From Heptranchias perlo (taxonomy: Eukaryota), in NCBI RefSeq assembly GCF_035084215.1, contig NC_090357.1, positions 8,246,001 through 8,310,000 of the forward strand: a stretch of 64,000 bases of DNA, written 5' to 3'. Shown here one piece after another: positions 1 through 64,000 of this stretch. Made by a program: the position numbers and the translations under genes. Numbering within the stretch: the stretch's first letter is position 1; each line of letters starts with the position of its first letter. The notes beneath the pieces are model-generated. The model made no database searches. It worked only from the letters and a program-made list of their open reading frames with translations, and was not told the DNA's origin.

Positions 1-2085
1 TTATATATGAGGATGAAAAATCCAATTTTATGGGAGAATGCCTGTTTTTCTCTGTAATTAACCATTCATTAACAAAATTGCATTCTCAGAAAAATCAGCT
101 TTAAAGTCCCGCATAGCTGCAACTTCGTTACAAGTTTTTTTACATTACAGCGAAAAGCGGGAATTCTCCAGTTCGTTAAAGGGGAATTCTGTGTCCAAAT
201 CACGGTTTTATAACAAAACCTCATTTCCATTTTGTTTCAATATTTAGAAGTAATTTTAAAATGCACTAATTGCACATAACCGAATAACTGAATTTGCAAT
301 ACAGAAGCCACACTAACCCATCTATTGGTGTTTACCTCTTCAACGGACCTATCTATTCTAATCCATTCGTTGTTTACATCGAAATCGTAAACACGTGTGT
401 GCAGATCTGAGTTGAAACAGTGCCTTTGCCTCTTGGGAATTATGGAATCGTCCCGAAATGAACCGGGACAGGCCGTATATTTTCCAGATATCGTCGGGGA
501 AATTATTTCCCAGCCGAACGCTCCAAAAAAAATATCATAAACATCAATAGAGCGGTCACGGAATCCGGATGACTTTGCAAAATAAATTTACGTCGTCAAT
601 TACATGTCGATTTCAGAATTGCGGTAAAGCAGCATTTCATTGCACATTATCATTTATTTCAGATTTCAGATCATTTTCGGGAATAAAAAGGTTTATCAAG
701 AAGTGAGAACAGCGGGAAGACTCCGCTTTAAGGACATAATAAAAACGGGTTAATATATATTTTCTAGATAAACCACCAGTCCGGGAATCTCCGTGTAGTG
801 GGTGAAAAGTGGAACCATAGGGGACAGATTTATATGTAAATCAAACTGTAAAAAATCCAAGGATTCAGTGTGAGCACTTCCCAGTAAATTATTACAACAA
901 ACCGAATGGCGCCAGGACTTTCAAACATGCAAAAAAAAACTTTAATTTTGTTGGAACGGAAACAATTCTCAACAGCTTTTAGCTATGATTAAATGACTAA
1001 GACCTCCAGTAAAAGTCTATTCTTAATTCAAAGTGGCTTAGGTTGGTTCTTATATTGCTTACAAAAATTGAATTATTCAAAAATTGGAATTTAGGACTGT
1101 AAACAGAGAAAAGAGGGAATTTAGTGCTAAAATTGGAAATGATCAGATGCTTTGAATTAAGCAACTTTGAATTAAGAGTAGACAAATTTAAAAGTAATTA
1201 TCTGATACAAAATATCAACAAATGTCAATTTACATGCTTTTCTGGTGGTTTCAAATTATTCAATATCATTGTATTCTTTCCAAATTTATTACAAGTTAAA
1301 GCAGATTGCCTCTACATTTGTTGAGGTATGTTTTGAGGATTTATTTGAGGCAGCCCTTATACCCTGCAACTGTAACCACCGTTAACCATTTACCAGCTCA
1401 ACATTTCATTTAAAGCAAATAATCTCGGGTCTGTTGCCCGACACACATCACTTTTCAATCTCCTCATATTACAGCACGACAGTTGCTCGAAATTATACTT
1501 GAAAAAAGAATGATTAACATAGCAGCAGATCCTCTAAAATAATTGTCTTGGTCAATAAAACAAACTTTCTGTTGCAGTAGTTTTCTAAGCACTATTATTT
1601 TAAAAGTATACCAATGGGATGTAGCACAAAACATATAAACCTCTGACCCTGTGGTACACAGAGCTAAGCTATTTTCTCCCTGTGGGTTGTTTTCTGCCAT
1701 TAAAATTTATAACTAATTAGTGTACTGTCAATTGTTCCCTATGAATGATTATGTTATGATTGTTTGCTTTATTTTCCAACTTTCCACTCCCTCATCCTTC
1801 CCCTGCAGATAGTGTCAGCCATTTGCTGGAGTGGGGTCCCATGAGAGTCAGGTACCCACCAGTACCGTGCTCAAGCACCGAATGACCACCTGTGAATCTT
1901 GACAGTGAGCTCCAGCAAGCTATCCCGACTGTTGAGGCCAATTCTGCCCCTACCTAGGATCCACAAACGTGCAGTTCCACGAGGGTTGCTGCATAACATT
2001 TAGGAGTTGGATCGTAAGACTTTTAGCAAACATAATCAACCATATTCAATAATTATAAGAACGAGCGGTAATGAGTAATACTTAC

Positions 2086-2110
2086 CAGTTTCCATGGCGC
2101 TGAACAAATA
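2086..2110 (-). other. candidate small exon of an unidentified gene (GCGCCATGGAAACTG|gtaagt)
   Basis: ttgcag acceptor, strong Kozak ATG at 2095, consensus donor. Confidence 0.35.
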
Positions 2111-3296
2111 CTGCAATTCTTTCAAAAAATCAAAATGATATTTGGCTTTTTTTAATTTTAAAAATAAGTAATTTTGTTTACAAAGACTTCCACCAATCAG
2201 TGTTACAACTTTGGGAACATTGTACCCCTGCGAAATGCACTGTAGGTCTGCTAAAACTTATTTCCCATTTATATTAATACAATACAGCGAATAGTTTGAC
2301 CTTTTGCAATTTGTTTAAATGCAAATATTCTTGCCAGCAGTTGATTTTCTGGAATTTGCATTAACATTATAGATGGTTGGAAGGTAGTCAAACGCAGAAT
2401 TAGTCTTTTGGTTCCTGTTTCAAAGTGCTAATACGTACATTTTTTTTTGGAAAATGTATCTTTATCTCCTGTCAGATTATAAAGCAATAGTTTCTGTGTA
2501 TTAAACAATTCATGTTTAACAGGTGCAGGCCAGAGGGTCCCAGGTCTGATCTCTGCTCTGTGCTGACTTCGCTGTTCTCAGTCAGAGCAACAGTCAGAGC
2601 ACAGAAATGGCCACAGAGCTCCAGGGTTCGGGAAGGGAAAAATAGTCCTGGTTTCTGCTCCTGATCACTATGCAGGTGGGTGATGCAAAAACATTCTACC
2701 TTATTTAGTCCTCTTAACCTACTTTGAATCTTGCTCTCTTTTCTCTCTGTTACTAACTGATCATTTTATAATCACGCTAAAGTGTCTACTGAGATGTAGC
2801 TGGTATTACCTACATGTCATTCACAGAGTGTCACGCAATTCCTCCTTAAACCCCCAAAATGAAGCTTTCTAGAGAAAAGTTTATATATAACCCTAAGTAA
2901 AGATTTGCGCTGTATCCTTCACATTGTGTCAAGAATTTAAAATGGCCACTGAGGGTCAAAGTTAAGGAGATGTTGAGGGAGTTTGGCAAGTTATGTTTGT
3001 GATATCCTTAAACTCACTTTTGGTCTTTGGATGCCAACCTAACTTCCATTTGCAATGTTGTGAATAAGAAGGTAAACAACATGCGTCAGAAAGCAGCTGA
3101 AAGATATTACTCTCTTCCTGTCTTTGTTTTTATGAGATCATGGGAACAAGTAAAGACCCTTTCAGCCCATCGAGCTCACTCCATCATCTACACCCCACTT
3201 GAGGATCTGATCTGGACAGTTTTTTTTTCTATCTCAAACCTTTATGCCTTTATTGTTCGCTTAAACCAATTCTTTCTTGGGTGTTTCATCCAAGTC

Positions 3297-3705
3297 AGAC
3301 TGGGGCTCTTTCCTCTAGAAAAGAGAAGGCTGAGGGGTGACCTGATAGAGGTCTTTAAGATTATGACAGGGTTTGATAGGGTAGATGTAGAGAAGATGTT
3401 TCGACTTGTGGGGGAGACCAGTACTAGGGGCCATAAATATAAGATACTCACTAATAAATCCAATGGGGAATTCAGGAGAAACTTCTTTACCCAGAGAGTG
3501 GGTAGAATGTGGAACTCGCTACCACAAGGAGTAGTTGAGGCTACAAGCATGGATGCATTTAAGGGGAAGCTAGATAAACACATGAGGGAGAAAGGAATAG
3601 AAGAATATGCTGATAGGGTTAAATGAAGTAGGGAGAAAGGAGGCTAGTATGGAGCAAAACACTAGCATGGACCTGTTGGGCCGAATGGCCTGTTTCTGTG
3701 CTGTA
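3297..3705 (+). mobile_element. CR1-type LINE 3' fragment
   Basis: LEKRRLRGDLIEVFKIM...TRGHKYK...RRNFFTQRV...WNSLP, the CR1 ORF2 C-terminus, plus 3'UTR. Confidence 0.85.
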
Positions 3706-4260
3706 CAGGAGAACGGTCTCCAAGCAGATCCAAATCCATCTACAATCACTTTCTGCCGGTGGGCTTTCAGCCAGTTCTCAATCCAGTGAAGTGGATCGCC
3801 ACTAATACCTGAGGCTTCAATCTTGTAGAGAAGCTTCCAATGCGAAATCTTATCAAAAGCTTTTAGAAAGTCTAAGTGGACAATGTCTACTGGGTTTCCC
3901 TCATCCACTATCCTGGTGACTTCTCCAAAAAAAAATAATCAAATTAGTAAGACAGGACCTTCTTTTTCTGAAGCCAGGTTGGGTTTCCATGATATGTCCT
4001 TCTCTGTCTTAGCAGCCATATCTTGCATCCCCAATGATTCCCTCAAGCATCTTCCGTATTACTGAAGTCAAGCTAATGGCCGATAGTTACCCCGATCAGT
4101 CTTATCTCCCTTTTTAAAGATTGGAACTGCATTAGCCTCCTTCCAATCTAAGGGAATAGTCCCAGAGTCCAGCGAGCTTTAAAAATACAGGTAAAGGGCT
4201 CGCACAGTACCTGTCCCATCTCCTTGAGGACCCTCTGGTGGATATCACCGGACCAGCTAT
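3706..4260 (-). mobile_element. CR1 reverse-transcriptase fragment
   Basis: DEGNPVDIVHLDFLKAFDKISH...WIENWL..RQKVIVDG. Confidence 0.85.
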
Positions 4261-4956
4261 TTTAAGGTTCCTAATTCATTGGCTATAAACTGCTTTGGAA
4301 CATCCTACAAACGGAAAGGTTTTATGTAAGTGCAAGCTTTTCATTCCCTTGTTACAGATTCACCAACCAGTGGAAACAATCTTTCACTGTTTTCACTCTC
4401 AAAACTTTTCATAATTTTGAAAACCTCTATTAGATTTCCCCATTAACCTTCTTTATTTGAACGAAAAAAATTTTCAAGCTATAACTGAACCTTCTCATTC
4501 TTATTACTCTGTAATTCCACATCCCTCTAGCGTAAAAACATTTTGTTTCAAGCCTTCCCCTCATTTTCTTAATTCCTTAGCCAGAGGATACTGTGACTAA
4601 TTACAGCACCTAAGTACAGTCCAGTGTATATCAGTTAACTGAGTACAGACAGGGGACTGAGCCCAGGAGCTGTTGTTCTGTGTAGTGCAAATGTCACACA
4701 ATGCAGTGCCTTTAATCATTAAGCCAGTGGGGGAACCAGGGCTGTAGGCAGCAAATTCAGAATTCTACTCACCCTTTCTATATGCTGTCCCCTTCCTCTC
4801 CCATGACCATTTCTAGAGGGGGCCTGCGACACACTGTCCTTCCAATGTTGACTATTTTTACATTAAAAATAGTGCATTCAGGTTCATTTTAAACACTTTT
4901 TAAATCCCACATTTGATGGATATTTAATCTTAAAAAAAAAGAGACATTTGTTTTTA

Positions 4957-5655
4957 AGAATATAGGAGCAGGAGGAGGCCATTCAGCCGCTGGAGCCTGT
5001 TCCACCATTCAATGAGATCATGGCTGATCTGTATCCTAACTCCATTTATCCTCCTTGACTCCATATCCCATAATACCCTTGGCTAGCAAAAATCTATCGA
5101 TCTCAGGTTTAAAGTTATTAATTGAGCGAGCATCTGCTGCTTTTTATGGGAGGGAGTTCCACACTTCTACCACCCTATGTGTGAAGTGTTTCTAACTTCT
5201 CTCCTGAATGGCCTGGCTCTGATTTAAAGGTTATGTCCCTTTGTCCTAGGCTCTCCCACCAGCAGAAAAAGCTTCTCTCTATCTACCCTATCAATTCCTT
5301 TCAAAATCCTAAAAACATGTATCAAATCACCCCTTAGCCTTCTATATTCCAGGGAATACAAGCCTAGTTTATGTAATCTCTCCTCATAATTTAACCTGCC
5401 ATTCAATTAGATCATGGCTGATCTGTATCTTAACTCCCTCTACCTGCCTTGGTTCTGTAACCCTTAATACCCTTACCTAAAAAAAAATCTATCAATCTCA
5501 GTTTTTAATTTTTCAATTGACCCCCAGCCTCAACAGCTTTTTGACAAGAGAGATTCAGATTTGCACTACCCTTCGTGTGAAAAAGTGCTTCCTGACATCA
5601 CCCCTGAAAAGCCTAGCTCTAATTTTAAGGTTCTGCCCCTTGTTCTGGACTCCTC
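4957..5655 (-). mobile_element. two adjacent CR1 3' fragments
   Basis: YEERLHKLGLYSLEYRRLRGDLI...TKGHNL; CR1 3' tails. Confidence 0.8.
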
Positions 5656-6254
5656 TCTCAATTTTCAATAGAGCAAGCATATCATCATTCCCCAAAACTA
5701 ACTCAAAAGTCATTCCCTTCCTTCACTGGGAGATTCTTCTTCCCCTTCAAAGAGGCACTCCCTCCTTCCCATTCCCCCAGTTCACAGAGACACATTCTTC
5801 CTGTAATTTCTTCCCCCATTTCACAAAGCTACTCTCCTCCTCTAACTCTCCCCACCCAGAAGCACACTCTCCAAATCTAAGGCCCCTCCAGTTCGCTAAG
5901 GAAGTCCCCCCAGTTTGCAGATTTACTCAAACTTCAACAGCTTGGGATGTTCTGAAACATTTGCGAATTAAATTTTGCCCTGACTCGAACAACCTTGTGC
6001 TTTTTAATCTTATTTTCTTGCTGATTAGGACCAAGGCAAATGTGCAGAGATGGTGTAAATTTTCTATTTCCCTGTGGAGTCGAGTGAAAACATTTAAAAT
6101 GAGTGCAATACCTTGGCTAAGCTATATTTGGGTTGTCCTCCCCATGCCAGTTAGTGTGGCAATGTCACTTTGAAATTTATTTGGGAGTGGGGACCCCACA
6201 GGAAGGTCACCCTGATATTATCAAAGATATCAGGTGGGTTCGGTCTTTCACCTG

Positions 6255-6710
6255 TATCAGCCATGGCTCAGTGAGTAGCACTCTTGTTTAAGTCAGAAGT
6301 TTGTGGGTTCAAGACCCCGTCCAGAGACTTGAGCACAAAATTCAGGCTAATACTCCAATGCAGTATTGAGGGAGTACTGCACTGTTGAAGGTGCTGTCTT
6401 TTGGATATATACATTAACCCAAGGCCCCGCCTGCCCTCTCAAGTGGGCGTAGAAGATCCCATGACACTATTTCGAAGAAGAGCAAGGGAGTTATCCCTGG
6501 TGTCCTAGCCAACATTTATCCCTCCAGTAAAACAGATTATCAGGTCATTATCACATTGCTGTTTGTGGGAGCTTGCTGTGCACAAATTGGCTGCCTCTTT
6601 TCATACATTACAACAGTGACTACACTTCAAAAGTACCCCACTGATTGTAAAGCGCTTTGGGACATCCTGAGGTCATGAAAGGTGCTATATAAATGCAAGT
6701 CTTTCTTTTC
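6255..6710 (+). mobile_element. tRNA-derived DeuSINE (SacSINE1-like), near full length
   Basis: A/B-box-like head (tggctcagtg...gggttcaag), Deu core (cattgctgtttgtgggagcttgctgtgcacaaattggctgc), L2-like tail (ggtgctatataaatgcaagt). Confidence 0.8.
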
Positions 6711-7069
6711 CAAAGTGATATTATTAGCCTATCATCTTTGGTTGTTTTTGAGGCAGGATGGTAGGGTGAAAGAAATCTAGAGATTTCAATCGGGTCTCAA
6801 TTATAAGTATCAGCTAGGCTCCGATACCCCTCAGATAGCTTGCTGACACTCACTGTCTAGGCTCACACATGAACAATGGCCACTAAGGTGAAGTACCAGA
6901 CACTTCCACATGTATATACCAGCAGAGATCAACACCAGCAGGAGCTGAGCTTTCAGAGCAATGGCATCCTGTCAATCTTTATGGTTTTACTTTGTTTCCT
7001 CTTTTTCTCCTGAAGGTGCTGGCACAATCCTAATTTATATGTAAAAGCCTGGCGTTTTTTAGAAAGTAA

Positions 7070-7530
7070 GAAAGAACTTGCATTTATTGGAGCGCCTTTC
7101 ACGTCCTCAGAATGTCCCAAAGCACTTTACAGCCAATTAAGTACTTTTGAAGTGTAGTCACTGTTGTAATGTAGGAGATGCGGCAGCAATTTGTGCACAG
7201 CAAGATCCCAGAAACAGCGATGTGATAATGACCAAATATTCTGTTTTAGTGTTGTTGATTGAGGGGTAAATATTGACTCAGAACACTGTGGAGAACTCCC
7301 CAGCTCTTCTTCAAATAGTGCCAAGCGGTCTTTTATAGCCACCTGAGAGGGCAGACGGGTCTTTGGTTTAACATCTCATCCAAAAGACTGCACTTCTGAC
7401 AGTGCAGCGCTCCTTCGATACTGCACTGGAGTGTCAGCCTGAACTTTTTGCTCAAGTCTCTGAAGTAGGGCTGGAACCCACAACCTTCTGAATCAGAGAT
7501 GAGAGCGTTATGACTGAGCCACGATTAACA
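7070..7530 (-). mobile_element. DeuSINE (SacSINE1-like)
   Basis: Reverse complement of the 6255-6710 family. Confidence 0.8.
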
Positions 7531-7666
7531 CCTTCCTAGAATTCTTTTTGTCAACACTACCACAATGAGCCATGTATATTATACCATGTACACTGTATAC
7601 AATGAGTGTGATGTATGTCAATGTGTTTTAAGAACAATTGCATTGAAAAAGAGGCAAGACGGTTAA

Positions 7667-7667
<1 letters not shown>

Positions 7668-7700
<33 letters not shown>
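7668..7700. repeat. (TA)n microsatellite
   Basis: Direct reading. Confidence 0.95.
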
Positions 7701-7703
<3 letters not shown>

Positions 7704-10199
7704 GTACTCTATAAACACTATACTCAATGTTTATGCCCCTGAGGAGTGTGGATGGGATAATTGCAGGAAATTAAAAGCACAGACACCCATCAAGCTGTTG
7801 TTGAAGAGTTGGGCAGCATGGTAATTAAAGAAGGGGGAGAACCAATGATGGGCTTATCAAGTGAGGGAGATGGAGTGAAGCAGCTTATTGCTCAGTTGAA
7901 ATGGACCTCTGTGCACTCACTGTGGGAGACTCATGCTGGGAGAACAAAAATAGTCCCATTAGTGAAACAACCCATCACTTCTCAGCCTACACGTGTGGCA
8001 TAAATACAGGTTATATCTCTAGTGACAGCAAATCTGGCAGTTCTTTGACAAGAACAATGGTTTCTCCCAGTCAATAAAGTACATCAGAAATTAATTCTGT
8101 CCTTTTTTATTCATGGGCATGTGGTAGGACTAAAGTAGTTGCTTAAAGGGCAACATTAATGTGGGGATACGTAGCATTGATGGTAGACACTTACCCCGTG
8201 GATTAGTCATAGGGACTGTTCTGCGGAGCAATAATCTTTTCAAGTAACTTTATATCTAAGGGTTAGTGGAGACCCATATTGTCTCTATTTAGTTGTTTCA
8301 GTGGACAAACAGTCTGGGGTGCTGAAGGACAAAGCAATCCACTTTGGGCGTGTCAGCCTCCCTTCACGGTTGTCACTCAAACTGTTAGTATGATTTCCGA
8401 ACAATAATGTGCTGCATTTTTTTTAACTGTATCCACTGCTGACTACTTAAATACAGTTGCCACAGAGTAAGTCGTTAACCATTCTCATAGTACTTACCCC
8501 GACAGTAATGCCACTTTTAAAAAGAAGTTAATGAAACTGATACTGGCCAGTGAACAATCTTTCAGAGTTATTACTTTGGAATTTTCATACATATGAGGTT
8601 TGCAGTAAAATTGCCCACAATACCCATAAGCTGTAAACTGTAAGCCTTAACTGTAAAAACTGTAACTGTAAACACAAGTGGAAGAGTTACAGTGATAGTA
8701 CGAGGAATTAACTGCTAGACATCTACTTTGCTTATGTCACCTAAAATATATTATCTCTAAACAAGTGAGGTGTAGCAGTGCAAAGAACCTTATCAAAGCT
8801 AACGTTGGGGCTGCACAGACCAACCCTAACAAGCTGGCAATAAATCTTGTCAACATGTTAGATAATTAGCAATTTAAATCCAGTCTTTACTACTTGTAAA
8901 GGATATGGGCCAAGTTATATATCAAGGTGCATCATGGTGCTCACTGTATTTTGCGACATTTCCCTTTCTGTGCTGCGCTGATATGTGCATTTTATCTCTA
9001 TTGGGTATTTTCTCTCAAATTAAGATTTTATTTACAACAAAAAAGTGCTTTTAAAGTGTCGATGTTGTGCCTCATTTTTGGGGTTGTCAAGATTGCGATT
9101 GTGTCGCTAATTGTTCAGCTATTCACTGCTTTCACAAATTTAATGAGAAAATGCTGTGTGACATGGAAAAAGGAGATTTGAAGTATTGTGGCTACAACAT
9201 CTGGACTGTGCAAAAAATAACAATTACGCTCACCTATATTACCAGCTACTGTCCGACTGCGAGAGCAACTTTCCACGATTCTCTTTCTCTCTGTCACCTT
9301 ATATTATTTTTCTCCTTTATTCCGTTGTCCGACACACTCATTCATACACTGGCCTTATCTTTAGCCATCTGCCAAACTCAGTTTCTACGAATTGCTCCTC
9401 ATGATCTCTGTCCTTTAGCACCTTTCCGTCGATTCTCCGCCCACTTTAGTGCTCACCCTATTTTCCGACATCATTTCCATTGGATGTGAAAAGCACCCAT
9501 CCATTTTTGAGTCATGCTGTGCAAATGAGGTGGTAATAACATGGTGACATCATACATCATACATATTGCCATTTCCTCTTCATTTGTGCTGGTATAAAAT
9601 TGGTATCCCAGGTTGCTGGGTGGGTTGTTAAGCACTGCAGAAAAGGTGGGAGTGAATTTAAAGAGCCCAGGAGCTATTTTTATAAGATTTCCAGAAATCA
9701 TATTTGGTGATTTTTGGGGAAGTTCATGTTACTGTTTTCCCAACTGCCTTGGTATGTTTGGCCAGGAGGCTGCCCAGTTGGGTGCTGTGGGGTTGGTTAC
9801 TATCTCTTGCTGCACGTCTAGAGGAGGAAAGGAGGAAGAAAGGTTAGAACAGTTTTCTGAGGAGTGGAGCTCACGCCACTTTCAGTAGAAGGAGCAACAT
9901 GAGGGTTTCATGATATGGTTCATCACAAATAGAGCAGAGCATAGTAAGGAGAGGAGAAAGAGAAACAGAGCGTCATGGCAACACTTCAGTTGACACCATC
10001 GCCTCCGATGTTCCCATCATTGACACACTTTGTGACTTCCTTTCCCAGCATCTGCAAGGCTTCCGCCTCATATGAAGTGAGATCTTAGGTGTGAGGGACT
10101 GTCACCTGTCACTAATTTCTCCCAGTTGTTATGGGCTGGCATCTCCTAGAAAATGAGTGAAAAACATGAAACTTACCTTCTGTTCCTAGGGCACAGAAT

Positions 10200-10430
10200 A
10201 ACAACAACAATAACTTGCATTTATATAGCACCTTTACCATAGTAAAACCTCCCAAGGTGCTTCAGAGGAGTGTAATCAGGCAAAAATTGACACTGAACTA
10301 GGAGATATTAGAACAGGTGACCCAAAGCTTGGTCAAAGAGATAGGTTTTAAGGAGCATCTTAAAGGAAGAGAAAGAGGTAGAGAGACGAAGGAGTTTGGT
10401 TGGGAATTCCAGATGTCTGCATATAGCCCA
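10200..10430 (-). mobile_element. L2 LINE 3' end
   Basis: aacaacaataacttgcatttatatagc tail; PLRCSLKPISLTKL-like remnant. Confidence 0.7.
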
Positions 10431-11270
10431 TAGTAGGTGCGATGAATGGTGAATACAACAAGCAATTGGAGTGTGAGGGGGAGGTCACTGCAAGTAGCAC
10501 ACATGCTTAATACAGTGTGTTCTTGAAAGTTTGACTGACTCCTCTGAACCTTCCAAAACCTGGGAACGTCATTAAACTTTTTCCGGCATAGACTGGCTCT
10601 ACGTGGTATAGTTTCACTGGCCCTCACTGTTCTGACCACTTCCTACCACTGCCCCTCAGAGGCTCATCTTGGGGCCGCTCTCTGTTTCAAAGAAGGTCTT
10701 ACTCTTCAACCTAACCTCCTGTAGCTGCAGTTCAAAGTGCTAATGCAAAAAGCAGGGCACTGCTCTGCAGCAGACCTCTTCAACATTTGGACAAGAATAA
10801 ATTGGTTTCTTGCAGCCAGAATAATGATGATGATGCCTGCCCTTTAAAGTCACGGCATGCCTTTAAATCCTGCAGCAGCAAACCTTTTCCCATCGTCCCA
10901 ATCAGGGATCAGCGTAACTATTCATATGAGCCTGATCCTGGAAGTTACAGCAGGGTCAAAGTTCATGACATCTGGCAGGTACCATTCACCGCTGTCACAT
11001 TTCTGCCGGGAATTTTATCCCGCTGGAAAATCCAGGCTGTTGTGAATTAGCTTTAACACAAAAACATTAATAATGCATTCATGCACAAAACATAAGGATG
11101 AACTTTTTCACATTCTCTGCTCTATGAAGAAAGATGTTAATTAAAAGGAAAGTTGTTTATTCTCTTTTAATCCTGCACTTCTTCCTCTCCCATAATGTTT
11201 CTTCTTTCAGGCAGGAAAATGCACAGCCTGAGATACTGCAGATTCTGCAAGAGACATTCTAGGCTTCTCC

Positions 11271-11900
11271 AAGAGGGTCGGATGGTACAATATGGACAAC
11301 AGATATCCCTAGGAGGGTGGGATGGTATGATATGGGCTACAGACATCTCCAGGAGGGTGGGATGGTATGATATGGGTGACAGATATCCCTAGGAGGGTGG
11401 GATGGTATGATATGGGCTACAGACATCTCCAGGAGGGTGGGATGGTATGATATGGGCAACAGACATCTCCAGGAGGGTCGGATGGTACAATATGGACAAC
11501 AGATATCCCTAGGAGGGTGGGATGGTATGATATGGGCTACAGACATCTCCAGGAGGGTGGGATGGTATGATATGGGCGACAGATATCCCTAGGAGGGTGG
11601 GATGGTATGATATGGGCAACAGATATCTCCAGGAGGGTGGGATGGTATGATATGGGCTACAGACATCTCCAGGAGGGTGGGATGGTATGATATGGGCTAC
11701 AGACATCTGCAGGAGGGTGGGATGGTATGATATGGGCAACAGACATCTCCAGTAGGATGGGATCGTATGATATGGGCTACAGACATCTCCAGTAGGATGG
11801 GATCATAAGATATGAGCTACAGACATCTCCAGTAGGATGGGATCATATGATATGGGCTACAGATATCTCCAGGAGGTGGGATGGTGTGATTTGTGCTGCA
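11271..11900. repeat. 40-bp minisatellite, about 15.5 copies
   Basis: Unit aggagggtgggatggtatgatatgggctacagacatctcc. Confidence 0.97.
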
Positions 11901-12554
11901 GGCTTCACCAAGAGGATACAGTCTGCCTTGGATTTGTCTTCTTCAAAAGTTATAAAGGTCAAAGCCAAAGCCAAATTTGAAACGTAAAATGAAATTTGAA
12001 TCTTCACTTTCAGTATCAATTGAAGGTGACAGTCCTGTTAATTCATTCATGGCTTAAATGTTCTCACACAATCATATGATATCAACATAATTTCATTTGG
12101 AATTCAAACCATACAATCAATCCCAGCTTTACACCATTTATATACATGTATTTACTGTAATATGTTTTGCATGAAGTAATGCTGTTGAATCACTGTTAAA
12201 TTTTGTTGCAATGAAGAAATACTGTTTATTGACTCAATAGTGCCATTTAATATACCAACAACGGAGAAGAATCATTGAGCCTGCAGCAATCCCTTTCTGT
12301 TTGTCCTGAATGATACTGTGAGTGATTGGTTCCATAATCCTGTGACGATTATCCTGGAGATTGTCCAGAGGTATTTGCAGTGAAGTCTCTACTAACCAAA
12401 GAGATGGACATGGATTCTCGTCTCCAGATAGCCTGTCACTCAAATCCATCCAACAGTTTTTGATTAGCCTACTAGATGTTGTCATGTGCAATAATCAAGT
12501 TTTTCATCTCAAGGGAGGAAAAATAATGACATCCATTACTGTACTAGTCTAACT

Positions 12555-12920
12555 CAGCTGTGGCTCAGTGGTAGCACCCTTGCCTCTGAGTCAGGAAGGT
12601 TGTGGGTTCAAGTCCCACCCTAGATGAGCTGTTGAACTGAAGCCCTGCCTGGCTTCTCAGGTAGACATCAAAAATTAATTGCACTGTTTCAAAGAGGAGC
12701 AGGGGAGTTCTCACTGGTGTCCTGGCCAATATTTATCTCTCAACCAACAACACTAAAAAACAGATTATCAGACCATTATGACCTTGCTGTGTGCAAATTG
12801 GCTGCTGTGTTTCCCTACATTACAACAGTAACTGCACTTCAAAAGTACTTAACTGGCTGTAAAGCACTTTGGGACGTCCTGAGGTTGTGAAAGGTGCTAT
12901 ATAAATGCAAGTTCTTTCTA
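12555..12920 (+). mobile_element. DeuSINE, internally deleted
   Basis: Same head, Deu core and tail as 6255-6710. Confidence 0.75.
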
Positions 12921-13992
12921 ACTCCTGACAGTTGGTTCGAGAGGAGCACTGAACACAGAGGACAATGGGGGGGGGGGATCACTGACTTCAACCATCACCA
13001 GGCAAAACTGCAAAGTAAAAACAAGTCTATATGTTTTCATATCCTTTTGACCATGGAGAAGTAACTTAATACAGCTGTGGGCTTTTACATTAATGGAATT
13101 TACACATCATGCTTTAAACTGGAGTGTGAGTGACACAATGTGGTCCATGGCTATTAGAATGGAGGATGCCTCATGTTCTGCAGCATCAGCGTGTAAAGTA
13201 ATGGCTTATATACATGCAGCCTGAAGGAGACAATCTGATTTCACAGCGCAAAGTGCAAATATCTTTAGGACACAGTAACTGGGATATGCAAACATTTTCA
13301 TAAATGTTATAAAAAGGAAAATTGTGAATGTTGAAAATCTAAAAGGTTAATGACTTAGGTGGAACCCTTCATCAGAATGGCCTCTACTTTCAGAGGTTGA
13401 CCTGCTGTTTATTTCTAGAATTTCTGTTTTCGTAAAGTGTATTGTTTGGCATACTGTAATATTCATTGACTGGACTAGAGGCACAACTGTATATAAAAAG
13501 TTGGAGGGGGCAGCTTTGGTGTATGGAGCAGAAAAGGAGAGAGACACGTAGCCACACCGAAAGATATGGCGGGGGGGGGGAGGTGTGGTGCAGGCCGAAT
13601 GAGCTGTCGTTCTCATTCACTCTCCCCTTCCCAGCAGTTTCAACAATGGATTGGACTTACAGAGATAGCACAGTTCAGTCCTCTTGGTGTGCTTGTTTTT
13701 CTTGTATCTGAGCTATCATGCCTGAGGCATTCCCCAGGTGCGTAGAGGCATTTGTTATAAGTCTTCCGGCTTAACATTGCCCATTTGATGTAGAGATAAA
13801 AGCACCTCAAAGTGTATGCAAACTCTGTCAAACAACTTTACAGCCAAATGCTGAGAAATTAGAATTCGGAAACACAGCTGATTTCAGAAGCCATTTAGCC
13901 CATTTTATTTTCCTGGCCATTAATAGTTTTTCATTATAGTTTCTGTTCAATATTTACTTTGACCAAATGTTATGCAATATAGAATATAGAAG

Positions 13993-14380
13993 ATTAAGGG
14001 GTGATGTTGTTGAGGTGTTTAAGAGGATTAAAGGAATTGATAGGGTAGATAGAGAAACTATTTCTTCTGATGGGGGAGTCCAGAACAAGGGGGCATAACC
14101 TTAAAATTAGAGCTAGGCCTTTCAGGGGTGATGTCAGAAAGCACTTCTTCACACAAAAGGTAGTGGAAATCTGGAACTCTCTCCCCCAAAAAGCCATTGA
14201 GGCTGGGGGTCAATTGAAAATATCAAAACTGAGATTAACAGATTTTTGTTAGGCAAGGGTACTAAGGGTTAAGGAACCAAGGCGGGTAAATGGAGTTAAG
14301 ATACAGATCAGGCATGATCTAATTGAATGGCAGAACAGGCTCGAGGGGCTGAATGGCGCACTCCTATTCCTTTGTTCCTA
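13993..14380 (+). mobile_element. CR1 3' fragment
   Basis: ESRTRGHNLKIRARPFRGDVRKHFFTQKVVEIWNSLP. Confidence 0.85.
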
Positions 14381-14839
14381 AAGAGATGTTCTGCTATAAA
14401 GAATTATAATATTGATAACAGAAACCTCTCAGTACCAGCTTTGAAGGTTGCTGGTGGGAACCAGATTTAACACAGCACTCTGTACAGACACGTGGCTAAA
14501 TTCAGGCGTGCAGGTCCTCCACAGCTCAGTCAGACTTCACAGATAAATGACTGGCTTTACTCTAAGTGTGTTTTTTAGCAAATATAGGTTGATAAATGAC
14601 AGAACTGCCAATTTAAAATATGTGCAATCTGAGCAGAGTAAAGACCTGGGCATCATTAAAACAGCCATTTTGGGGAAGGGGAGAAAAAGGATTCAAACTT
14701 TAAGAATGGTACCATCCTGTGAAAATTATCCATTCATTTTCTCTTCTCCTTTCCATTATTTCTATGTATATAATCCTATTACCTTGTTTGCATTCGATAC
14801 TTATACATTTCTTCTGCCATCTGCCCTCTCATTGATGTA

Positions 14840-15105
14840 AAAGATCCCATGGCACTATTCAAAGAAAAGTAGGAGAGTTCTCCCAGTGTCCTGGCCAACA
14901 TTTATCCCTCAACCAACGTTGCCAAAACAGATTATTTGGTCATTTATCTCATTGCTATTCGTGGGACCTTGCTGCGTTGAAATTGGCTGCTGTACTTCCC
15001 TACATTACAACAGTGACTTCACTTGGAAAGTAACTCATTGGCTGTGAAGCACTTTGGGATATCCTGAGGTCATGACAGGTGCTATATAAATGCAAGTTCT
15101 TTCTT
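14840..15105 (+). mobile_element. DeuSINE 3' half
   Basis: Deu core plus L2-like tail. Confidence 0.75.
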
Positions 15106-16186
15106 TATTATAGAATAGAATAGAATCATACAGCACAGAAGGAGGCTGTTTGGCCCATCGAGCCTGTGCCGGCTCTTTGAAAGAGCTATCCAATTAGTCC
15201 CACTTCCGTGCTCTTTCCCCATAGCCCTGTAAATGTTTCCTTTATTTTATTGATATTGTTACAGTTAACATCTGTACAAGACATTGATTAGGTCTCAGTT
15301 GGAGTACTGTGTCTATTTCTGGGCACCTTATTATAAAAAGGATATTACAGCTATGGAAAAGCTACATTGGAGATTCGTTAAAATGATACCAGGCATAAGT
15401 CACTTACTCCATGATTTCCTCTTTCTTCTGCACCGTTCAAGGGTACCTTCGCTGTAGTTGAGCCATTACAATGGCGCAATCCCTCGGAAAATCTGGGCCT
15501 GTATCTGTGAAAATCAGTAAAAGTCATTGTTCTATGGCGTGCAGCACTGCTTTCAAATTCGAACATCAGACAACCTTTACATCAAAGAAGTGGACAGCTC
15601 ACAGTGATAAGCTATAAATCTATTATTATCTCATTATTTTATTGTAATATTTATTGGGATTCTTAGACAGCAAATACACTACAACATAAACATGTGCAAG
15701 ACCATGAGTTTGAGATGTGATAATACATCTTCCATCCATACCTCCTTATACATGCTCACCTTGTAGCGTATTTGCTGTTAAAGATTGATGATCAAGCAAA
15801 GTTAAGACACCATCTCCCCCTTTTCATTGCTGCCCACAGATCAGTTTCATCCACCCTTTTTGCCCCACCAGAAGTCATTAAGAGGGACACACACCAAGCA
15901 AAGTCACTCTAGTTTTTGTTCCAAAGTGTCAGTGAGCTTAGCGCTGTTGTGGAGTAGTTGGGTTGACTTCACACATGCAGTACTTGCAGCTACACTGTCC
16001 TTTACCATATTGGAAAGTACTTCCTCACACAATGTGTTACTTTTGAAGTGCAGTGACCTTTGGTATGTAGGCAATCATTCTTACAAGCAATGCCAGGCAA
16101 CAATGGTCAAATTAGAATGGAGATGCTCGACTGCTTGAATTACAGAGCACACCCACTGCTTTTAAAGTGCATGAACTCTGCTCCTG

Positions 16187-16266
16187 CATCCACTCTGTTC
16201 CTCCATCCACTCTGCTCCTCCATCCACTCTGTTCCTCCATCCACTCTGTTCCTCCATCCACTCTGC
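16187..16266. repeat. 17-bp tandem repeat (catccactctgttcctc), about 5 copies
   Basis: Direct reading. Confidence 0.9.
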
Positions 16267-16659
16267 ACCTGCATGTTCAAACACTCTGCTCCCAGCTGTT
16301 AAATTTTCAATGTTTGGAGAGAATGCGCAGGTGCACTTTCCCAAAAGGTTGAAAATAATTCTGCGTAAGTTCATAAAGTGCCCAGTGAGTCCAATGAATC
16401 TAAAGAGCATCTTTTATAACTGGCTTGATAACACACTGGAGTTATATTCCACATGATGGCAAACCAAAGCAGTGCCTTCTGTGGGGTAGGGGGGAGGGTA
16501 TAGGAGTCATGTCAGGACCTCCGTCTGGAGTTATACTATCATTTCATGTTAGTGTGAAGTGAAAGCCACTCATAGTGATACAATAGTGGCAATATAACTG
16601 CAGCCATAATCACGATGACAAATTAACAACTAAATAAGAGTCCAACAGATGTAACTTAC

Positions 16660-16750
16660 CATTCCTGGAGAGAGAACTCACCTCAGTAGCCAACACAACG
16701 ATATTTCACAGAAGCTCTGGGTCCAGGTTATTCCTAGTTCTTTTATAAAC
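16660..16750 (-). promoter_or_regulatory. candidate TATA promoter and first exon of an unidentified gene
   Basis: TATAAAAG at 16740-16747, followed by GAG|gtgagt and ATG|gtaagt donor-like sites. Confidence 0.3.
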
Positions 16751-17164
16751 CTAATTTAAAGGGATGTGATGACTGTCTTGGACTGCTGAGGAGACTAAGG
16801 TGAAATTTTGGCCCAGAATTTGCTGGGAAAATAACGGCGAGTTTAATGCGCCATTATTGGTGTGTAAACAGCAATTTGTGGCCAGGAAGAGATAACCCGT
16901 GAGTTGCGAATCGCTAAAAATTGCTGGATGATTTGCGCCGCTCTGCCATTAGCCTCGCAAAAACCGGAACTCGCCGTCAACCTCCCCATGTGTTTCAAGA
17001 AATTGCTTCATTTGCGCTGTTAAAGCAAATTAAACTCACCGCAGAAAGTTAGGTCTGGTACTTAGCAGCGTAAGGACCCATTTAATAATGAGATTTACAT
17101 TCCTGTAATGCCACTCAACCTATCCTGCCCAGAAAAGGAAAACTTGAAACTGTGGAATCTCTTT

Positions 17165-17615
17165 TTTTAACTCATTCATGGGATGTGGGTGTCGCTGACA
17201 AGACCAGCATTTATTGCCCATCCCTAATAGCCCTTGAGAAGGTGGTGGTGAGCCGCCTTCTTGAACGGCTGCAGTCCGTGTGGTGAAGGTTCTCCCACAG
17301 TGCTGTTAGGTAGGGAGTTACAGGATTTTGACCCAGTGACGATGAAGGAATGGCGATATATTTCCAAGTCGGGATGGTGTGTGACTTGGAGGGGAACGTG
17401 CAGGTGGTGTTGTTCCCACGTGCCTGCTGCCCTTGTCCTTCCAGGTGGTGGAGGTTGCGGGTTTGGGAAGTGCTGTTTTAAGAAACCTTGGCGAGTTGCT
17501 GCCGTGTATCTTGTAGGTGGTACACACTGCAGCCATGTCGTGCGCCGGTGGTGGAGGGAGTGAATATTTAAGGTGGTGGATAGGGTATCAATCAAGCAGG
17601 CTACTTTGTCCTGGA
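17165..17615 (-). mobile_element. non-LTR retrotransposon 3' fragment (same family as 44710-46085)
   Basis: TLNIHSLHHRR...FIVTGSKSCNSLP. Confidence 0.8.
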
Positions 17616-18819
17616 TTCCTACAGCTAGTAAATTGTTCCTAGAGATTTCTAAAATTTTAAGTTTTAAAATTTTTTTCTCACTTTTCCTTTCTGTCTTTTT
17701 TTTTCTCTCTCTCTCTTAGTCCATCTTCCTTTCCCTCTCTTTGTTTCTCTTCCAGTACCTAATTTGTCTCTAATTCACCTTATTTCCTTCTCCATCATTC
17801 CTTTGTTTCGTTCTCTATCCTTAAATCTCATTGATTAAGGAGATAGACTGTTGCCATGGAAACCAGTGACCGCCAATCCATTAAAGGGACACTATATTTA
17901 TCAATAAGTGTTTGCAGAACACTGCAATGTGAAGAAGCAAGTCCCACTGAAATGCACCTTTGCATTGCTTGCATGCGATGAAAATAACACGTCAGGTGCA
18001 CTGTTCTGCGTCCCCTCCCGCAAGTGTAAAGATCCACTGCATCTTTACAGTCTGTCATCATTAACATCTATTTATTATTGCGATTGTTACTTGGTGTTAA
18101 GTATTGGATGCCAGAACTAAATTTGAGTCTGTGTCTGCCAATATTTTTAGATCACTGACTTTGAAGTATTATTTTTTTGCATTCCAACATGTTTTAGAGG
18201 ATGGTGTGTCAGCGAAGGTGTTGATGGTGATAGACTGGCAGTAAATAGTGATCAGCCTGCACTAGATGATGCACCTGAGTTAGAAGGCTTTCCTCATAAC
18301 TTATTTGCTTTATTCTACCAGAATCTGCACAACCCCTGCAAGGCATGAGTATGGGCCATGGAGCTCTGAGTGTTACCAGCTGTCGGTCACCTCTGTCTTT
18401 ACTTTTCTCGATATGATTCCAAAATGGAGCTGCTGCCCTCTTCTGGAGGATGCGGGACAGAACAGGTTAGAGAGGAAAGGGCAGATTTTCCAAGGTCAGA
18501 GCAGATATAACAGGAATGGAGCGGTGTGGGACTTTGTGCCCACTTGAGCTCCACATGGCTGACTCTACTGAACACACACACATTCCATCCCCTTAAAATA
18601 ATGGGAATACACAGAAGGCAGCAACAGGGCCCCACACGTACAAGGGTAGATTTTATCAGTTTCCACCGCCGATGGAAAACCCTGCAAATCCCATTAGCCT
18701 CTGTACCTGAATTCCCTGTAGGCACTTTGGGCATATGAAGCTCTATGCCAGGAGCACGAGTTCATAAATTCTACCGATAGTACCAGTAGATTATAACCCG
18801 AGGCCTCGTCTTACGATAA

Positions 18820-19295
18820 TAGATTGATGAAAGGGGCTAAAAGGGTTAAATTATGAGGACAGGTTGCATAAACTAGGCTTGCATTCCCTTGAATAGGGAA
18901 GGTTAAGGGGTGATCTAATTGAGGTGGTTAAGATGATTAAAGCATTTGATGGGATAGATGGAGAGAAACTATCTCCTCTGGTGTGGAGGAGTCCACAACA
19001 AGAGGGCATAACCTTAAAATTAGATCTAGGCCATTCAGGGGGGATGTCAAGAGGCACTTCTTCACACAGAGGGTAGTGGAAATCTGGAACTCTCTTCCCC
19101 CAAAAAGCTGTTGAGGCTGGGGGTCAATTGAAAATTTCAAAACTGAGATTGATAGATTTTTGTTAGGCGAGGGTATTAAGGGTTACGGAACCAAGGCGGG
19201 TAGATGGAGTTAGGATAGAGATCAGCCATGATCTAATTGAATGGCAGAACAGGCTCAAGGGGCTGAATGGCCTACTCCTGCTCCTATGTTGCTAT
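18820..19295 (+). mobile_element. CR1 3' fragment
   Basis: Near-copy of 13993-14380 with extra 5' sequence. Confidence 0.85.
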
Positions 19296-22069
19296 GAAAG
19301 GAGTGAATAGTTTCATTCACAATTCACCTGCAGTGCTGAAACTCCCTCTCAATCATGTTTCTCCATCTGCGTTACTTTAATAAGTGATTTAATTTAGTCC
19401 AATATTCTTAGGCCAGAAATTCCATCAGCTGATCCAGTTGTGGAGGTGGCTTTCATTGGTACCTAGTTCTCCCTGTACCAATTGATACCACCTTCTCCCA
19501 CTCCTGTATTCAATTGCTTACATGGGTTATTAGTAACCTTGTGGCCACAGTGTGGTGATGCATCATACTGATTCACCAGCCTATAGCTGCATGAAATGAT
19601 GGGACATTACATCGGCGATCCTAAATCATTGAGTGTCCCAGTTCAGTCTTGTCACTATGGGGAAGTGACTAATAGAAGTCAACCATTTCCTCACAAGATA
19701 GGAGAAAAAAATCAATGGGAGAGACATTCTTGAGTTATTCTCACGCATCACCTCATGAGTGGACACCTGGGCCAAATCTATTGTGAAGAACTGCTAAGTT
19801 TTAGAACTTTTATTATTTTGGAACAGACAGTCTAACGTTAATTGAAGGATTGCACTCTAATCTGACTCATTCTTGCTTCTGGTCTGATGAAACAGTCTTT
19901 CAATGTGGTATTATCCATCAGCCAGAGAAATCAGGAGGATATCCTGTGGTGTTCCCAGTCTATACCCCAACAGTAAAAGGCTCATTGTCTGCCTGAAGGG
20001 TGGAATCTGAGGTACTTTGCGTAGAAGGTCAAGTTTCATTGTGTTTGGTTGTTGCATTGAGCACAAGTAAAAATTAGCAGGAAAGAGCCTGGATCATAAT
20101 AATGGTGTCCAGACAGGGAATGACAAGAAAAATATTTGACCCTTACCCTCATAATTAAAAAGACGTAGCATTGTAATAAAAGGCTGATAGCAGCATGTTC
20201 TACTTAAGAATCTCTAAAAATGTAGAAATCGTTTCCCATTAATTTCTATAATATAAATTCATGCCTTTTTCTCTCATCATCTACACCATCAATGAACCAA
20301 GAGCTGAGTCCCTAACCAGAAAAAAAGTGCACAAGGTGTGCCATTTCACCTCTTTCTACGTAGATCTTAAATACCTGTCCTTAACCTCTCTATCTCAAAG
20401 TGTTCGAGGTGTGGCTGGCCCACAGTGTTGTGGTGACACTACTGCTGTCCACAAAGGAGAAGCAAGAAAGAAACTGAGAGAAATAACAAGAAGCACAATT
20501 AAAAAAAGAAGAAATAACTTTTTAAATGCACGTAGGTTTGGAAGTAAGCTTTTACATTCCCCATCTTTTTGCTTAGACCTGACACTAGTCTACTCCTCTT
20601 TAAGTCCTTTTCCCCCAATTTTTTCTCCTCCTCTGCTGAAGGCACATACACAATTCCACAATGCTGGTAAACCTCTGGTAACATAGCAAGTGGGCATTCT
20701 TCATTTGTGAGTCTATACATCGGGTTTGCAGGATATCCAACCATGCAAGGCGTCACAACTGAGCCCAATCCTATTGTCATTCAATGTCCAGTAGGGGTCA
20801 AACTTATGGAAAATGACGGACATAAAAAGACCTACTGGCTCATCTAGCCTGTCCCATATAATTGAGATGCCTTGTGGATCACAATACACAGGCTGCCCAC
20901 CCCACCCAGAGCCATGTAATCTCCTGGGAAAGGCAAAAAAACAAATAAAAACCCAGGCCGATTAGGGGGTAAAAATCTGGAAAATTACTCTCCGCCCCTC
21001 CCCCCCCCCGCCCCCTTGGGCAACCCCTTAGTCCAAGATACCACGGTAATGATTAGGCATTTGCTGATTTTCCCCTCCCTAGCCCAGAGCACTGGGGTTA
21101 ATTGTGACTTTCCAATGACTAGATTCAATAAGATCAGTCAACTCAGCACAGACCCTGGATCAAATCTGGGTCAGGACCACGTAGGCCATTGGGAGAGCTT
21201 TATGCTTTTATTTCTAAACAATAAATGACATAATCAGGACAAATATAACGCTGTAATTTTATTTAAAGCTTTTACATTATCTTTATTCTGTGCATTACAA
21301 ATTATATTTACACTACTGGCCATTTTCATTTACAATCAATTCAATATTAATATTAATGCAAAAATAAAAATGGAACTATTAAAATCCAAGTTATTAAGTA
21401 CTTTCAGAGACAAAAAAATTAGTATTTGGCTACTCACTTGGTCGATGTAATTTTACTTAAAGTTTTTACATTAGCTGGACAAATATTGCTCACTTTAGTG
21501 AACTATCTTTCTTATTGAGGCTCAAAAGTGGTCAGTTCTACGCTGCTTCTTGTCTATCTGACCAAATGTATCTTTGTATTACTATGTCTATAAGAGTAGA
21601 GAATAACAATTGTAACATCTGAAATTTTTTCTCTCTGTCTGTCTGTACCTCTCTTTCTTTCTTTTTCTCTCTCTCCATCTATCCCTCTCTCTCTAAGTAC
21701 CTTCTCCACGTTGGACGTTGGCACTCAGTGCTTTGCATACTTTCAAGCTTTTGTACAGGTGGATTAAATCAACCTCTGATGTTGCACATGCCCATTTCCA
21801 TCCCATCATCTCACCACATTTACCTTTGGCTGCCTCTTAATCGATGACTACCAACTTCTCCATACTTGACTACCCTAAGAAGTTTCCTTACTCATGACTC
21901 CTGAATAAAGTGGCCACAGTGGAGGAAAATGTTCTCTGAGTGCTAAGTATATCAAAATCGTAAATGTGTTAAGAACGAACCAAACACACAGAGGGAACTC
22001 ACCCTAGTATGTCATTGGTCTTATCACAATCGGGCTGATCACCTCTCTCTTTTAAGGAGCCTCTCATTC

Positions 22070-22440
22070 TTCTTGTCCATATTCATGCTTCTCCTGGCCC
22101 CACAAAAATCTCTAAATAAAAACTTGCACCTACCTTTTTTTGAAGGGCCTGCAGCAGTCCCTTTAAGGGCCGCTCATGGACCACTTTACGCCTGGTGCCA
22201 ATGGGTGGAGCGTGCATGATGCACGCTCCACCCATTGGTCCCTCAAGATTGTGTTGGAGTCCTACATACGTCATAGGACTCCAACTAGCATATTAAAAAT
22301 AGGCTCCCACCTGAAACAGGTGGGCACCCAGGCCCCACAAAAATGGCGGTAGCCTTATGGGGAGCATGAATGGGGCGGTAAGTGGTGCATTAACATTTTC
22401 AGATCCCACTGGGAGGGGGTCATGAAAATTGGCTCCCGAA
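22070..22440. mobile_element. GC-rich non-autonomous DNA transposon remnant (Harbinger-like)
   Basis: CpG-containing island with internal palindrome (ggagcgtgcatgatgcacgctcc); resembles other MITE-like pieces in the window. Confidence 0.4.
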
Positions 22441-22552
22441 TGCCTCCAGTGGTCCAATGGGTCACATCATTGAGGTTAAATTAAATGACAATTACTATAC
22501 CAGGAAGAAAATAAAGTTCTAATTTCAATTTTCCGTTATTACGAATTACAAT

Positions 22553-22945
22553 TTTATTCTATTGGTTCCAGATCTACAGATTTTGTGACATAATATGACA
22601 TCATCAGATTGGCCCAATGGATGTTCTGTGTTATGACATCAGTGGCTTAACAAACATTCATGAGTGACCAATAATTATCAATAGGGCAGCTCGTTCATGA
22701 AATAAATTTTGTCAGTGGTAAAATAAATAACAAAATTAACTTGTTCTTTCCAATTATTTGCACAGAAACTAGAATATATTTATATTAATTATGATTACCG
22801 ATGTAGAATGGGGACTGGTTACAAAGATCTTTCACATTATGATTGGTTTGAAGTTTAATTTGTCGTCTCTGTCCCTAATTAATCTCATTAGTGTCATAAT
22901 CCATCAATTAACTTTAAGGCCATTATGTTTCTTTCAATTTTGTGG
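22553..22945 (-). other. gene A 3'UTR ending near AATAAA (22553-22558)
   Basis: polyA hexamer about 390 nt after the stop; highly similar to 32206-32600. Confidence 0.6.
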
Positions 22946-23405
22946 TCAAACTTCTGACTCAGAGATAAGTTTTCTGATTTCATGAACCCCAGGTGAAATG
23001 GATTTCCTCAGGTTTTCAACTCCTTCAGTGATTGTTCCTTGGAATAAACCAATTAAAGGATTGAAAATCTTTTGAAATTTCTCCATTTGCTGGTTAAGAT
23101 CTTGCTGCCACTTTTCTTCAAAAGTCTGATTGGAATTAATAGGCATTGTGTTCAGATTCCATTGGCTAATGTTTTTCTCCAACATCTTTAGCTGTTCGAC
23201 AAAGGACAAGAGTTCGCTCTGTTTGGAAGTGTCTTCAATTGTTCCTTGGAACTGTCCAAAAAGAGACGTCATTTTCTCTTTGATAATGTCAGCCTGCTCC
23301 TTAACATTTATGCCAAAAGTTTCCATTTTCTGTTGCAATTCTCTTGTCAAAGGGGTCACGTTCTCCATTGCATTTTCAAAAATGGTACTTACATTTTGGA
23401 TTTCC
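22946..23405 (-). CDS. gene A last coding exon
   Basis: ttttctcctccacag acceptor; part of ORF 22946..23497; aligns to the last exon of gene B. Confidence 0.86.
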
Positions 23406-26400
23406 CTGTGGAGGAGAAAAACATATAAAGTGAGGTCTGTACATTTGTAGATCTCTGCTTCTTCAGTCTTTTTCTTGGTGCAGAGATTGTACAACATGAA
23501 GCCAATGGAATAGAAATGTTATTTCTGGAAGATGCTGTAATAATTTGCTGGTCTTTGCATTTTGGCTACCCAGTTGGGAGAGACTGGTAGGATACAATTG
23601 CTCTTGTAAGGGCAGCAAACTGAGCAACAAAAATGATTCCTGACATCAGAAATTTAATTGTTAAAGAAAGAAAATTGGTGGCCTTGGTTTTTTGACTTTG
23701 ATGTAACCAAATTGAAGCTTTTAAGCTTATGAAGGGAGTTAACTAAAAACCGATCCACATAAATGGCTCACATTCAAGGGGACACCAGATGAAAAATGAG
23801 GACGTTAGAAGGGATGCAATGAGAAGTGGGGAGACCATGTTGAGATTAATAGCCTTTTTCTATTCCTAAATATTCTGGTTCATTTTCACCTTTTTACCAG
23901 GTATTGACTATTGATTAATCACTTGTTGAAATTACTGGAATTGTATAACTATGTTAACAAAATGCAAACTAATATGTCACAGTAAAGAAAATGTAAAGTT
24001 AACAATGATCTAAGAATGACCTGGTCACATATTAGATGTATAAGGGGCCCTCTGAAAAAGCAGTAGATCAAGAAAAGGTTAAGAAAGCTGCAATTTTTGA
24101 GATGTAAACAGCATGGGTATAAATACAGGGGAAAGTGGAAAAAAATGCACAATTTGCAGGCTTGGAAAGCCAACAGGTTACCCTGGGCATGAATGAGAAG
24201 AGTTGAAGGACTGTTTGGATGGATGGACCCAGGCATGGGAAGTTGGAAATAACAGGCCATATGCATTGAATTAGGAAAAAGAGAAATATTGATTGGTTGT
24301 ATATATCATCAATAAAGATTAATAAAAGAAATAAGAAAAAGGAAATTTGCTGCCTGTTTCTCCCTCTGTTCTTGAGTCACATCAAAACCTAAACAAACCA
24401 TATAAGTTGTCAGCTGACTCTGCAACTTAGGAACTGACTGTGTTTTAGTCATACAGCAAGAGCTGAAAATCTCAACGCAGGACTAGAAAACACAACAAAA
24501 GAAAAACAGAAGAAATGTGTTAGAAAACGATGTGATCAGACCTTGTCGCGTTGCACATTGCTGCCTCACATTGCACACTACTCTTTTGGCAGGTTTAGTA
24601 GTGATATTACAATAGGAGATTAACTACTTACATTATTGGTTTGAAAGGTGCCAGAAAAGTTTCATTAATAACCCAGCCTTTGCTATTCCATCCATCGGCA
24701 TTCCCCCGCTCATCTGGGAGGGCACGAGTCTCAATTCCTGGTCATGAAAACAGACAAAAAAAAACTGTTGGTGTTTCTATACATTTATCTTAGCGATCAT
24801 GTGAATAACTACCTCACCCGTCCTCATTAACTATTTATATTCTCCCTGTAATCTGCCCTCCCCTCTTGGTGATGATGACACTTGTTGGGTCCAGTTCAAT
24901 TGGTTCTTACAGGCCTTGGTATATTACCCAAATGTCTATTCTTCATGTGTGAGCCCAGATTGTTTCACTGGACTACTTGACCATGGATGATATCACAACC
25001 CATTCTGATCCTGTCCTCACCCAAAGTCCTTGCATGCGCACTAACCAGGAGGGGTCACTGCAACAACAACACCTTGCATTTATATACAGCCTTTAACATA
25101 GTAAAACATCCCAAGGTGTTTCAAAGGAGGGTTATCAGACAGAAATTGACACCAAGCCAAAGAAGGAGACATTAGGACAGGTGACCAAATGCTTGGTCAA
25201 AGAGGTAGGTTTCATGCAGCGTCTTAAAGGAGAAGAGGCGGAGAGGTTTAGGGAGGGAATTCCAGAGCTTAAGGCCTAGGCAACCAAAGGCACGGCCATC
25301 AATGGAGGGATGAAGGAAGTGGGGGATGCACAAGAGCCCAGAGTTGGAGCAACACAGAATTCTCGGAGGGTTGTAGGGCTGGAGGAGGTTACAGGGATAG
25401 GGAGGGGCGAGGCCACGGAGGGATTTGAACATGAGGATGAGAATTTTAAAATCAAGGCATTGATGGATCGGGAGTCATTGTAGGTCAGCGAGCACAGGGG
25501 TTATGGGTGAACAGGACTTGGTATGAGTTAGGATGCGGGAAAGAGTTTTGAATGAGCTCAAGTTTATGGAGGGTGGAAGATGGGAGACCAGCCAGGAGAG
25601 CATTGGAATAGTCGAATCTGGAAGTAACAAAAGCATGGATGAGGGTTTCAGCAGCAGACGGGCTGAGGCAGGCACAGAGATGGGCGATTTTTCGGAGGTG
25701 GAAGTAGGCGGTTTTTGTGAGATAGTGATCAGTAGCAAAAGCCTTGATTAATTTTTCCTTTGCCTTATATTCTTGTTTAAATTTGGCCCACTCACATTTA
25801 CGCAATGGAATCTACAAATTGGAAATCTCACTATGCCAGATTAATATATTGTAGTGGTTTTTAATTATCCTGTATTATTATTTTCTGTTTTTATTTGTTC
25901 TGCTTGTGAACACAGGTGAGGGAGACAAATTGGGTCATCTTGCTCAGCCTTCCATAGAGACCTATAGTTCCCCTATTACAGCTTCTAATTGCCTCTTGAG
26001 TGATTTCAGAGTGTTTGTCTCCACTACCCTATCCAGAAGGCTATTCCAGATGTTTAGAAAACAACTCCAGGAGCGTATGTTAGAAAGAAAGATTTTGTAT
26101 TTACATAGTACCTTTCATGACCTCAGGACCTCCCAAAGTGAATGCCAATTAAGTACTTTTTCTGAAGTGTAGCCACTGTTCTTCAAATAACACTGTGGAT
26201 TCTTTTACATCCACCTGAGAGGGCAGACGGGACCTCAGTTTAACATATCATCCAAAAGATGGCACCTCCGATAATACAGCACTCCCTCAGTACTGCACTG
26301 AAGTGTCAGCCTAGATTATGTGCTCAAGTCTCTGGAGTGGGTCTTGAACGTACAACCTTCTGACTCAGAGATGAGAGAGCTACCACTGAGAGAGCCAAAG

Positions 26401-26473
26401 CTGACACCAAAAAAAGTTTTTGTGACATACCTTTCACCACAAACAGCATCAAAATAACCACAAATATCTTCAT
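22946..26473 (-). CDS. Highly divergent apoA-IV-like apolipoprotein (gene A), spliced: 26473-26431, 24737-24632, 23405-22946; 202 aa
   Basis: 609-nt open spliced frame: MKIFVVILMLFVVKG|IETRALPDERGNADGWNSKGWVINETFLAPFKPIM|EIQNVSTIFENAMENVTPLTRELQQK...ISESEV. Splice-site contexts are nearly identical to gene B. Confidence 0.82.
24632..24737 (-). CDS. gene A exon 3 (shortened, 106 nt)
   Basis: ttttcatgaccag acceptor; donor gtaagtagtta identical to gene B; phase 1 to phase 2 restores the frame. Confidence 0.8.
25061..25720 (-). mobile_element. L2 LINE 3' fragment in intron 2 of gene A
   Basis: AAETLIHAFVTSRFDYSNALLAGLP...KLELIQN; FKSLRGLAPPY; L2 tail. Confidence 0.85.
26090..26408 (-). mobile_element. 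DeuSINE, internally deleted
   Basis: Matches the 7070-7530 family. Confidence 0.7.
26431..26473 (-). CDS. gene A exon 2 (signal peptide MKIFVVILMLFVVK)
   Basis: atcATG start, G|gtatgt donor; acceptor tttgcag at 26494+. Confidence 0.85.
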
Positions 26474-28267
26474 GATGACCAGGTTCTCAACCTCTGCAAA
26501 GACAATGTAAGCTTTTAGATCCTGAGAATTCAATGACTTAATCATTTTATCAATGGTGACTTACGGACAACAAGACCCATATCAAGAAAGTGTGTAATCC
26601 GACTATCAATAAAGCCTTTTGATGGACAACCTGGAGAAGCATCACTTCCACCTTTCATTGGCAATGCTAAGTCAACAAGGAAGTCCCAGATCCTGGGGTG
26701 GTTGACAGACCCGTTTTTTAATTGTCTAACCCTCTCCCCATCTGTCTTCTTCATAGCTCCCAATGAGTTACACCCTACAGTTAAAACTACAGTTAAAAAC
26801 TACCACTAGTTTGGCATTTATTGGATCAAAAAATTACAATCTCATTCATAGAGGTCACTGAAATGGTAGCTGTAAAAAGATGAAAATTTTGCAGTGGTGC
26901 TGAAGGGAATGCACTTCTCAGGTTGGGGTTAAATTTCTACTCTACAGTTGGCTGGGCTTTACCAACTTGAAAGGGTTTTTGATGCTAACACTGGGTGCCA
27001 AAATTGGGGGAAAGTATTTCATTCCCTAGCACTTCTGATTTTCCAAAATTCTAGTGACAGCATCTTTATCTAAGGCCAAGTTGATCAATTCATATCTTTC
27101 TCAAAGTGTCAGGAAGACAAGAGGAATCTGCTGGACAGGGATGATTAAATAACTTGAGCATTTCTACCGACAGGGTCATGTTTATTGTACTGATAACAGA
27201 TAATGACATAGCAATGATTGCGAAAAGAATACACACTGCAGGCTTGTTTAAATACAGAAAAATCAAGAAGAATCTGCTCATTTTCAACAGTTACGGAAAT
27301 TAAATTTAGAAAGTGTCTTTGTTTAATATCACATAAGAATGTGATTGGGATCCAGGTTGTGTGATGTAGTAGATCAGAGCCCTGTCATTTTATCTCTGGG
27401 ACCCGGGTTACAATTTGGCCCAGCTTGATGTGATGAAAGTCTCGTCTCTGTGATTGCTGAAAGGCTCCTGCACCATATTCAATTCAGTTCCCAACTGGTG
27501 GAAAATCTCTGCAATTCAAAATTTAAGTGCATTCATGGGCAACGCAGAGATAGTCTAACCGTTCTATATTATGAATGAAATCTGAATTCCTTTTCTTAAA
27601 TCCTTATCAAAATGGTACAAGAAAGCACTGCCTTTGACAGATGCAAATATTAATATCTAAATTTGAGATTCACATCAATTAGCTTGTTTGAATTTTATGA
27701 AGTGTAGGATTTTGAAGTAATTTGCTTCACTTCATTATGCTGGAGGTAATCAAACCTGTAATGGAGCAACACGATTGATAGTTTTTAAGCTCAACGCTGT
27801 CAGTTTTCACCAAGGTGTATATAAATAAATAGTTAATTGGCTCATGAGTCTTTGATCATTTACTCAGTATTTACTTATTGAAATCCATAATCTCATGCCA
27901 TTTTCTTCACTACATTTTTGTTGCAGATAAAAGTTTAATTTTCACTCTTATTTTCATTGCAGCCAAAATTTAGTTTTTGTTATTGAACACAAGCACTGGT
28001 CACTTCAGTATAAATTTCCAAAGTTTCTAATAGGTGACCAGATTTTGTTTCTTCTTTTCCCAATTTTCCCTCTTCTTGTGAAGGCGCTGCCCCCAGGGGA
28101 AGTACAGTACCTCAGGTAATGGCTACCCTCTCGCCCGTGACCCCATTTCAAAGTTGGCAGTGAACGTCAGCAAGGTGTTCAACCACAAGGAGCATCACTG
28201 ATCAGCCCGATCCTGTCCTCAACAGACGCCCACATATGTGCACTACTAGTACACAGGAAGGGACATG

Positions 28268-28430
28268 AGAACATAAGAACACGAGTAGTACATTTAGCCC
28301 TTCGAGCCTGTTCCACCATTCAATGAGATCATGGCTGATCTGTGACCTAACTCCATATACCCGCCTTAGCCCCATATCCCTTAATACCTTTGGTTAACAA
28401 AAATCTATCAATCTCAGGTATAAAATTAAC
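28268..28430 (-). mobile_element. CR1 3' tail
   Basis: gagcctgttccaccattcaatgagatcatggctgatctg, also seen at 4993. Confidence 0.75.
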
Positions 28431-28724
28431 ATAATGATTAGGAAGAGAATCCTATGTGATTTTATCCCCCCTTGATAGAGCAGGGACATTGAGAGCAATA
28501 GTAACGCCCTAACATCAGTGCAGGGATTGAATCTGGCACCTTCCTGGTCAGTACGTCTCAGTAAAATACCAGACGTTAGTTTCTGAACCATCAGCAGAGC
28601 CAAGCAAAATTTCCTGTGAGCAAAGTTGTTCATCTGGTCACCACCAAAGAAAACTGTGCTCCATTTTAACTACTTTTCATGCACTGTTGATTAATCCTGA
28701 AAGAACATCAGAAACATTTCTTAC

Positions 28725-29070
28725 TTGCCTCAGTTTAGTCCGCCTGCTTTCTCTTGAATCTGGTTTCCCAACCTCACATCCCTGATATTTATTAACCTGC
28801 TCTTATCTATTCCATCTGATAAGGAAAAGAACAGTAAACTGTACAGAGTTGGGTTATTTCTTTGTTTTTATTAGGATCAAGGATAAAGATTTTTGACCTT
28901 TCAGTGTTTGAGAGTAGCAAATATAACGTCGAACAAAGTCACCAGCTGACGTTGGTCTGATGGTGCACACAAAATACAATCTAATTAAACAGAAAAGCCA
29001 ATTACCACTGTAGTTAATTTTATCTGTGTCTGGTTGTAAAGCTGTTGTAAGCAGCTCTGTCCTTGGAATC
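28725..29070 (-). promoter_or_regulatory. gene A non-coding exon 1 and promoter
   Basis: Donor CAA|gtaaga at 28725/28724; TTAATAAATA at 28786-28795; GATA sites at about 28802 and 28816; tgacctttca and caaagtca motifs; colinear with 42270-42580. Confidence 0.7.
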
Positions 29071-29365
29071 ATACAGCAGGAATTCTCCTGATCCCAGCGT
29101 GGTGCATGAGAAAGGCATTGGGATTGGATTTAGTTGGAGGAGGATAAGGTCACAGGCACGAGCAGACATTCAGTAGATTGCCCAAAATGACCATTTATGT
29201 GTGAGCCTAGACACCACAGGCTATCTGGTCATGGAGGGCATCACAGGTAAATCCAATACTGTTTCTGGTCAACATCCACACACAGCAAAAATCATGGGAA
29301 TTGACCCAGAGTAGGATCTCTGGCTGATTTTCACCAACCCAGCCCAAGGGTGCTGAGGCCAACTC

Positions 29366-31190
29366 ATAGTATCATAGTAGGTACAGAACAGGAGGAGGCC
29401 ATTCGACCCATCGTGTCTGTGCCAGCTCTTCGAAAGAGCTACCCAATTAGTCCCATTCACCTGCTCTTTCCCCATTGCCCTGTAAATGTTTTCCCTTCAA
29501 GTACATATCTAAATCCCTTTTGAAAGTTACTATTGAATCTGTTTCACCACCATTTTAGGCAGTGCATTCCAGATCATTACAACTTGCTGCGTAAAAAAAT
29601 GTTTCCTCATGTTGTTTCTGGCTCTTTTGCCTTAAATCTGTGTCCTCTGGTTACCGAACCTTCTGCCACTGGAAACAGTTTCTCCTTATTTACTCCATCA
29701 AAACCCTTCATGACCTTAAACATCTCTATCAAATCTCCCCTTAACCTTTTATGTTCTAAACCCCAACTTCTCCAGTCTCTCCACATAACTGAAGTCCCTC
29801 ATCCCTGGTACCACTCTAGTAAATCTCTTCTGCACCCTCTGCAAGGGCTTGACATCCTTCCTAAAGTGTGGTGTCCAGAATTGAATATAATACTGCAGCT
29901 GAGGCCTAAACAATATTTTAAGCTATGCTCTCTGCCTCTACAAGAAGATCTCCTTTTTTGTCCCCAATTGGTCCCACCCTTCCTTTGACTACCCTTTTAC
30001 TATTTACATGTTTATAAAAGACTTTTGGGTTCTCTTTTATGTTAGCTGTTAATTTATTCTCATATTCTCTCTTTGCCCCTCTTATTCCCTTTTTTAGATC
30101 TTCTCTGCTCAGCCAGGTTCTCTACTGTATTATGAACCTAACATTTGTCATTTTAATCTCCATATCTTTGGTCATTCAGGGAGCTCTAGCTTTGGATGCC
30201 CTTCCTTTCCCCTCGTAGGAATGTGTCTACTCTGTACCTGAACCAACACCTCCTTGAAGACCTCCTATTGTTCAGTTACTGTTTTGCCTACCAATTTTTG
30301 ATTCCAATCCACCAGGGCAAGATCCATTTTTAACTCACTGAAATTTGCCCTCCTCCAGTTAAGCATTTTCATATTTGCTTGTTCCTTGTCCTTTTCCATA
30401 ACTATTCTAAATCTAATGATATTATGATCACTGTTCCCCAAATGCCCCCCAACTGAAACATGCTCGCCTGCTCCTCTGCATTCCCCAGAACTAGATCCAG
30501 CACTGTTTCCTTCCTGGTTGGCCTGGAAACACACTGTTCCAGAAAGTTCCCTTGAACACATTTCAGGAATTCCTCCCCCTCTTTGTCCTTTACACTGTTA
30601 CTGTCCCAGTCTATATTGGGATAATTGAAGTCCCCCATTATCACTACTCTATAGTTCTTGCATCTTTCTGTAATTTGCCTGCAAATTTTCTCCTCTATCT
30701 TCTTCCCACTATTTAGTATACACACAGTAGCGTAATAGCACCTCTATTGTTCCTAAATTCTAACCAAATAGATTCTGTCTTTGACCCCTCAACTCCATCA
30801 TCCCTTTCCAGTGCTTTAATAGCTTCTTTGATCAATACTGTCAACCTCCTTCCCCTCGCCCTCCTGAATATCTTGTTGCCAGGAATATTAAGTATCCAAT
30901 CCTCCCTTTCTTTGAGCCAGGTCTTAGTTATTGCCACCATATCATAGTCCCATGTGGTGACATGAGCCTGCAGTTAACCAACCTTATTTACCATGCTGCA
31001 TGCATTTATGAACATTCACTCTAAACTCATCTTAGATTGTCTTGCATTTGCCCCCTGGCTGATCCCTTGCCTTTCTGAACTATTCTTTACTCTAGTGGTA
31101 CTTGTCACTCCCAGTCCTCTGTGCACCTTGTTTCTCCTCCCTAATGTTTCATCCTGGTGCCCATCCCCATGACAAATTAGTTTGTGGACA
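29366..31190 (-). mobile_element. CR1 LINE, internally deleted, with endonuclease and 3' portions
   Basis: VAITKTWL...ESIWLE; VVIMGDFNYPNIDW; LDLVLGN; HLGNSDHNIIRF (APE endonuclease) and CR1 tail. Confidence 0.85.
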
Positions 31191-32205
31191 GTATCATATT
31201 GGACAGTGTATTTACCAATGCAGCATCTAGGGAGCTTTAAGCTCTTACTTTTAAACAACAACTAACATGCTCAGGACAAATAGTTACATCTGCTTCTGAC
31301 CACAATCACTTTTATTCTGTGTATTACGATGAATACAGTACATAAGCTATTGAGCACTTTCAAACATACATTTGTAACCTTTGATTACATTACAATAATT
31401 CAACATTCCTATTAATGTTAAAATATAAATACAGTCACTAAAATGTAAGCATCTCAAGTTGTTACATATCTTTGGAAAGAACAAAATTAGTGATATTATT
31501 TATCAGTAATGGATGAGATGATTGGGTTTGTTTTACATACTTATATGGCCCTAACAATTTGTAAATATTTTTTCAGACCTGACAAGGACAGAGAGGATTA
31601 CGACTGGAATATACCCTTGTACCCTTTTCCAATTGGCTGCTGGCATATTTCTATCATCTGATGGGATTGCTGAACAAATATTTCTCCTTCAGTGAATTAT
31701 ATTTATTATTCTGGCTCGAAAGGACTCAACTGCAAGCTGCAAGATGTCTGTCTGACCAACTGCCTCTTTATATCATCCTATCGGTAAGATTGGGCAATAA
31801 CTACTGTAATATCTCAACTGCTCTCTCTCTCTCTGCCTTTGTGCCAGTGTACTCCATATTTTCTGATCTCTGTAAAGAAGGGTTCGATGAGCCATGATGT
31901 TACACCTGCCCAGTCCGTCACCTCATCCAACCACATTCATTTTTATCTGCCTCTTGAAGTATTGCCAAACTTTTTCAGACAGTAACAACCTTGAAACCCT
32001 TTCCAGTGACTTCCAAATAGCATGCCATCTTCTGATCATAATGAACCTCCACATTTTTCTCTTAAGTCAGTTCAAGAACTTCTCATTAAGGCAATTAATT
32101 TTCATCATGTGACGATACCACCAGAATTCATACACCACCAGTTCCAATTGCAGACAATTTCCAGGGACATGCAAAATGAGCCTTTAATATTATTTATTAA
32201 GAATT

Positions 32206-32600
32206 TTTATTATTCTACTTATATGTCATTGGTTCCAGATTTGCATTTTTTGTGACATAATTTGATTAGGGGCATAATATGACATCATCAGATTGGCTAA
32301 GTGGATGGTCTGTGTTATGACATCACAGGTTTAACAAACATTCCGGCGTCAACAGGAAGTGTCAATAGGGCAGCTCATCCACGAGCTAAATGTTGTTGGT
32401 TTTTAAAATAAATAACAAAATTGTTTAGCTCATGCCAATTTTTGCCTCAGCAACTGGAATATATTTATATTAATTATAAATACCGATATGGAATGGGGGC
32501 AGGTTGCAAAGGTCTTTCACATTATGATTGGTTTGAAGTTTAATTTGTATTCTCTGTTCTTAATTACCCTCATTGGTGTCAGAGCCCATCAGGCACGCTT
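32206..32600 (-). other. gene B 3'UTR ending near AATAAA (32206-32211)
   Basis: Paralogous to the gene A UTR, with a polyA signal at the equivalent position. Confidence 0.6.
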
Positions 32601-33099
32601 TTAAGGCGCATCTGTAGGCAATGGTGCTTCTCTCCATTTTGTTAATAAGGCTTCTAATTTTTTGAAGCCCTCCTTGGTCTCATGAACCATGGGTGAAAGA
32701 TATTGCCTCAGTTCTTCAATTAGTTCACTTATTTCTTCACGGAGTTCCTCAGTGGAAGGAGCAGCTTTCTTGTACCATTCCTCCAGTTGGTGGGTGGCAT
32801 CCCCATATGACTGATTGAAATGATCAGTTATGAGGCTTAGGTTCTGACTGTACTGACGAATGTCTTTGTGGAGCATCTCCAGTTTCTCGTGAATGGCGGC
32901 AGTTGTTTCGTTGCCAATCGCTTCATGCAGCTGTTCGCCGACAGAAGTCAGCCTGGCATGGACCAAATTAGCCTGTGTTTTAATATGATCACTGATGGAG
33001 ACCCCCTTCCACTGGAGCTCTTTAGTCAAAGAGGACAGGTCTTTCACTGAATTTTCAATCATGGCATCGAGATTTCTATTAGTACTTGATAGCTTTTCC
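32601..33099 (-). CDS. gene B last coding exon
   Basis: ttttccctccacag acceptor; extends ORF 32601..33062; amphipathic helices. Confidence 0.88.
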
Positions 33100-36000
33100 C
33101 TGTGGAGGGAAAAAAATGATATAGTGGAGTTTGCATATTTTACATAGATTTACATAGAATCTACAGCACAGAAACAGGCCATTTGGACCAACTGGTTTAT
33201 ACTCCACATGAACCTCCTTCCACTTTAATGATCTCTTCCCACCCTGCCCCCATATCCCTCTATTCCTTTCACCTTCAAATATGCATCAAGCCTCCCATCA
33301 AATACATCAATGCTAGCTGCTTCATTGATGTTATCTTTTGTACATCTCTCTGCCTCTTTATTCCTTTCTTGATACAAATACACAAGAGGACACACAGCAT
33401 CTAACCAGTGAAATAGCATAGAATGTGTAATAATTATTTATTGATCATGTTCGAGCTATCCTATAAGGAGAGACTGGTCGGATATTATTGTTCTTGAGAG
33501 GGCAGTGAAGTGAGCAACAAAGATAATTTGGATTATTAGAAAGTTGGTATGAGCAAAGTTAGCTGCACATCTTATCTTTGATTTGGAGGTGACCTCATTG
33601 AAATTTTCACGATAATGAGGGGAATTGACAAACTTCATCCAGGTAAATTTCTTCATTATGGTGAAGGGGTCAAACATTATGGGACACAAGTTCAAAATTA
33701 GAAACGTGAAGGAAAGTCAGGTGGAGCTTTTTTACTTTAAAAGCAACTAGACCTGTGAGCTGTGTTACTGGGGAAAGCCATTGAGATGTGCAAGAGAAAG
33801 TTAGATTCACATCTGAGAGAGAAGGGATTGAGGGATTTGGTGAGAAGGTACAGGTATGGAAAAGGAGTGGGTGTGTTGGGCCTAATGGCATTTTCCCGTT
33901 GCTAAATACTCTTATCTTCCGGTAGAACTTCATTTGTGATCCAGCACAATGTAATCAGGATTTAGGGCTGATTCCCAATGGGCTTTCCTAGTGCTCTCAG
34001 GGAGCCTAGTCAAGAAATGGTGGGCCCACAGCTCCATTCATTAAATGGACGGGAAATCAGGGACTGCGGGTACAAACTCACCTGACTGGTGCTCCCTGTC
34101 ATTGGGGAATCAGACCTCTTGTGTACATCCCCCAGCTGACTTACATTACAACAACAATAACTTGCACTTATATAGCGCCTTTAACGTGGTAAAACATCCC
34201 AAAGCACTTCACAGGAGTGTTATCAAATAAAATTTGACACCAAGCCACACAAAGAGATATTAGGACAGGTGACCAAAAGCTTGGTCAAAGAGGTAGGATT
34301 TAAGGAGTGTCTTAAAGGAGGAGAGAGAGGTAGAACTAAAGCCTGAAGATAGCTCCTTTGATAGTTTTAATAGCTGGTAGTTGGTAACTACTTACATAGC
34401 TGATTTGGCCACATCAGACTGCTCCAAAATTCCAACAGCAATCTGGGCTAAGTCATTGCCTATATTGAGCAAGTCCCAAAAAGGCTGCTGCCAGTTTGCC
34501 GATTTGTTGGATTTGGATTCATCCTTGGGGATGACACCACCCTGGGTTCCTGGGCAAGAACATAGAAAAAAGACTGTTTAGTGATGCCTTTTATGCATGA
34601 TTGTTGTAAAGATCATGTGACTAGCTACTTCATTACTAATTTGTATATTTTCCCCTCAGCCTCCTGTCTTCCTCTTCCAGACTTGACATTTGCTGCAGTA
34701 CAGGTCAACGGGTGCGTGCAGCCGGACAGTGTTCTCACCCGTGGTCTCCATACACACACCTTCCAGCAGAGGGCACTGAATAGTAATGCGGCAGAAGCTC
34801 TGGCTGATTTTCCTCTCCCTGGCCCGTGGTTACTGAGGCCAATTCTTGTGTCCCAACTGTTATTCACACATTTCTGACACTAACTACAATGAGCAAGTAT
34901 ATCCACCTCACAGAAACATCTCAAAGTGTTTCACATACAACTAATTAATTTTATGTAGGGAAATGCGACAGCCATTTGGTGCACAGCAAGATTCCACAAA
35001 CAGCAATGAGAAGAATCAAGACATCAGTACATTTTGGATGATCACGGTTGAGGGAGGAATGTTGGCTAGGACACTGGGAAAACCCGTAACTTTTCCTCAG
35101 ACAGTGCCGTGGGATCTTTGAGCTACCAAAACAGCCAGGGTGTCAGTTTCAAGTCTCATCCAAAGGACAGCAGCTCTGACAAGGGAGCAGTCCCTCCCCC
35201 ACACCAGTGTCAAAAAGTAATTTCACTGCAATTTTTTTTTGAAGATAGCCTTAGTTAAAGGAGAAATGAAGATCCACATTAAAGAGATTACGGGATTGTG
35301 CAGCTTTAATTCTGAATCACTTCACAGAAATGACTCTAACATGGAAAAAAAAGCAGCATTCAATCTATGATTACATAGAATTACATTGAATTTACAGCAC
35401 AGAAACAGGCCATTCGGCCCAACTGGTCTATGCTGGTGTTTATGCTCCACACGAGCCTCCTCTCACCCTATTTCATCTAACCGTATCTGCATATCCTTCT
35501 ATTCCTTTCTCCCTCATGTACTTTTCTATCTTCCCCTTAAAGGCATCTATGTTATTCACCTCAACTACTCCACGTGGTAGCAAGTACCCCAATCTAACTA
35601 CTTCCTGGGTAAAGAAATTTCTCCTGAATTCCTTATTGGATTTATTAGTGACTATCATATTTATGGCCCCCAGTTTTGGACTCCCCCACACGTGGAAACA
35701 TCATCTCTACGTCTACCCTATCAAACCTCTTCATAATTTTAAAGATCTCCAGCAGGTCACCTCTCGGTCTTCTCTTTTCTAGATGTATAATAATTTTCAC
35801 TTTATTGGGCATCATTTTAGCACCCGCTATCAGGTGCGTTCCTAGCCGGGGGGGGGCTCCGAAAATCGGGGAATCCCGGAGTGGGACCGGAGCCCGGCTC
35901 CAACCCGCCCACTTCCAGGTTCCCCACTGACGCGCCGGCGTGCGCGCGCAGCCTCCGCTGGTGGGAATCCCGCAGGCAATTAAGGCCAGCGGGATGCCAC

Positions 36001-38531
36001 TTGAAAGTTTTTATGTTGCTCGTTCAGGTCGTTTACAGACCTGATTGAGCTGTTTTATTAGGAGGGGTGGGATTTTACACTGAACTGAGACTGTTTCCCA
36101 TACTGGGGGAAATACTCCCAGTTCAAACGGAGGTGTTGCAGCCAGCAGCCTGTGGCAGCTGCAAAGGTGCATTCGACAGGTGGCCACTCCGTCACATTGG
36201 ACAAAGTTTGGCCTCCACCACCCTCCTCCTAACAAGAAAATGCATCGACCTGGAACCGCAACCCCGGTGTGAGGACACACTTACTTACCTTGCGGACCCC
36301 CTCAGATGTACATCTTCCAGATGGGGGCCGCCGTAGCTGCAGTCATGACCTCCTCGGAGGGCAAACAGCATCACCAGCCTCGCCGTCCACGCCATCCACC
36401 TCTGACACGTGGAGCTCCACAACAGAGTGCAGTGACACATCCACCTGTACAGCAGGAGGGAGGGCAACCGCAGAGAGAGATGCGTCGCAGAGGGCACTAC
36501 CCTCGCCACAGGGTCCATAGACCGAGGCTCAGCTTCCTGGACCTCTCTGAGCAGCAGTGCACACGGAGGCTCAGAGTCACTCGATATGTAATCGTGGACA
36601 TCTGCAGCCTCCTTCATGCCGAGCTGCTCCCGGCTGGCCCGAGCACCATCTTCTTACCTGTCGCTCTCAAAGTCACCACTGCCCTCAACAACTTCTCCTC
36701 CGCATCCTTCCAGTGTGCCACCGGGGACATCGCTGACGTCTCTCAGTCGTCTGCACAAAAGAGCCCTGCAAATACACCTACACCCACTCTGCAGTGACAC
36801 AATGGGTGGCATCAGTTGTGGGTCTTCATAGTGATCCTCAGGAAAGGGCATTATTGCACAAACCAGACAAGATTCGCAAAGACGTGGCAGTAGTGGTGCC
36901 AATATAATATGTTATGTGAGTTGGTCAGAAATTCAATATAAGTAAAAACCATGACAAACCCTCAAACACCCTTGTGCATCCCCTTCATGCTCACGACACG
37001 TTTGCCTTACGCTTCCTACTGCACATATGTGATGCATGACCTGTGGCTGCAGCACAGGTAGTGGCAGGTTGAGTGAGGCTGACCGTGAAAAAGATGCACG
37101 AGAGGGTGAGTATGAGATAGAGCCATGAGATTGTATGAGGATTGGGTTGAGTGGTAGTGGCGGGATGAGTACTGGCGAGGTGAGTAAGTACAGGTAAGAT
37201 GAGGATGAGGTTTGAGTCGGTATGAGGGGTGATGTGACAGAGTAGTGTTGGCAGTGCAGAAGGAGGTGTGGGGTGGGGGCGGTGATGTGGCAGATGGAGT
37301 GTAGGGGAATGAGTAAGTGTACTCACTTTGGCTGACCTACTGAGGTCATTGGAGCACCTCCTGCACTGTATGCAGGTGCGTGATATGTTGGTGGTGGTGG
37401 TGACCCCCTCTGCCACCTTGAGCCAGGCCTTCCTGGTGGCAGGGGCAGGCCGCTTCCTCCCGCCCGCCGGGGGGGAAGATCTCTGTCCTTCCCCTCCTCC
37501 TCACCCCATCTATTGATACCTGGAGTGAGGCATCATTAAACTGGGAGCAGCCTTCCCCCTGGGCTGCTCCATGCTGTAATTTTTTCTATTTGTTGCAGCA
37601 TCTGTCAATGGAGGACTGCCCCTTTAAATAGAGCTCCTCCAGCTGACAGATCTTACTGCGCATGCGCAGCCTGCCCGACGCGCAGACCAGCAGTGGGGAA
37701 CCCAGAAGACCAGGTAAGTGGATCCAATTGGACTGCGATCGTGCGGGTGGCTGACTAATTTCACCGGGCGCGTGGGTGCCCCCCGCCGCGAACCCGCAGC
37801 CCTGCTAACATCGAGCCCATTATGTCTGTTCACATTTAGAGATGTTAGTCAAAGTCACACCATTAGCTAGGCTCACAGTCTGTGGTCCGGCAGTTGACCA
37901 TTTAGCAGGTTGCCCCCAGTCTAACTGGATCACTTGCTCGGTGGCCATGTTCCCATGACTTTACCAAGGCCATTTTAAGTTGGCTGTGCAAGAGTTGCCT
38001 GAAGAGGGGCCTTTGTTCAACTTCAACTGGTCCAATTTAATAACACAGCTGAACTCAATGGATAACGGAATGGAAAAGAGCTCCATTCTCCAGCACTAAT
38101 AACCTTCACCATGGCGAATGGATGGGGGCAGGCAACAGGGAGCTTTACTTTGCATCTGGGTCATTCCATTCTGAGCTGGGATTGCTCAATGCTGACTTAT
38201 AGTGCAAAATGCGGATAAATGATTGACCCCAGTACTGATGTCACTCACCTGTGGGAGAATCGAGTTGCGTTCTGCCACTCAGTGATGTAGGACATTGGTG
38301 TTCTAAAACTCTGCACTGCCTACGTTCTTATTTATAAAACTCAAGTGTTCCCCGCGCAACACAGACAATGGAATGTACAAACTGAAAGTCTCTCAGTGTG
38401 ATATATTGCTGTGGTTTTCACTTTTCTTTATTATTGTTTTATTTTCACTGTTCTGCTTATGTTAGTTGGAAGGGCTTGTGTTACATACCTTTGACCACAA
38501 GGAGCACCAAAGTGACTGCAAATATCTTCAT
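32601..38531 (-). CDS. Divergent apoA-IV-like apolipoprotein (gene B), spliced: 38531-38489, 34549-34396, 33099-32601; 231 aa
   Basis: 696-nt open spliced frame: MKIFAVTLVLLVVKG|TQGGVIPKDESKSNKSANWQQPFWDLLNIGNDLAQIAVGILEQSDVAKSAM|EKLSSTNRNLDAMIENSVKDLSSLTKELQWK...LPTDAP. Intron phases match the apoA-I/A-IV/E family; FWD...EQS motif typical of the family's exon-3 block. Confidence 0.85.
33140..33320 (-). mobile_element. CR1 3' tail in intron 3 of gene B
   Basis: EAASIDVFDGRLDAYL; catagaatctacagcacagaaacaggccatt tail. Confidence 0.7.
34148..34333 (-). mobile_element. L2 3' end
   Basis: Same tail as 10200 and 25061. Confidence 0.75.
34396..34549 (-). CDS. gene B exon 3
   Basis: ttcttgcccag acceptor, gtaagtagtta donor, 154 nt, open frame. 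Confidence 0.85.
35372..35783 (-). mobile_element. CR1 3' fragment
   Basis: NKSNKEFRRNFFTQEVV...DAFKGKIEKYM. Confidence 0.8.
35807..37818. mobile_element. PIF/Harbinger DNA transposon (internally deleted) in intron 2 of gene B
   Basis: Imperfect TIRs gggcatcattttagca / tgctaacatcgagccc with 3-bp ATT duplication. Plus strand carries a Harbinger transposase N-terminus (36306-36797: LSEQQCTRRLRV...LKVTTALNNFSSASFQCATGDIADVSQSS). Minus strand carries a Myb/SANT-like remnant (about 37328-37572: KAWLKVAEGV...RTCIQCRRCSNDL). Confidence 0.85.
38489..38531 (-). CDS. gene B exon 2 (signal peptide MKIFAVTLVLLVVK)
   Basis: gtcATG start, G|gtatgt donor; acceptor tttacag at 38555+. Confidence 0.85.
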
Positions 38532-40736
38532 GACGGTGTCAGGTTCTCAAATCTCTGTAAAGGCAACACAGGTTTTCAGAACTAGAGAACTGAATGGATA
38601 CAATCATTACATTTAGAGTGGTTTTTGGAATATAGTATTCATTACCAACTGTACAAAGAAGACATAGGATCAAATTATTAATAACATTTATTGTTCAGTC
38701 TGCTCGAGTCACTGGATTCGCACTACCTCCACCTCTCATAGATAATGAGAAGTCAGCAAGGGTGTTCCCAGGTCCTGGGTAGTTGACAGATCTTTTTTTT
38801 ATTCTCCCCGCCTCCCAAACCCATCTCATTCTTATAATCATTCTTAAACGTTCCCTTTTCTTCTCACCCTTTTAGTTCTTCAGATCTTTCTTTCTCAGCG
38901 CACCAAAACTGCGGAACTTCCTCCCTCCCTCGGTCTTCCCTTCTTTCATAAATCATCAGGCTTTTAAAACTCAAGCTTGGCCTCACGTAATCACCAATTC
39001 CTGGTGTTTACTCTTTCAAACCTTGTGTCAGGCCTCCAACATTGTTCCTTGGACTCTCTATTTAATAAAACATTACAGAGAATGCAAATAGGTAAAAGTA
39101 CAAGAAAGCATTCTTGTTTTTTGCAGCTTCTGACATCTCTTAGTTGTTTTACAGGCTGCCTATTTCCTTCATTTGAATTTGACTGACTGCTTGCTGTAGA
39201 AACTGAGTCCAAATCCACCCCAGACTGATAGGATGAAAGCCTTGCTCTCTCTGCCTCTCTCTGTTGTTTGTTAAGGGTTCTATGTGAAAGAAGTTTGGGT
39301 AACTTCAGCCCACCCTCCTACTAGGAAGCAGCCCACTGTACTGAAAGCTTCCTCCTATTTTCTATTCAATGGCACAAAAATTAGCAATCGTATTCAGACA
39401 GGCCATGGGAAAGGCTGTTGTGAGAAGTGGGAATATTCACAATGGAGCAGCAGAGGTTTGCCTGAGATTGGATTATTGGAGCAGAGTAAATGGATATTTT
39501 CTGCAGTTGACTGTTCTTCTACTGACCTGAATGCCTCACCCTGACACTGGGCGAGAACATTTTGGAAGAAGTGTTCCATTCCCTAGAATTGCCTACCGTC
39601 GCCGATTGAGGTGAATAAGCTGCCGATCTTCCAAAATTCTAGTAAGAGGAGGACTATCCAAGTGGTCTACATCCGTACCAATCAGTTGTCAAATAGCAGA
39701 CCTTGTGGATTCATTACTGACTAGAACTAACAAGCGGTCAAGTTAATAGGTTAAACTAGTGATACCAGATGGAAAGTGGGGCACAAAATAAAAATTGGGA
39801 CTAAGAAGGAAAGTCAGGTGGAAATTTTTCACCCACATCCCAGCCCAATAGAACTGTGGAATAAGTTACCAGGGAAGGCCCTCTAAACATATGGTACAAA
39901 AGGGATCAAGAGAGAATAGGATGCGTTTCTGGAGAAAGAATGAATTGGCGGAGCTAACTGCTGATAAAGAGACAGGGTTGTTAGGCCCTATTGGTCTTTT
40001 CTTGTTCCTAAAGATCCTTGTGTCATATATAACTTCCACTCTCCCTCCAGACCAGTGTAAATGTTTCAGATTGATCAGTTCAAACTTTCTCAAAGTGTCA
40101 GGAAGTTATTCTTTCTGGTCACTTTACTGGACATTGGTTGGAACCCTCTGAAAGATGGTCATTTTTACCGAAAAGACTACGTCTATTGTACTGGCTGCCG
40201 ATAAGAATTATTGTAAAAAGAATACACACAGCAGGCTTTTAAATATAAAAAATTTGCAAGGAACCTAAACATTTTCCACAATTACTAAAATTAAATGTCG
40301 AGAAATATAATTTTTGAACTGACGTTTAAAGGATGCCTTTTTTAAGCCTAAGACCAATAAATTTATTTATGCTTGGTGACAGTAATTCCAGCAAAAACAT
40401 ATGCAAGCAGATTCATATATTGCTCCTGTACCTGCTCAGCATCAGGTCTTTGTGATTTAGTGGATTAGCACTGTTCCCTTTTACCTCTGGGTTTAAATTC
40501 AGCCCAGACTGATGTTATGAGTCTTGTGTGGATTCACAGTTGCATGTATCTCAGAACTAGTTGGCACTAACTTGACAGTCTCAATCAGAGAAGCTGCAAC
40601 AATGGCTGGTGCAGAAAACTGAAATGTTACAATGACGCAGGGCAGAGTTGTTTCCCTGAGTTGGAAGATGAAGCATGCTCCTGGGCAGGGATAACTTCAC
40701 ATTCCAACTGTTCCAGGCAACACATAACCTGAACCA

Positions 40737-40995
40737 AAAGCAAAATACTACGGATGCTGGAAATCTGAAATAAGAACAGAAAATGCTGGAAATACTCAGC
40801 AAGTCAGGCAGCATCTGTGGAGAAAGAAACAGAGTTAACGTTTCAGGTCGAAGACCTTTTGTCAGAACTGGAAGAAGTTAAAGATTTAACAGTTTTTAAG
40901 CAAGTACAGAGCCAGGGAAAGAGGGGGAGGAAGGGGAGGGGAGGAAAGAACAAAAGAGAAGGTCTGTGATGGGGTGGAGGGCAGGAGTGACCTGA
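40737..40995. mobile_element. Penelope-like element end
   Basis: aaaatactacggatgctggaaatctgaaata..acagaaaatgctggaaatactcagc..gtcaggcagcatctgtggag, recalled as a common shark repeat terminus. Confidence 0.6.
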
Positions 40996-42269
40996 ACCCT
41001 GAGTTTCTTTTCTTAAATCCTTAGTAAAATGATGCAGAACACTGCAGTTACAAGGTGTGTTTATGCTGCAGATACCAGTCTGAGACTGACAGCTTACCAG
41101 TTTAGACTGACTGGCTCCAGAGAGGTGTGTGCTTGTTTACAGGCAAGTGCAGAACTCCCAGTTGTTAGGAGTTACTCAGAGTGGGAGGGTCTGCAATCTC
41201 TAAATATTAAATTAACAATGGGTCAGCTCAGGAGCCCCAGTGAACCCATGGTGACTTTTATCACCAGAGTTGACATCACACTAGATTTACAGCCCATATG
41301 ATGTCCAAACTCAAGTGAAGTGAGAATGCCTCCTCCAGGAACTCTCACACCACTTCCCTCCGGAGATGGGTCAGGACCTGACTCCGCAGTTATACTGCAC
41401 CTTTAGTATTGCTGTGAAGCAGGAGCTGCTTTTTAGTCACACTAACATTGCCTTATGAACAAACCCTTAAAATCTAATATACATTTCACATGAAATTAGT
41501 TTGTTTGCATTTTTTTGAAATGCAGAAATTCAACCTAATTCATTTCTTGTTGGAAACGGTCAAATCTGTAATGGAACAATCCTCAGCCGGAGTAACGTGA
41601 GCTGTTGTCACAAATTGATCCTATGATGACCTACAAAGAATCAACTGAATATAAATAATCACCATTTTATTCACTACATGCCCTCTAAAATGTTGATTCC
41701 ATCCATCTATCTATATAGATAGGTAGTTGGATAGATAGATAGATCTATAATAGTTTGGGATACATCCACTACACTTCAGGCATCACACTGTGTCAAGTGT
41801 GCAAATTTCTTTGTCACACTTCAAAAATAGTATATAAAAAAAGAAAGCCGGTCATTTCTTCCAGGTTTCAGAGGAGCTTCCTCAGCAGCGGAGAATATCC
41901 TCAATTGACCTCAGCATCTGTCTACTTACCGCAGTAAGACTTGCGGTCTTAAAGGGACAGGCCACCAGGAGTGGGAATCCTGGAAGGTTTGTCCAGGGAT
42001 GATGATGACAATTGTAGTGCCATTGTCACTGTGCTGGCTCAGACTAACTAACTCAACACAGACCAGATATTGGACCAGGGATTGACCCAGTCTATGTTGC
42101 TCGGTGTCACACTGGACATTTAGCCACAGAACCATCTGGGAACCCGAGCAAAATTGGATATCAAAAAAGGCTGTTCATTGGACCATCACTGGAGAAAGTT
42201 TTCATATCATTTTACTAGTTTTCTTGCACTGCTGTCTAAACCTCAGAGAACACGAGAAACATCTCTTAC

Positions 42270-42580
42270 CTGGCTCAAATTAGTCCTCCTGCTCCCTGTA
42301 TGTCTGCTTTCTGAATCCTCAGACTGCTGAGGTTTATTAACTGATATTATCTGTCACATCTGATAAGGAAAGGAACAGTTAACTGATTTGAGTTGCTTTT
42401 TTCTTACATGTGGAGGCATAGGATCAAGGATCAAGATTTTTGACCTTTCAGTGTTTGTGTCTAGCAAACATTAACAGAATGTTGAACAAAGTTACCAGTT
42501 GATATTCATCTAATTAAACAGTGGTCAATTGTATCTGTGTCTGGCTGTAAAGTTGCTGCAAACAGCCCTGTCCTTGAGAG
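42270..42580 (-). promoter_or_regulatory. gene B non-coding exon 1 and promoter
   Basis: Donor CAG|gtaaga at 42270/42269; TTAATAAA at about 42333-42340; paired GATA sites; tgacctttca nuclear-receptor half-site; TGTTTG FOXA-like site; colinear with 28725-29070. Confidence 0.7.
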
Positions 42581-42755
42581 ACAGAAGTAAACCCATAGCT
42601 GAAGTGAATGCTTCTGAAAACTCCTGTTCACAGTAATAAAGGAAATCCCAGCACGACTGACAAGCAGGACACAAGTGGAGTGGATTGGAATCATGTCATG
42701 TCACTTCACATCAGGTCACACACTGTGCCTTTGAGACAGACAAAATGAACGTTAT

Positions 42756-42952
42756 GGAGATAATTTTAATCTAATCTGCCCGGGCGGGAAACTGACGTTT
42801 TGGGTGGATCCCGATTTTGCTCCACGCCCGATTTTACTTTCCACTGACTTCAATGGAGATGAAAGTCGGGCGGGGAGTAAAACCAGCATTCGACCCGATC
42901 CCATCAGTTTTCCGCAGGGGTTGGGGGGGGGGGGGAGGTTAAAATTACCCCC
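42756..42952. mobile_element. Harbinger-type MITE
   Basis: TIRs ggagataattttaatct / aggttaaaattaccccc, TAT duplicated on both sides, internally palindromic. Confidence 0.75.
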
Positions 42953-44709
42953 TATAGTACAACTCAATCTGCTCAGGGAGTACATGCAACACTAGCCCTT
43001 CTCAAAACAGCCAGTTCACCATCAGGTTGTGGTTGTATTCATTTTAGGCCTTGTATGATAGGAATTACAACTGCTGGCTAAGTGCTTAATGGCTGAAATG
43101 TACCACAATATGGATAAACCGCAATTATATTTACATAGGGTTTCTCCACCAAGTTCATTGGGTTCATTAGTAACAACCTGTGTGCCATAATTGTCTTTTG
43201 CATACACAAATAGAACATTTATTAAAATTATTTCTGACATTGAGGAACATACTTGATAATGTACAGCATGTTTAAGACTGTAAGATGGAGGAGCACTCTC
43301 AATGGCTCAGAAAAGCCTTTCAGAGCACAAAGGTTCCAGGTTCCATCCCTGGTTTTGTGGAGCTCTACGTCTCCCTCACCTCCACCATTGATGCCCTTGT
43401 TCCGCAGTAAAATCTTCACACTGTCCCACCCCGGTCGTTCCCCTAGTATGTCCCCCCATCTTCACTTCCTCAAGTCTAAGGGGGGGGAGGAGGCGGGGCT
43501 GAGTGTACCTGGTGCACAACTGGTTTAGCCACCCGTCACCAGATCTGGCTGGACCATATCAAGTGCTAGCGGGCCTCACTCTCCTCTGCCAAAACTGCCC
43601 ACTATTCCAGGATAGTGAGGGTGTTGGTGAGAGGGGTTTAAGGAGACAGTTGGTAGTGGAGGAAAGAAGCCAGGAGTTATTTTTGTTCTTCAGGATGATC
43701 CTGGAATAACAGTATTTTGAGGCTATTTATGAACCTTCCTCTTGTTTTTTTTTTGTTTCTACTTAGTCAATTGGAAGGCTTTGAGACATGGTCTTACACT
43801 GCCACTTTATGGTATGTTCATGGTATGGGGGACAATGGATTTCCCAATGGAAGTCCCTCTTTACTTAGATTTTTTGGAGAACACAGAGGAGGAGCAATAG
43901 AAGAATGTCCGACAGGTAAGCTGCACCTCTCTCCCAGAAACCCCAGCCCCACCACTACCACCACCACCACCCATTCCTTTCAACAGAGTAACCTCTGACT
44001 CATTCTGAGCAACATCAAGGCAAATCCACTAGTGTGGATAATATACAGATATTAGATCATCAGTGTACATAGGAATGCAATATTAAAACATACCTCGATG
44101 CATACACGAGGTCTGCTGACTCCTTACTTCCCTCAGTCTTTATTTCCTTTAACGATGTACAGACCTTTAAAACCTATGCTTGGCATCACCTAACTACTAC
44201 TTCTCAATTTACCTTGCCTTCTTGTTTATGTGCCTCGGTCCTCCACCAAGGTATATCTGAAGCAAAGGGAATGGCCAGGGTACAGTACAGTGCATGGCAG
44301 TTGTGCAGTCTTCCATTGTTTTCAGAGTCTGTCATAAGAGTTTTAGGAAGACAGCACTGATTGTCACACAATAGGACAGGATGAGGGGTAGAACAGCAGT
44401 TAAGATGAAGGTTCCTTAGGGGAGAAAAAAAAGAGGGTAAACATTTCCTTTCTAGTTTGAAGTGTCCTTAATTGTTATTATTGATATTCATCCAGGAAAG
44501 ATCTGCCAAGTCTGGGGTTCCCTCTCATAGGGGAACTCCTTCGATGATGCTGGCTACAGGTGAGGGAGGGAGCAGCTGTATAGGAAATCCCAGAAGCTGC
44601 ATTCTCAACATTCCCGGTGCTAATTGGCAGCCTTCCGGGATAGAACTTTTATTTTAAAATCACCAGATTTAACACAAGCAGTCATTACTCTGATGACTCA
44701 GTTTGAAAG

Positions 44710-46085
44710 TTTTTTTTAATTCATTCATGGGATGTGGGCATCGCTGGCGAGGCCAGCATTTATTGCCCATCCCTAATTGCCCTTAAGAAGGTGTGTGGTG
44801 ACGGTTCTCTCACAGTGCTGTTAGGAAGGGAGTTCCAGGATTTTGACCCAGCGACGATGAAGGAACGGCGATATATTTCCAAGTCGGGATGGTGTGTGAC
44901 TTGGAGGGGAACGTGCAGGTGGTGTTGTTCCCATGTGCCTGCTGCTCTTGTCCTTCTAGGTGGTAGAGGTCGTGGGTTTGGGAGGTGCTGTCGAAGAAGC
45001 CTTGCCGAGTTGCTGCAGTGCATCCTGTGGATGGTACACACTGCAGACACTGTGGGCCGGTGGTGAAGGGAGTGAATGTTTAGGGTGGTGGATGGGGTAC
45101 CAATCAAGCAGGCTGCTGTGTCCTGGATGGTGTCGAGCTTCTTGAGTGTTGTTGGAGCTGCACTCATCCAAGCAAGTGGAGAATATTCCATCACACTTCT
45201 GACTTGTGCCTTGTAGATGGTGGAAAGGCTTTGGGGAGTCAGGAGGTGAGTCACTCGCTGCAGAATATCCAGCCTCTGACCTGCTCTTGTAGCCACAGTA
45301 TTCATATGGCTGGTCCAGGTAAGTTTCTGGTCAATGGTGACCCCCAGGATGTTGATGGTGGGGGATTCAGCGATGGTAATGCCGTTGAATGTCAAGGGGA
45401 GGTGGTTAGACTCTCTTGTTGGAGATAGTCATTGCCTGGCACTTGTCTGGCACGAATGTTTCTTGCCACTTATCAGCCCAAGCCTGGATGTTGTCCAGGT
45501 CTTGCTGCATGTGGGCACGGACTGCTTCATTATTTGAGGGGTTGCGAATGGAACTGAACATTGTGCAATCATCAGCGAACATCCCCATTTCTGACCTTAT
45601 GATGGAGGGAAGGTCTTTGATGAAGCAGCTGAAGATGGGTTGGGCCTAGGACTCTGCCCTGCGGAACCCTGCAGCAATGCCCTGGGGCTGAGATGATTGG
45701 CCTCCAACAACCACTACCATTTTCCTTTGTGCCAGGTATGACTCCAGCCACTGGAGAGTTTTCCCCCTGATTCCCATTGACTTCAATTTTACTAGGGCTC
45801 CTTGGTGCCACACTCGGTCAAATGCTGCCTTCATGTCAAGGGCAGTCACTCTCATCTCACCTCTGGAATTCAGCTCTTTTGTCCACGTTTGGACCGAGGC
45901 TGTTATGAGGTCTGGAGCCGAGTGGTCCTGGCAGAACCCAAACTGAGCGTCGGTGAGCAGGTTATTGGTGAGTAAGTGCCGCTTGATAGCACTGTCGACA
46001 ACACCTTCCATCACTTTGCTAATGATTGAGAGTAGACTGATGGGGCGGTAATTGGCCGGATTGGATTTGTCCTGCTTTTTGTGAT
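44710..46085 (-). mobile_element. non-LTR retrotransposon, 3' 1.4 kb with frameshifted RT
   Basis: QFGF...ALDMKAAFDRVWH; VPQGRVLGP; MFADDCT; ILGVTIDQKL; YKAQVRSVMEY. Confidence 0.9.
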
Positions 46086-46782
46086 CATCACAATTCTTCT
46101 TCTCATCTAACAGCTACACAGTCATCTGGTGTTTATTTCCCAGATATAATGAGCTAAAAGACAGATGTGTTTTCAAAGTATATTGCTTTTTACTACCTAC
46201 TTTTTTTTATACATAAAGGCGGTTGCAATTCTATATATCACAGATAAGAACATTTTAAAACACAAAATAACAGCAGGCAGCAGAATTTTTGTACAGCAGT
46301 TTATTTTACAAATCAGAAAGGTACAACCAGCAAAGCATACACGACAGCCCCAACTATACGAGGCTCCTACCGATGACGTCCTCACACCAAATTCGTAGCG
46401 CACCAAATTCTGTAATTTCAGGGGACCAAAGGAAGCAGTGCTGCAGGCCAACAGATCCCTAATGAGATCAACACTGGATTTTGTGACTACTGGGCAAAGC
46501 TCCAACCCCAGCATGCATGTCACCCATTTAAATGAACTCACGACAGACCAGCAGACCTGGCTTGCTTTTGCCCAATCCTTAAAGCAAGGTTGCTGTTGTT
46601 TGAGTTGGTGAACTGTATTTATTTTGGCAGTGAGCATTTATCTATCTTTGCATTTAACATCTTGCATAATATTTTTCCCTGTGCATTTCTGGATTTTTGA
46701 CAAGTCTTTAGTTTACGAGGTAAGACTTTTTCTGCAACTTTGGCAATTGCTCTGCATAACAAGTTGCAGCTAACCTGGGAGG

Positions 46783-47380
46783 ATGGGAATCTCTCTTACC
46801 GTTGCCATTGGGCTGTATGAATTTGATGAGTTTTGCAATTTCATGAAGGAATTCAAATCCAGTGACAACTCGGGCACGAGGTGTACTCCTATCAATTACC
46901 CAAGGACCTCCACAGACAACGTCACTCCTACCTGGGTATGTCAGAAGAGGCCTCTCTTCGTCACCAAAGAGGCAGTGACTGGGCTGTGTCATCTGCTGCG
47001 GGCTAACTTGCAGATAACTTCAAGGGCTGGGATGGTTCTTTCCGTAAGGGTGAAGATCGCAATGGCCCTAAACCTCTATGCAACATGATCCTTCTGCGCC
47101 ACCGCCAGATAAGCCATCTGCAATTCATACCTGTACAAGGCAAGTGGCTGGTGCCATGCTTGCCAGAACCACCATTATCACTTTCCTAGTGATAAGGAGA
47201 CAGCAACTGGAGAGGACACAGAACATTTACTAGCTGTCAGGCTTCCAAGAATTAAGGCAGGTATCAGTAGAACCCATATGCCTATCAGAGCTCCACACAT
47301 TAATCCATAACTGAACAGGAAGGGATGCCACTCAATGAATGCTCAGGTGGTTTTTGACCATGTTTAAGTGATCTGTGTGT
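46783..47380 (+). mobile_element. degraded Harbinger transposase remnant
   Basis: TKEAVTGLCHLL...VKIAMALNLYAT; later NRKGCHSMNAQVVFDH (Harbinger catalytic-domain motif) interrupted by stops. Confidence 0.7.
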
Positions 47381-48139
47381 GAGAAGGTCAATTGTGGTGG
47401 AGGCCTACAGCCATTTCTGACAATGGAGTAGCTGCCAATAAATGCCCACTCTCTGTCACTTCAGCAATTCATTGAGTGGCCTGGGTGGAATGGGAGAATG
47501 TTTGAACATCTGAGAGGAAGCCAGTGCAATATGGATGCTTATCCAATACTAGGATAAAGGACAATAAACAGATCTTTGGCTTGCATCTGGCTGTGCAATA
47601 ACATTTTTCTGAAGGAGGCTCCTGTTTGAAAGGCCAAGGACCATACTCCATAAAATCACCAATGTTGAAAAGAGCAGGAGAAAAGATACAATAAATAGTG
47701 ACTGGGTCATGCCACGCTTCAGCTTTGAAAGCCTATTGATTGTAGGGGAAGAGTGAGGAGATGAGGAGATCCAAATTTTGAAAATAAAGTTAGAGGTGGT
47801 GCAAGTCTTTATTTCAGCACATTGAAGATGCAAGGAGTAGGAAGATTGTGTATTTGATATATCTGGTGCTTAGCAGGAACAAAAGATGAAAACTAGCCAT
47901 AATGGCATTGATAAGCTGGAGAGACAAGAAAAATTGCGACAGAGAGGTTGGATATAAGAGTCAAGAGAAGGATTGTCTCTCTGTCGACAAACTTTTTCTT
48001 GTATCCTGTCCATGACTGCAAAGAGGTGCAGAAAGAACCTCCCCAAATGTCGAAGCAGCTAAAGAATGAGGACCTGATACTGATACCTGATATTGGCTGA
48101 TGCTGACATGTGTGAAAAGTTTTCGCCCTGGTTCAGTGG

Positions 48140-48350
48140 TAGAACTCCTCAACCAACATCACTAAGAACAGATGATCTGGTCATTTATCTCATTGCTGTT
48201 TGTAGGACCTTGCTGTACACAAATTGGCTGCTGTGTTTCCCGATATTACAACACTGTCTACACTTCAAAAATGTGCTTCATTGGCTGTAAATTGCTTTGA
48301 GTCGTCATGAGGTCATGAAAAGTGCTATATAAATGCAGGTTTTTTTTCTT
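48140..48350 (+). mobile_element. DeuSINE 3' half
   Basis: Deu core and tail. Confidence 0.7.
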
Positions 48351-48919
48351 TCTTCTTTGTAACTTTGATAACTCTCACCTTGATGCCAAAACACAGCAAA
48401 ATACAGAGAATGTTCCCACTACAAATATCTGCAACATGTGTAAAAAACATAGTTCAGGCTAAAATAAATATTGACTTCTCCCTTCTGTAAATACTGCAAA
48501 AAAATCTTTGTTTTTTGGCCGGACAAGGAATTAAAAAGGACTTTGTGGAGAACAACATGTTACTGGTGACGTCCATAACTCAAGTTAATTAATAAACCTA
48601 AAGACTGGATTCTGAGTACACTTCTGTAAACCATTTACCCAATTTTTAAAATCAACACTAAGGAGACTACAGTCCTAAATAACATCTGGGATAAATACTT
48701 GGTCAAAGTGAAATTGCAATCAGGAGGCTCAGATGACCTTATTTACCACATGAACAAAGCTTGGGTACTTTGCGAATGTTATATGAACCCCAAGTTTCTT
48801 TCTACTACTGAGAAACTTTGGGAAGGGGCCGAGGCACATGGTGCAAAAACATGCCTAAATTATAAGTGGCAAGAAGTAGAGGTTAGATCTGTAGGATTCT
48901 ATGAAGAGTGAGGAGACAA

Positions 48920-49671
48920 GGGGCATAACTTTTACTCGGAGCCGGGTACCCCATGTGTCCTCAAATATTCGTGTGGGGAACCCAGAAGCCAATTGAGTGC
49001 GTTGCAATCTGCTGGCTGCCTGTCGGCAGTAAAAGGAGCTGCAAATCAGAGAGGGGGGCAGGAGGGAGAGAGAGATCATCGGACTCGGAATACATCAGAG
49101 TGGGTGGAAGGTGGGGCGACGTGGACAGCATCAGGGGGGTCAGCTAGCATTGGACATGGTGAGGGGGAGGGGGAGGGGGGGGGGAGGTCAGTCAGCATCG
49201 AACATCGGGTCAGCCAGCATGGGAGATCGGGGTGGGGGGTCCACCATTGTCGGGGGGAGAGGGTTGGTCGGCAGATTGTGGGGTTCCTGTCTGCCAGGTG
49301 AGCTTGTTGGGCCTGGATGAAGCACTCCTGCTCCTCCGGGCCCACACACCTCATGGCTACGGCCATTCCCACCTGCTTTCACCTGACGTGAATCGGAAAT
49401 GATGGGAAACCCGAACAGGTACATTTTAAGTGTCCAATACACAAAATATTAAGTACCTCAAGTAACTCAGTGAGGTACATTGCCCTTTAGAGTATGGAAC
49501 TCGCCAGCTTTAAGTGGGAGCGGGACTTCCTGGTGTCTGCTGTGCACACGCACACAAACCTGCCTGGGTTAAACCCAGAAGTGGGCAAGTTAGAACCAGG
49601 ATGCGGCCCCGCTCTGAAAAACCTCCCACCCGACCTCAACCTACCCGTTCTTGGAAGTTAAAATTTACCCC
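48920..49671. mobile_element. GC-rich non-autonomous DNA transposon (Harbinger-like)
   Basis: Right end gttaaaatttacccc resembles the TIR of the 42756 MITE; CpG-rich interior. Confidence 0.5.
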
Positions 49672-51169
49672 AAGGAATTCCAGAGTTTTGACCTCCTGGG
49701 AAAGAATGAGTTGGGGTAGGAGTCAATCTGATTAATACTGATTTTAACACTGAGATGATCCAGGGAAGAGTTTAAGCTTGTAGGATGGCATGTTTGGAGC
49801 TTAGGAAATACAGTGCTACTATACAGTGTCTGGGTTATTGCTATCCTGAGGAGTTAAATCCACCACAGTTGTGCAGGCTAAACTAATTCCTCCATGAGGG
49901 TCCTCTGAAGACAACAATTCTGGTTCTATAACATTGACCAATTGAGAGATATGATAGCAATTGAAATTAAATTAAATTTGAGATTAAAAGTCATTAAAGC
50001 AGAAAGATAAAGAAAGACTAACAAAAATTTCAGTAAAGATGTTTTTCCTGGTTAGAAATACATTTCATTTTATTACCGATTTTGTCCCCCTTCGGACATT
50101 CACTATTTCGATCAACCAGGAACCTGCTTAGGAATCATATTCTTAAGAAAATCTAGAAATAAACATCTAAGATCAGTTGGAATGCTGACTCAGAGGCATC
50201 AAAACTTGGAACAATCATTATCAGCATCACTCGCGACCATTGTTTTTTATAGTCATAAATTAAATTTGACCTACTGTTGGCCATGTAATATTTCTAGGAA
50301 AAGAGAGAAAATACTTTAATAAGGGGGAGTCACATTACAAAAAGTAAGATTTTTTTTAAAACTGCAATAAAAATCCCATGCTAAAAGGATCAAGAAAGAC
50401 AACACTGTTTGAGTAACATAAGCTGTATTTCTCCACAAACTTTGTTCTGACTGATGCCAAACAATAGAACATTTTGTACTTTGTATCTACTAAGGCTATT
50501 CACAGACGGTGATGTGAACGTCTGCAGATCTGAACATTTGATATTTCAGATCCTCTGCAAATACTGTGACATAATGGACAGAGAGTTCCTCTTTGCATTA
50601 GTTGTCCAAAAATCATGAACCCATTCTTTATAAATTCAACTGCAATTTCACTATATAAGTCCATCAATGAAATCATCTTGTGCAAGAAGTTCACAGGAAG
50701 AATGGAAAATTCACTGAGCAGTTGGTGTCAAAGCATTTGGAAACACTCAATGCTGATGCCAAAAAAAAAGATCCCCCTTTAAGGTAATTTTGATAGATGT
50801 CAACATCACGTAAACCCAATCAACCCTTCTGTTATAATACCTAATGGAATAGCAGTATTTTGCTTTTGATTTATTGTATTGCCACATTCAGTTCATGATG
50901 ACCAATACTGTACAAAATAAAACTAGATCAGTCCATTGGATGTGAAATAAAACCAAAGTCACATTGGCCTGTTGCAGTCGTTTAGGCAGACTTTAAAGAT
51001 TCAATGGCACTATCTAAAAAGCGAGAAGCTCTCCCAGTGGCCTGACCAACATTCCTTGAGTGAAACAGATTAACTAGTCATTCATCCCAATTCTGTTTGT
51101 GGGACCTTGCTGTGCACAAAATATCTGCCATCTTTGCTTGCATAAAAATTGCTGCATTTCAAAGTAATT

Positions 51170-51635
51170 CTCCTTAGAGCAGAGAAGGTTAAGCAGAGAT
51201 TTGATAGAGGTGTCCAAAATCATGAAAGGTTGTGATAGAGTAAATAAGGAGAAACTGTTTCCAGTGGCGGAAGGGTTGGTAACCAGAGGACACAGATTTA
51301 AGGTAATTGGCAAAAGAACAAGAGGCGACATGAGGAAAAAATGTTTATGCAGCGAGCTGTTATGATCTGGAGTGAAAGGGCCACTGGAAATTGTGAAGTT
51401 CACTAAGCTGCAGAAACTGATAGTTTACTAAAGAGTAGTCAGGGTGTCATTTTTTTTTTAAACAAGCATCATGGAAGCAGGTTTGATAATAATTTTCAAA
51501 AGGGAATTGGATAAATACTTGAAAGGGAAAAAATTGCAAGGCTATGGGACTGATTGAATAGCTCTTTCAAAGAGCCGGCACAGGCACGATGGGCCAAGTG
51601 GCCCCCATCAGTGCTGTATTATTCTATGATTCTAT
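51170..51635 (+). mobile_element. CR1 3' fragment
   Basis: LEQRRLSRDLIEVSKIMK...TRGHRFKV; attctatg tail. Confidence 0.8.
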
Positions 51636-53639
51636 GCAGTCATTGTACGTGAAATCCAATTACGACATTTGAGAAACATGTTAAGCCTCTATATCATTAT
51701 AAATCTTTCTTTATGAAGATAAAAAACCGTAATTCACTGTGTCCTTCATTTTTAGGTTTAGTGCATAAATATTAATCCTCAAAAAAGATAGTTCTATCCT
51801 CATTTTTATGGGATAATGACTAGCTATCAGCAAGTTACAAAACTGATTTTGAAACTGAATAGAAATTAAAATTGAATTGATGATGGGTGCCTCCAAGTGT
51901 GGTTTTATGGTTATGGTGCAAGAGGGAATCTCGAAGAATGACATATTCAATTGGAATATACAGGGGGCATCTGTTCCAACTCTTGATTCATATCGGTGCC
52001 TAGAGGTCCTGATAGCCAACTTCGATCTGGACATAATTCTTCAGGACTGCGCTGAGGAAACTCTGGGACTTTGAATCACAGCTGCCAGATATGGCACAGG
52101 TGGAGACCGGCTATGAGAGCACACACTTGTGTGTTTAGGGCTCGTTGTCTACCATGATTGAACTGCAGAGCAAGCAGCTGCTGAAGCTCCTCACTTGTAA
52201 CGGGTGTCACTCCATTGAGTATGGTGTGAGTCCATGCTGTGGTTTGGAGGATGGTGGCAATGCACTCACATACCTAATGGTGAGTTATGCTGCCCATCAT
52301 GCCACTCTTAAGGAGCTCTTCGTACCTGCTACCCACTTAGTGATGGCTCACACCTGTGCTTGTCAGTTGTATAATGGCCATCTAGTGACTATCCTGGGGG
52401 AGGGGAGCGATCAGAGTCTCTTTGGAGTTGAAGTGGTTTCCAAAGATAACACACCTGGCAATGGGAGTTTGGATTCAATCCAACCCTGATTGCTGGATTT
52501 GGTAATTGGGATACTCCAGGGCGCTGTGATGGCTGACATAAGATGGCTGACTAAAGGAACCTGGCAGAGTAGACCTGTCGCTAGGAGCTGGAATTTCTCA
52601 TACTTGGCTCCAGATAACCCTGCAAGATGGTCCTAGCTGGATAAGGAGAGGGAGTTTATCAGTGGTCTGTACTTGTAAACCACGCAGTTTTAGTGATTAA
52701 ACTCCAGTAGTACCCCTGTGCACGTTTGGGGTGCCTAAGCCTTGGTGAGGTGTGACCTTATAGGGAGACAGTGTGCACTCCATATGGGGCAAACAGATAT
52801 TTTACTGGGGCCAATTTCTCAATAACCTACTTCTAAGACTTAAACATTATGGAAGTGACATTGGACCTTGGGAAGGGAAATGGGTGCAGAGGTTCAATTT
52901 AGGGGGCCAATCTCCCATTACCGAACAATGTCGAAAACGCGACTGACGGCATATTGGTTCAGGTAGTGTAGAGGTGTCCGCGGTGGCTGCCTAAAACAGG
53001 CGTTAGGTCCTTTGAGTATGCTAATAAGGGGCCTAAAGGACCCAAACTGGAAACTGGTTTGCTCTGAATGCAGCAGGAGTCAGGCTTTCTGTATTCAGGA
53101 TTACCTGGTCTACAAGCGACGTAACCAGTGGTCCTTAAAGGGAGGAGTGCTCCTCCCGGCTCCACATTAAAACTGCGATCTGTTGCTGGCCACCAGTCTC
53201 CCCCATCCCGGAATCACCTTAGGTCCTCTGCCAGTGACCTTGGGGCTGATTTTGCTACCTATCCCACCCTCCCCCTCAACTGGCAAGATGCCTCTGGGGC
53301 CGCGACTGGCACCTGTAGCTCCCCGGTACTATACTAATGAAACTGGTGGACCAATTTGCCATGATCCTACCACCGGCCTCATTAGGCGTGATCTAATTTC
53401 TAAGCCTCTGTTTTAGGGTACAGGCAGTTACTAGCAAATCAGCTGATATTATTAGGGTAGTATTGAATCTACGAATGCATCAGGCCCTATAAAGTTATGA
53501 CTGGAGGAGTATCACACCAGAGTTACTGGAAATAAATGCAGACCCTCATGTTTATGCCAGGGACACATGAGCTTCACCTCAGCATTCTGTATCAATACAC
53601 AAGTCCATGTTCAGCAGCAATGCTCCACATACTGCTTCT

Positions 53640-54590
53640 TATCCATCATCTGAAAACACAATGTTATGGAATCAGGTTCCACGTGTACGCTGATGACACC
53701 CAGCTCTACCTAACCACCATCTTTCTCAATCCATCTACTGCCTCTGTGTTGTCAGACTGCTTGTCCATCCAGTCCTGCATAAGCCAAAATTTCCTTTAAT
53801 TAAACATTGGGAAGACTGACGCCATTGTCTTCAGTCCCCACCACAAACTCCGTTCCCTAGCCGCCGATTCCATCCCCCCTCCCTGGCCACAGTCTCCAGC
53901 TGAACCAACCTCAGCCTCCTATTTGACCCCGAGTTGAGCTTCCGACCCCATATCGTCTCGAACACACAGACTGCCTATTTGTCGATCGTCTACGTCCCTT
54001 CCTCAACCCATCTGCTGCTGAAACTTTCATCCATGCTTTTGTTGCCTCCAGACTTGCTTGTTCCAATGCTCTCCAGGCCGGCCTCTCCCACCTTGCACCC
54101 TCTGTAAACTGGAGTTCATCCAAATCTCTGCTGCCCGTATCCTAACTCGCACCAAGTCCCATTTCCCCATCATCCCTGTGCTCGCTGACCTACATTGGCT
54201 CCCGGTCCACCAATCTCTCGATTTTAAAATTCTCATCCTTGTGTTCAAATCCCTCCATGGCTTCGCCCCTCCCTATCTCCGTAACCTCCTCTAGCCCTCC
54301 AACCCTTTGAGAACTCTGCAGTCCTCCAACTCTGTCCTCTTGTGCATCCCCCACTTCCTTCACTCCACCATTGGTGACCAGCCCTTCAGCCATCTAGGCC
54401 ATAAGCTCTGGTATTCCCTCCCTAAACCTCTTCACCTCTCTCTCCTCCTTTAAGACACTCCTTAAAACCTACCTCTTTGACCAAGACCTGTCCTAATGTC
54501 TCCTCCTTTGGCTCGGTGTCAACTTTTCTCTGCACCTTGGGATGTCTTACTACGTCAAAGGTGCTATATAAATGCAAGTTGTTGTTATGC
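53640..54590 (+). mobile_element. L2 LINE 3' about 0.95 kb
   Basis: FHVYADDTQLYL (RT motif), LADLHWLPV..FKILILVFKSLHG; L2 tail. Confidence 0.9.
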
Positions 54591-54829
54591 CTGTGGAGCT
54601 TTCTCCCAGTGGAAGTACACAGTTAACCATCACTTGCTCAACCGTGATTAGGCCAGGGAAATTCTGTGTCTTGTCCCTTTGGAATCTCAGTTCAATTTTC
54701 TCTAAAGTATTTCTGTATTCCCAGCAACCACCACGGCTAAATTAACAAAACATCTGCTCATGTTGCAACTGTATTGTTATGCCACTTGAGATACGTATTT
54801 ATGATTTTCATGGATGGTTGCAATATCTC

Positions 54830-54921
54830 TTTGTGGCTCAGTGTCAAATTTTTGTCTGATTACGCTCCTGTAAAGCACCGTGGGATGTTTTACTACATTA
54901 AAGACGCTATATAAATGCGAG

Positions 54922-54955
<34 letters not shown>
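54830..54955 (+). mobile_element. L2 3' tail ending in (GTT)n
   Basis: gacgctatataaatgcgagttgttgtt... Confidence 0.75.
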
Positions 54956-55435
54956 GAGACCGCCCAAATTTGGCATTAATTGGCAGCTTAGGACGGTTAG
55001 TGTGGAACTGGAATTCAAACACTGTGTAGGTTGCTCTTTTGAGTTCTAGGTTAAGGCGCATTGTTGAGGTACAGTAGAAGGAGTCTCATTTTGCACCAAG
55101 CAATTCTATAGCGATCCTGGGGTACTCAATGCCGACACTGGCGTAAAATAATGAAAATGCCCCTTTTCCTCATTACTCTGATCTTCGAAGGGTAAAAAAG
55201 TATTTCTTTTTAAAAAAGGAAATTGATAAAATAAAAGAACTAAAAGTGATGGCAAAATTGTATCTCCTTCATCAGATTTCCCTCTGGCTTAATTATTCAC
55301 ATACACTGATCCTGGTACCAATGGAGAACACACTTACGTTTAAGATGCAATTCCATTAAATAAAAATGCACCTTAGAACATCATAAAATCAACTCGGTAC
55401 ACCTTTCAAAGCTATTATTAAAACTTTTCCCCAAG

Positions 55436-55441
55436 TTTATT
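55436..55441 (-). terminator. candidate polyadenylation signal of gene C
   Basis: AATAAA on the minus strand about 490 nt downstream of the stop. Confidence 0.45.
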
Positions 55442-55927
55442 TTGTGTAGTTATCAGATTAATGTAGCAGCAGATCAATTTGAAATGTTCTCAAACAGTCT
55501 TCAGTAAGAGTAACACATCATGGTAATTTACGAATGTCGACTTTTTCATTTGTAAAGTCATTTTGTATTTACAAATGACACCCCTAACACCTAGGTAGTC
55601 TGTAGTAACTGATATAAACATACCTGGTGATAGCAATTTTCACAAGAACAGGAACAACCTGTAGTACATTCTTTTTGTAAAGATAGTGGTACATGTTTGC
55701 TAATACAGCACTTTAGCATCCTGGCTAGTGGATAAATAAAATGATACAGCATTGTCAATCTATTTGTGTTAATGTAAACATTTGGAATAATAATATTAAT
55801 AATAATATTTTGCATTACCAATAATAATATTAATAATAATATTATTATTGGTAATGCAAAACAAGACAGTCCACAGTTGATCATGGTCTGAGGTACAAAT
55901 GTGGTTGCTTGACTTGCTCTACTGTCC

Positions 55928-56525
55928 TTAATTAAAATTTTGGTGGAATGTGTCCCACAGAGAAGTCAATCTACTTTTAAGGTTTTCAGCACATGGAGTG
56001 AGGCTTTGCTGGACGTCCTGGGCCACAGGGATGAATGTAAGTTTCATCTCCTCGATGTTTTTATAGAATTTTTCACTGATTTCATTGGCGTAAGGAGGGG
56101 CATTTTGGTGGAATTCCTCCAGTCGTTGGTTGAGCATCTCTTGAACAAATTGAACATGTGGAGTGATGTTCACATCAATGCCCTCAATATTGGTCTTGAT
56201 TTTCTCCCCTAACTCTGCAGCTAAAGGGGTCAGCCTTTGGCAAAGATCCTTAGCATTCTGAGTAACTTGCTCCTTAAGACTGCTGGCCTGGGAGTCTAGT
56301 ATAAGGAGGCACTGCTCAATATACTGGTTGATCCTGTTACGGAGGTCCTCAGTATGCAGAAGGATTCTGCCTTTGAGCTGTTTCAAGTCCATCTGAATCT
56401 GTTCCTGGAGCCTCACACTATCTCTGACGAGTCTCTCACAAACGGCATCTGACAGAGGAGTTACTTTCTTTTGTAGCTCCTTAACATTGCCGTTGAGGTT
56501 GTCCAAGTTCTCTGAAATTCTTCGG
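55928..56525 (-). CDS. apoa4: gene C last coding exon (amphipathic 22-mer repeats)
   Basis: Acceptor ttcatctgtag at 56526+; covers ORF 55928..56506; stop TAA. Confidence 0.9.
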
Positions 56526-59500
56526 CTACAGATGAAACCAAAGATTACAAAGAGGACTCTACTTTTGTCACACTTTCTGTGCCCTTAACTAAACTAGTAT
56601 TTATGCTTTTTTTAAATTTTAGCTGCTTGGTTCCTATATCTCCCCACCTAAATACATTTTGAACTTGAAGCCACTAGTGCTATGAATCCTACTAGAGCTG
56701 GAAAGGAAGGCAAACATTATTACTATTGGTAACACCCATTTAAGACTTAGCCAAAATGGCACATCCACCCTATGGGCTGATGTGCTACATTCGGAGGTTT
56801 TTTTTTATTCGTTCACGGGATGTGGGCGTTGCTGACGAGGCCAGCATTTATTGCCCATCCCTAATTGCCCTCGAGAGGTGGAAAACTAGTGGCTTTATTT
56901 CAGCTACCTAAGTCATCTTTAATCTTGAGTGTCAGTCAACACATGCACACGATGAACCACTTAAGCAGAACTTGTGGCTTTATGAAAGACTATGAGACTA
57001 TTGTGTCATTACATTCTATTGTACATTGGCCAGAAACAAATAGTCTTCCTGATCATTTTTAGTTGACTATCAATACCAGACAGTATTTATCTTAGTGGAG
57101 ATGATCATATTGATATTCTATTGTATAAATAACCAAATGTTTGGTAGAATGTTGGTAATTGGTAGCTACTTACTTGAGGTGCTTGACCATCTCCTGGTTA
57201 TCGATCTGCTCAATGGTGCCTCTAGCTGTGTCACTCACTTGACTGAGGTAGCTTTGAAGAGTATTTCTCAGTTCATCTCGACCAGTTGGGGGCTTAACTT
57301 GCCACAGGACTGCACCACGAGTCCCTATACAAAAGAATAGGGGTAAAAAAACATTAATGGAAACAGTTATTAAACCAGATCTGAGTCACATTTTAATATT
57401 TTTCAAACATTCTCTGCAATCTCTGTAGAAAAGGCCACAGACTGATATTTTAGCCCTATTTATGAAATGCACGGGTTCATCATTGTACATAAATTAGTCA
57501 ACATTCTCTAAAGCTAATGGGTAATAAATAGTTTCTCTATTGAAGACCATCTGAGAAATTGAGAATGTAATGGAGTTTATGCAAAAATAAACAATGCAAG
57601 ATTTTACATCTGAATGCATGGGATGTTGACAAGGGTAAAGCAAAGATTTATCACATTTGATCCCTGATCCATTAGGTTATTGATCTCACCAGGGGTGGCA
57701 GTGCCACAACCGACAGCAGCACCTCTAAGCTAGTGAGGAGAAAACAGAGAGTTTCTGTTCATTGTCCATTGACCCCTCCTGATAACGTACACCGGGTAAG
57801 GACACGATGGGTTTTGGCGGTGAAGTCTCGCTGCAGGGGAACCGCCCACCAACACTCACTGTCTACTCTCATACATGAAAAATGGCCAATTGGGCGAGGC
57901 ACTGGTGGGCATCATCCCATCATGAGACAGCATGTTCAGGTGAGCAAAGGAGAAAATTAGATTATTCAATTAGTGTAGGGACACACAATGGTGCATCAGG
58001 TACTTCAAAAGTATTCAAAAAGATCTAATGGGTTCAGATGTACACATAATCCTTCGATTGGCTTTAATTTCATACTTTGTTATAGAGTTCCTAAACACAA
58101 CACAATGCTAGATTGAATATAGTGTTTTGTTTTAGGAACTCTATGGATACCAGCATGGTATTATTATAATGCTTAACAGGTTTGCGCAGTAGCATACATC
58201 AGCTGCAAATCATTATTGAAATGCTGACAGAAAAAGTATAAATGGCAGTATTCCTGTTTATCCATGTTAATCTGAATAGTTTAATCAACATCTTAGAACT
58301 TAGATCTCAGACAAAACTGCAAATGCTGTAAGTCTGAAAAATAAAACAGAAAATGCTGAATATACACAACAGGTCAGTCGGTATCTGTAAAGAGAAAGGT
58401 CAGGTTTTGGATGTGCACCGTGTCATCTCTCTTTTCAGATACTGACTGACCTGTTTGGTATTTTCAGCTTATTCTGATTTTAATCTAAAAACTTGTCCTG
58501 TTTAAATTGAAATACTTTTCAAAATAAAGTACCAATATTGCCATATCAGAGATGATCTTGTTAGGTCAATTGCTAAACTTAAATCTGAGATAGATAGCTT
58601 TTTGGCAATCAAAGGTATTAAGGGATATGGGCCAAAGGCGGGTATATGAAGTTAGATCACAGATCAGCTATGATCTTATCAAATGGCGAAGCAGGCACGA
58701 GGGGCTGAATGGCCTACTCCTGTTCCTATGTTCCTATGTGATTGTTGTATTAATAAAGCTTGTCTATGGCAACTAAATTACATCAAAATCCTGGAAGTCC
58801 CTTCCTAACAGCACTGTGGGAGAACCTTAACCACACAGACTGCAGTGGTTCAAGAAGGCAGCTCACCACCACCTTCTCAAGGGCAATTAGGGACGCCCAC
58901 ATCCCATGAACGAATAAAAAAAAAACATCACACTGACATTGACATTTGTACCAGTGGTTTTTGTTATTCTGATTTTCGGTTATTACGTTGAAAAGAGAAA
59001 CAAATAAGTAACCCCCATGATAATTCATCAAATTCATGCAGTGAGTAGCTTAGCCCTAGAGACCAGCAAGATCCCAGTGCTATAGTTAGCCAGAGTTGTG
59101 GAAGGGACTCTACAATAGCAGCTTCAGATTACGGATTAGTTAGTGGGGGGGTGGGGGGGGACGCGGGGGGAATTGATGGGTGAAATTAAAGGTCATCCAG
59201 GATTCCGGCTCTGGATCATTATCCATCAACTCATGCTGGAAAGCACATGTGTATACACATCTGGTGAGGAAAGGGTGAAGCTTGGCTGTGATTCGCCATG
59301 GGTTGAATAGCCTGGTGATATTCATCATTAAAGCTCAAAACAGGATAATGGCCACATGGGTAAGGTACCAAAGTGTTCCTGGTGCCCATGAAGTCATAGC
59401 CGAGGAAGGAAAAAGGTTAGAAAGAGAAAAAAAAAGTAATGGAACAAGTTAACTAAAATGAAGAAAATAACAACCCATTACACTTGGCGACATCAAACGC

Positions 59501-59609
59501 TTCGCTTAGATCAAATCAAAACTTCCCTTAGATTCGTACACTGCTGTTGTGTTATTTTTTTCGACATACCTGTGATTAACAGGACCAAGATCATAACGAT
59601 TGTCTTCAT
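55928..59609 (-). CDS. apoa4: Apolipoprotein A-IV (gene C), spliced: 59609-59570, 57324-57174, 56525-55928; 262 aa
   Basis: GT-AG junctions with phases 1 and 2 give one open frame of 789 nt: MKTIVMILVLLITG|TRGAVLWQVKPPTGRDELRNTLQSYLSQVSDTARGTIEQIDNQEMVKHLN|RRISENLDNLNGNVKELQKKVTPLSDAVCERLVRDSVRLQEQIQMDLKQLKGRILLH... It has proline-punctuated amphipathic repeats. The pattern LQKK..P......ERL..DS..L.E.I...L..L..R.L.H matches recalled human APOA4. Confidence 0.85.
57174..57324 (-). CDS. apoa4: gene C exon 3 (pro-segment and N-terminal block)
   Basis: ttttgtatag acceptor, gtaagt donor, 151 nt, phase 1 to phase 2, open frame. Confidence 0.88.
58565..58740 (+). mobile_element. CR1 3' tail
   Basis: ggggctgaatggcctactcctgttcctatgttcctatg. 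Confidence 0.75.
58783..58925 (+). mobile_element. LINE 3' end (44710 family)
   Basis: tcaaaatcctggaagtcccttcctaacagcactgtgggag...catcccatgaacgaataaaaaa. Confidence 0.75.
59570..59609 (-). CDS. apoa4: gene C exon 2 (signal peptide MKTIVMILVLLIT)
   Basis: ccatcATG context, hydrophobic signal peptide, G|gtatgt donor. Confidence 0.88.
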
Positions 59610-60944
59610 GATGGCTGCAGGCTCAGACACTGTAAATAAAATATTATCTTTTAGCACTTGCGAATTTAATGTATTTATTTCATTTATACTGTCAGATGAT
59701 TACACATTCAGTCTTTTAGGCTTATTAAGAACAAAGGAATAGAATTAGTAGCTCTTTAATGCCCCAATGGCTTAGTTGGTAAGTGCATTGCCTGGTGTGC
59801 AAATGACCAGAAAGGTTCTAGGTTTCATCCTTGAGTTAGCTGACCTAAGCCAGGATCATGTGTGACTGTGTGAAACAAAATTTGAATCACTGGTGTAGCA
59901 AATTTTCTATGAATTTATTTCACTCATCTGACACTTCTGAAATGCATGCTATCCGAAATTGGTTTACATTTTAGATCAGGATGGGTTTCAGTATTTGAAT
60001 TGAGTTTAAACATGTCTTCCCTCTTCCCACCTCCCCCCCCCCCAAAAAAAAATAAATAAATTAACATGAAAATTCCTTTAGAAAGCCAAACTGACTTTCT
60101 ATCTAGGGGTATTTATTCTATTATTTATTCTATTTATATAGGGCATTATCAAATCTTTGAGAAATGCCTCAAACTGCTTCAAGCACTTTGAAGCTTGTTA
60201 CATGGGCAAATGTAGCAGCAAGATCCTACAAACAGCAAGGCTATGCATGACCAGGAAATCTGTTTTTGTGGTAGTGTTGATTCAAATGGTGCCAGGGGAT
60301 ATTTTTCATCTAGTAAAACAAGTAGATGAGACTTTGGTTTAATGTCTCAATTGAACAACAACACATGTGACAATGCAGTATTGCAGTGGAGTATCAACTT
60401 AGATTACCAGTTTAACTTCTGAGAGTGTCAACAACTAAGTCAAGTGAAATATGTACGTGTACATATGAAGAAACTCCTTAATACAACACAGTGTGTTGGA
60501 GCACTATGCCTGTGGGGTCACTGGTTAGATCTCCATATTACTGAGGATGTGTTAACTGAAAATTCTGAATGAATTGGAGAAAAATAAAATCACCCAGTGC
60601 TCTTCAAAGCAGTTAGTTTCACTAAAATACATCAAAAACTAGTTTAATTTTTTTTTCACAATTAATGATGCTAATTCCTCATATGAATATTCCTAGCTAA
60701 AAAATAATTTTGAGTGAATAATTTTTCAAATTTAAGTACTTTACCATGTGAATAAAAGAACAAAAATTAGTTTAAAACAGTACAAAATAACTATAACGTA
60801 CATCAGAAATACTACCCTAGAACACATACCTACAAAGCAAATGGTATTTTTCTCAAGCAAGTCACTTTAATCTTAATGGCATTTGTGAGAGCTAAAATAT
60901 AGCATAGAGACATGACACATTAAAATCAGTGAAGCATCTCTCAC

Positions 60945-61120
60945 CTATCTCCGTTTAGGTGCTTTCTCGGCCTTCTCTCCTTCGCTTCTTCTGCTGCCTG
61001 GATCCCAAATTTCCTTGTATTTATCACTCGGCTGTTATCACATCTGATAAGGAAGAGAACTGTACACTGTGCTTGGTAAGTTTTGATTATTTGGAAGTAT
61101 GGGGGTCAAAGATCAGGGTT
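60945..61120 (-). promoter_or_regulatory. gene C non-coding exon 1 and proximal promoter
   Basis: Donor TAG|gtgaga at 60945/60944; TATA-like GATAAATA at about 61018-61025; GATA sites at about 61036 and 61044; DR1 GGGTCA-A-AGATCA at 61103-61115; motif catctgataaggaa shared with the promoters of genes A and B. Confidence 0.7.
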
Positions 61121-63423
61121 TATGATAAGTCAACTTCTAACACAGCAATGCGAAGATCAACTGATCACATGAAGAGTCATTTGAAGTGTTTGTATTTAAC
61201 AAGACGATTTTCTTTAAATTCTTCATCCTATTTTGACTCCTTTTTAGCTCTTCCTTTTACAGTCTTCTATTGCACTATACTATCCCAGGCAAATCTTGCC
61301 AGCCCACTCAATGCAGCCGGAAACTCCCGATTCCACCCATGGTGGAGGGAGTTGCCCAGGCCCCCCCACGACCATGTTCCCCTCAGCCCCCTGAGCAAGA
61401 GAGCCGCTCCTGAAATGTTTCAAAAGAGCAGCTGTAGGGTTCTTTGGGGATCCAAGCTACTTCCCTGACATGGATCACGAAAGTGAGGTCCACCTGCCTG
61501 TATGGAGCTCACCTCACTCAGAGTACTAGACTCCTGTTACGACCCTATGGAGAGGGAATTCCCTACACCGAGAGTTCCCGCTCCCGACTCTGACCACTTG
61601 CCATCATTTGCCGTTTAAGAGGTGGGCAGAGGTTCCGCACCTCGAGGCAACCAGGAAACTCCTGAAAGGGCAGAGATCCAGCGCAAGCAGGTCTCTGCCA
61701 TTTTTGTAGGGATTCCACTGGCCTCCTGTTGGATTTACGGCAGGTGGAACCTCGGAGGAATTTCAGGGCCATAATCACTAATCTCAAATAAAAACAAAAA
61801 AATCGTTAAACTCATATGCTTCAGCTTCAACATCCTCCCACTAATTGGTTAAGTAACTTCTGCAAGCCGGTTCCCCACTGATCAAGATTTAAACAAACAT
61901 AAATATAAAAAAACCCAGAAATAATCAAAAGGATGTAACTGGTTATTTTCTAAAAGGGAGTATAGACAATTACACTAGTTTTATCCTGCTGGGCTGAAAC
62001 TGTCAATATCACTCTATTGACAGATAAGATAGACAATTTGATACAGGGTGGGTCTTTGTTAATTTTGACCTCAGCACAGCATCTAGCAATCCATCCACCA
62101 GTCTTCGAGAACTCTGAAACTCAGATAGTGGACAGAGTTTAATATATAATGTATTATTGCTGGACCTACCTCAGCACCTTGTTCCAGTATGCTTTTATTA
62201 TCCACCTGTATGAGTGTCTGGTTTATATTGCTACAATGGAGAGTCCTCATTACAGCAAACTTAGTGAGAAAATGCAATCAGTGTCCAATATTGAGAGATG
62301 TTCAAACAGTGCACCTTGAGGTGATCGAAGATCATGGGGCACTGGGTTCTAATCTACGACCTTTATGTTTGTGGTACAGATATCAAGTATGTTGTACCAG
62401 GACATAATGCTGGAATCAGGCTGCTGCTTCTCTCTGTCTTTAACAAACAAGTCGAATCAGTAGTTTATGCAGTCATTACCAAGCTTTTATCATTAAATCA
62501 GTTAATTGTACAGAAGTAATTTTACTACAGTTCCACTAAAAATTGCTTATATTTGTGAACATTTGGAACACTTCTGTGTTATAAATAACCTTTAGTGTTT
62601 TCATTCTAGCTTATTTAAACTCCTTAATGCATTATTTTTGCTGTGGTTGAAAGTTTGCATTGATGTTCAAATACCTGTAACCACAGAGAAACTGGGTAAA
62701 GCTGGTGATCAAAAATACTGTACTTTCACCTCTAGAACTCAGGTTTGAATGCCAGGCTAGACTAATGAGATTAACATTTCTTGCATGTAAAAGCCTTATA
62801 TGAGTTTAGGCGACCTCAATTCAGTTTCCAATGGGTTCGAGTCTACATCACAAAATTGTACTTTTCTTAAATAAAACTAATCACATTGGATACAAACCGG
62901 CAGCCCATTGCTACCTGTCACATGGTCTTCGGGTCTGATTCCTCTATAGTGGGATGTAAAGGGTTGGAAGCAATAAAATAAGAGGACGAGCGAAAATTAT
63001 CCTCTCTGCAACAAGTACAAATTAAAACATTATGACAAGAAACCATGTAATCGATGCTAATATGTAACATACCAAATGTCATCCCCACAAACCCCATGCC
63101 CATTCTTCAGAGAGATAGGCCTCGATATTAACCACCCCACAACGACGAGCGGGAGGAAGTCGGGGGTGGGGGTTTAAGCCGTAAAGGTCCCTGGCTGCAG
63201 CCTCCTGCCGTTGATTTTCCCGCTCGACAGCCGGCCAGCTTGTCAATTTGGCCAACTGCCGGGTGGGAAACAGAAGATGACTATTATAATAAGGTCCTGC
63301 CATTAAATTAGAGTCCCCAGCCTTGCTGGGTTCCCCCTATGCTATCGTGCACCCCTGCAACCTCCCCGTAAATATTGGGGCCATAGTTTCTGACTACCAT
63401 GATTTTTCTTCTCTCCCACACAC

Positions 63424-63786
63424 ACAAAATTATGAGGGGCACAGATAGGATGGATACTAAGGAGCTTTTTCCCTTCGTTGAGGGTTCTATAACAAGGGGA
63501 CATAGATTCAAGGTAAAAGGCGGGAGGTTTAGAGGGGATTTGAGAAAGAACTTTTTCACCCAGAGGGTGGTTGGAGTCTGGAACTCACTGCCTGAAAGGG
63601 TTGTGGAGGCAGGAACCCTCACAACATTCAAGAAGCATTTGGATGAGCACTTGAAATGCCATAGCATACAAGGCTACGGACCAAATGCTGGAATATGGGC
63701 TTAGAGTAGACAGGGCTGATGGCCGGCGCGGACACGATGGGCCGAAGGGCCTCTATCCATGCTGTATAACTCTATGACTCTATGAC
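63424..63786 (+). mobile_element. CR1 3' fragment
   Basis: TRGHRFKVKGGRFRGDLRKNFFTQRVVGVWNSLPERVVEAG; (ctctatga)n tail. Confidence 0.88.
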
Positions 63787-64000
63787 ACCCAATACGATAT
63801 TTAAGGCAATATAAGAATGCCAATCTTACAATGTACATTTCCTTTTAGCAAAAAAAGTTTTAATGTTTGAAATGCAATGTTATATCTCTTTTACTGTATA
63901 ATGAGAATGTTGGATGATAAGTAAATTCAACCTAATTTGACATTTGGAGAACTCCATATCTCCAAATTAGCATAGATGTACCCAAGCCATAGGCCTTTGG

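Follow-up and report, generated by a model that had tools for sequence, protein, structure and literature searches.

A probable APOA1-derived pair of fast-diverging apolipoprotein genes in sharks and rays

The locus, its genes and their products

The window analyzed here is a 64,000-nucleotide stretch of Heptranchias perlo DNA (NC_090357.1), and all positions are counted from its first letter. It contains genes A, B and C, all on the minus strand. As the preliminary description had proposed, A and B sit in paralogous units, which are collinear, and both reading frames are intact: the products, of 202 aa (A) and 231 aa (B), are identical letter for letter to the RefSeq-derived proteins P0002 and P0001, respectively. 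Both follow the plan of exchangeable apolipoprotein genes, with a non-coding exon 1 (modeled from sequence), a signal exon, phase-1 and phase-2 introns and a long last exon.

Gene A begins with a promoter and non-coding exon 1 (28725..29070, donor after 28725), where a motif scan found a TATA-like element at 28786-28792 and motifs that we take to be GATA and DR1/HNF4-like sites. Exon 2 (26431..26493) carries the ATG at 26473 and the signal peptide, and exon 3 (24632..24737), at 106 nt, is shorter than its counterpart in B. The coding part of exon 4 (22946..23405) encodes a predicted four-helix bundle that holds four of the five N-glycosylation sequons. It is followed by a proximal 3'UTR (22536..22945) with an AATAAA at 22553-22558.

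Gene B has its promoter and non-coding exon 1 at 42270..42580 (donor after 42270), exon 2 at 38489..38554 (ATG at 38531, signal peptide), exon 3 at 34396..34549, the coding part of exon 4 at 32601..33099 and a proximal 3'UTR at 32191..32600. Intron 3 (33100..34395) serves below as the neutral yardstick. Spliced contigs cover exon 3, and contigs of runs X1 and X4, from one sample whose RNA status is the software's guess, skip intron 3 exactly, from GT to AG, as modeled. Among the sequencing runs listed as containing the sequence, none is recorded as RNA, a blank that weighs neither way. Beyond the proximal 3'UTRs lie further conserved blocks, at 21195..21850 in the A unit and 31232..31955 in the B unit (AATAAA at 31311-31316), which are 69-83% identical to each other. 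They are probably distal 3'UTR, because the spliced B contig from X1 extends 1008 nt past 32150. An Rfam scan of 21000-43000 gave 0 matches, and a two-sequence consensus fold of the UTR was weak, with 3 of 59 pairs compensatory and no evidence of structure.

Gene C (55928..61200) encodes a 262 aa protein (P0063) from coding segments at 59570-59609, 57174-57324 and 55928-56525, with the exon 1 donor after 60945. It matches PF01442 at 130.6 bits, clusters with apoA-I in the tree (support 97/88) and is adjoined by a UBA_SIK3 exon on the same strand (C36:8363905). Gene C is the APOA1 orthologue.

PF01442 is also the best Pfam family of A and B, at E 1e-5 and 2e-8, which is under the cut-off; their last exons score 26 and 34 bits, against 90. 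A profile of the A/B family matches solved chains of apoA-IV (E 2e-22) and apoA-I (E 3e-10), and the top PDB sequence match is human apoA-IV, whose score is summed over its repeats. HHalign relates A/B to gene C at 96.5%. In an ESM feature search, the top matches for B were apoA-I clusters (0.93); for A, ApoLp-III (0.89) and the fish type-IV ice-structuring protein LS-12 (0.82) came up, as leads only.

Amphipathic helices are kept throughout the family, with hydrophobic moments at z 2.2-7.0 over shuffles in 23/23 proteins, a level as in apoA-I. The 22-residue, proline-punctuated repeat is lost: the lag-22 score is negative in 6/6 A/B proteins and positive in 5/5 canonical ones, the 22-residue spacing persists near the C-terminus only, and lag 11 is retained. 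Structure models are all-helical but weak (mean pLDDT 48 and 60). Searched with these models, Foldseek found no match, and a fold search returned generic bundles with Z up to 11.1, apolipophorin III appearing at rank 50 (Z 7.6, rmsd 4.3, 118 residues aligned). Predicted sequons number 2-6 per family protein and mostly 0-1 in canonical apolipoproteins; at least two are found in 23/23 family proteins versus 2/29 canonical ones. N65 of A is conserved in 10/10 and N129 of B in 9/11 proteins, and the sequons do not favor any one face of the helix (24, 37 and 30 of 91).

Origin and range of the subfamily

The earlier label of A and B as apoA-IV-like does not suit their locus. The APOA4 genes of this shark form an array beside ZPR1 (C36:803-863 kb), 7.4 Mb from A and B, with last exons of ~305 residues and a strict 22-mer proline repeat. 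A and B were rejected as the APOA4 of this shark, since both the place and the grouping of APOA4 are filled by the ZPR1-linked genes. A and B lie outside that array, and the APOA4 unit has no promoter or exon-2 match to either of them. Their likeness to APOA4 consists of the PDB profile match, an APOA4 sister grouping that survives the AU test, and the apoA-IV-like names given automatically to some orthologues, others being called "uncharacterized".

A and B lie next to APOA1, represented by gene C, on its strand, and have in common with it a four-exon plan whose first exon is non-coding, the intron phases and amphipathic helices. Their promoter and the exon-2 region with the signal peptide can be aligned to gene C; the A promoter is 69% identical to that of gene C over 90 nt (E 7e-8). 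Unlike APOA1, they are only 23-24% identical to gene C, 30-60 residues shorter, under the PF01442 cut-off, almost devoid of the 22-mer repeat, poorer in Lys and Arg, and equipped with several conserved sequons. A 1:1 orthology to APOA1 was rejected, gene C being the gene that groups with APOA1 and adjoins SIK3. For the sister group of A/B, the AU test gave p 0.117-0.142 for APOA1 and 0.059-0.266 for APOA4, and the protein tree prefers neither. Because A and B sit behind APOA1 and have a promoter in common with it, they are likely APOA1 offshoots, with gene C the likely parent locus.

In the protein tree, A and B together form a clade of their own (support 100/99), which supports a subfamily without a 1:1 orthologue among the named vertebrate apolipoproteins. 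The preliminary description was thus right to see a separate, fast-evolving subfamily, but not to see it as specific to one shark lineage. Both types are present in the 10 sharks and 3 batoids identified by name, taken as one set, with shark and batoid members for A as well as for B, and by this distribution the pair is old and elasmobranch-wide. B is further duplicated in Heterodontus, Chiloscyllium and Rhinoraja. Of the hits, 20 were identified by name and none of these is a chimaera; another 31 fall outside this count. These relatives of A and B were found with HMMER; a word-index search, which is less sensitive, returned one relative of A and none of B or C. Among the other shark apolipoproteins, an apoE-like exon shares 56% identity with its closest match. 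The literature searched, in which older subscription-journal work on shark lipoprotein biochemistry is poorly covered, yielded no description of the subfamily, and six locus or accession identifiers matched no paper.

Coding and non-coding divergence

The proteins were initially described as diverging much faster than the UTRs, introns and promoters. This is correct for the promoter and the proximal 3'UTR, the only conserved non-coding sequence between A and B at ~0.2 substitutions per site (~0.20 for promoter and exon 1; K2P 0.21 for the proximal 3'UTR, 82% over 319 nt), but not for the introns. The proximal 3'UTR block exists in just these two copies genome-wide, and the stretch 22772-22906 vs 32457-32591, previously put at about 18 mismatches, has exactly 18 in 135 nt. 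Repeat-masked introns are 66-69% identical in aligned columns; raw intron identity was dropped as a distance measure because shuffled sequence already reaches 63-64% with the same aligner. A crude calibration by simulation places the intron distance at ~0.6-0.8.

The coding sequence aligns as poorly as had been reported. In the 189 codons that were aligned, identity is 30% for the proteins and 57% for the DNA, amino-acid identity in exon 3 is 7%, and the three codon positions are about equally diverged (identity 0.52, 0.63 and 0.54). dS is ~0.8, similar to the intron distance, and dN is 0.6-0.8. dN/dS is 0.93 by ML (profile range ~0.55-1.55) and 0.64 by NG86; the estimates, all of them pairwise, span 0.57-1.04, and the A-B ratio does not differ from 1 (LRT at most 0.57).

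A relative, referred to as organism B, allows the same comparison between orthologues. Gene B of the window differs from it at 19/410 sites in the UTR (4.6%), 93/887 in intron 3 (10.5%) and, for the two variants found in organism B, 53/435 and 59/433 in coding sequence (12-14%). The UTR thus evolves 2.3 times more slowly than the intron (0.44 of its rate, P 4e-4), which shows that the 3'UTR is constrained, and the A-B likeness of the UTRs is explained by this constraint. At the 20 UTR sites that differ between the two species, gene A agrees with organism B 11 times, with the window's B 6 times and with neither 3 times, and therefore A and B have not undergone conversion since the two species split. 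A test for enrichment of organism-B UTR differences at sites that distinguish A from B was discarded, being confounded by polarity.

Coding sequence keeps pace with the intron rate or exceeds it. For total divergence, the difference between coding sequence and intron is not significant for variant 1 (P 0.35) and borderline for variant 2 (P 0.10; exon 4 alone, 0.019), and if dS is set to the intron rate, a dN/dS of 0.5 or less is rejected (P 2e-5). The classified differences, which include a 27-nt junction part counted by hand, come to ~14.5 nonsynonymous and 5.5 synonymous, the neutral ratio. The two variants in organism B are ~20% apart in coding sequence and are joined to one UTR contig. Their private coding differences are 64/533 and 60/531 (11-12%), where the count of shared differences rests on table ordering (40 of 195 difference rows listed). 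The implied dN/dS is 1.1-2.8, depending on how the intron change is split between the lineages, and the excess vanishes (P 0.14 and 0.29) if all of it is put on the branch of organism B. The branch that leads to B in the species of the window is short, both in coding change (~1.8%) and in the protein trees, and its B is not itself in a burst. Among-site rate variation in A/B is mild (gamma 3-4), as general relaxation would predict. From these rates, episodic positive selection on the A and B proteins appears likely.

The resemblance to snake venom PLA2 genes that had been suggested is partial. In habu, UTRs and signal exon are better kept than the mature protein, the three codon positions are about equally diverged, and KA is close to KS (PMC7285919). 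In A and B, too, the UTRs and signal exon outlast the mature protein and the codon positions are about equally diverged, but their duplication is ancient and the A-B introns are not conserved. Between orthologues, too, the intron lacks the strong excess of conservation over exons that marks the snake-toxin pattern (10.5% versus 12-14%). The two B variants of organism B are the closer and cleaner counterpart.

Possible functions and competing explanations

The reading that we favor, at a probability of about 0.5, is that A and B are intact, APOA1-derived paralogues of sharks and rays, encoding plasma proteins that are secreted, carry N-glycans, bind lipid and experience episodic positive selection, with constrained promoters and 3'UTRs. 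Liver, gut and yolk sac would be the sites of expression, as directed by the APOA1-type promoter. The signal peptide would be cleaved off and the conserved sequons glycosylated. In the lipid-free state, the protein would be a short bundle of amphipathic helices and would open on contact with a lipid surface in the manner of exchangeable apolipoproteins. Lacking the 22-residue belt repeat and with fewer basic residues, it might travel with lipoproteins or attach to foreign lipid surfaces, such as LPS and microbial membranes, instead of scaffolding HDL discs. Selection would preserve the reading frame, the sequons and the amphipathic pattern; the remaining positions would evolve at a neutral pace, speeding up after every new duplication.

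Such a pattern of rates would fit a host-defence or partner-matching role best. A tentative extension makes A and B glycosylated defence apolipoproteins, APOA1 offshoots released from HDL scaffolding whose targets would be the lipid surfaces of microbes or parasites and whose diversification an arms race would drive. Apolipoproteins of fish, lamprey and amphioxus bind LPS and bacteria, among them lamprey LAL2, which binds LPS (PMC7431520), and a nurse-shark apolipoprotein shifts upon immunization (PMC9207270). Like LAL2, LS-12 and insect apolipophorin III, A and B are predicted to be short helix-bundle apolipoproteins, a group of which some members are co-opted for defence; the link is one of likeness, and A and B have introns, whereas LAL2 genes do not. 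If there is an arms race, the repeated B duplications could be part of it, and the two forms in organism B could be seen as toxin-like duplicates or MHC-like balanced alleles.

A possible but less probable alternative to positive selection is relaxed constraint only, with A and B as ordinary bulk carriers of lipid or fatty acid whose dN/dS drifts toward 1, without adaptation, as amphipathic helices tolerate most substitutions. The A-B dN/dS that cannot be told from 1, the neutral ratio of differences against organism B and the mild among-site variation all agree with this, and other shark apolipoproteins look fast too (gene C, which has no relative in the word search, and the apoE-like exon). 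It also fits the physiology: cartilaginous fish have no albumin, and palmitate is bound on their lipoprotein apolipoproteins (PMC13151045); A and B are perhaps part of this fatty-acid transport. However, with sequons, signal peptide and helix pattern constrained, a mean near 1 would require other sites above 1, and the private coding change of each organism-B variant (11-12%) is as large as, or larger than, the intron divergence of both lineages combined.

An oestrogen-linked protein made in liver or uterus that provisions eggs or embryos, diversified by parent-offspring conflict, is unlikely. Bird apoVLDL-II is the model for such a protein, and the predicted secreted, lipid-binding anatomy and fast evolution are compatible with it, as is the apoa1 expression in catshark yolk-sac membrane (PMC8923501); both types are nevertheless kept in egg-laying and live-bearing species alike. 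Least probable is an artefact in which gene conversion homogenized the UTRs and promoters of old paralogues whose coding rates are unremarkable. Conversion or recombination would yield two very different coding variants on one UTR contig, as in organism B, but the UTR site pattern, the slow UTR between orthologues and a coding divergence that still equals or exceeds the intron rate all speak against it.

On the favored reading, A and B constitute a new two-gene apolipoprotein subfamily, retained through sharks and rays and masked by "uncharacterized" or automatic names. Two features are unusual: conserved, predicted N-glycan sites on an apoA-type protein and, for genes so old, a dN/dS that approaches or exceeds 1. 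The pair may thus be regarded as candidates for lipid carriage in the albumin-less elasmobranchs and for the part of apolipoproteins in innate immunity.

Gene models and probable affinity to APOA1

Three apolipoprotein genes lie on the minus strand of the window (contig C36 of the Heptranchias perlo assembly G000, 8246001-8310000) in the order C, B, A, with exon models of 262, 231 and 202 aa, respectively. A is identical, letter for letter, to database protein P0002 and B to P0001; the last exon of C is a 100% match to P0063 (262 aa). The source names are "uncharacterized" for A and "apolipoprotein A-I-like" for B and C. A contig from sequencing run X1 has zero differences from gene B and omits intron 3 exactly at GT..AG, and X4, from the same sample, has the identical joint. 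The RNA status of these runs is the tool's guess, with which the spliced joint agrees. The X1 contig continues 1008 nt past window position 32150, which suggests a long 3'UTR for gene B. Database models from Pristiophorus (P0004) and Chiloscyllium (P0057) join B and then A in a single protein; these fusions are probably annotation artefacts, and their order confirms the tandem arrangement. Intron 2 of gene B contains a GC-rich, multi-copy insertion (window 35806-37825), probably a transposon remnant, with further copies on C36. A tandem array with a period of ~40-80 nt is found at window 11266-11917.

Gene C (window 55928-59609) scores above the Pfam cut-off and clusters with apoA-I. Its four cysteines compare with 0-1 in every other complete apoA-I-like protein in the count. 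The SIK3 UBA exon is located ~57 kb upstream of gene C on the same strand; the human gene order is APOA1-SIK3. The A promoter, the B promoter and the A exon-2 region align to gene C (E 7e-8, 2e-4 and 3e-11), and a motif scan revealed GATA and DR1-like elements common to A, B and C. The same three regions gave no alignment to a 20-kb APOA4 stretch that includes its signal exon, and at most 24 nt to another apolipoprotein locus, on contig C45. The protein tree rejects neither APOA1 nor APOA4 as the parent, and the best PDB match is apoA-IV. By position and non-coding sequence, A and B are read as APOA1 offshoots, and the APOA4-like label of the preliminary description appears to be mistaken.

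Six close APOA4-type genes (L003-L008) adjoin ZPR1 at 803-863 kb on C36, of which five are near-identical (one inverted) and one is a shorter variant; the array may reflect recent amplification or concerted evolution, or else a duplication in the assembly. The Pfam hits included no APOA5-like gene. ZPR1 and APOA4 (0.8 Mb) are separated from SIK3 and APOA1 (8.3 Mb) by ~7.4 Mb, while the APOA1-APOA4 cluster is contiguous in humans. The C45 locus (11608522-11634549) carries two further genes: L010, which clusters in the tree with a fish-type protein near apoA-I, and L016, which clusters with apoE-like proteins (99/96). The latter placement stands against the lack of ApoE in cartilaginous fish described in PMC6854765.

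Range and age of the subfamily

A profile built from A, B and one zebra-shark protein recovered 52 representatives at the threshold of E 0.001 or better. Twenty of these were identified by name: 19 in the A/B family and one teleost protein. With other database matches included, members are found in 10 named sharks and three batoids, so the suggestion that the genes were lineage-specific was overstated. In the tree, sharks and batoids are found among both the A-types (11 rows, 100/99) and the B-types (12 rows, 96/95), and the two types unite in a single clade (100/99), which makes the A/B duplication older than the shark-ray split ~250-300 My ago. Heterodontus, Chiloscyllium punctatum and Rhinoraja have two B-types each. 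In their mature region, orthologues reach only 28-57% identity to the window proteins. A literature search found no published account of A and B, which represent a real, apparently undescribed elasmobranch apolipoprotein subfamily.

Divergence of coding and non-coding sequence

Over 189 codons, A and B have 30% residue identity and 57% base identity. Maximum likelihood gave dS 0.76-0.84, dN 0.63-0.87 and dN/dS 0.83-1.04 in nine fits, none of which differs from 1; NG86 gave 0.64 (0.41-0.95). After repeat masking, A and B are separated by a distance of 0.20 in the promoter and 0.21 in the proximal UTR. The introns are 66-69% identical, where the same aligner yields 63-64% on shuffled sequence, and their alignable fraction and score fit simulated distances of ~0.6-0.8. 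These distances indicate that the proteins change at about the neutral rate, that the introns are neutral and that the promoter and UTR are constrained. The fast-changing proteins of the preliminary description are thus borne out, and its 135-nt block recounts to the same 18 mismatches, but its conserved introns are not. Each UTR contains one motif twice, inverted (window 22590-22650 in A, 32270-32330 in B); the predicted hairpin is fully conserved between A and B, without covariation.

The A/B UTR similarity might instead reflect gene conversion. At 20 UTR sites with gene A as the outgroup, A sides with organism B, a relative, at 11, with window B at six and with neither at three; this pattern excludes conversion between A and B after organism B and the window species separated. 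Compared with window gene B, organism B contigs differ at 19/410 bases in the UTR, 93/887 in intron 3 and 53/435 or 59/433 in coding sequence. The UTR evolves more slowly than the intron (P 4e-4); taking dS as equal to the intron rate gives a dN/dS of 1.2-1.4 and rejects 0.5. Ten listed coding changes comprise seven nonsynonymous and three synonymous ones, and hand counting of a 27-nt junction segment contributes ~7.5 and ~2.5 more.

Organism B has two gene B variants at ~2:1 depth in both runs (X5 and X6, on window 32150-34600), ~20% apart in coding sequence. Both have the same start base and overlap with a single UTR contig of 410 nt, an assembly-bubble pattern. Private coding differences number 64/533 and 60/531, and ~11 are common to both among the 40 of 195 difference rows listed, assuming that these hold every fully shared difference. 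One variant has an in-frame 3-nt deletion near window 32651. Under any rooting, at least one variant has 11% coding change on a single branch, against 10.5% in intron 3 over both branches. Dividing the intron change equally between branches implies a dN/dS of 2.6-2.8; assigning all of it to the organism B branch implies 1.1-1.2. In these contigs, duplicates whose UTR has undergone conversion, young duplicates that evolve very fast and deep alleles would look the same.

Protein features and possible roles

Genes A and B are not decaying. N-X-S/T sequons number 2-6 in 23/23 A/B family proteins versus 0-1 in 27/29 canonical apolipoproteins, and several are conserved, in A at N65 (10/10), N54 (7/10) and N128 (7/10), and in B at N129 (9/11), N29 (7/11) and N152 (7/11). 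Amphipathicity is at the apoA-I level; the 22-mer periodicity is lost and Lys+Arg are fewer. The AlphaFold model of A has four helices in residues 68-201 (pLDDT ~70), while that of B is of poor quality.

Gene structure, splicing of B intron 3, locus, range, rates and sequon conservation are direct observations. Beyond these, A and B would be expressed in liver, gut or yolk sac, and their products would presumably be secreted, glycosylated helix bundles that open on lipid. Plain lipid carriage under relaxed constraint, for which PMC13151045 is cited, is a strong rival to a defence role. Most speculatively, the proteins may act in defence. Their repeated duplication, accompanied by bursts of change, favours such a role, as do reports from lamprey and fish of apolipoproteins that bind LPS or are immune-responsive (PMC7431520, PMC9207270).
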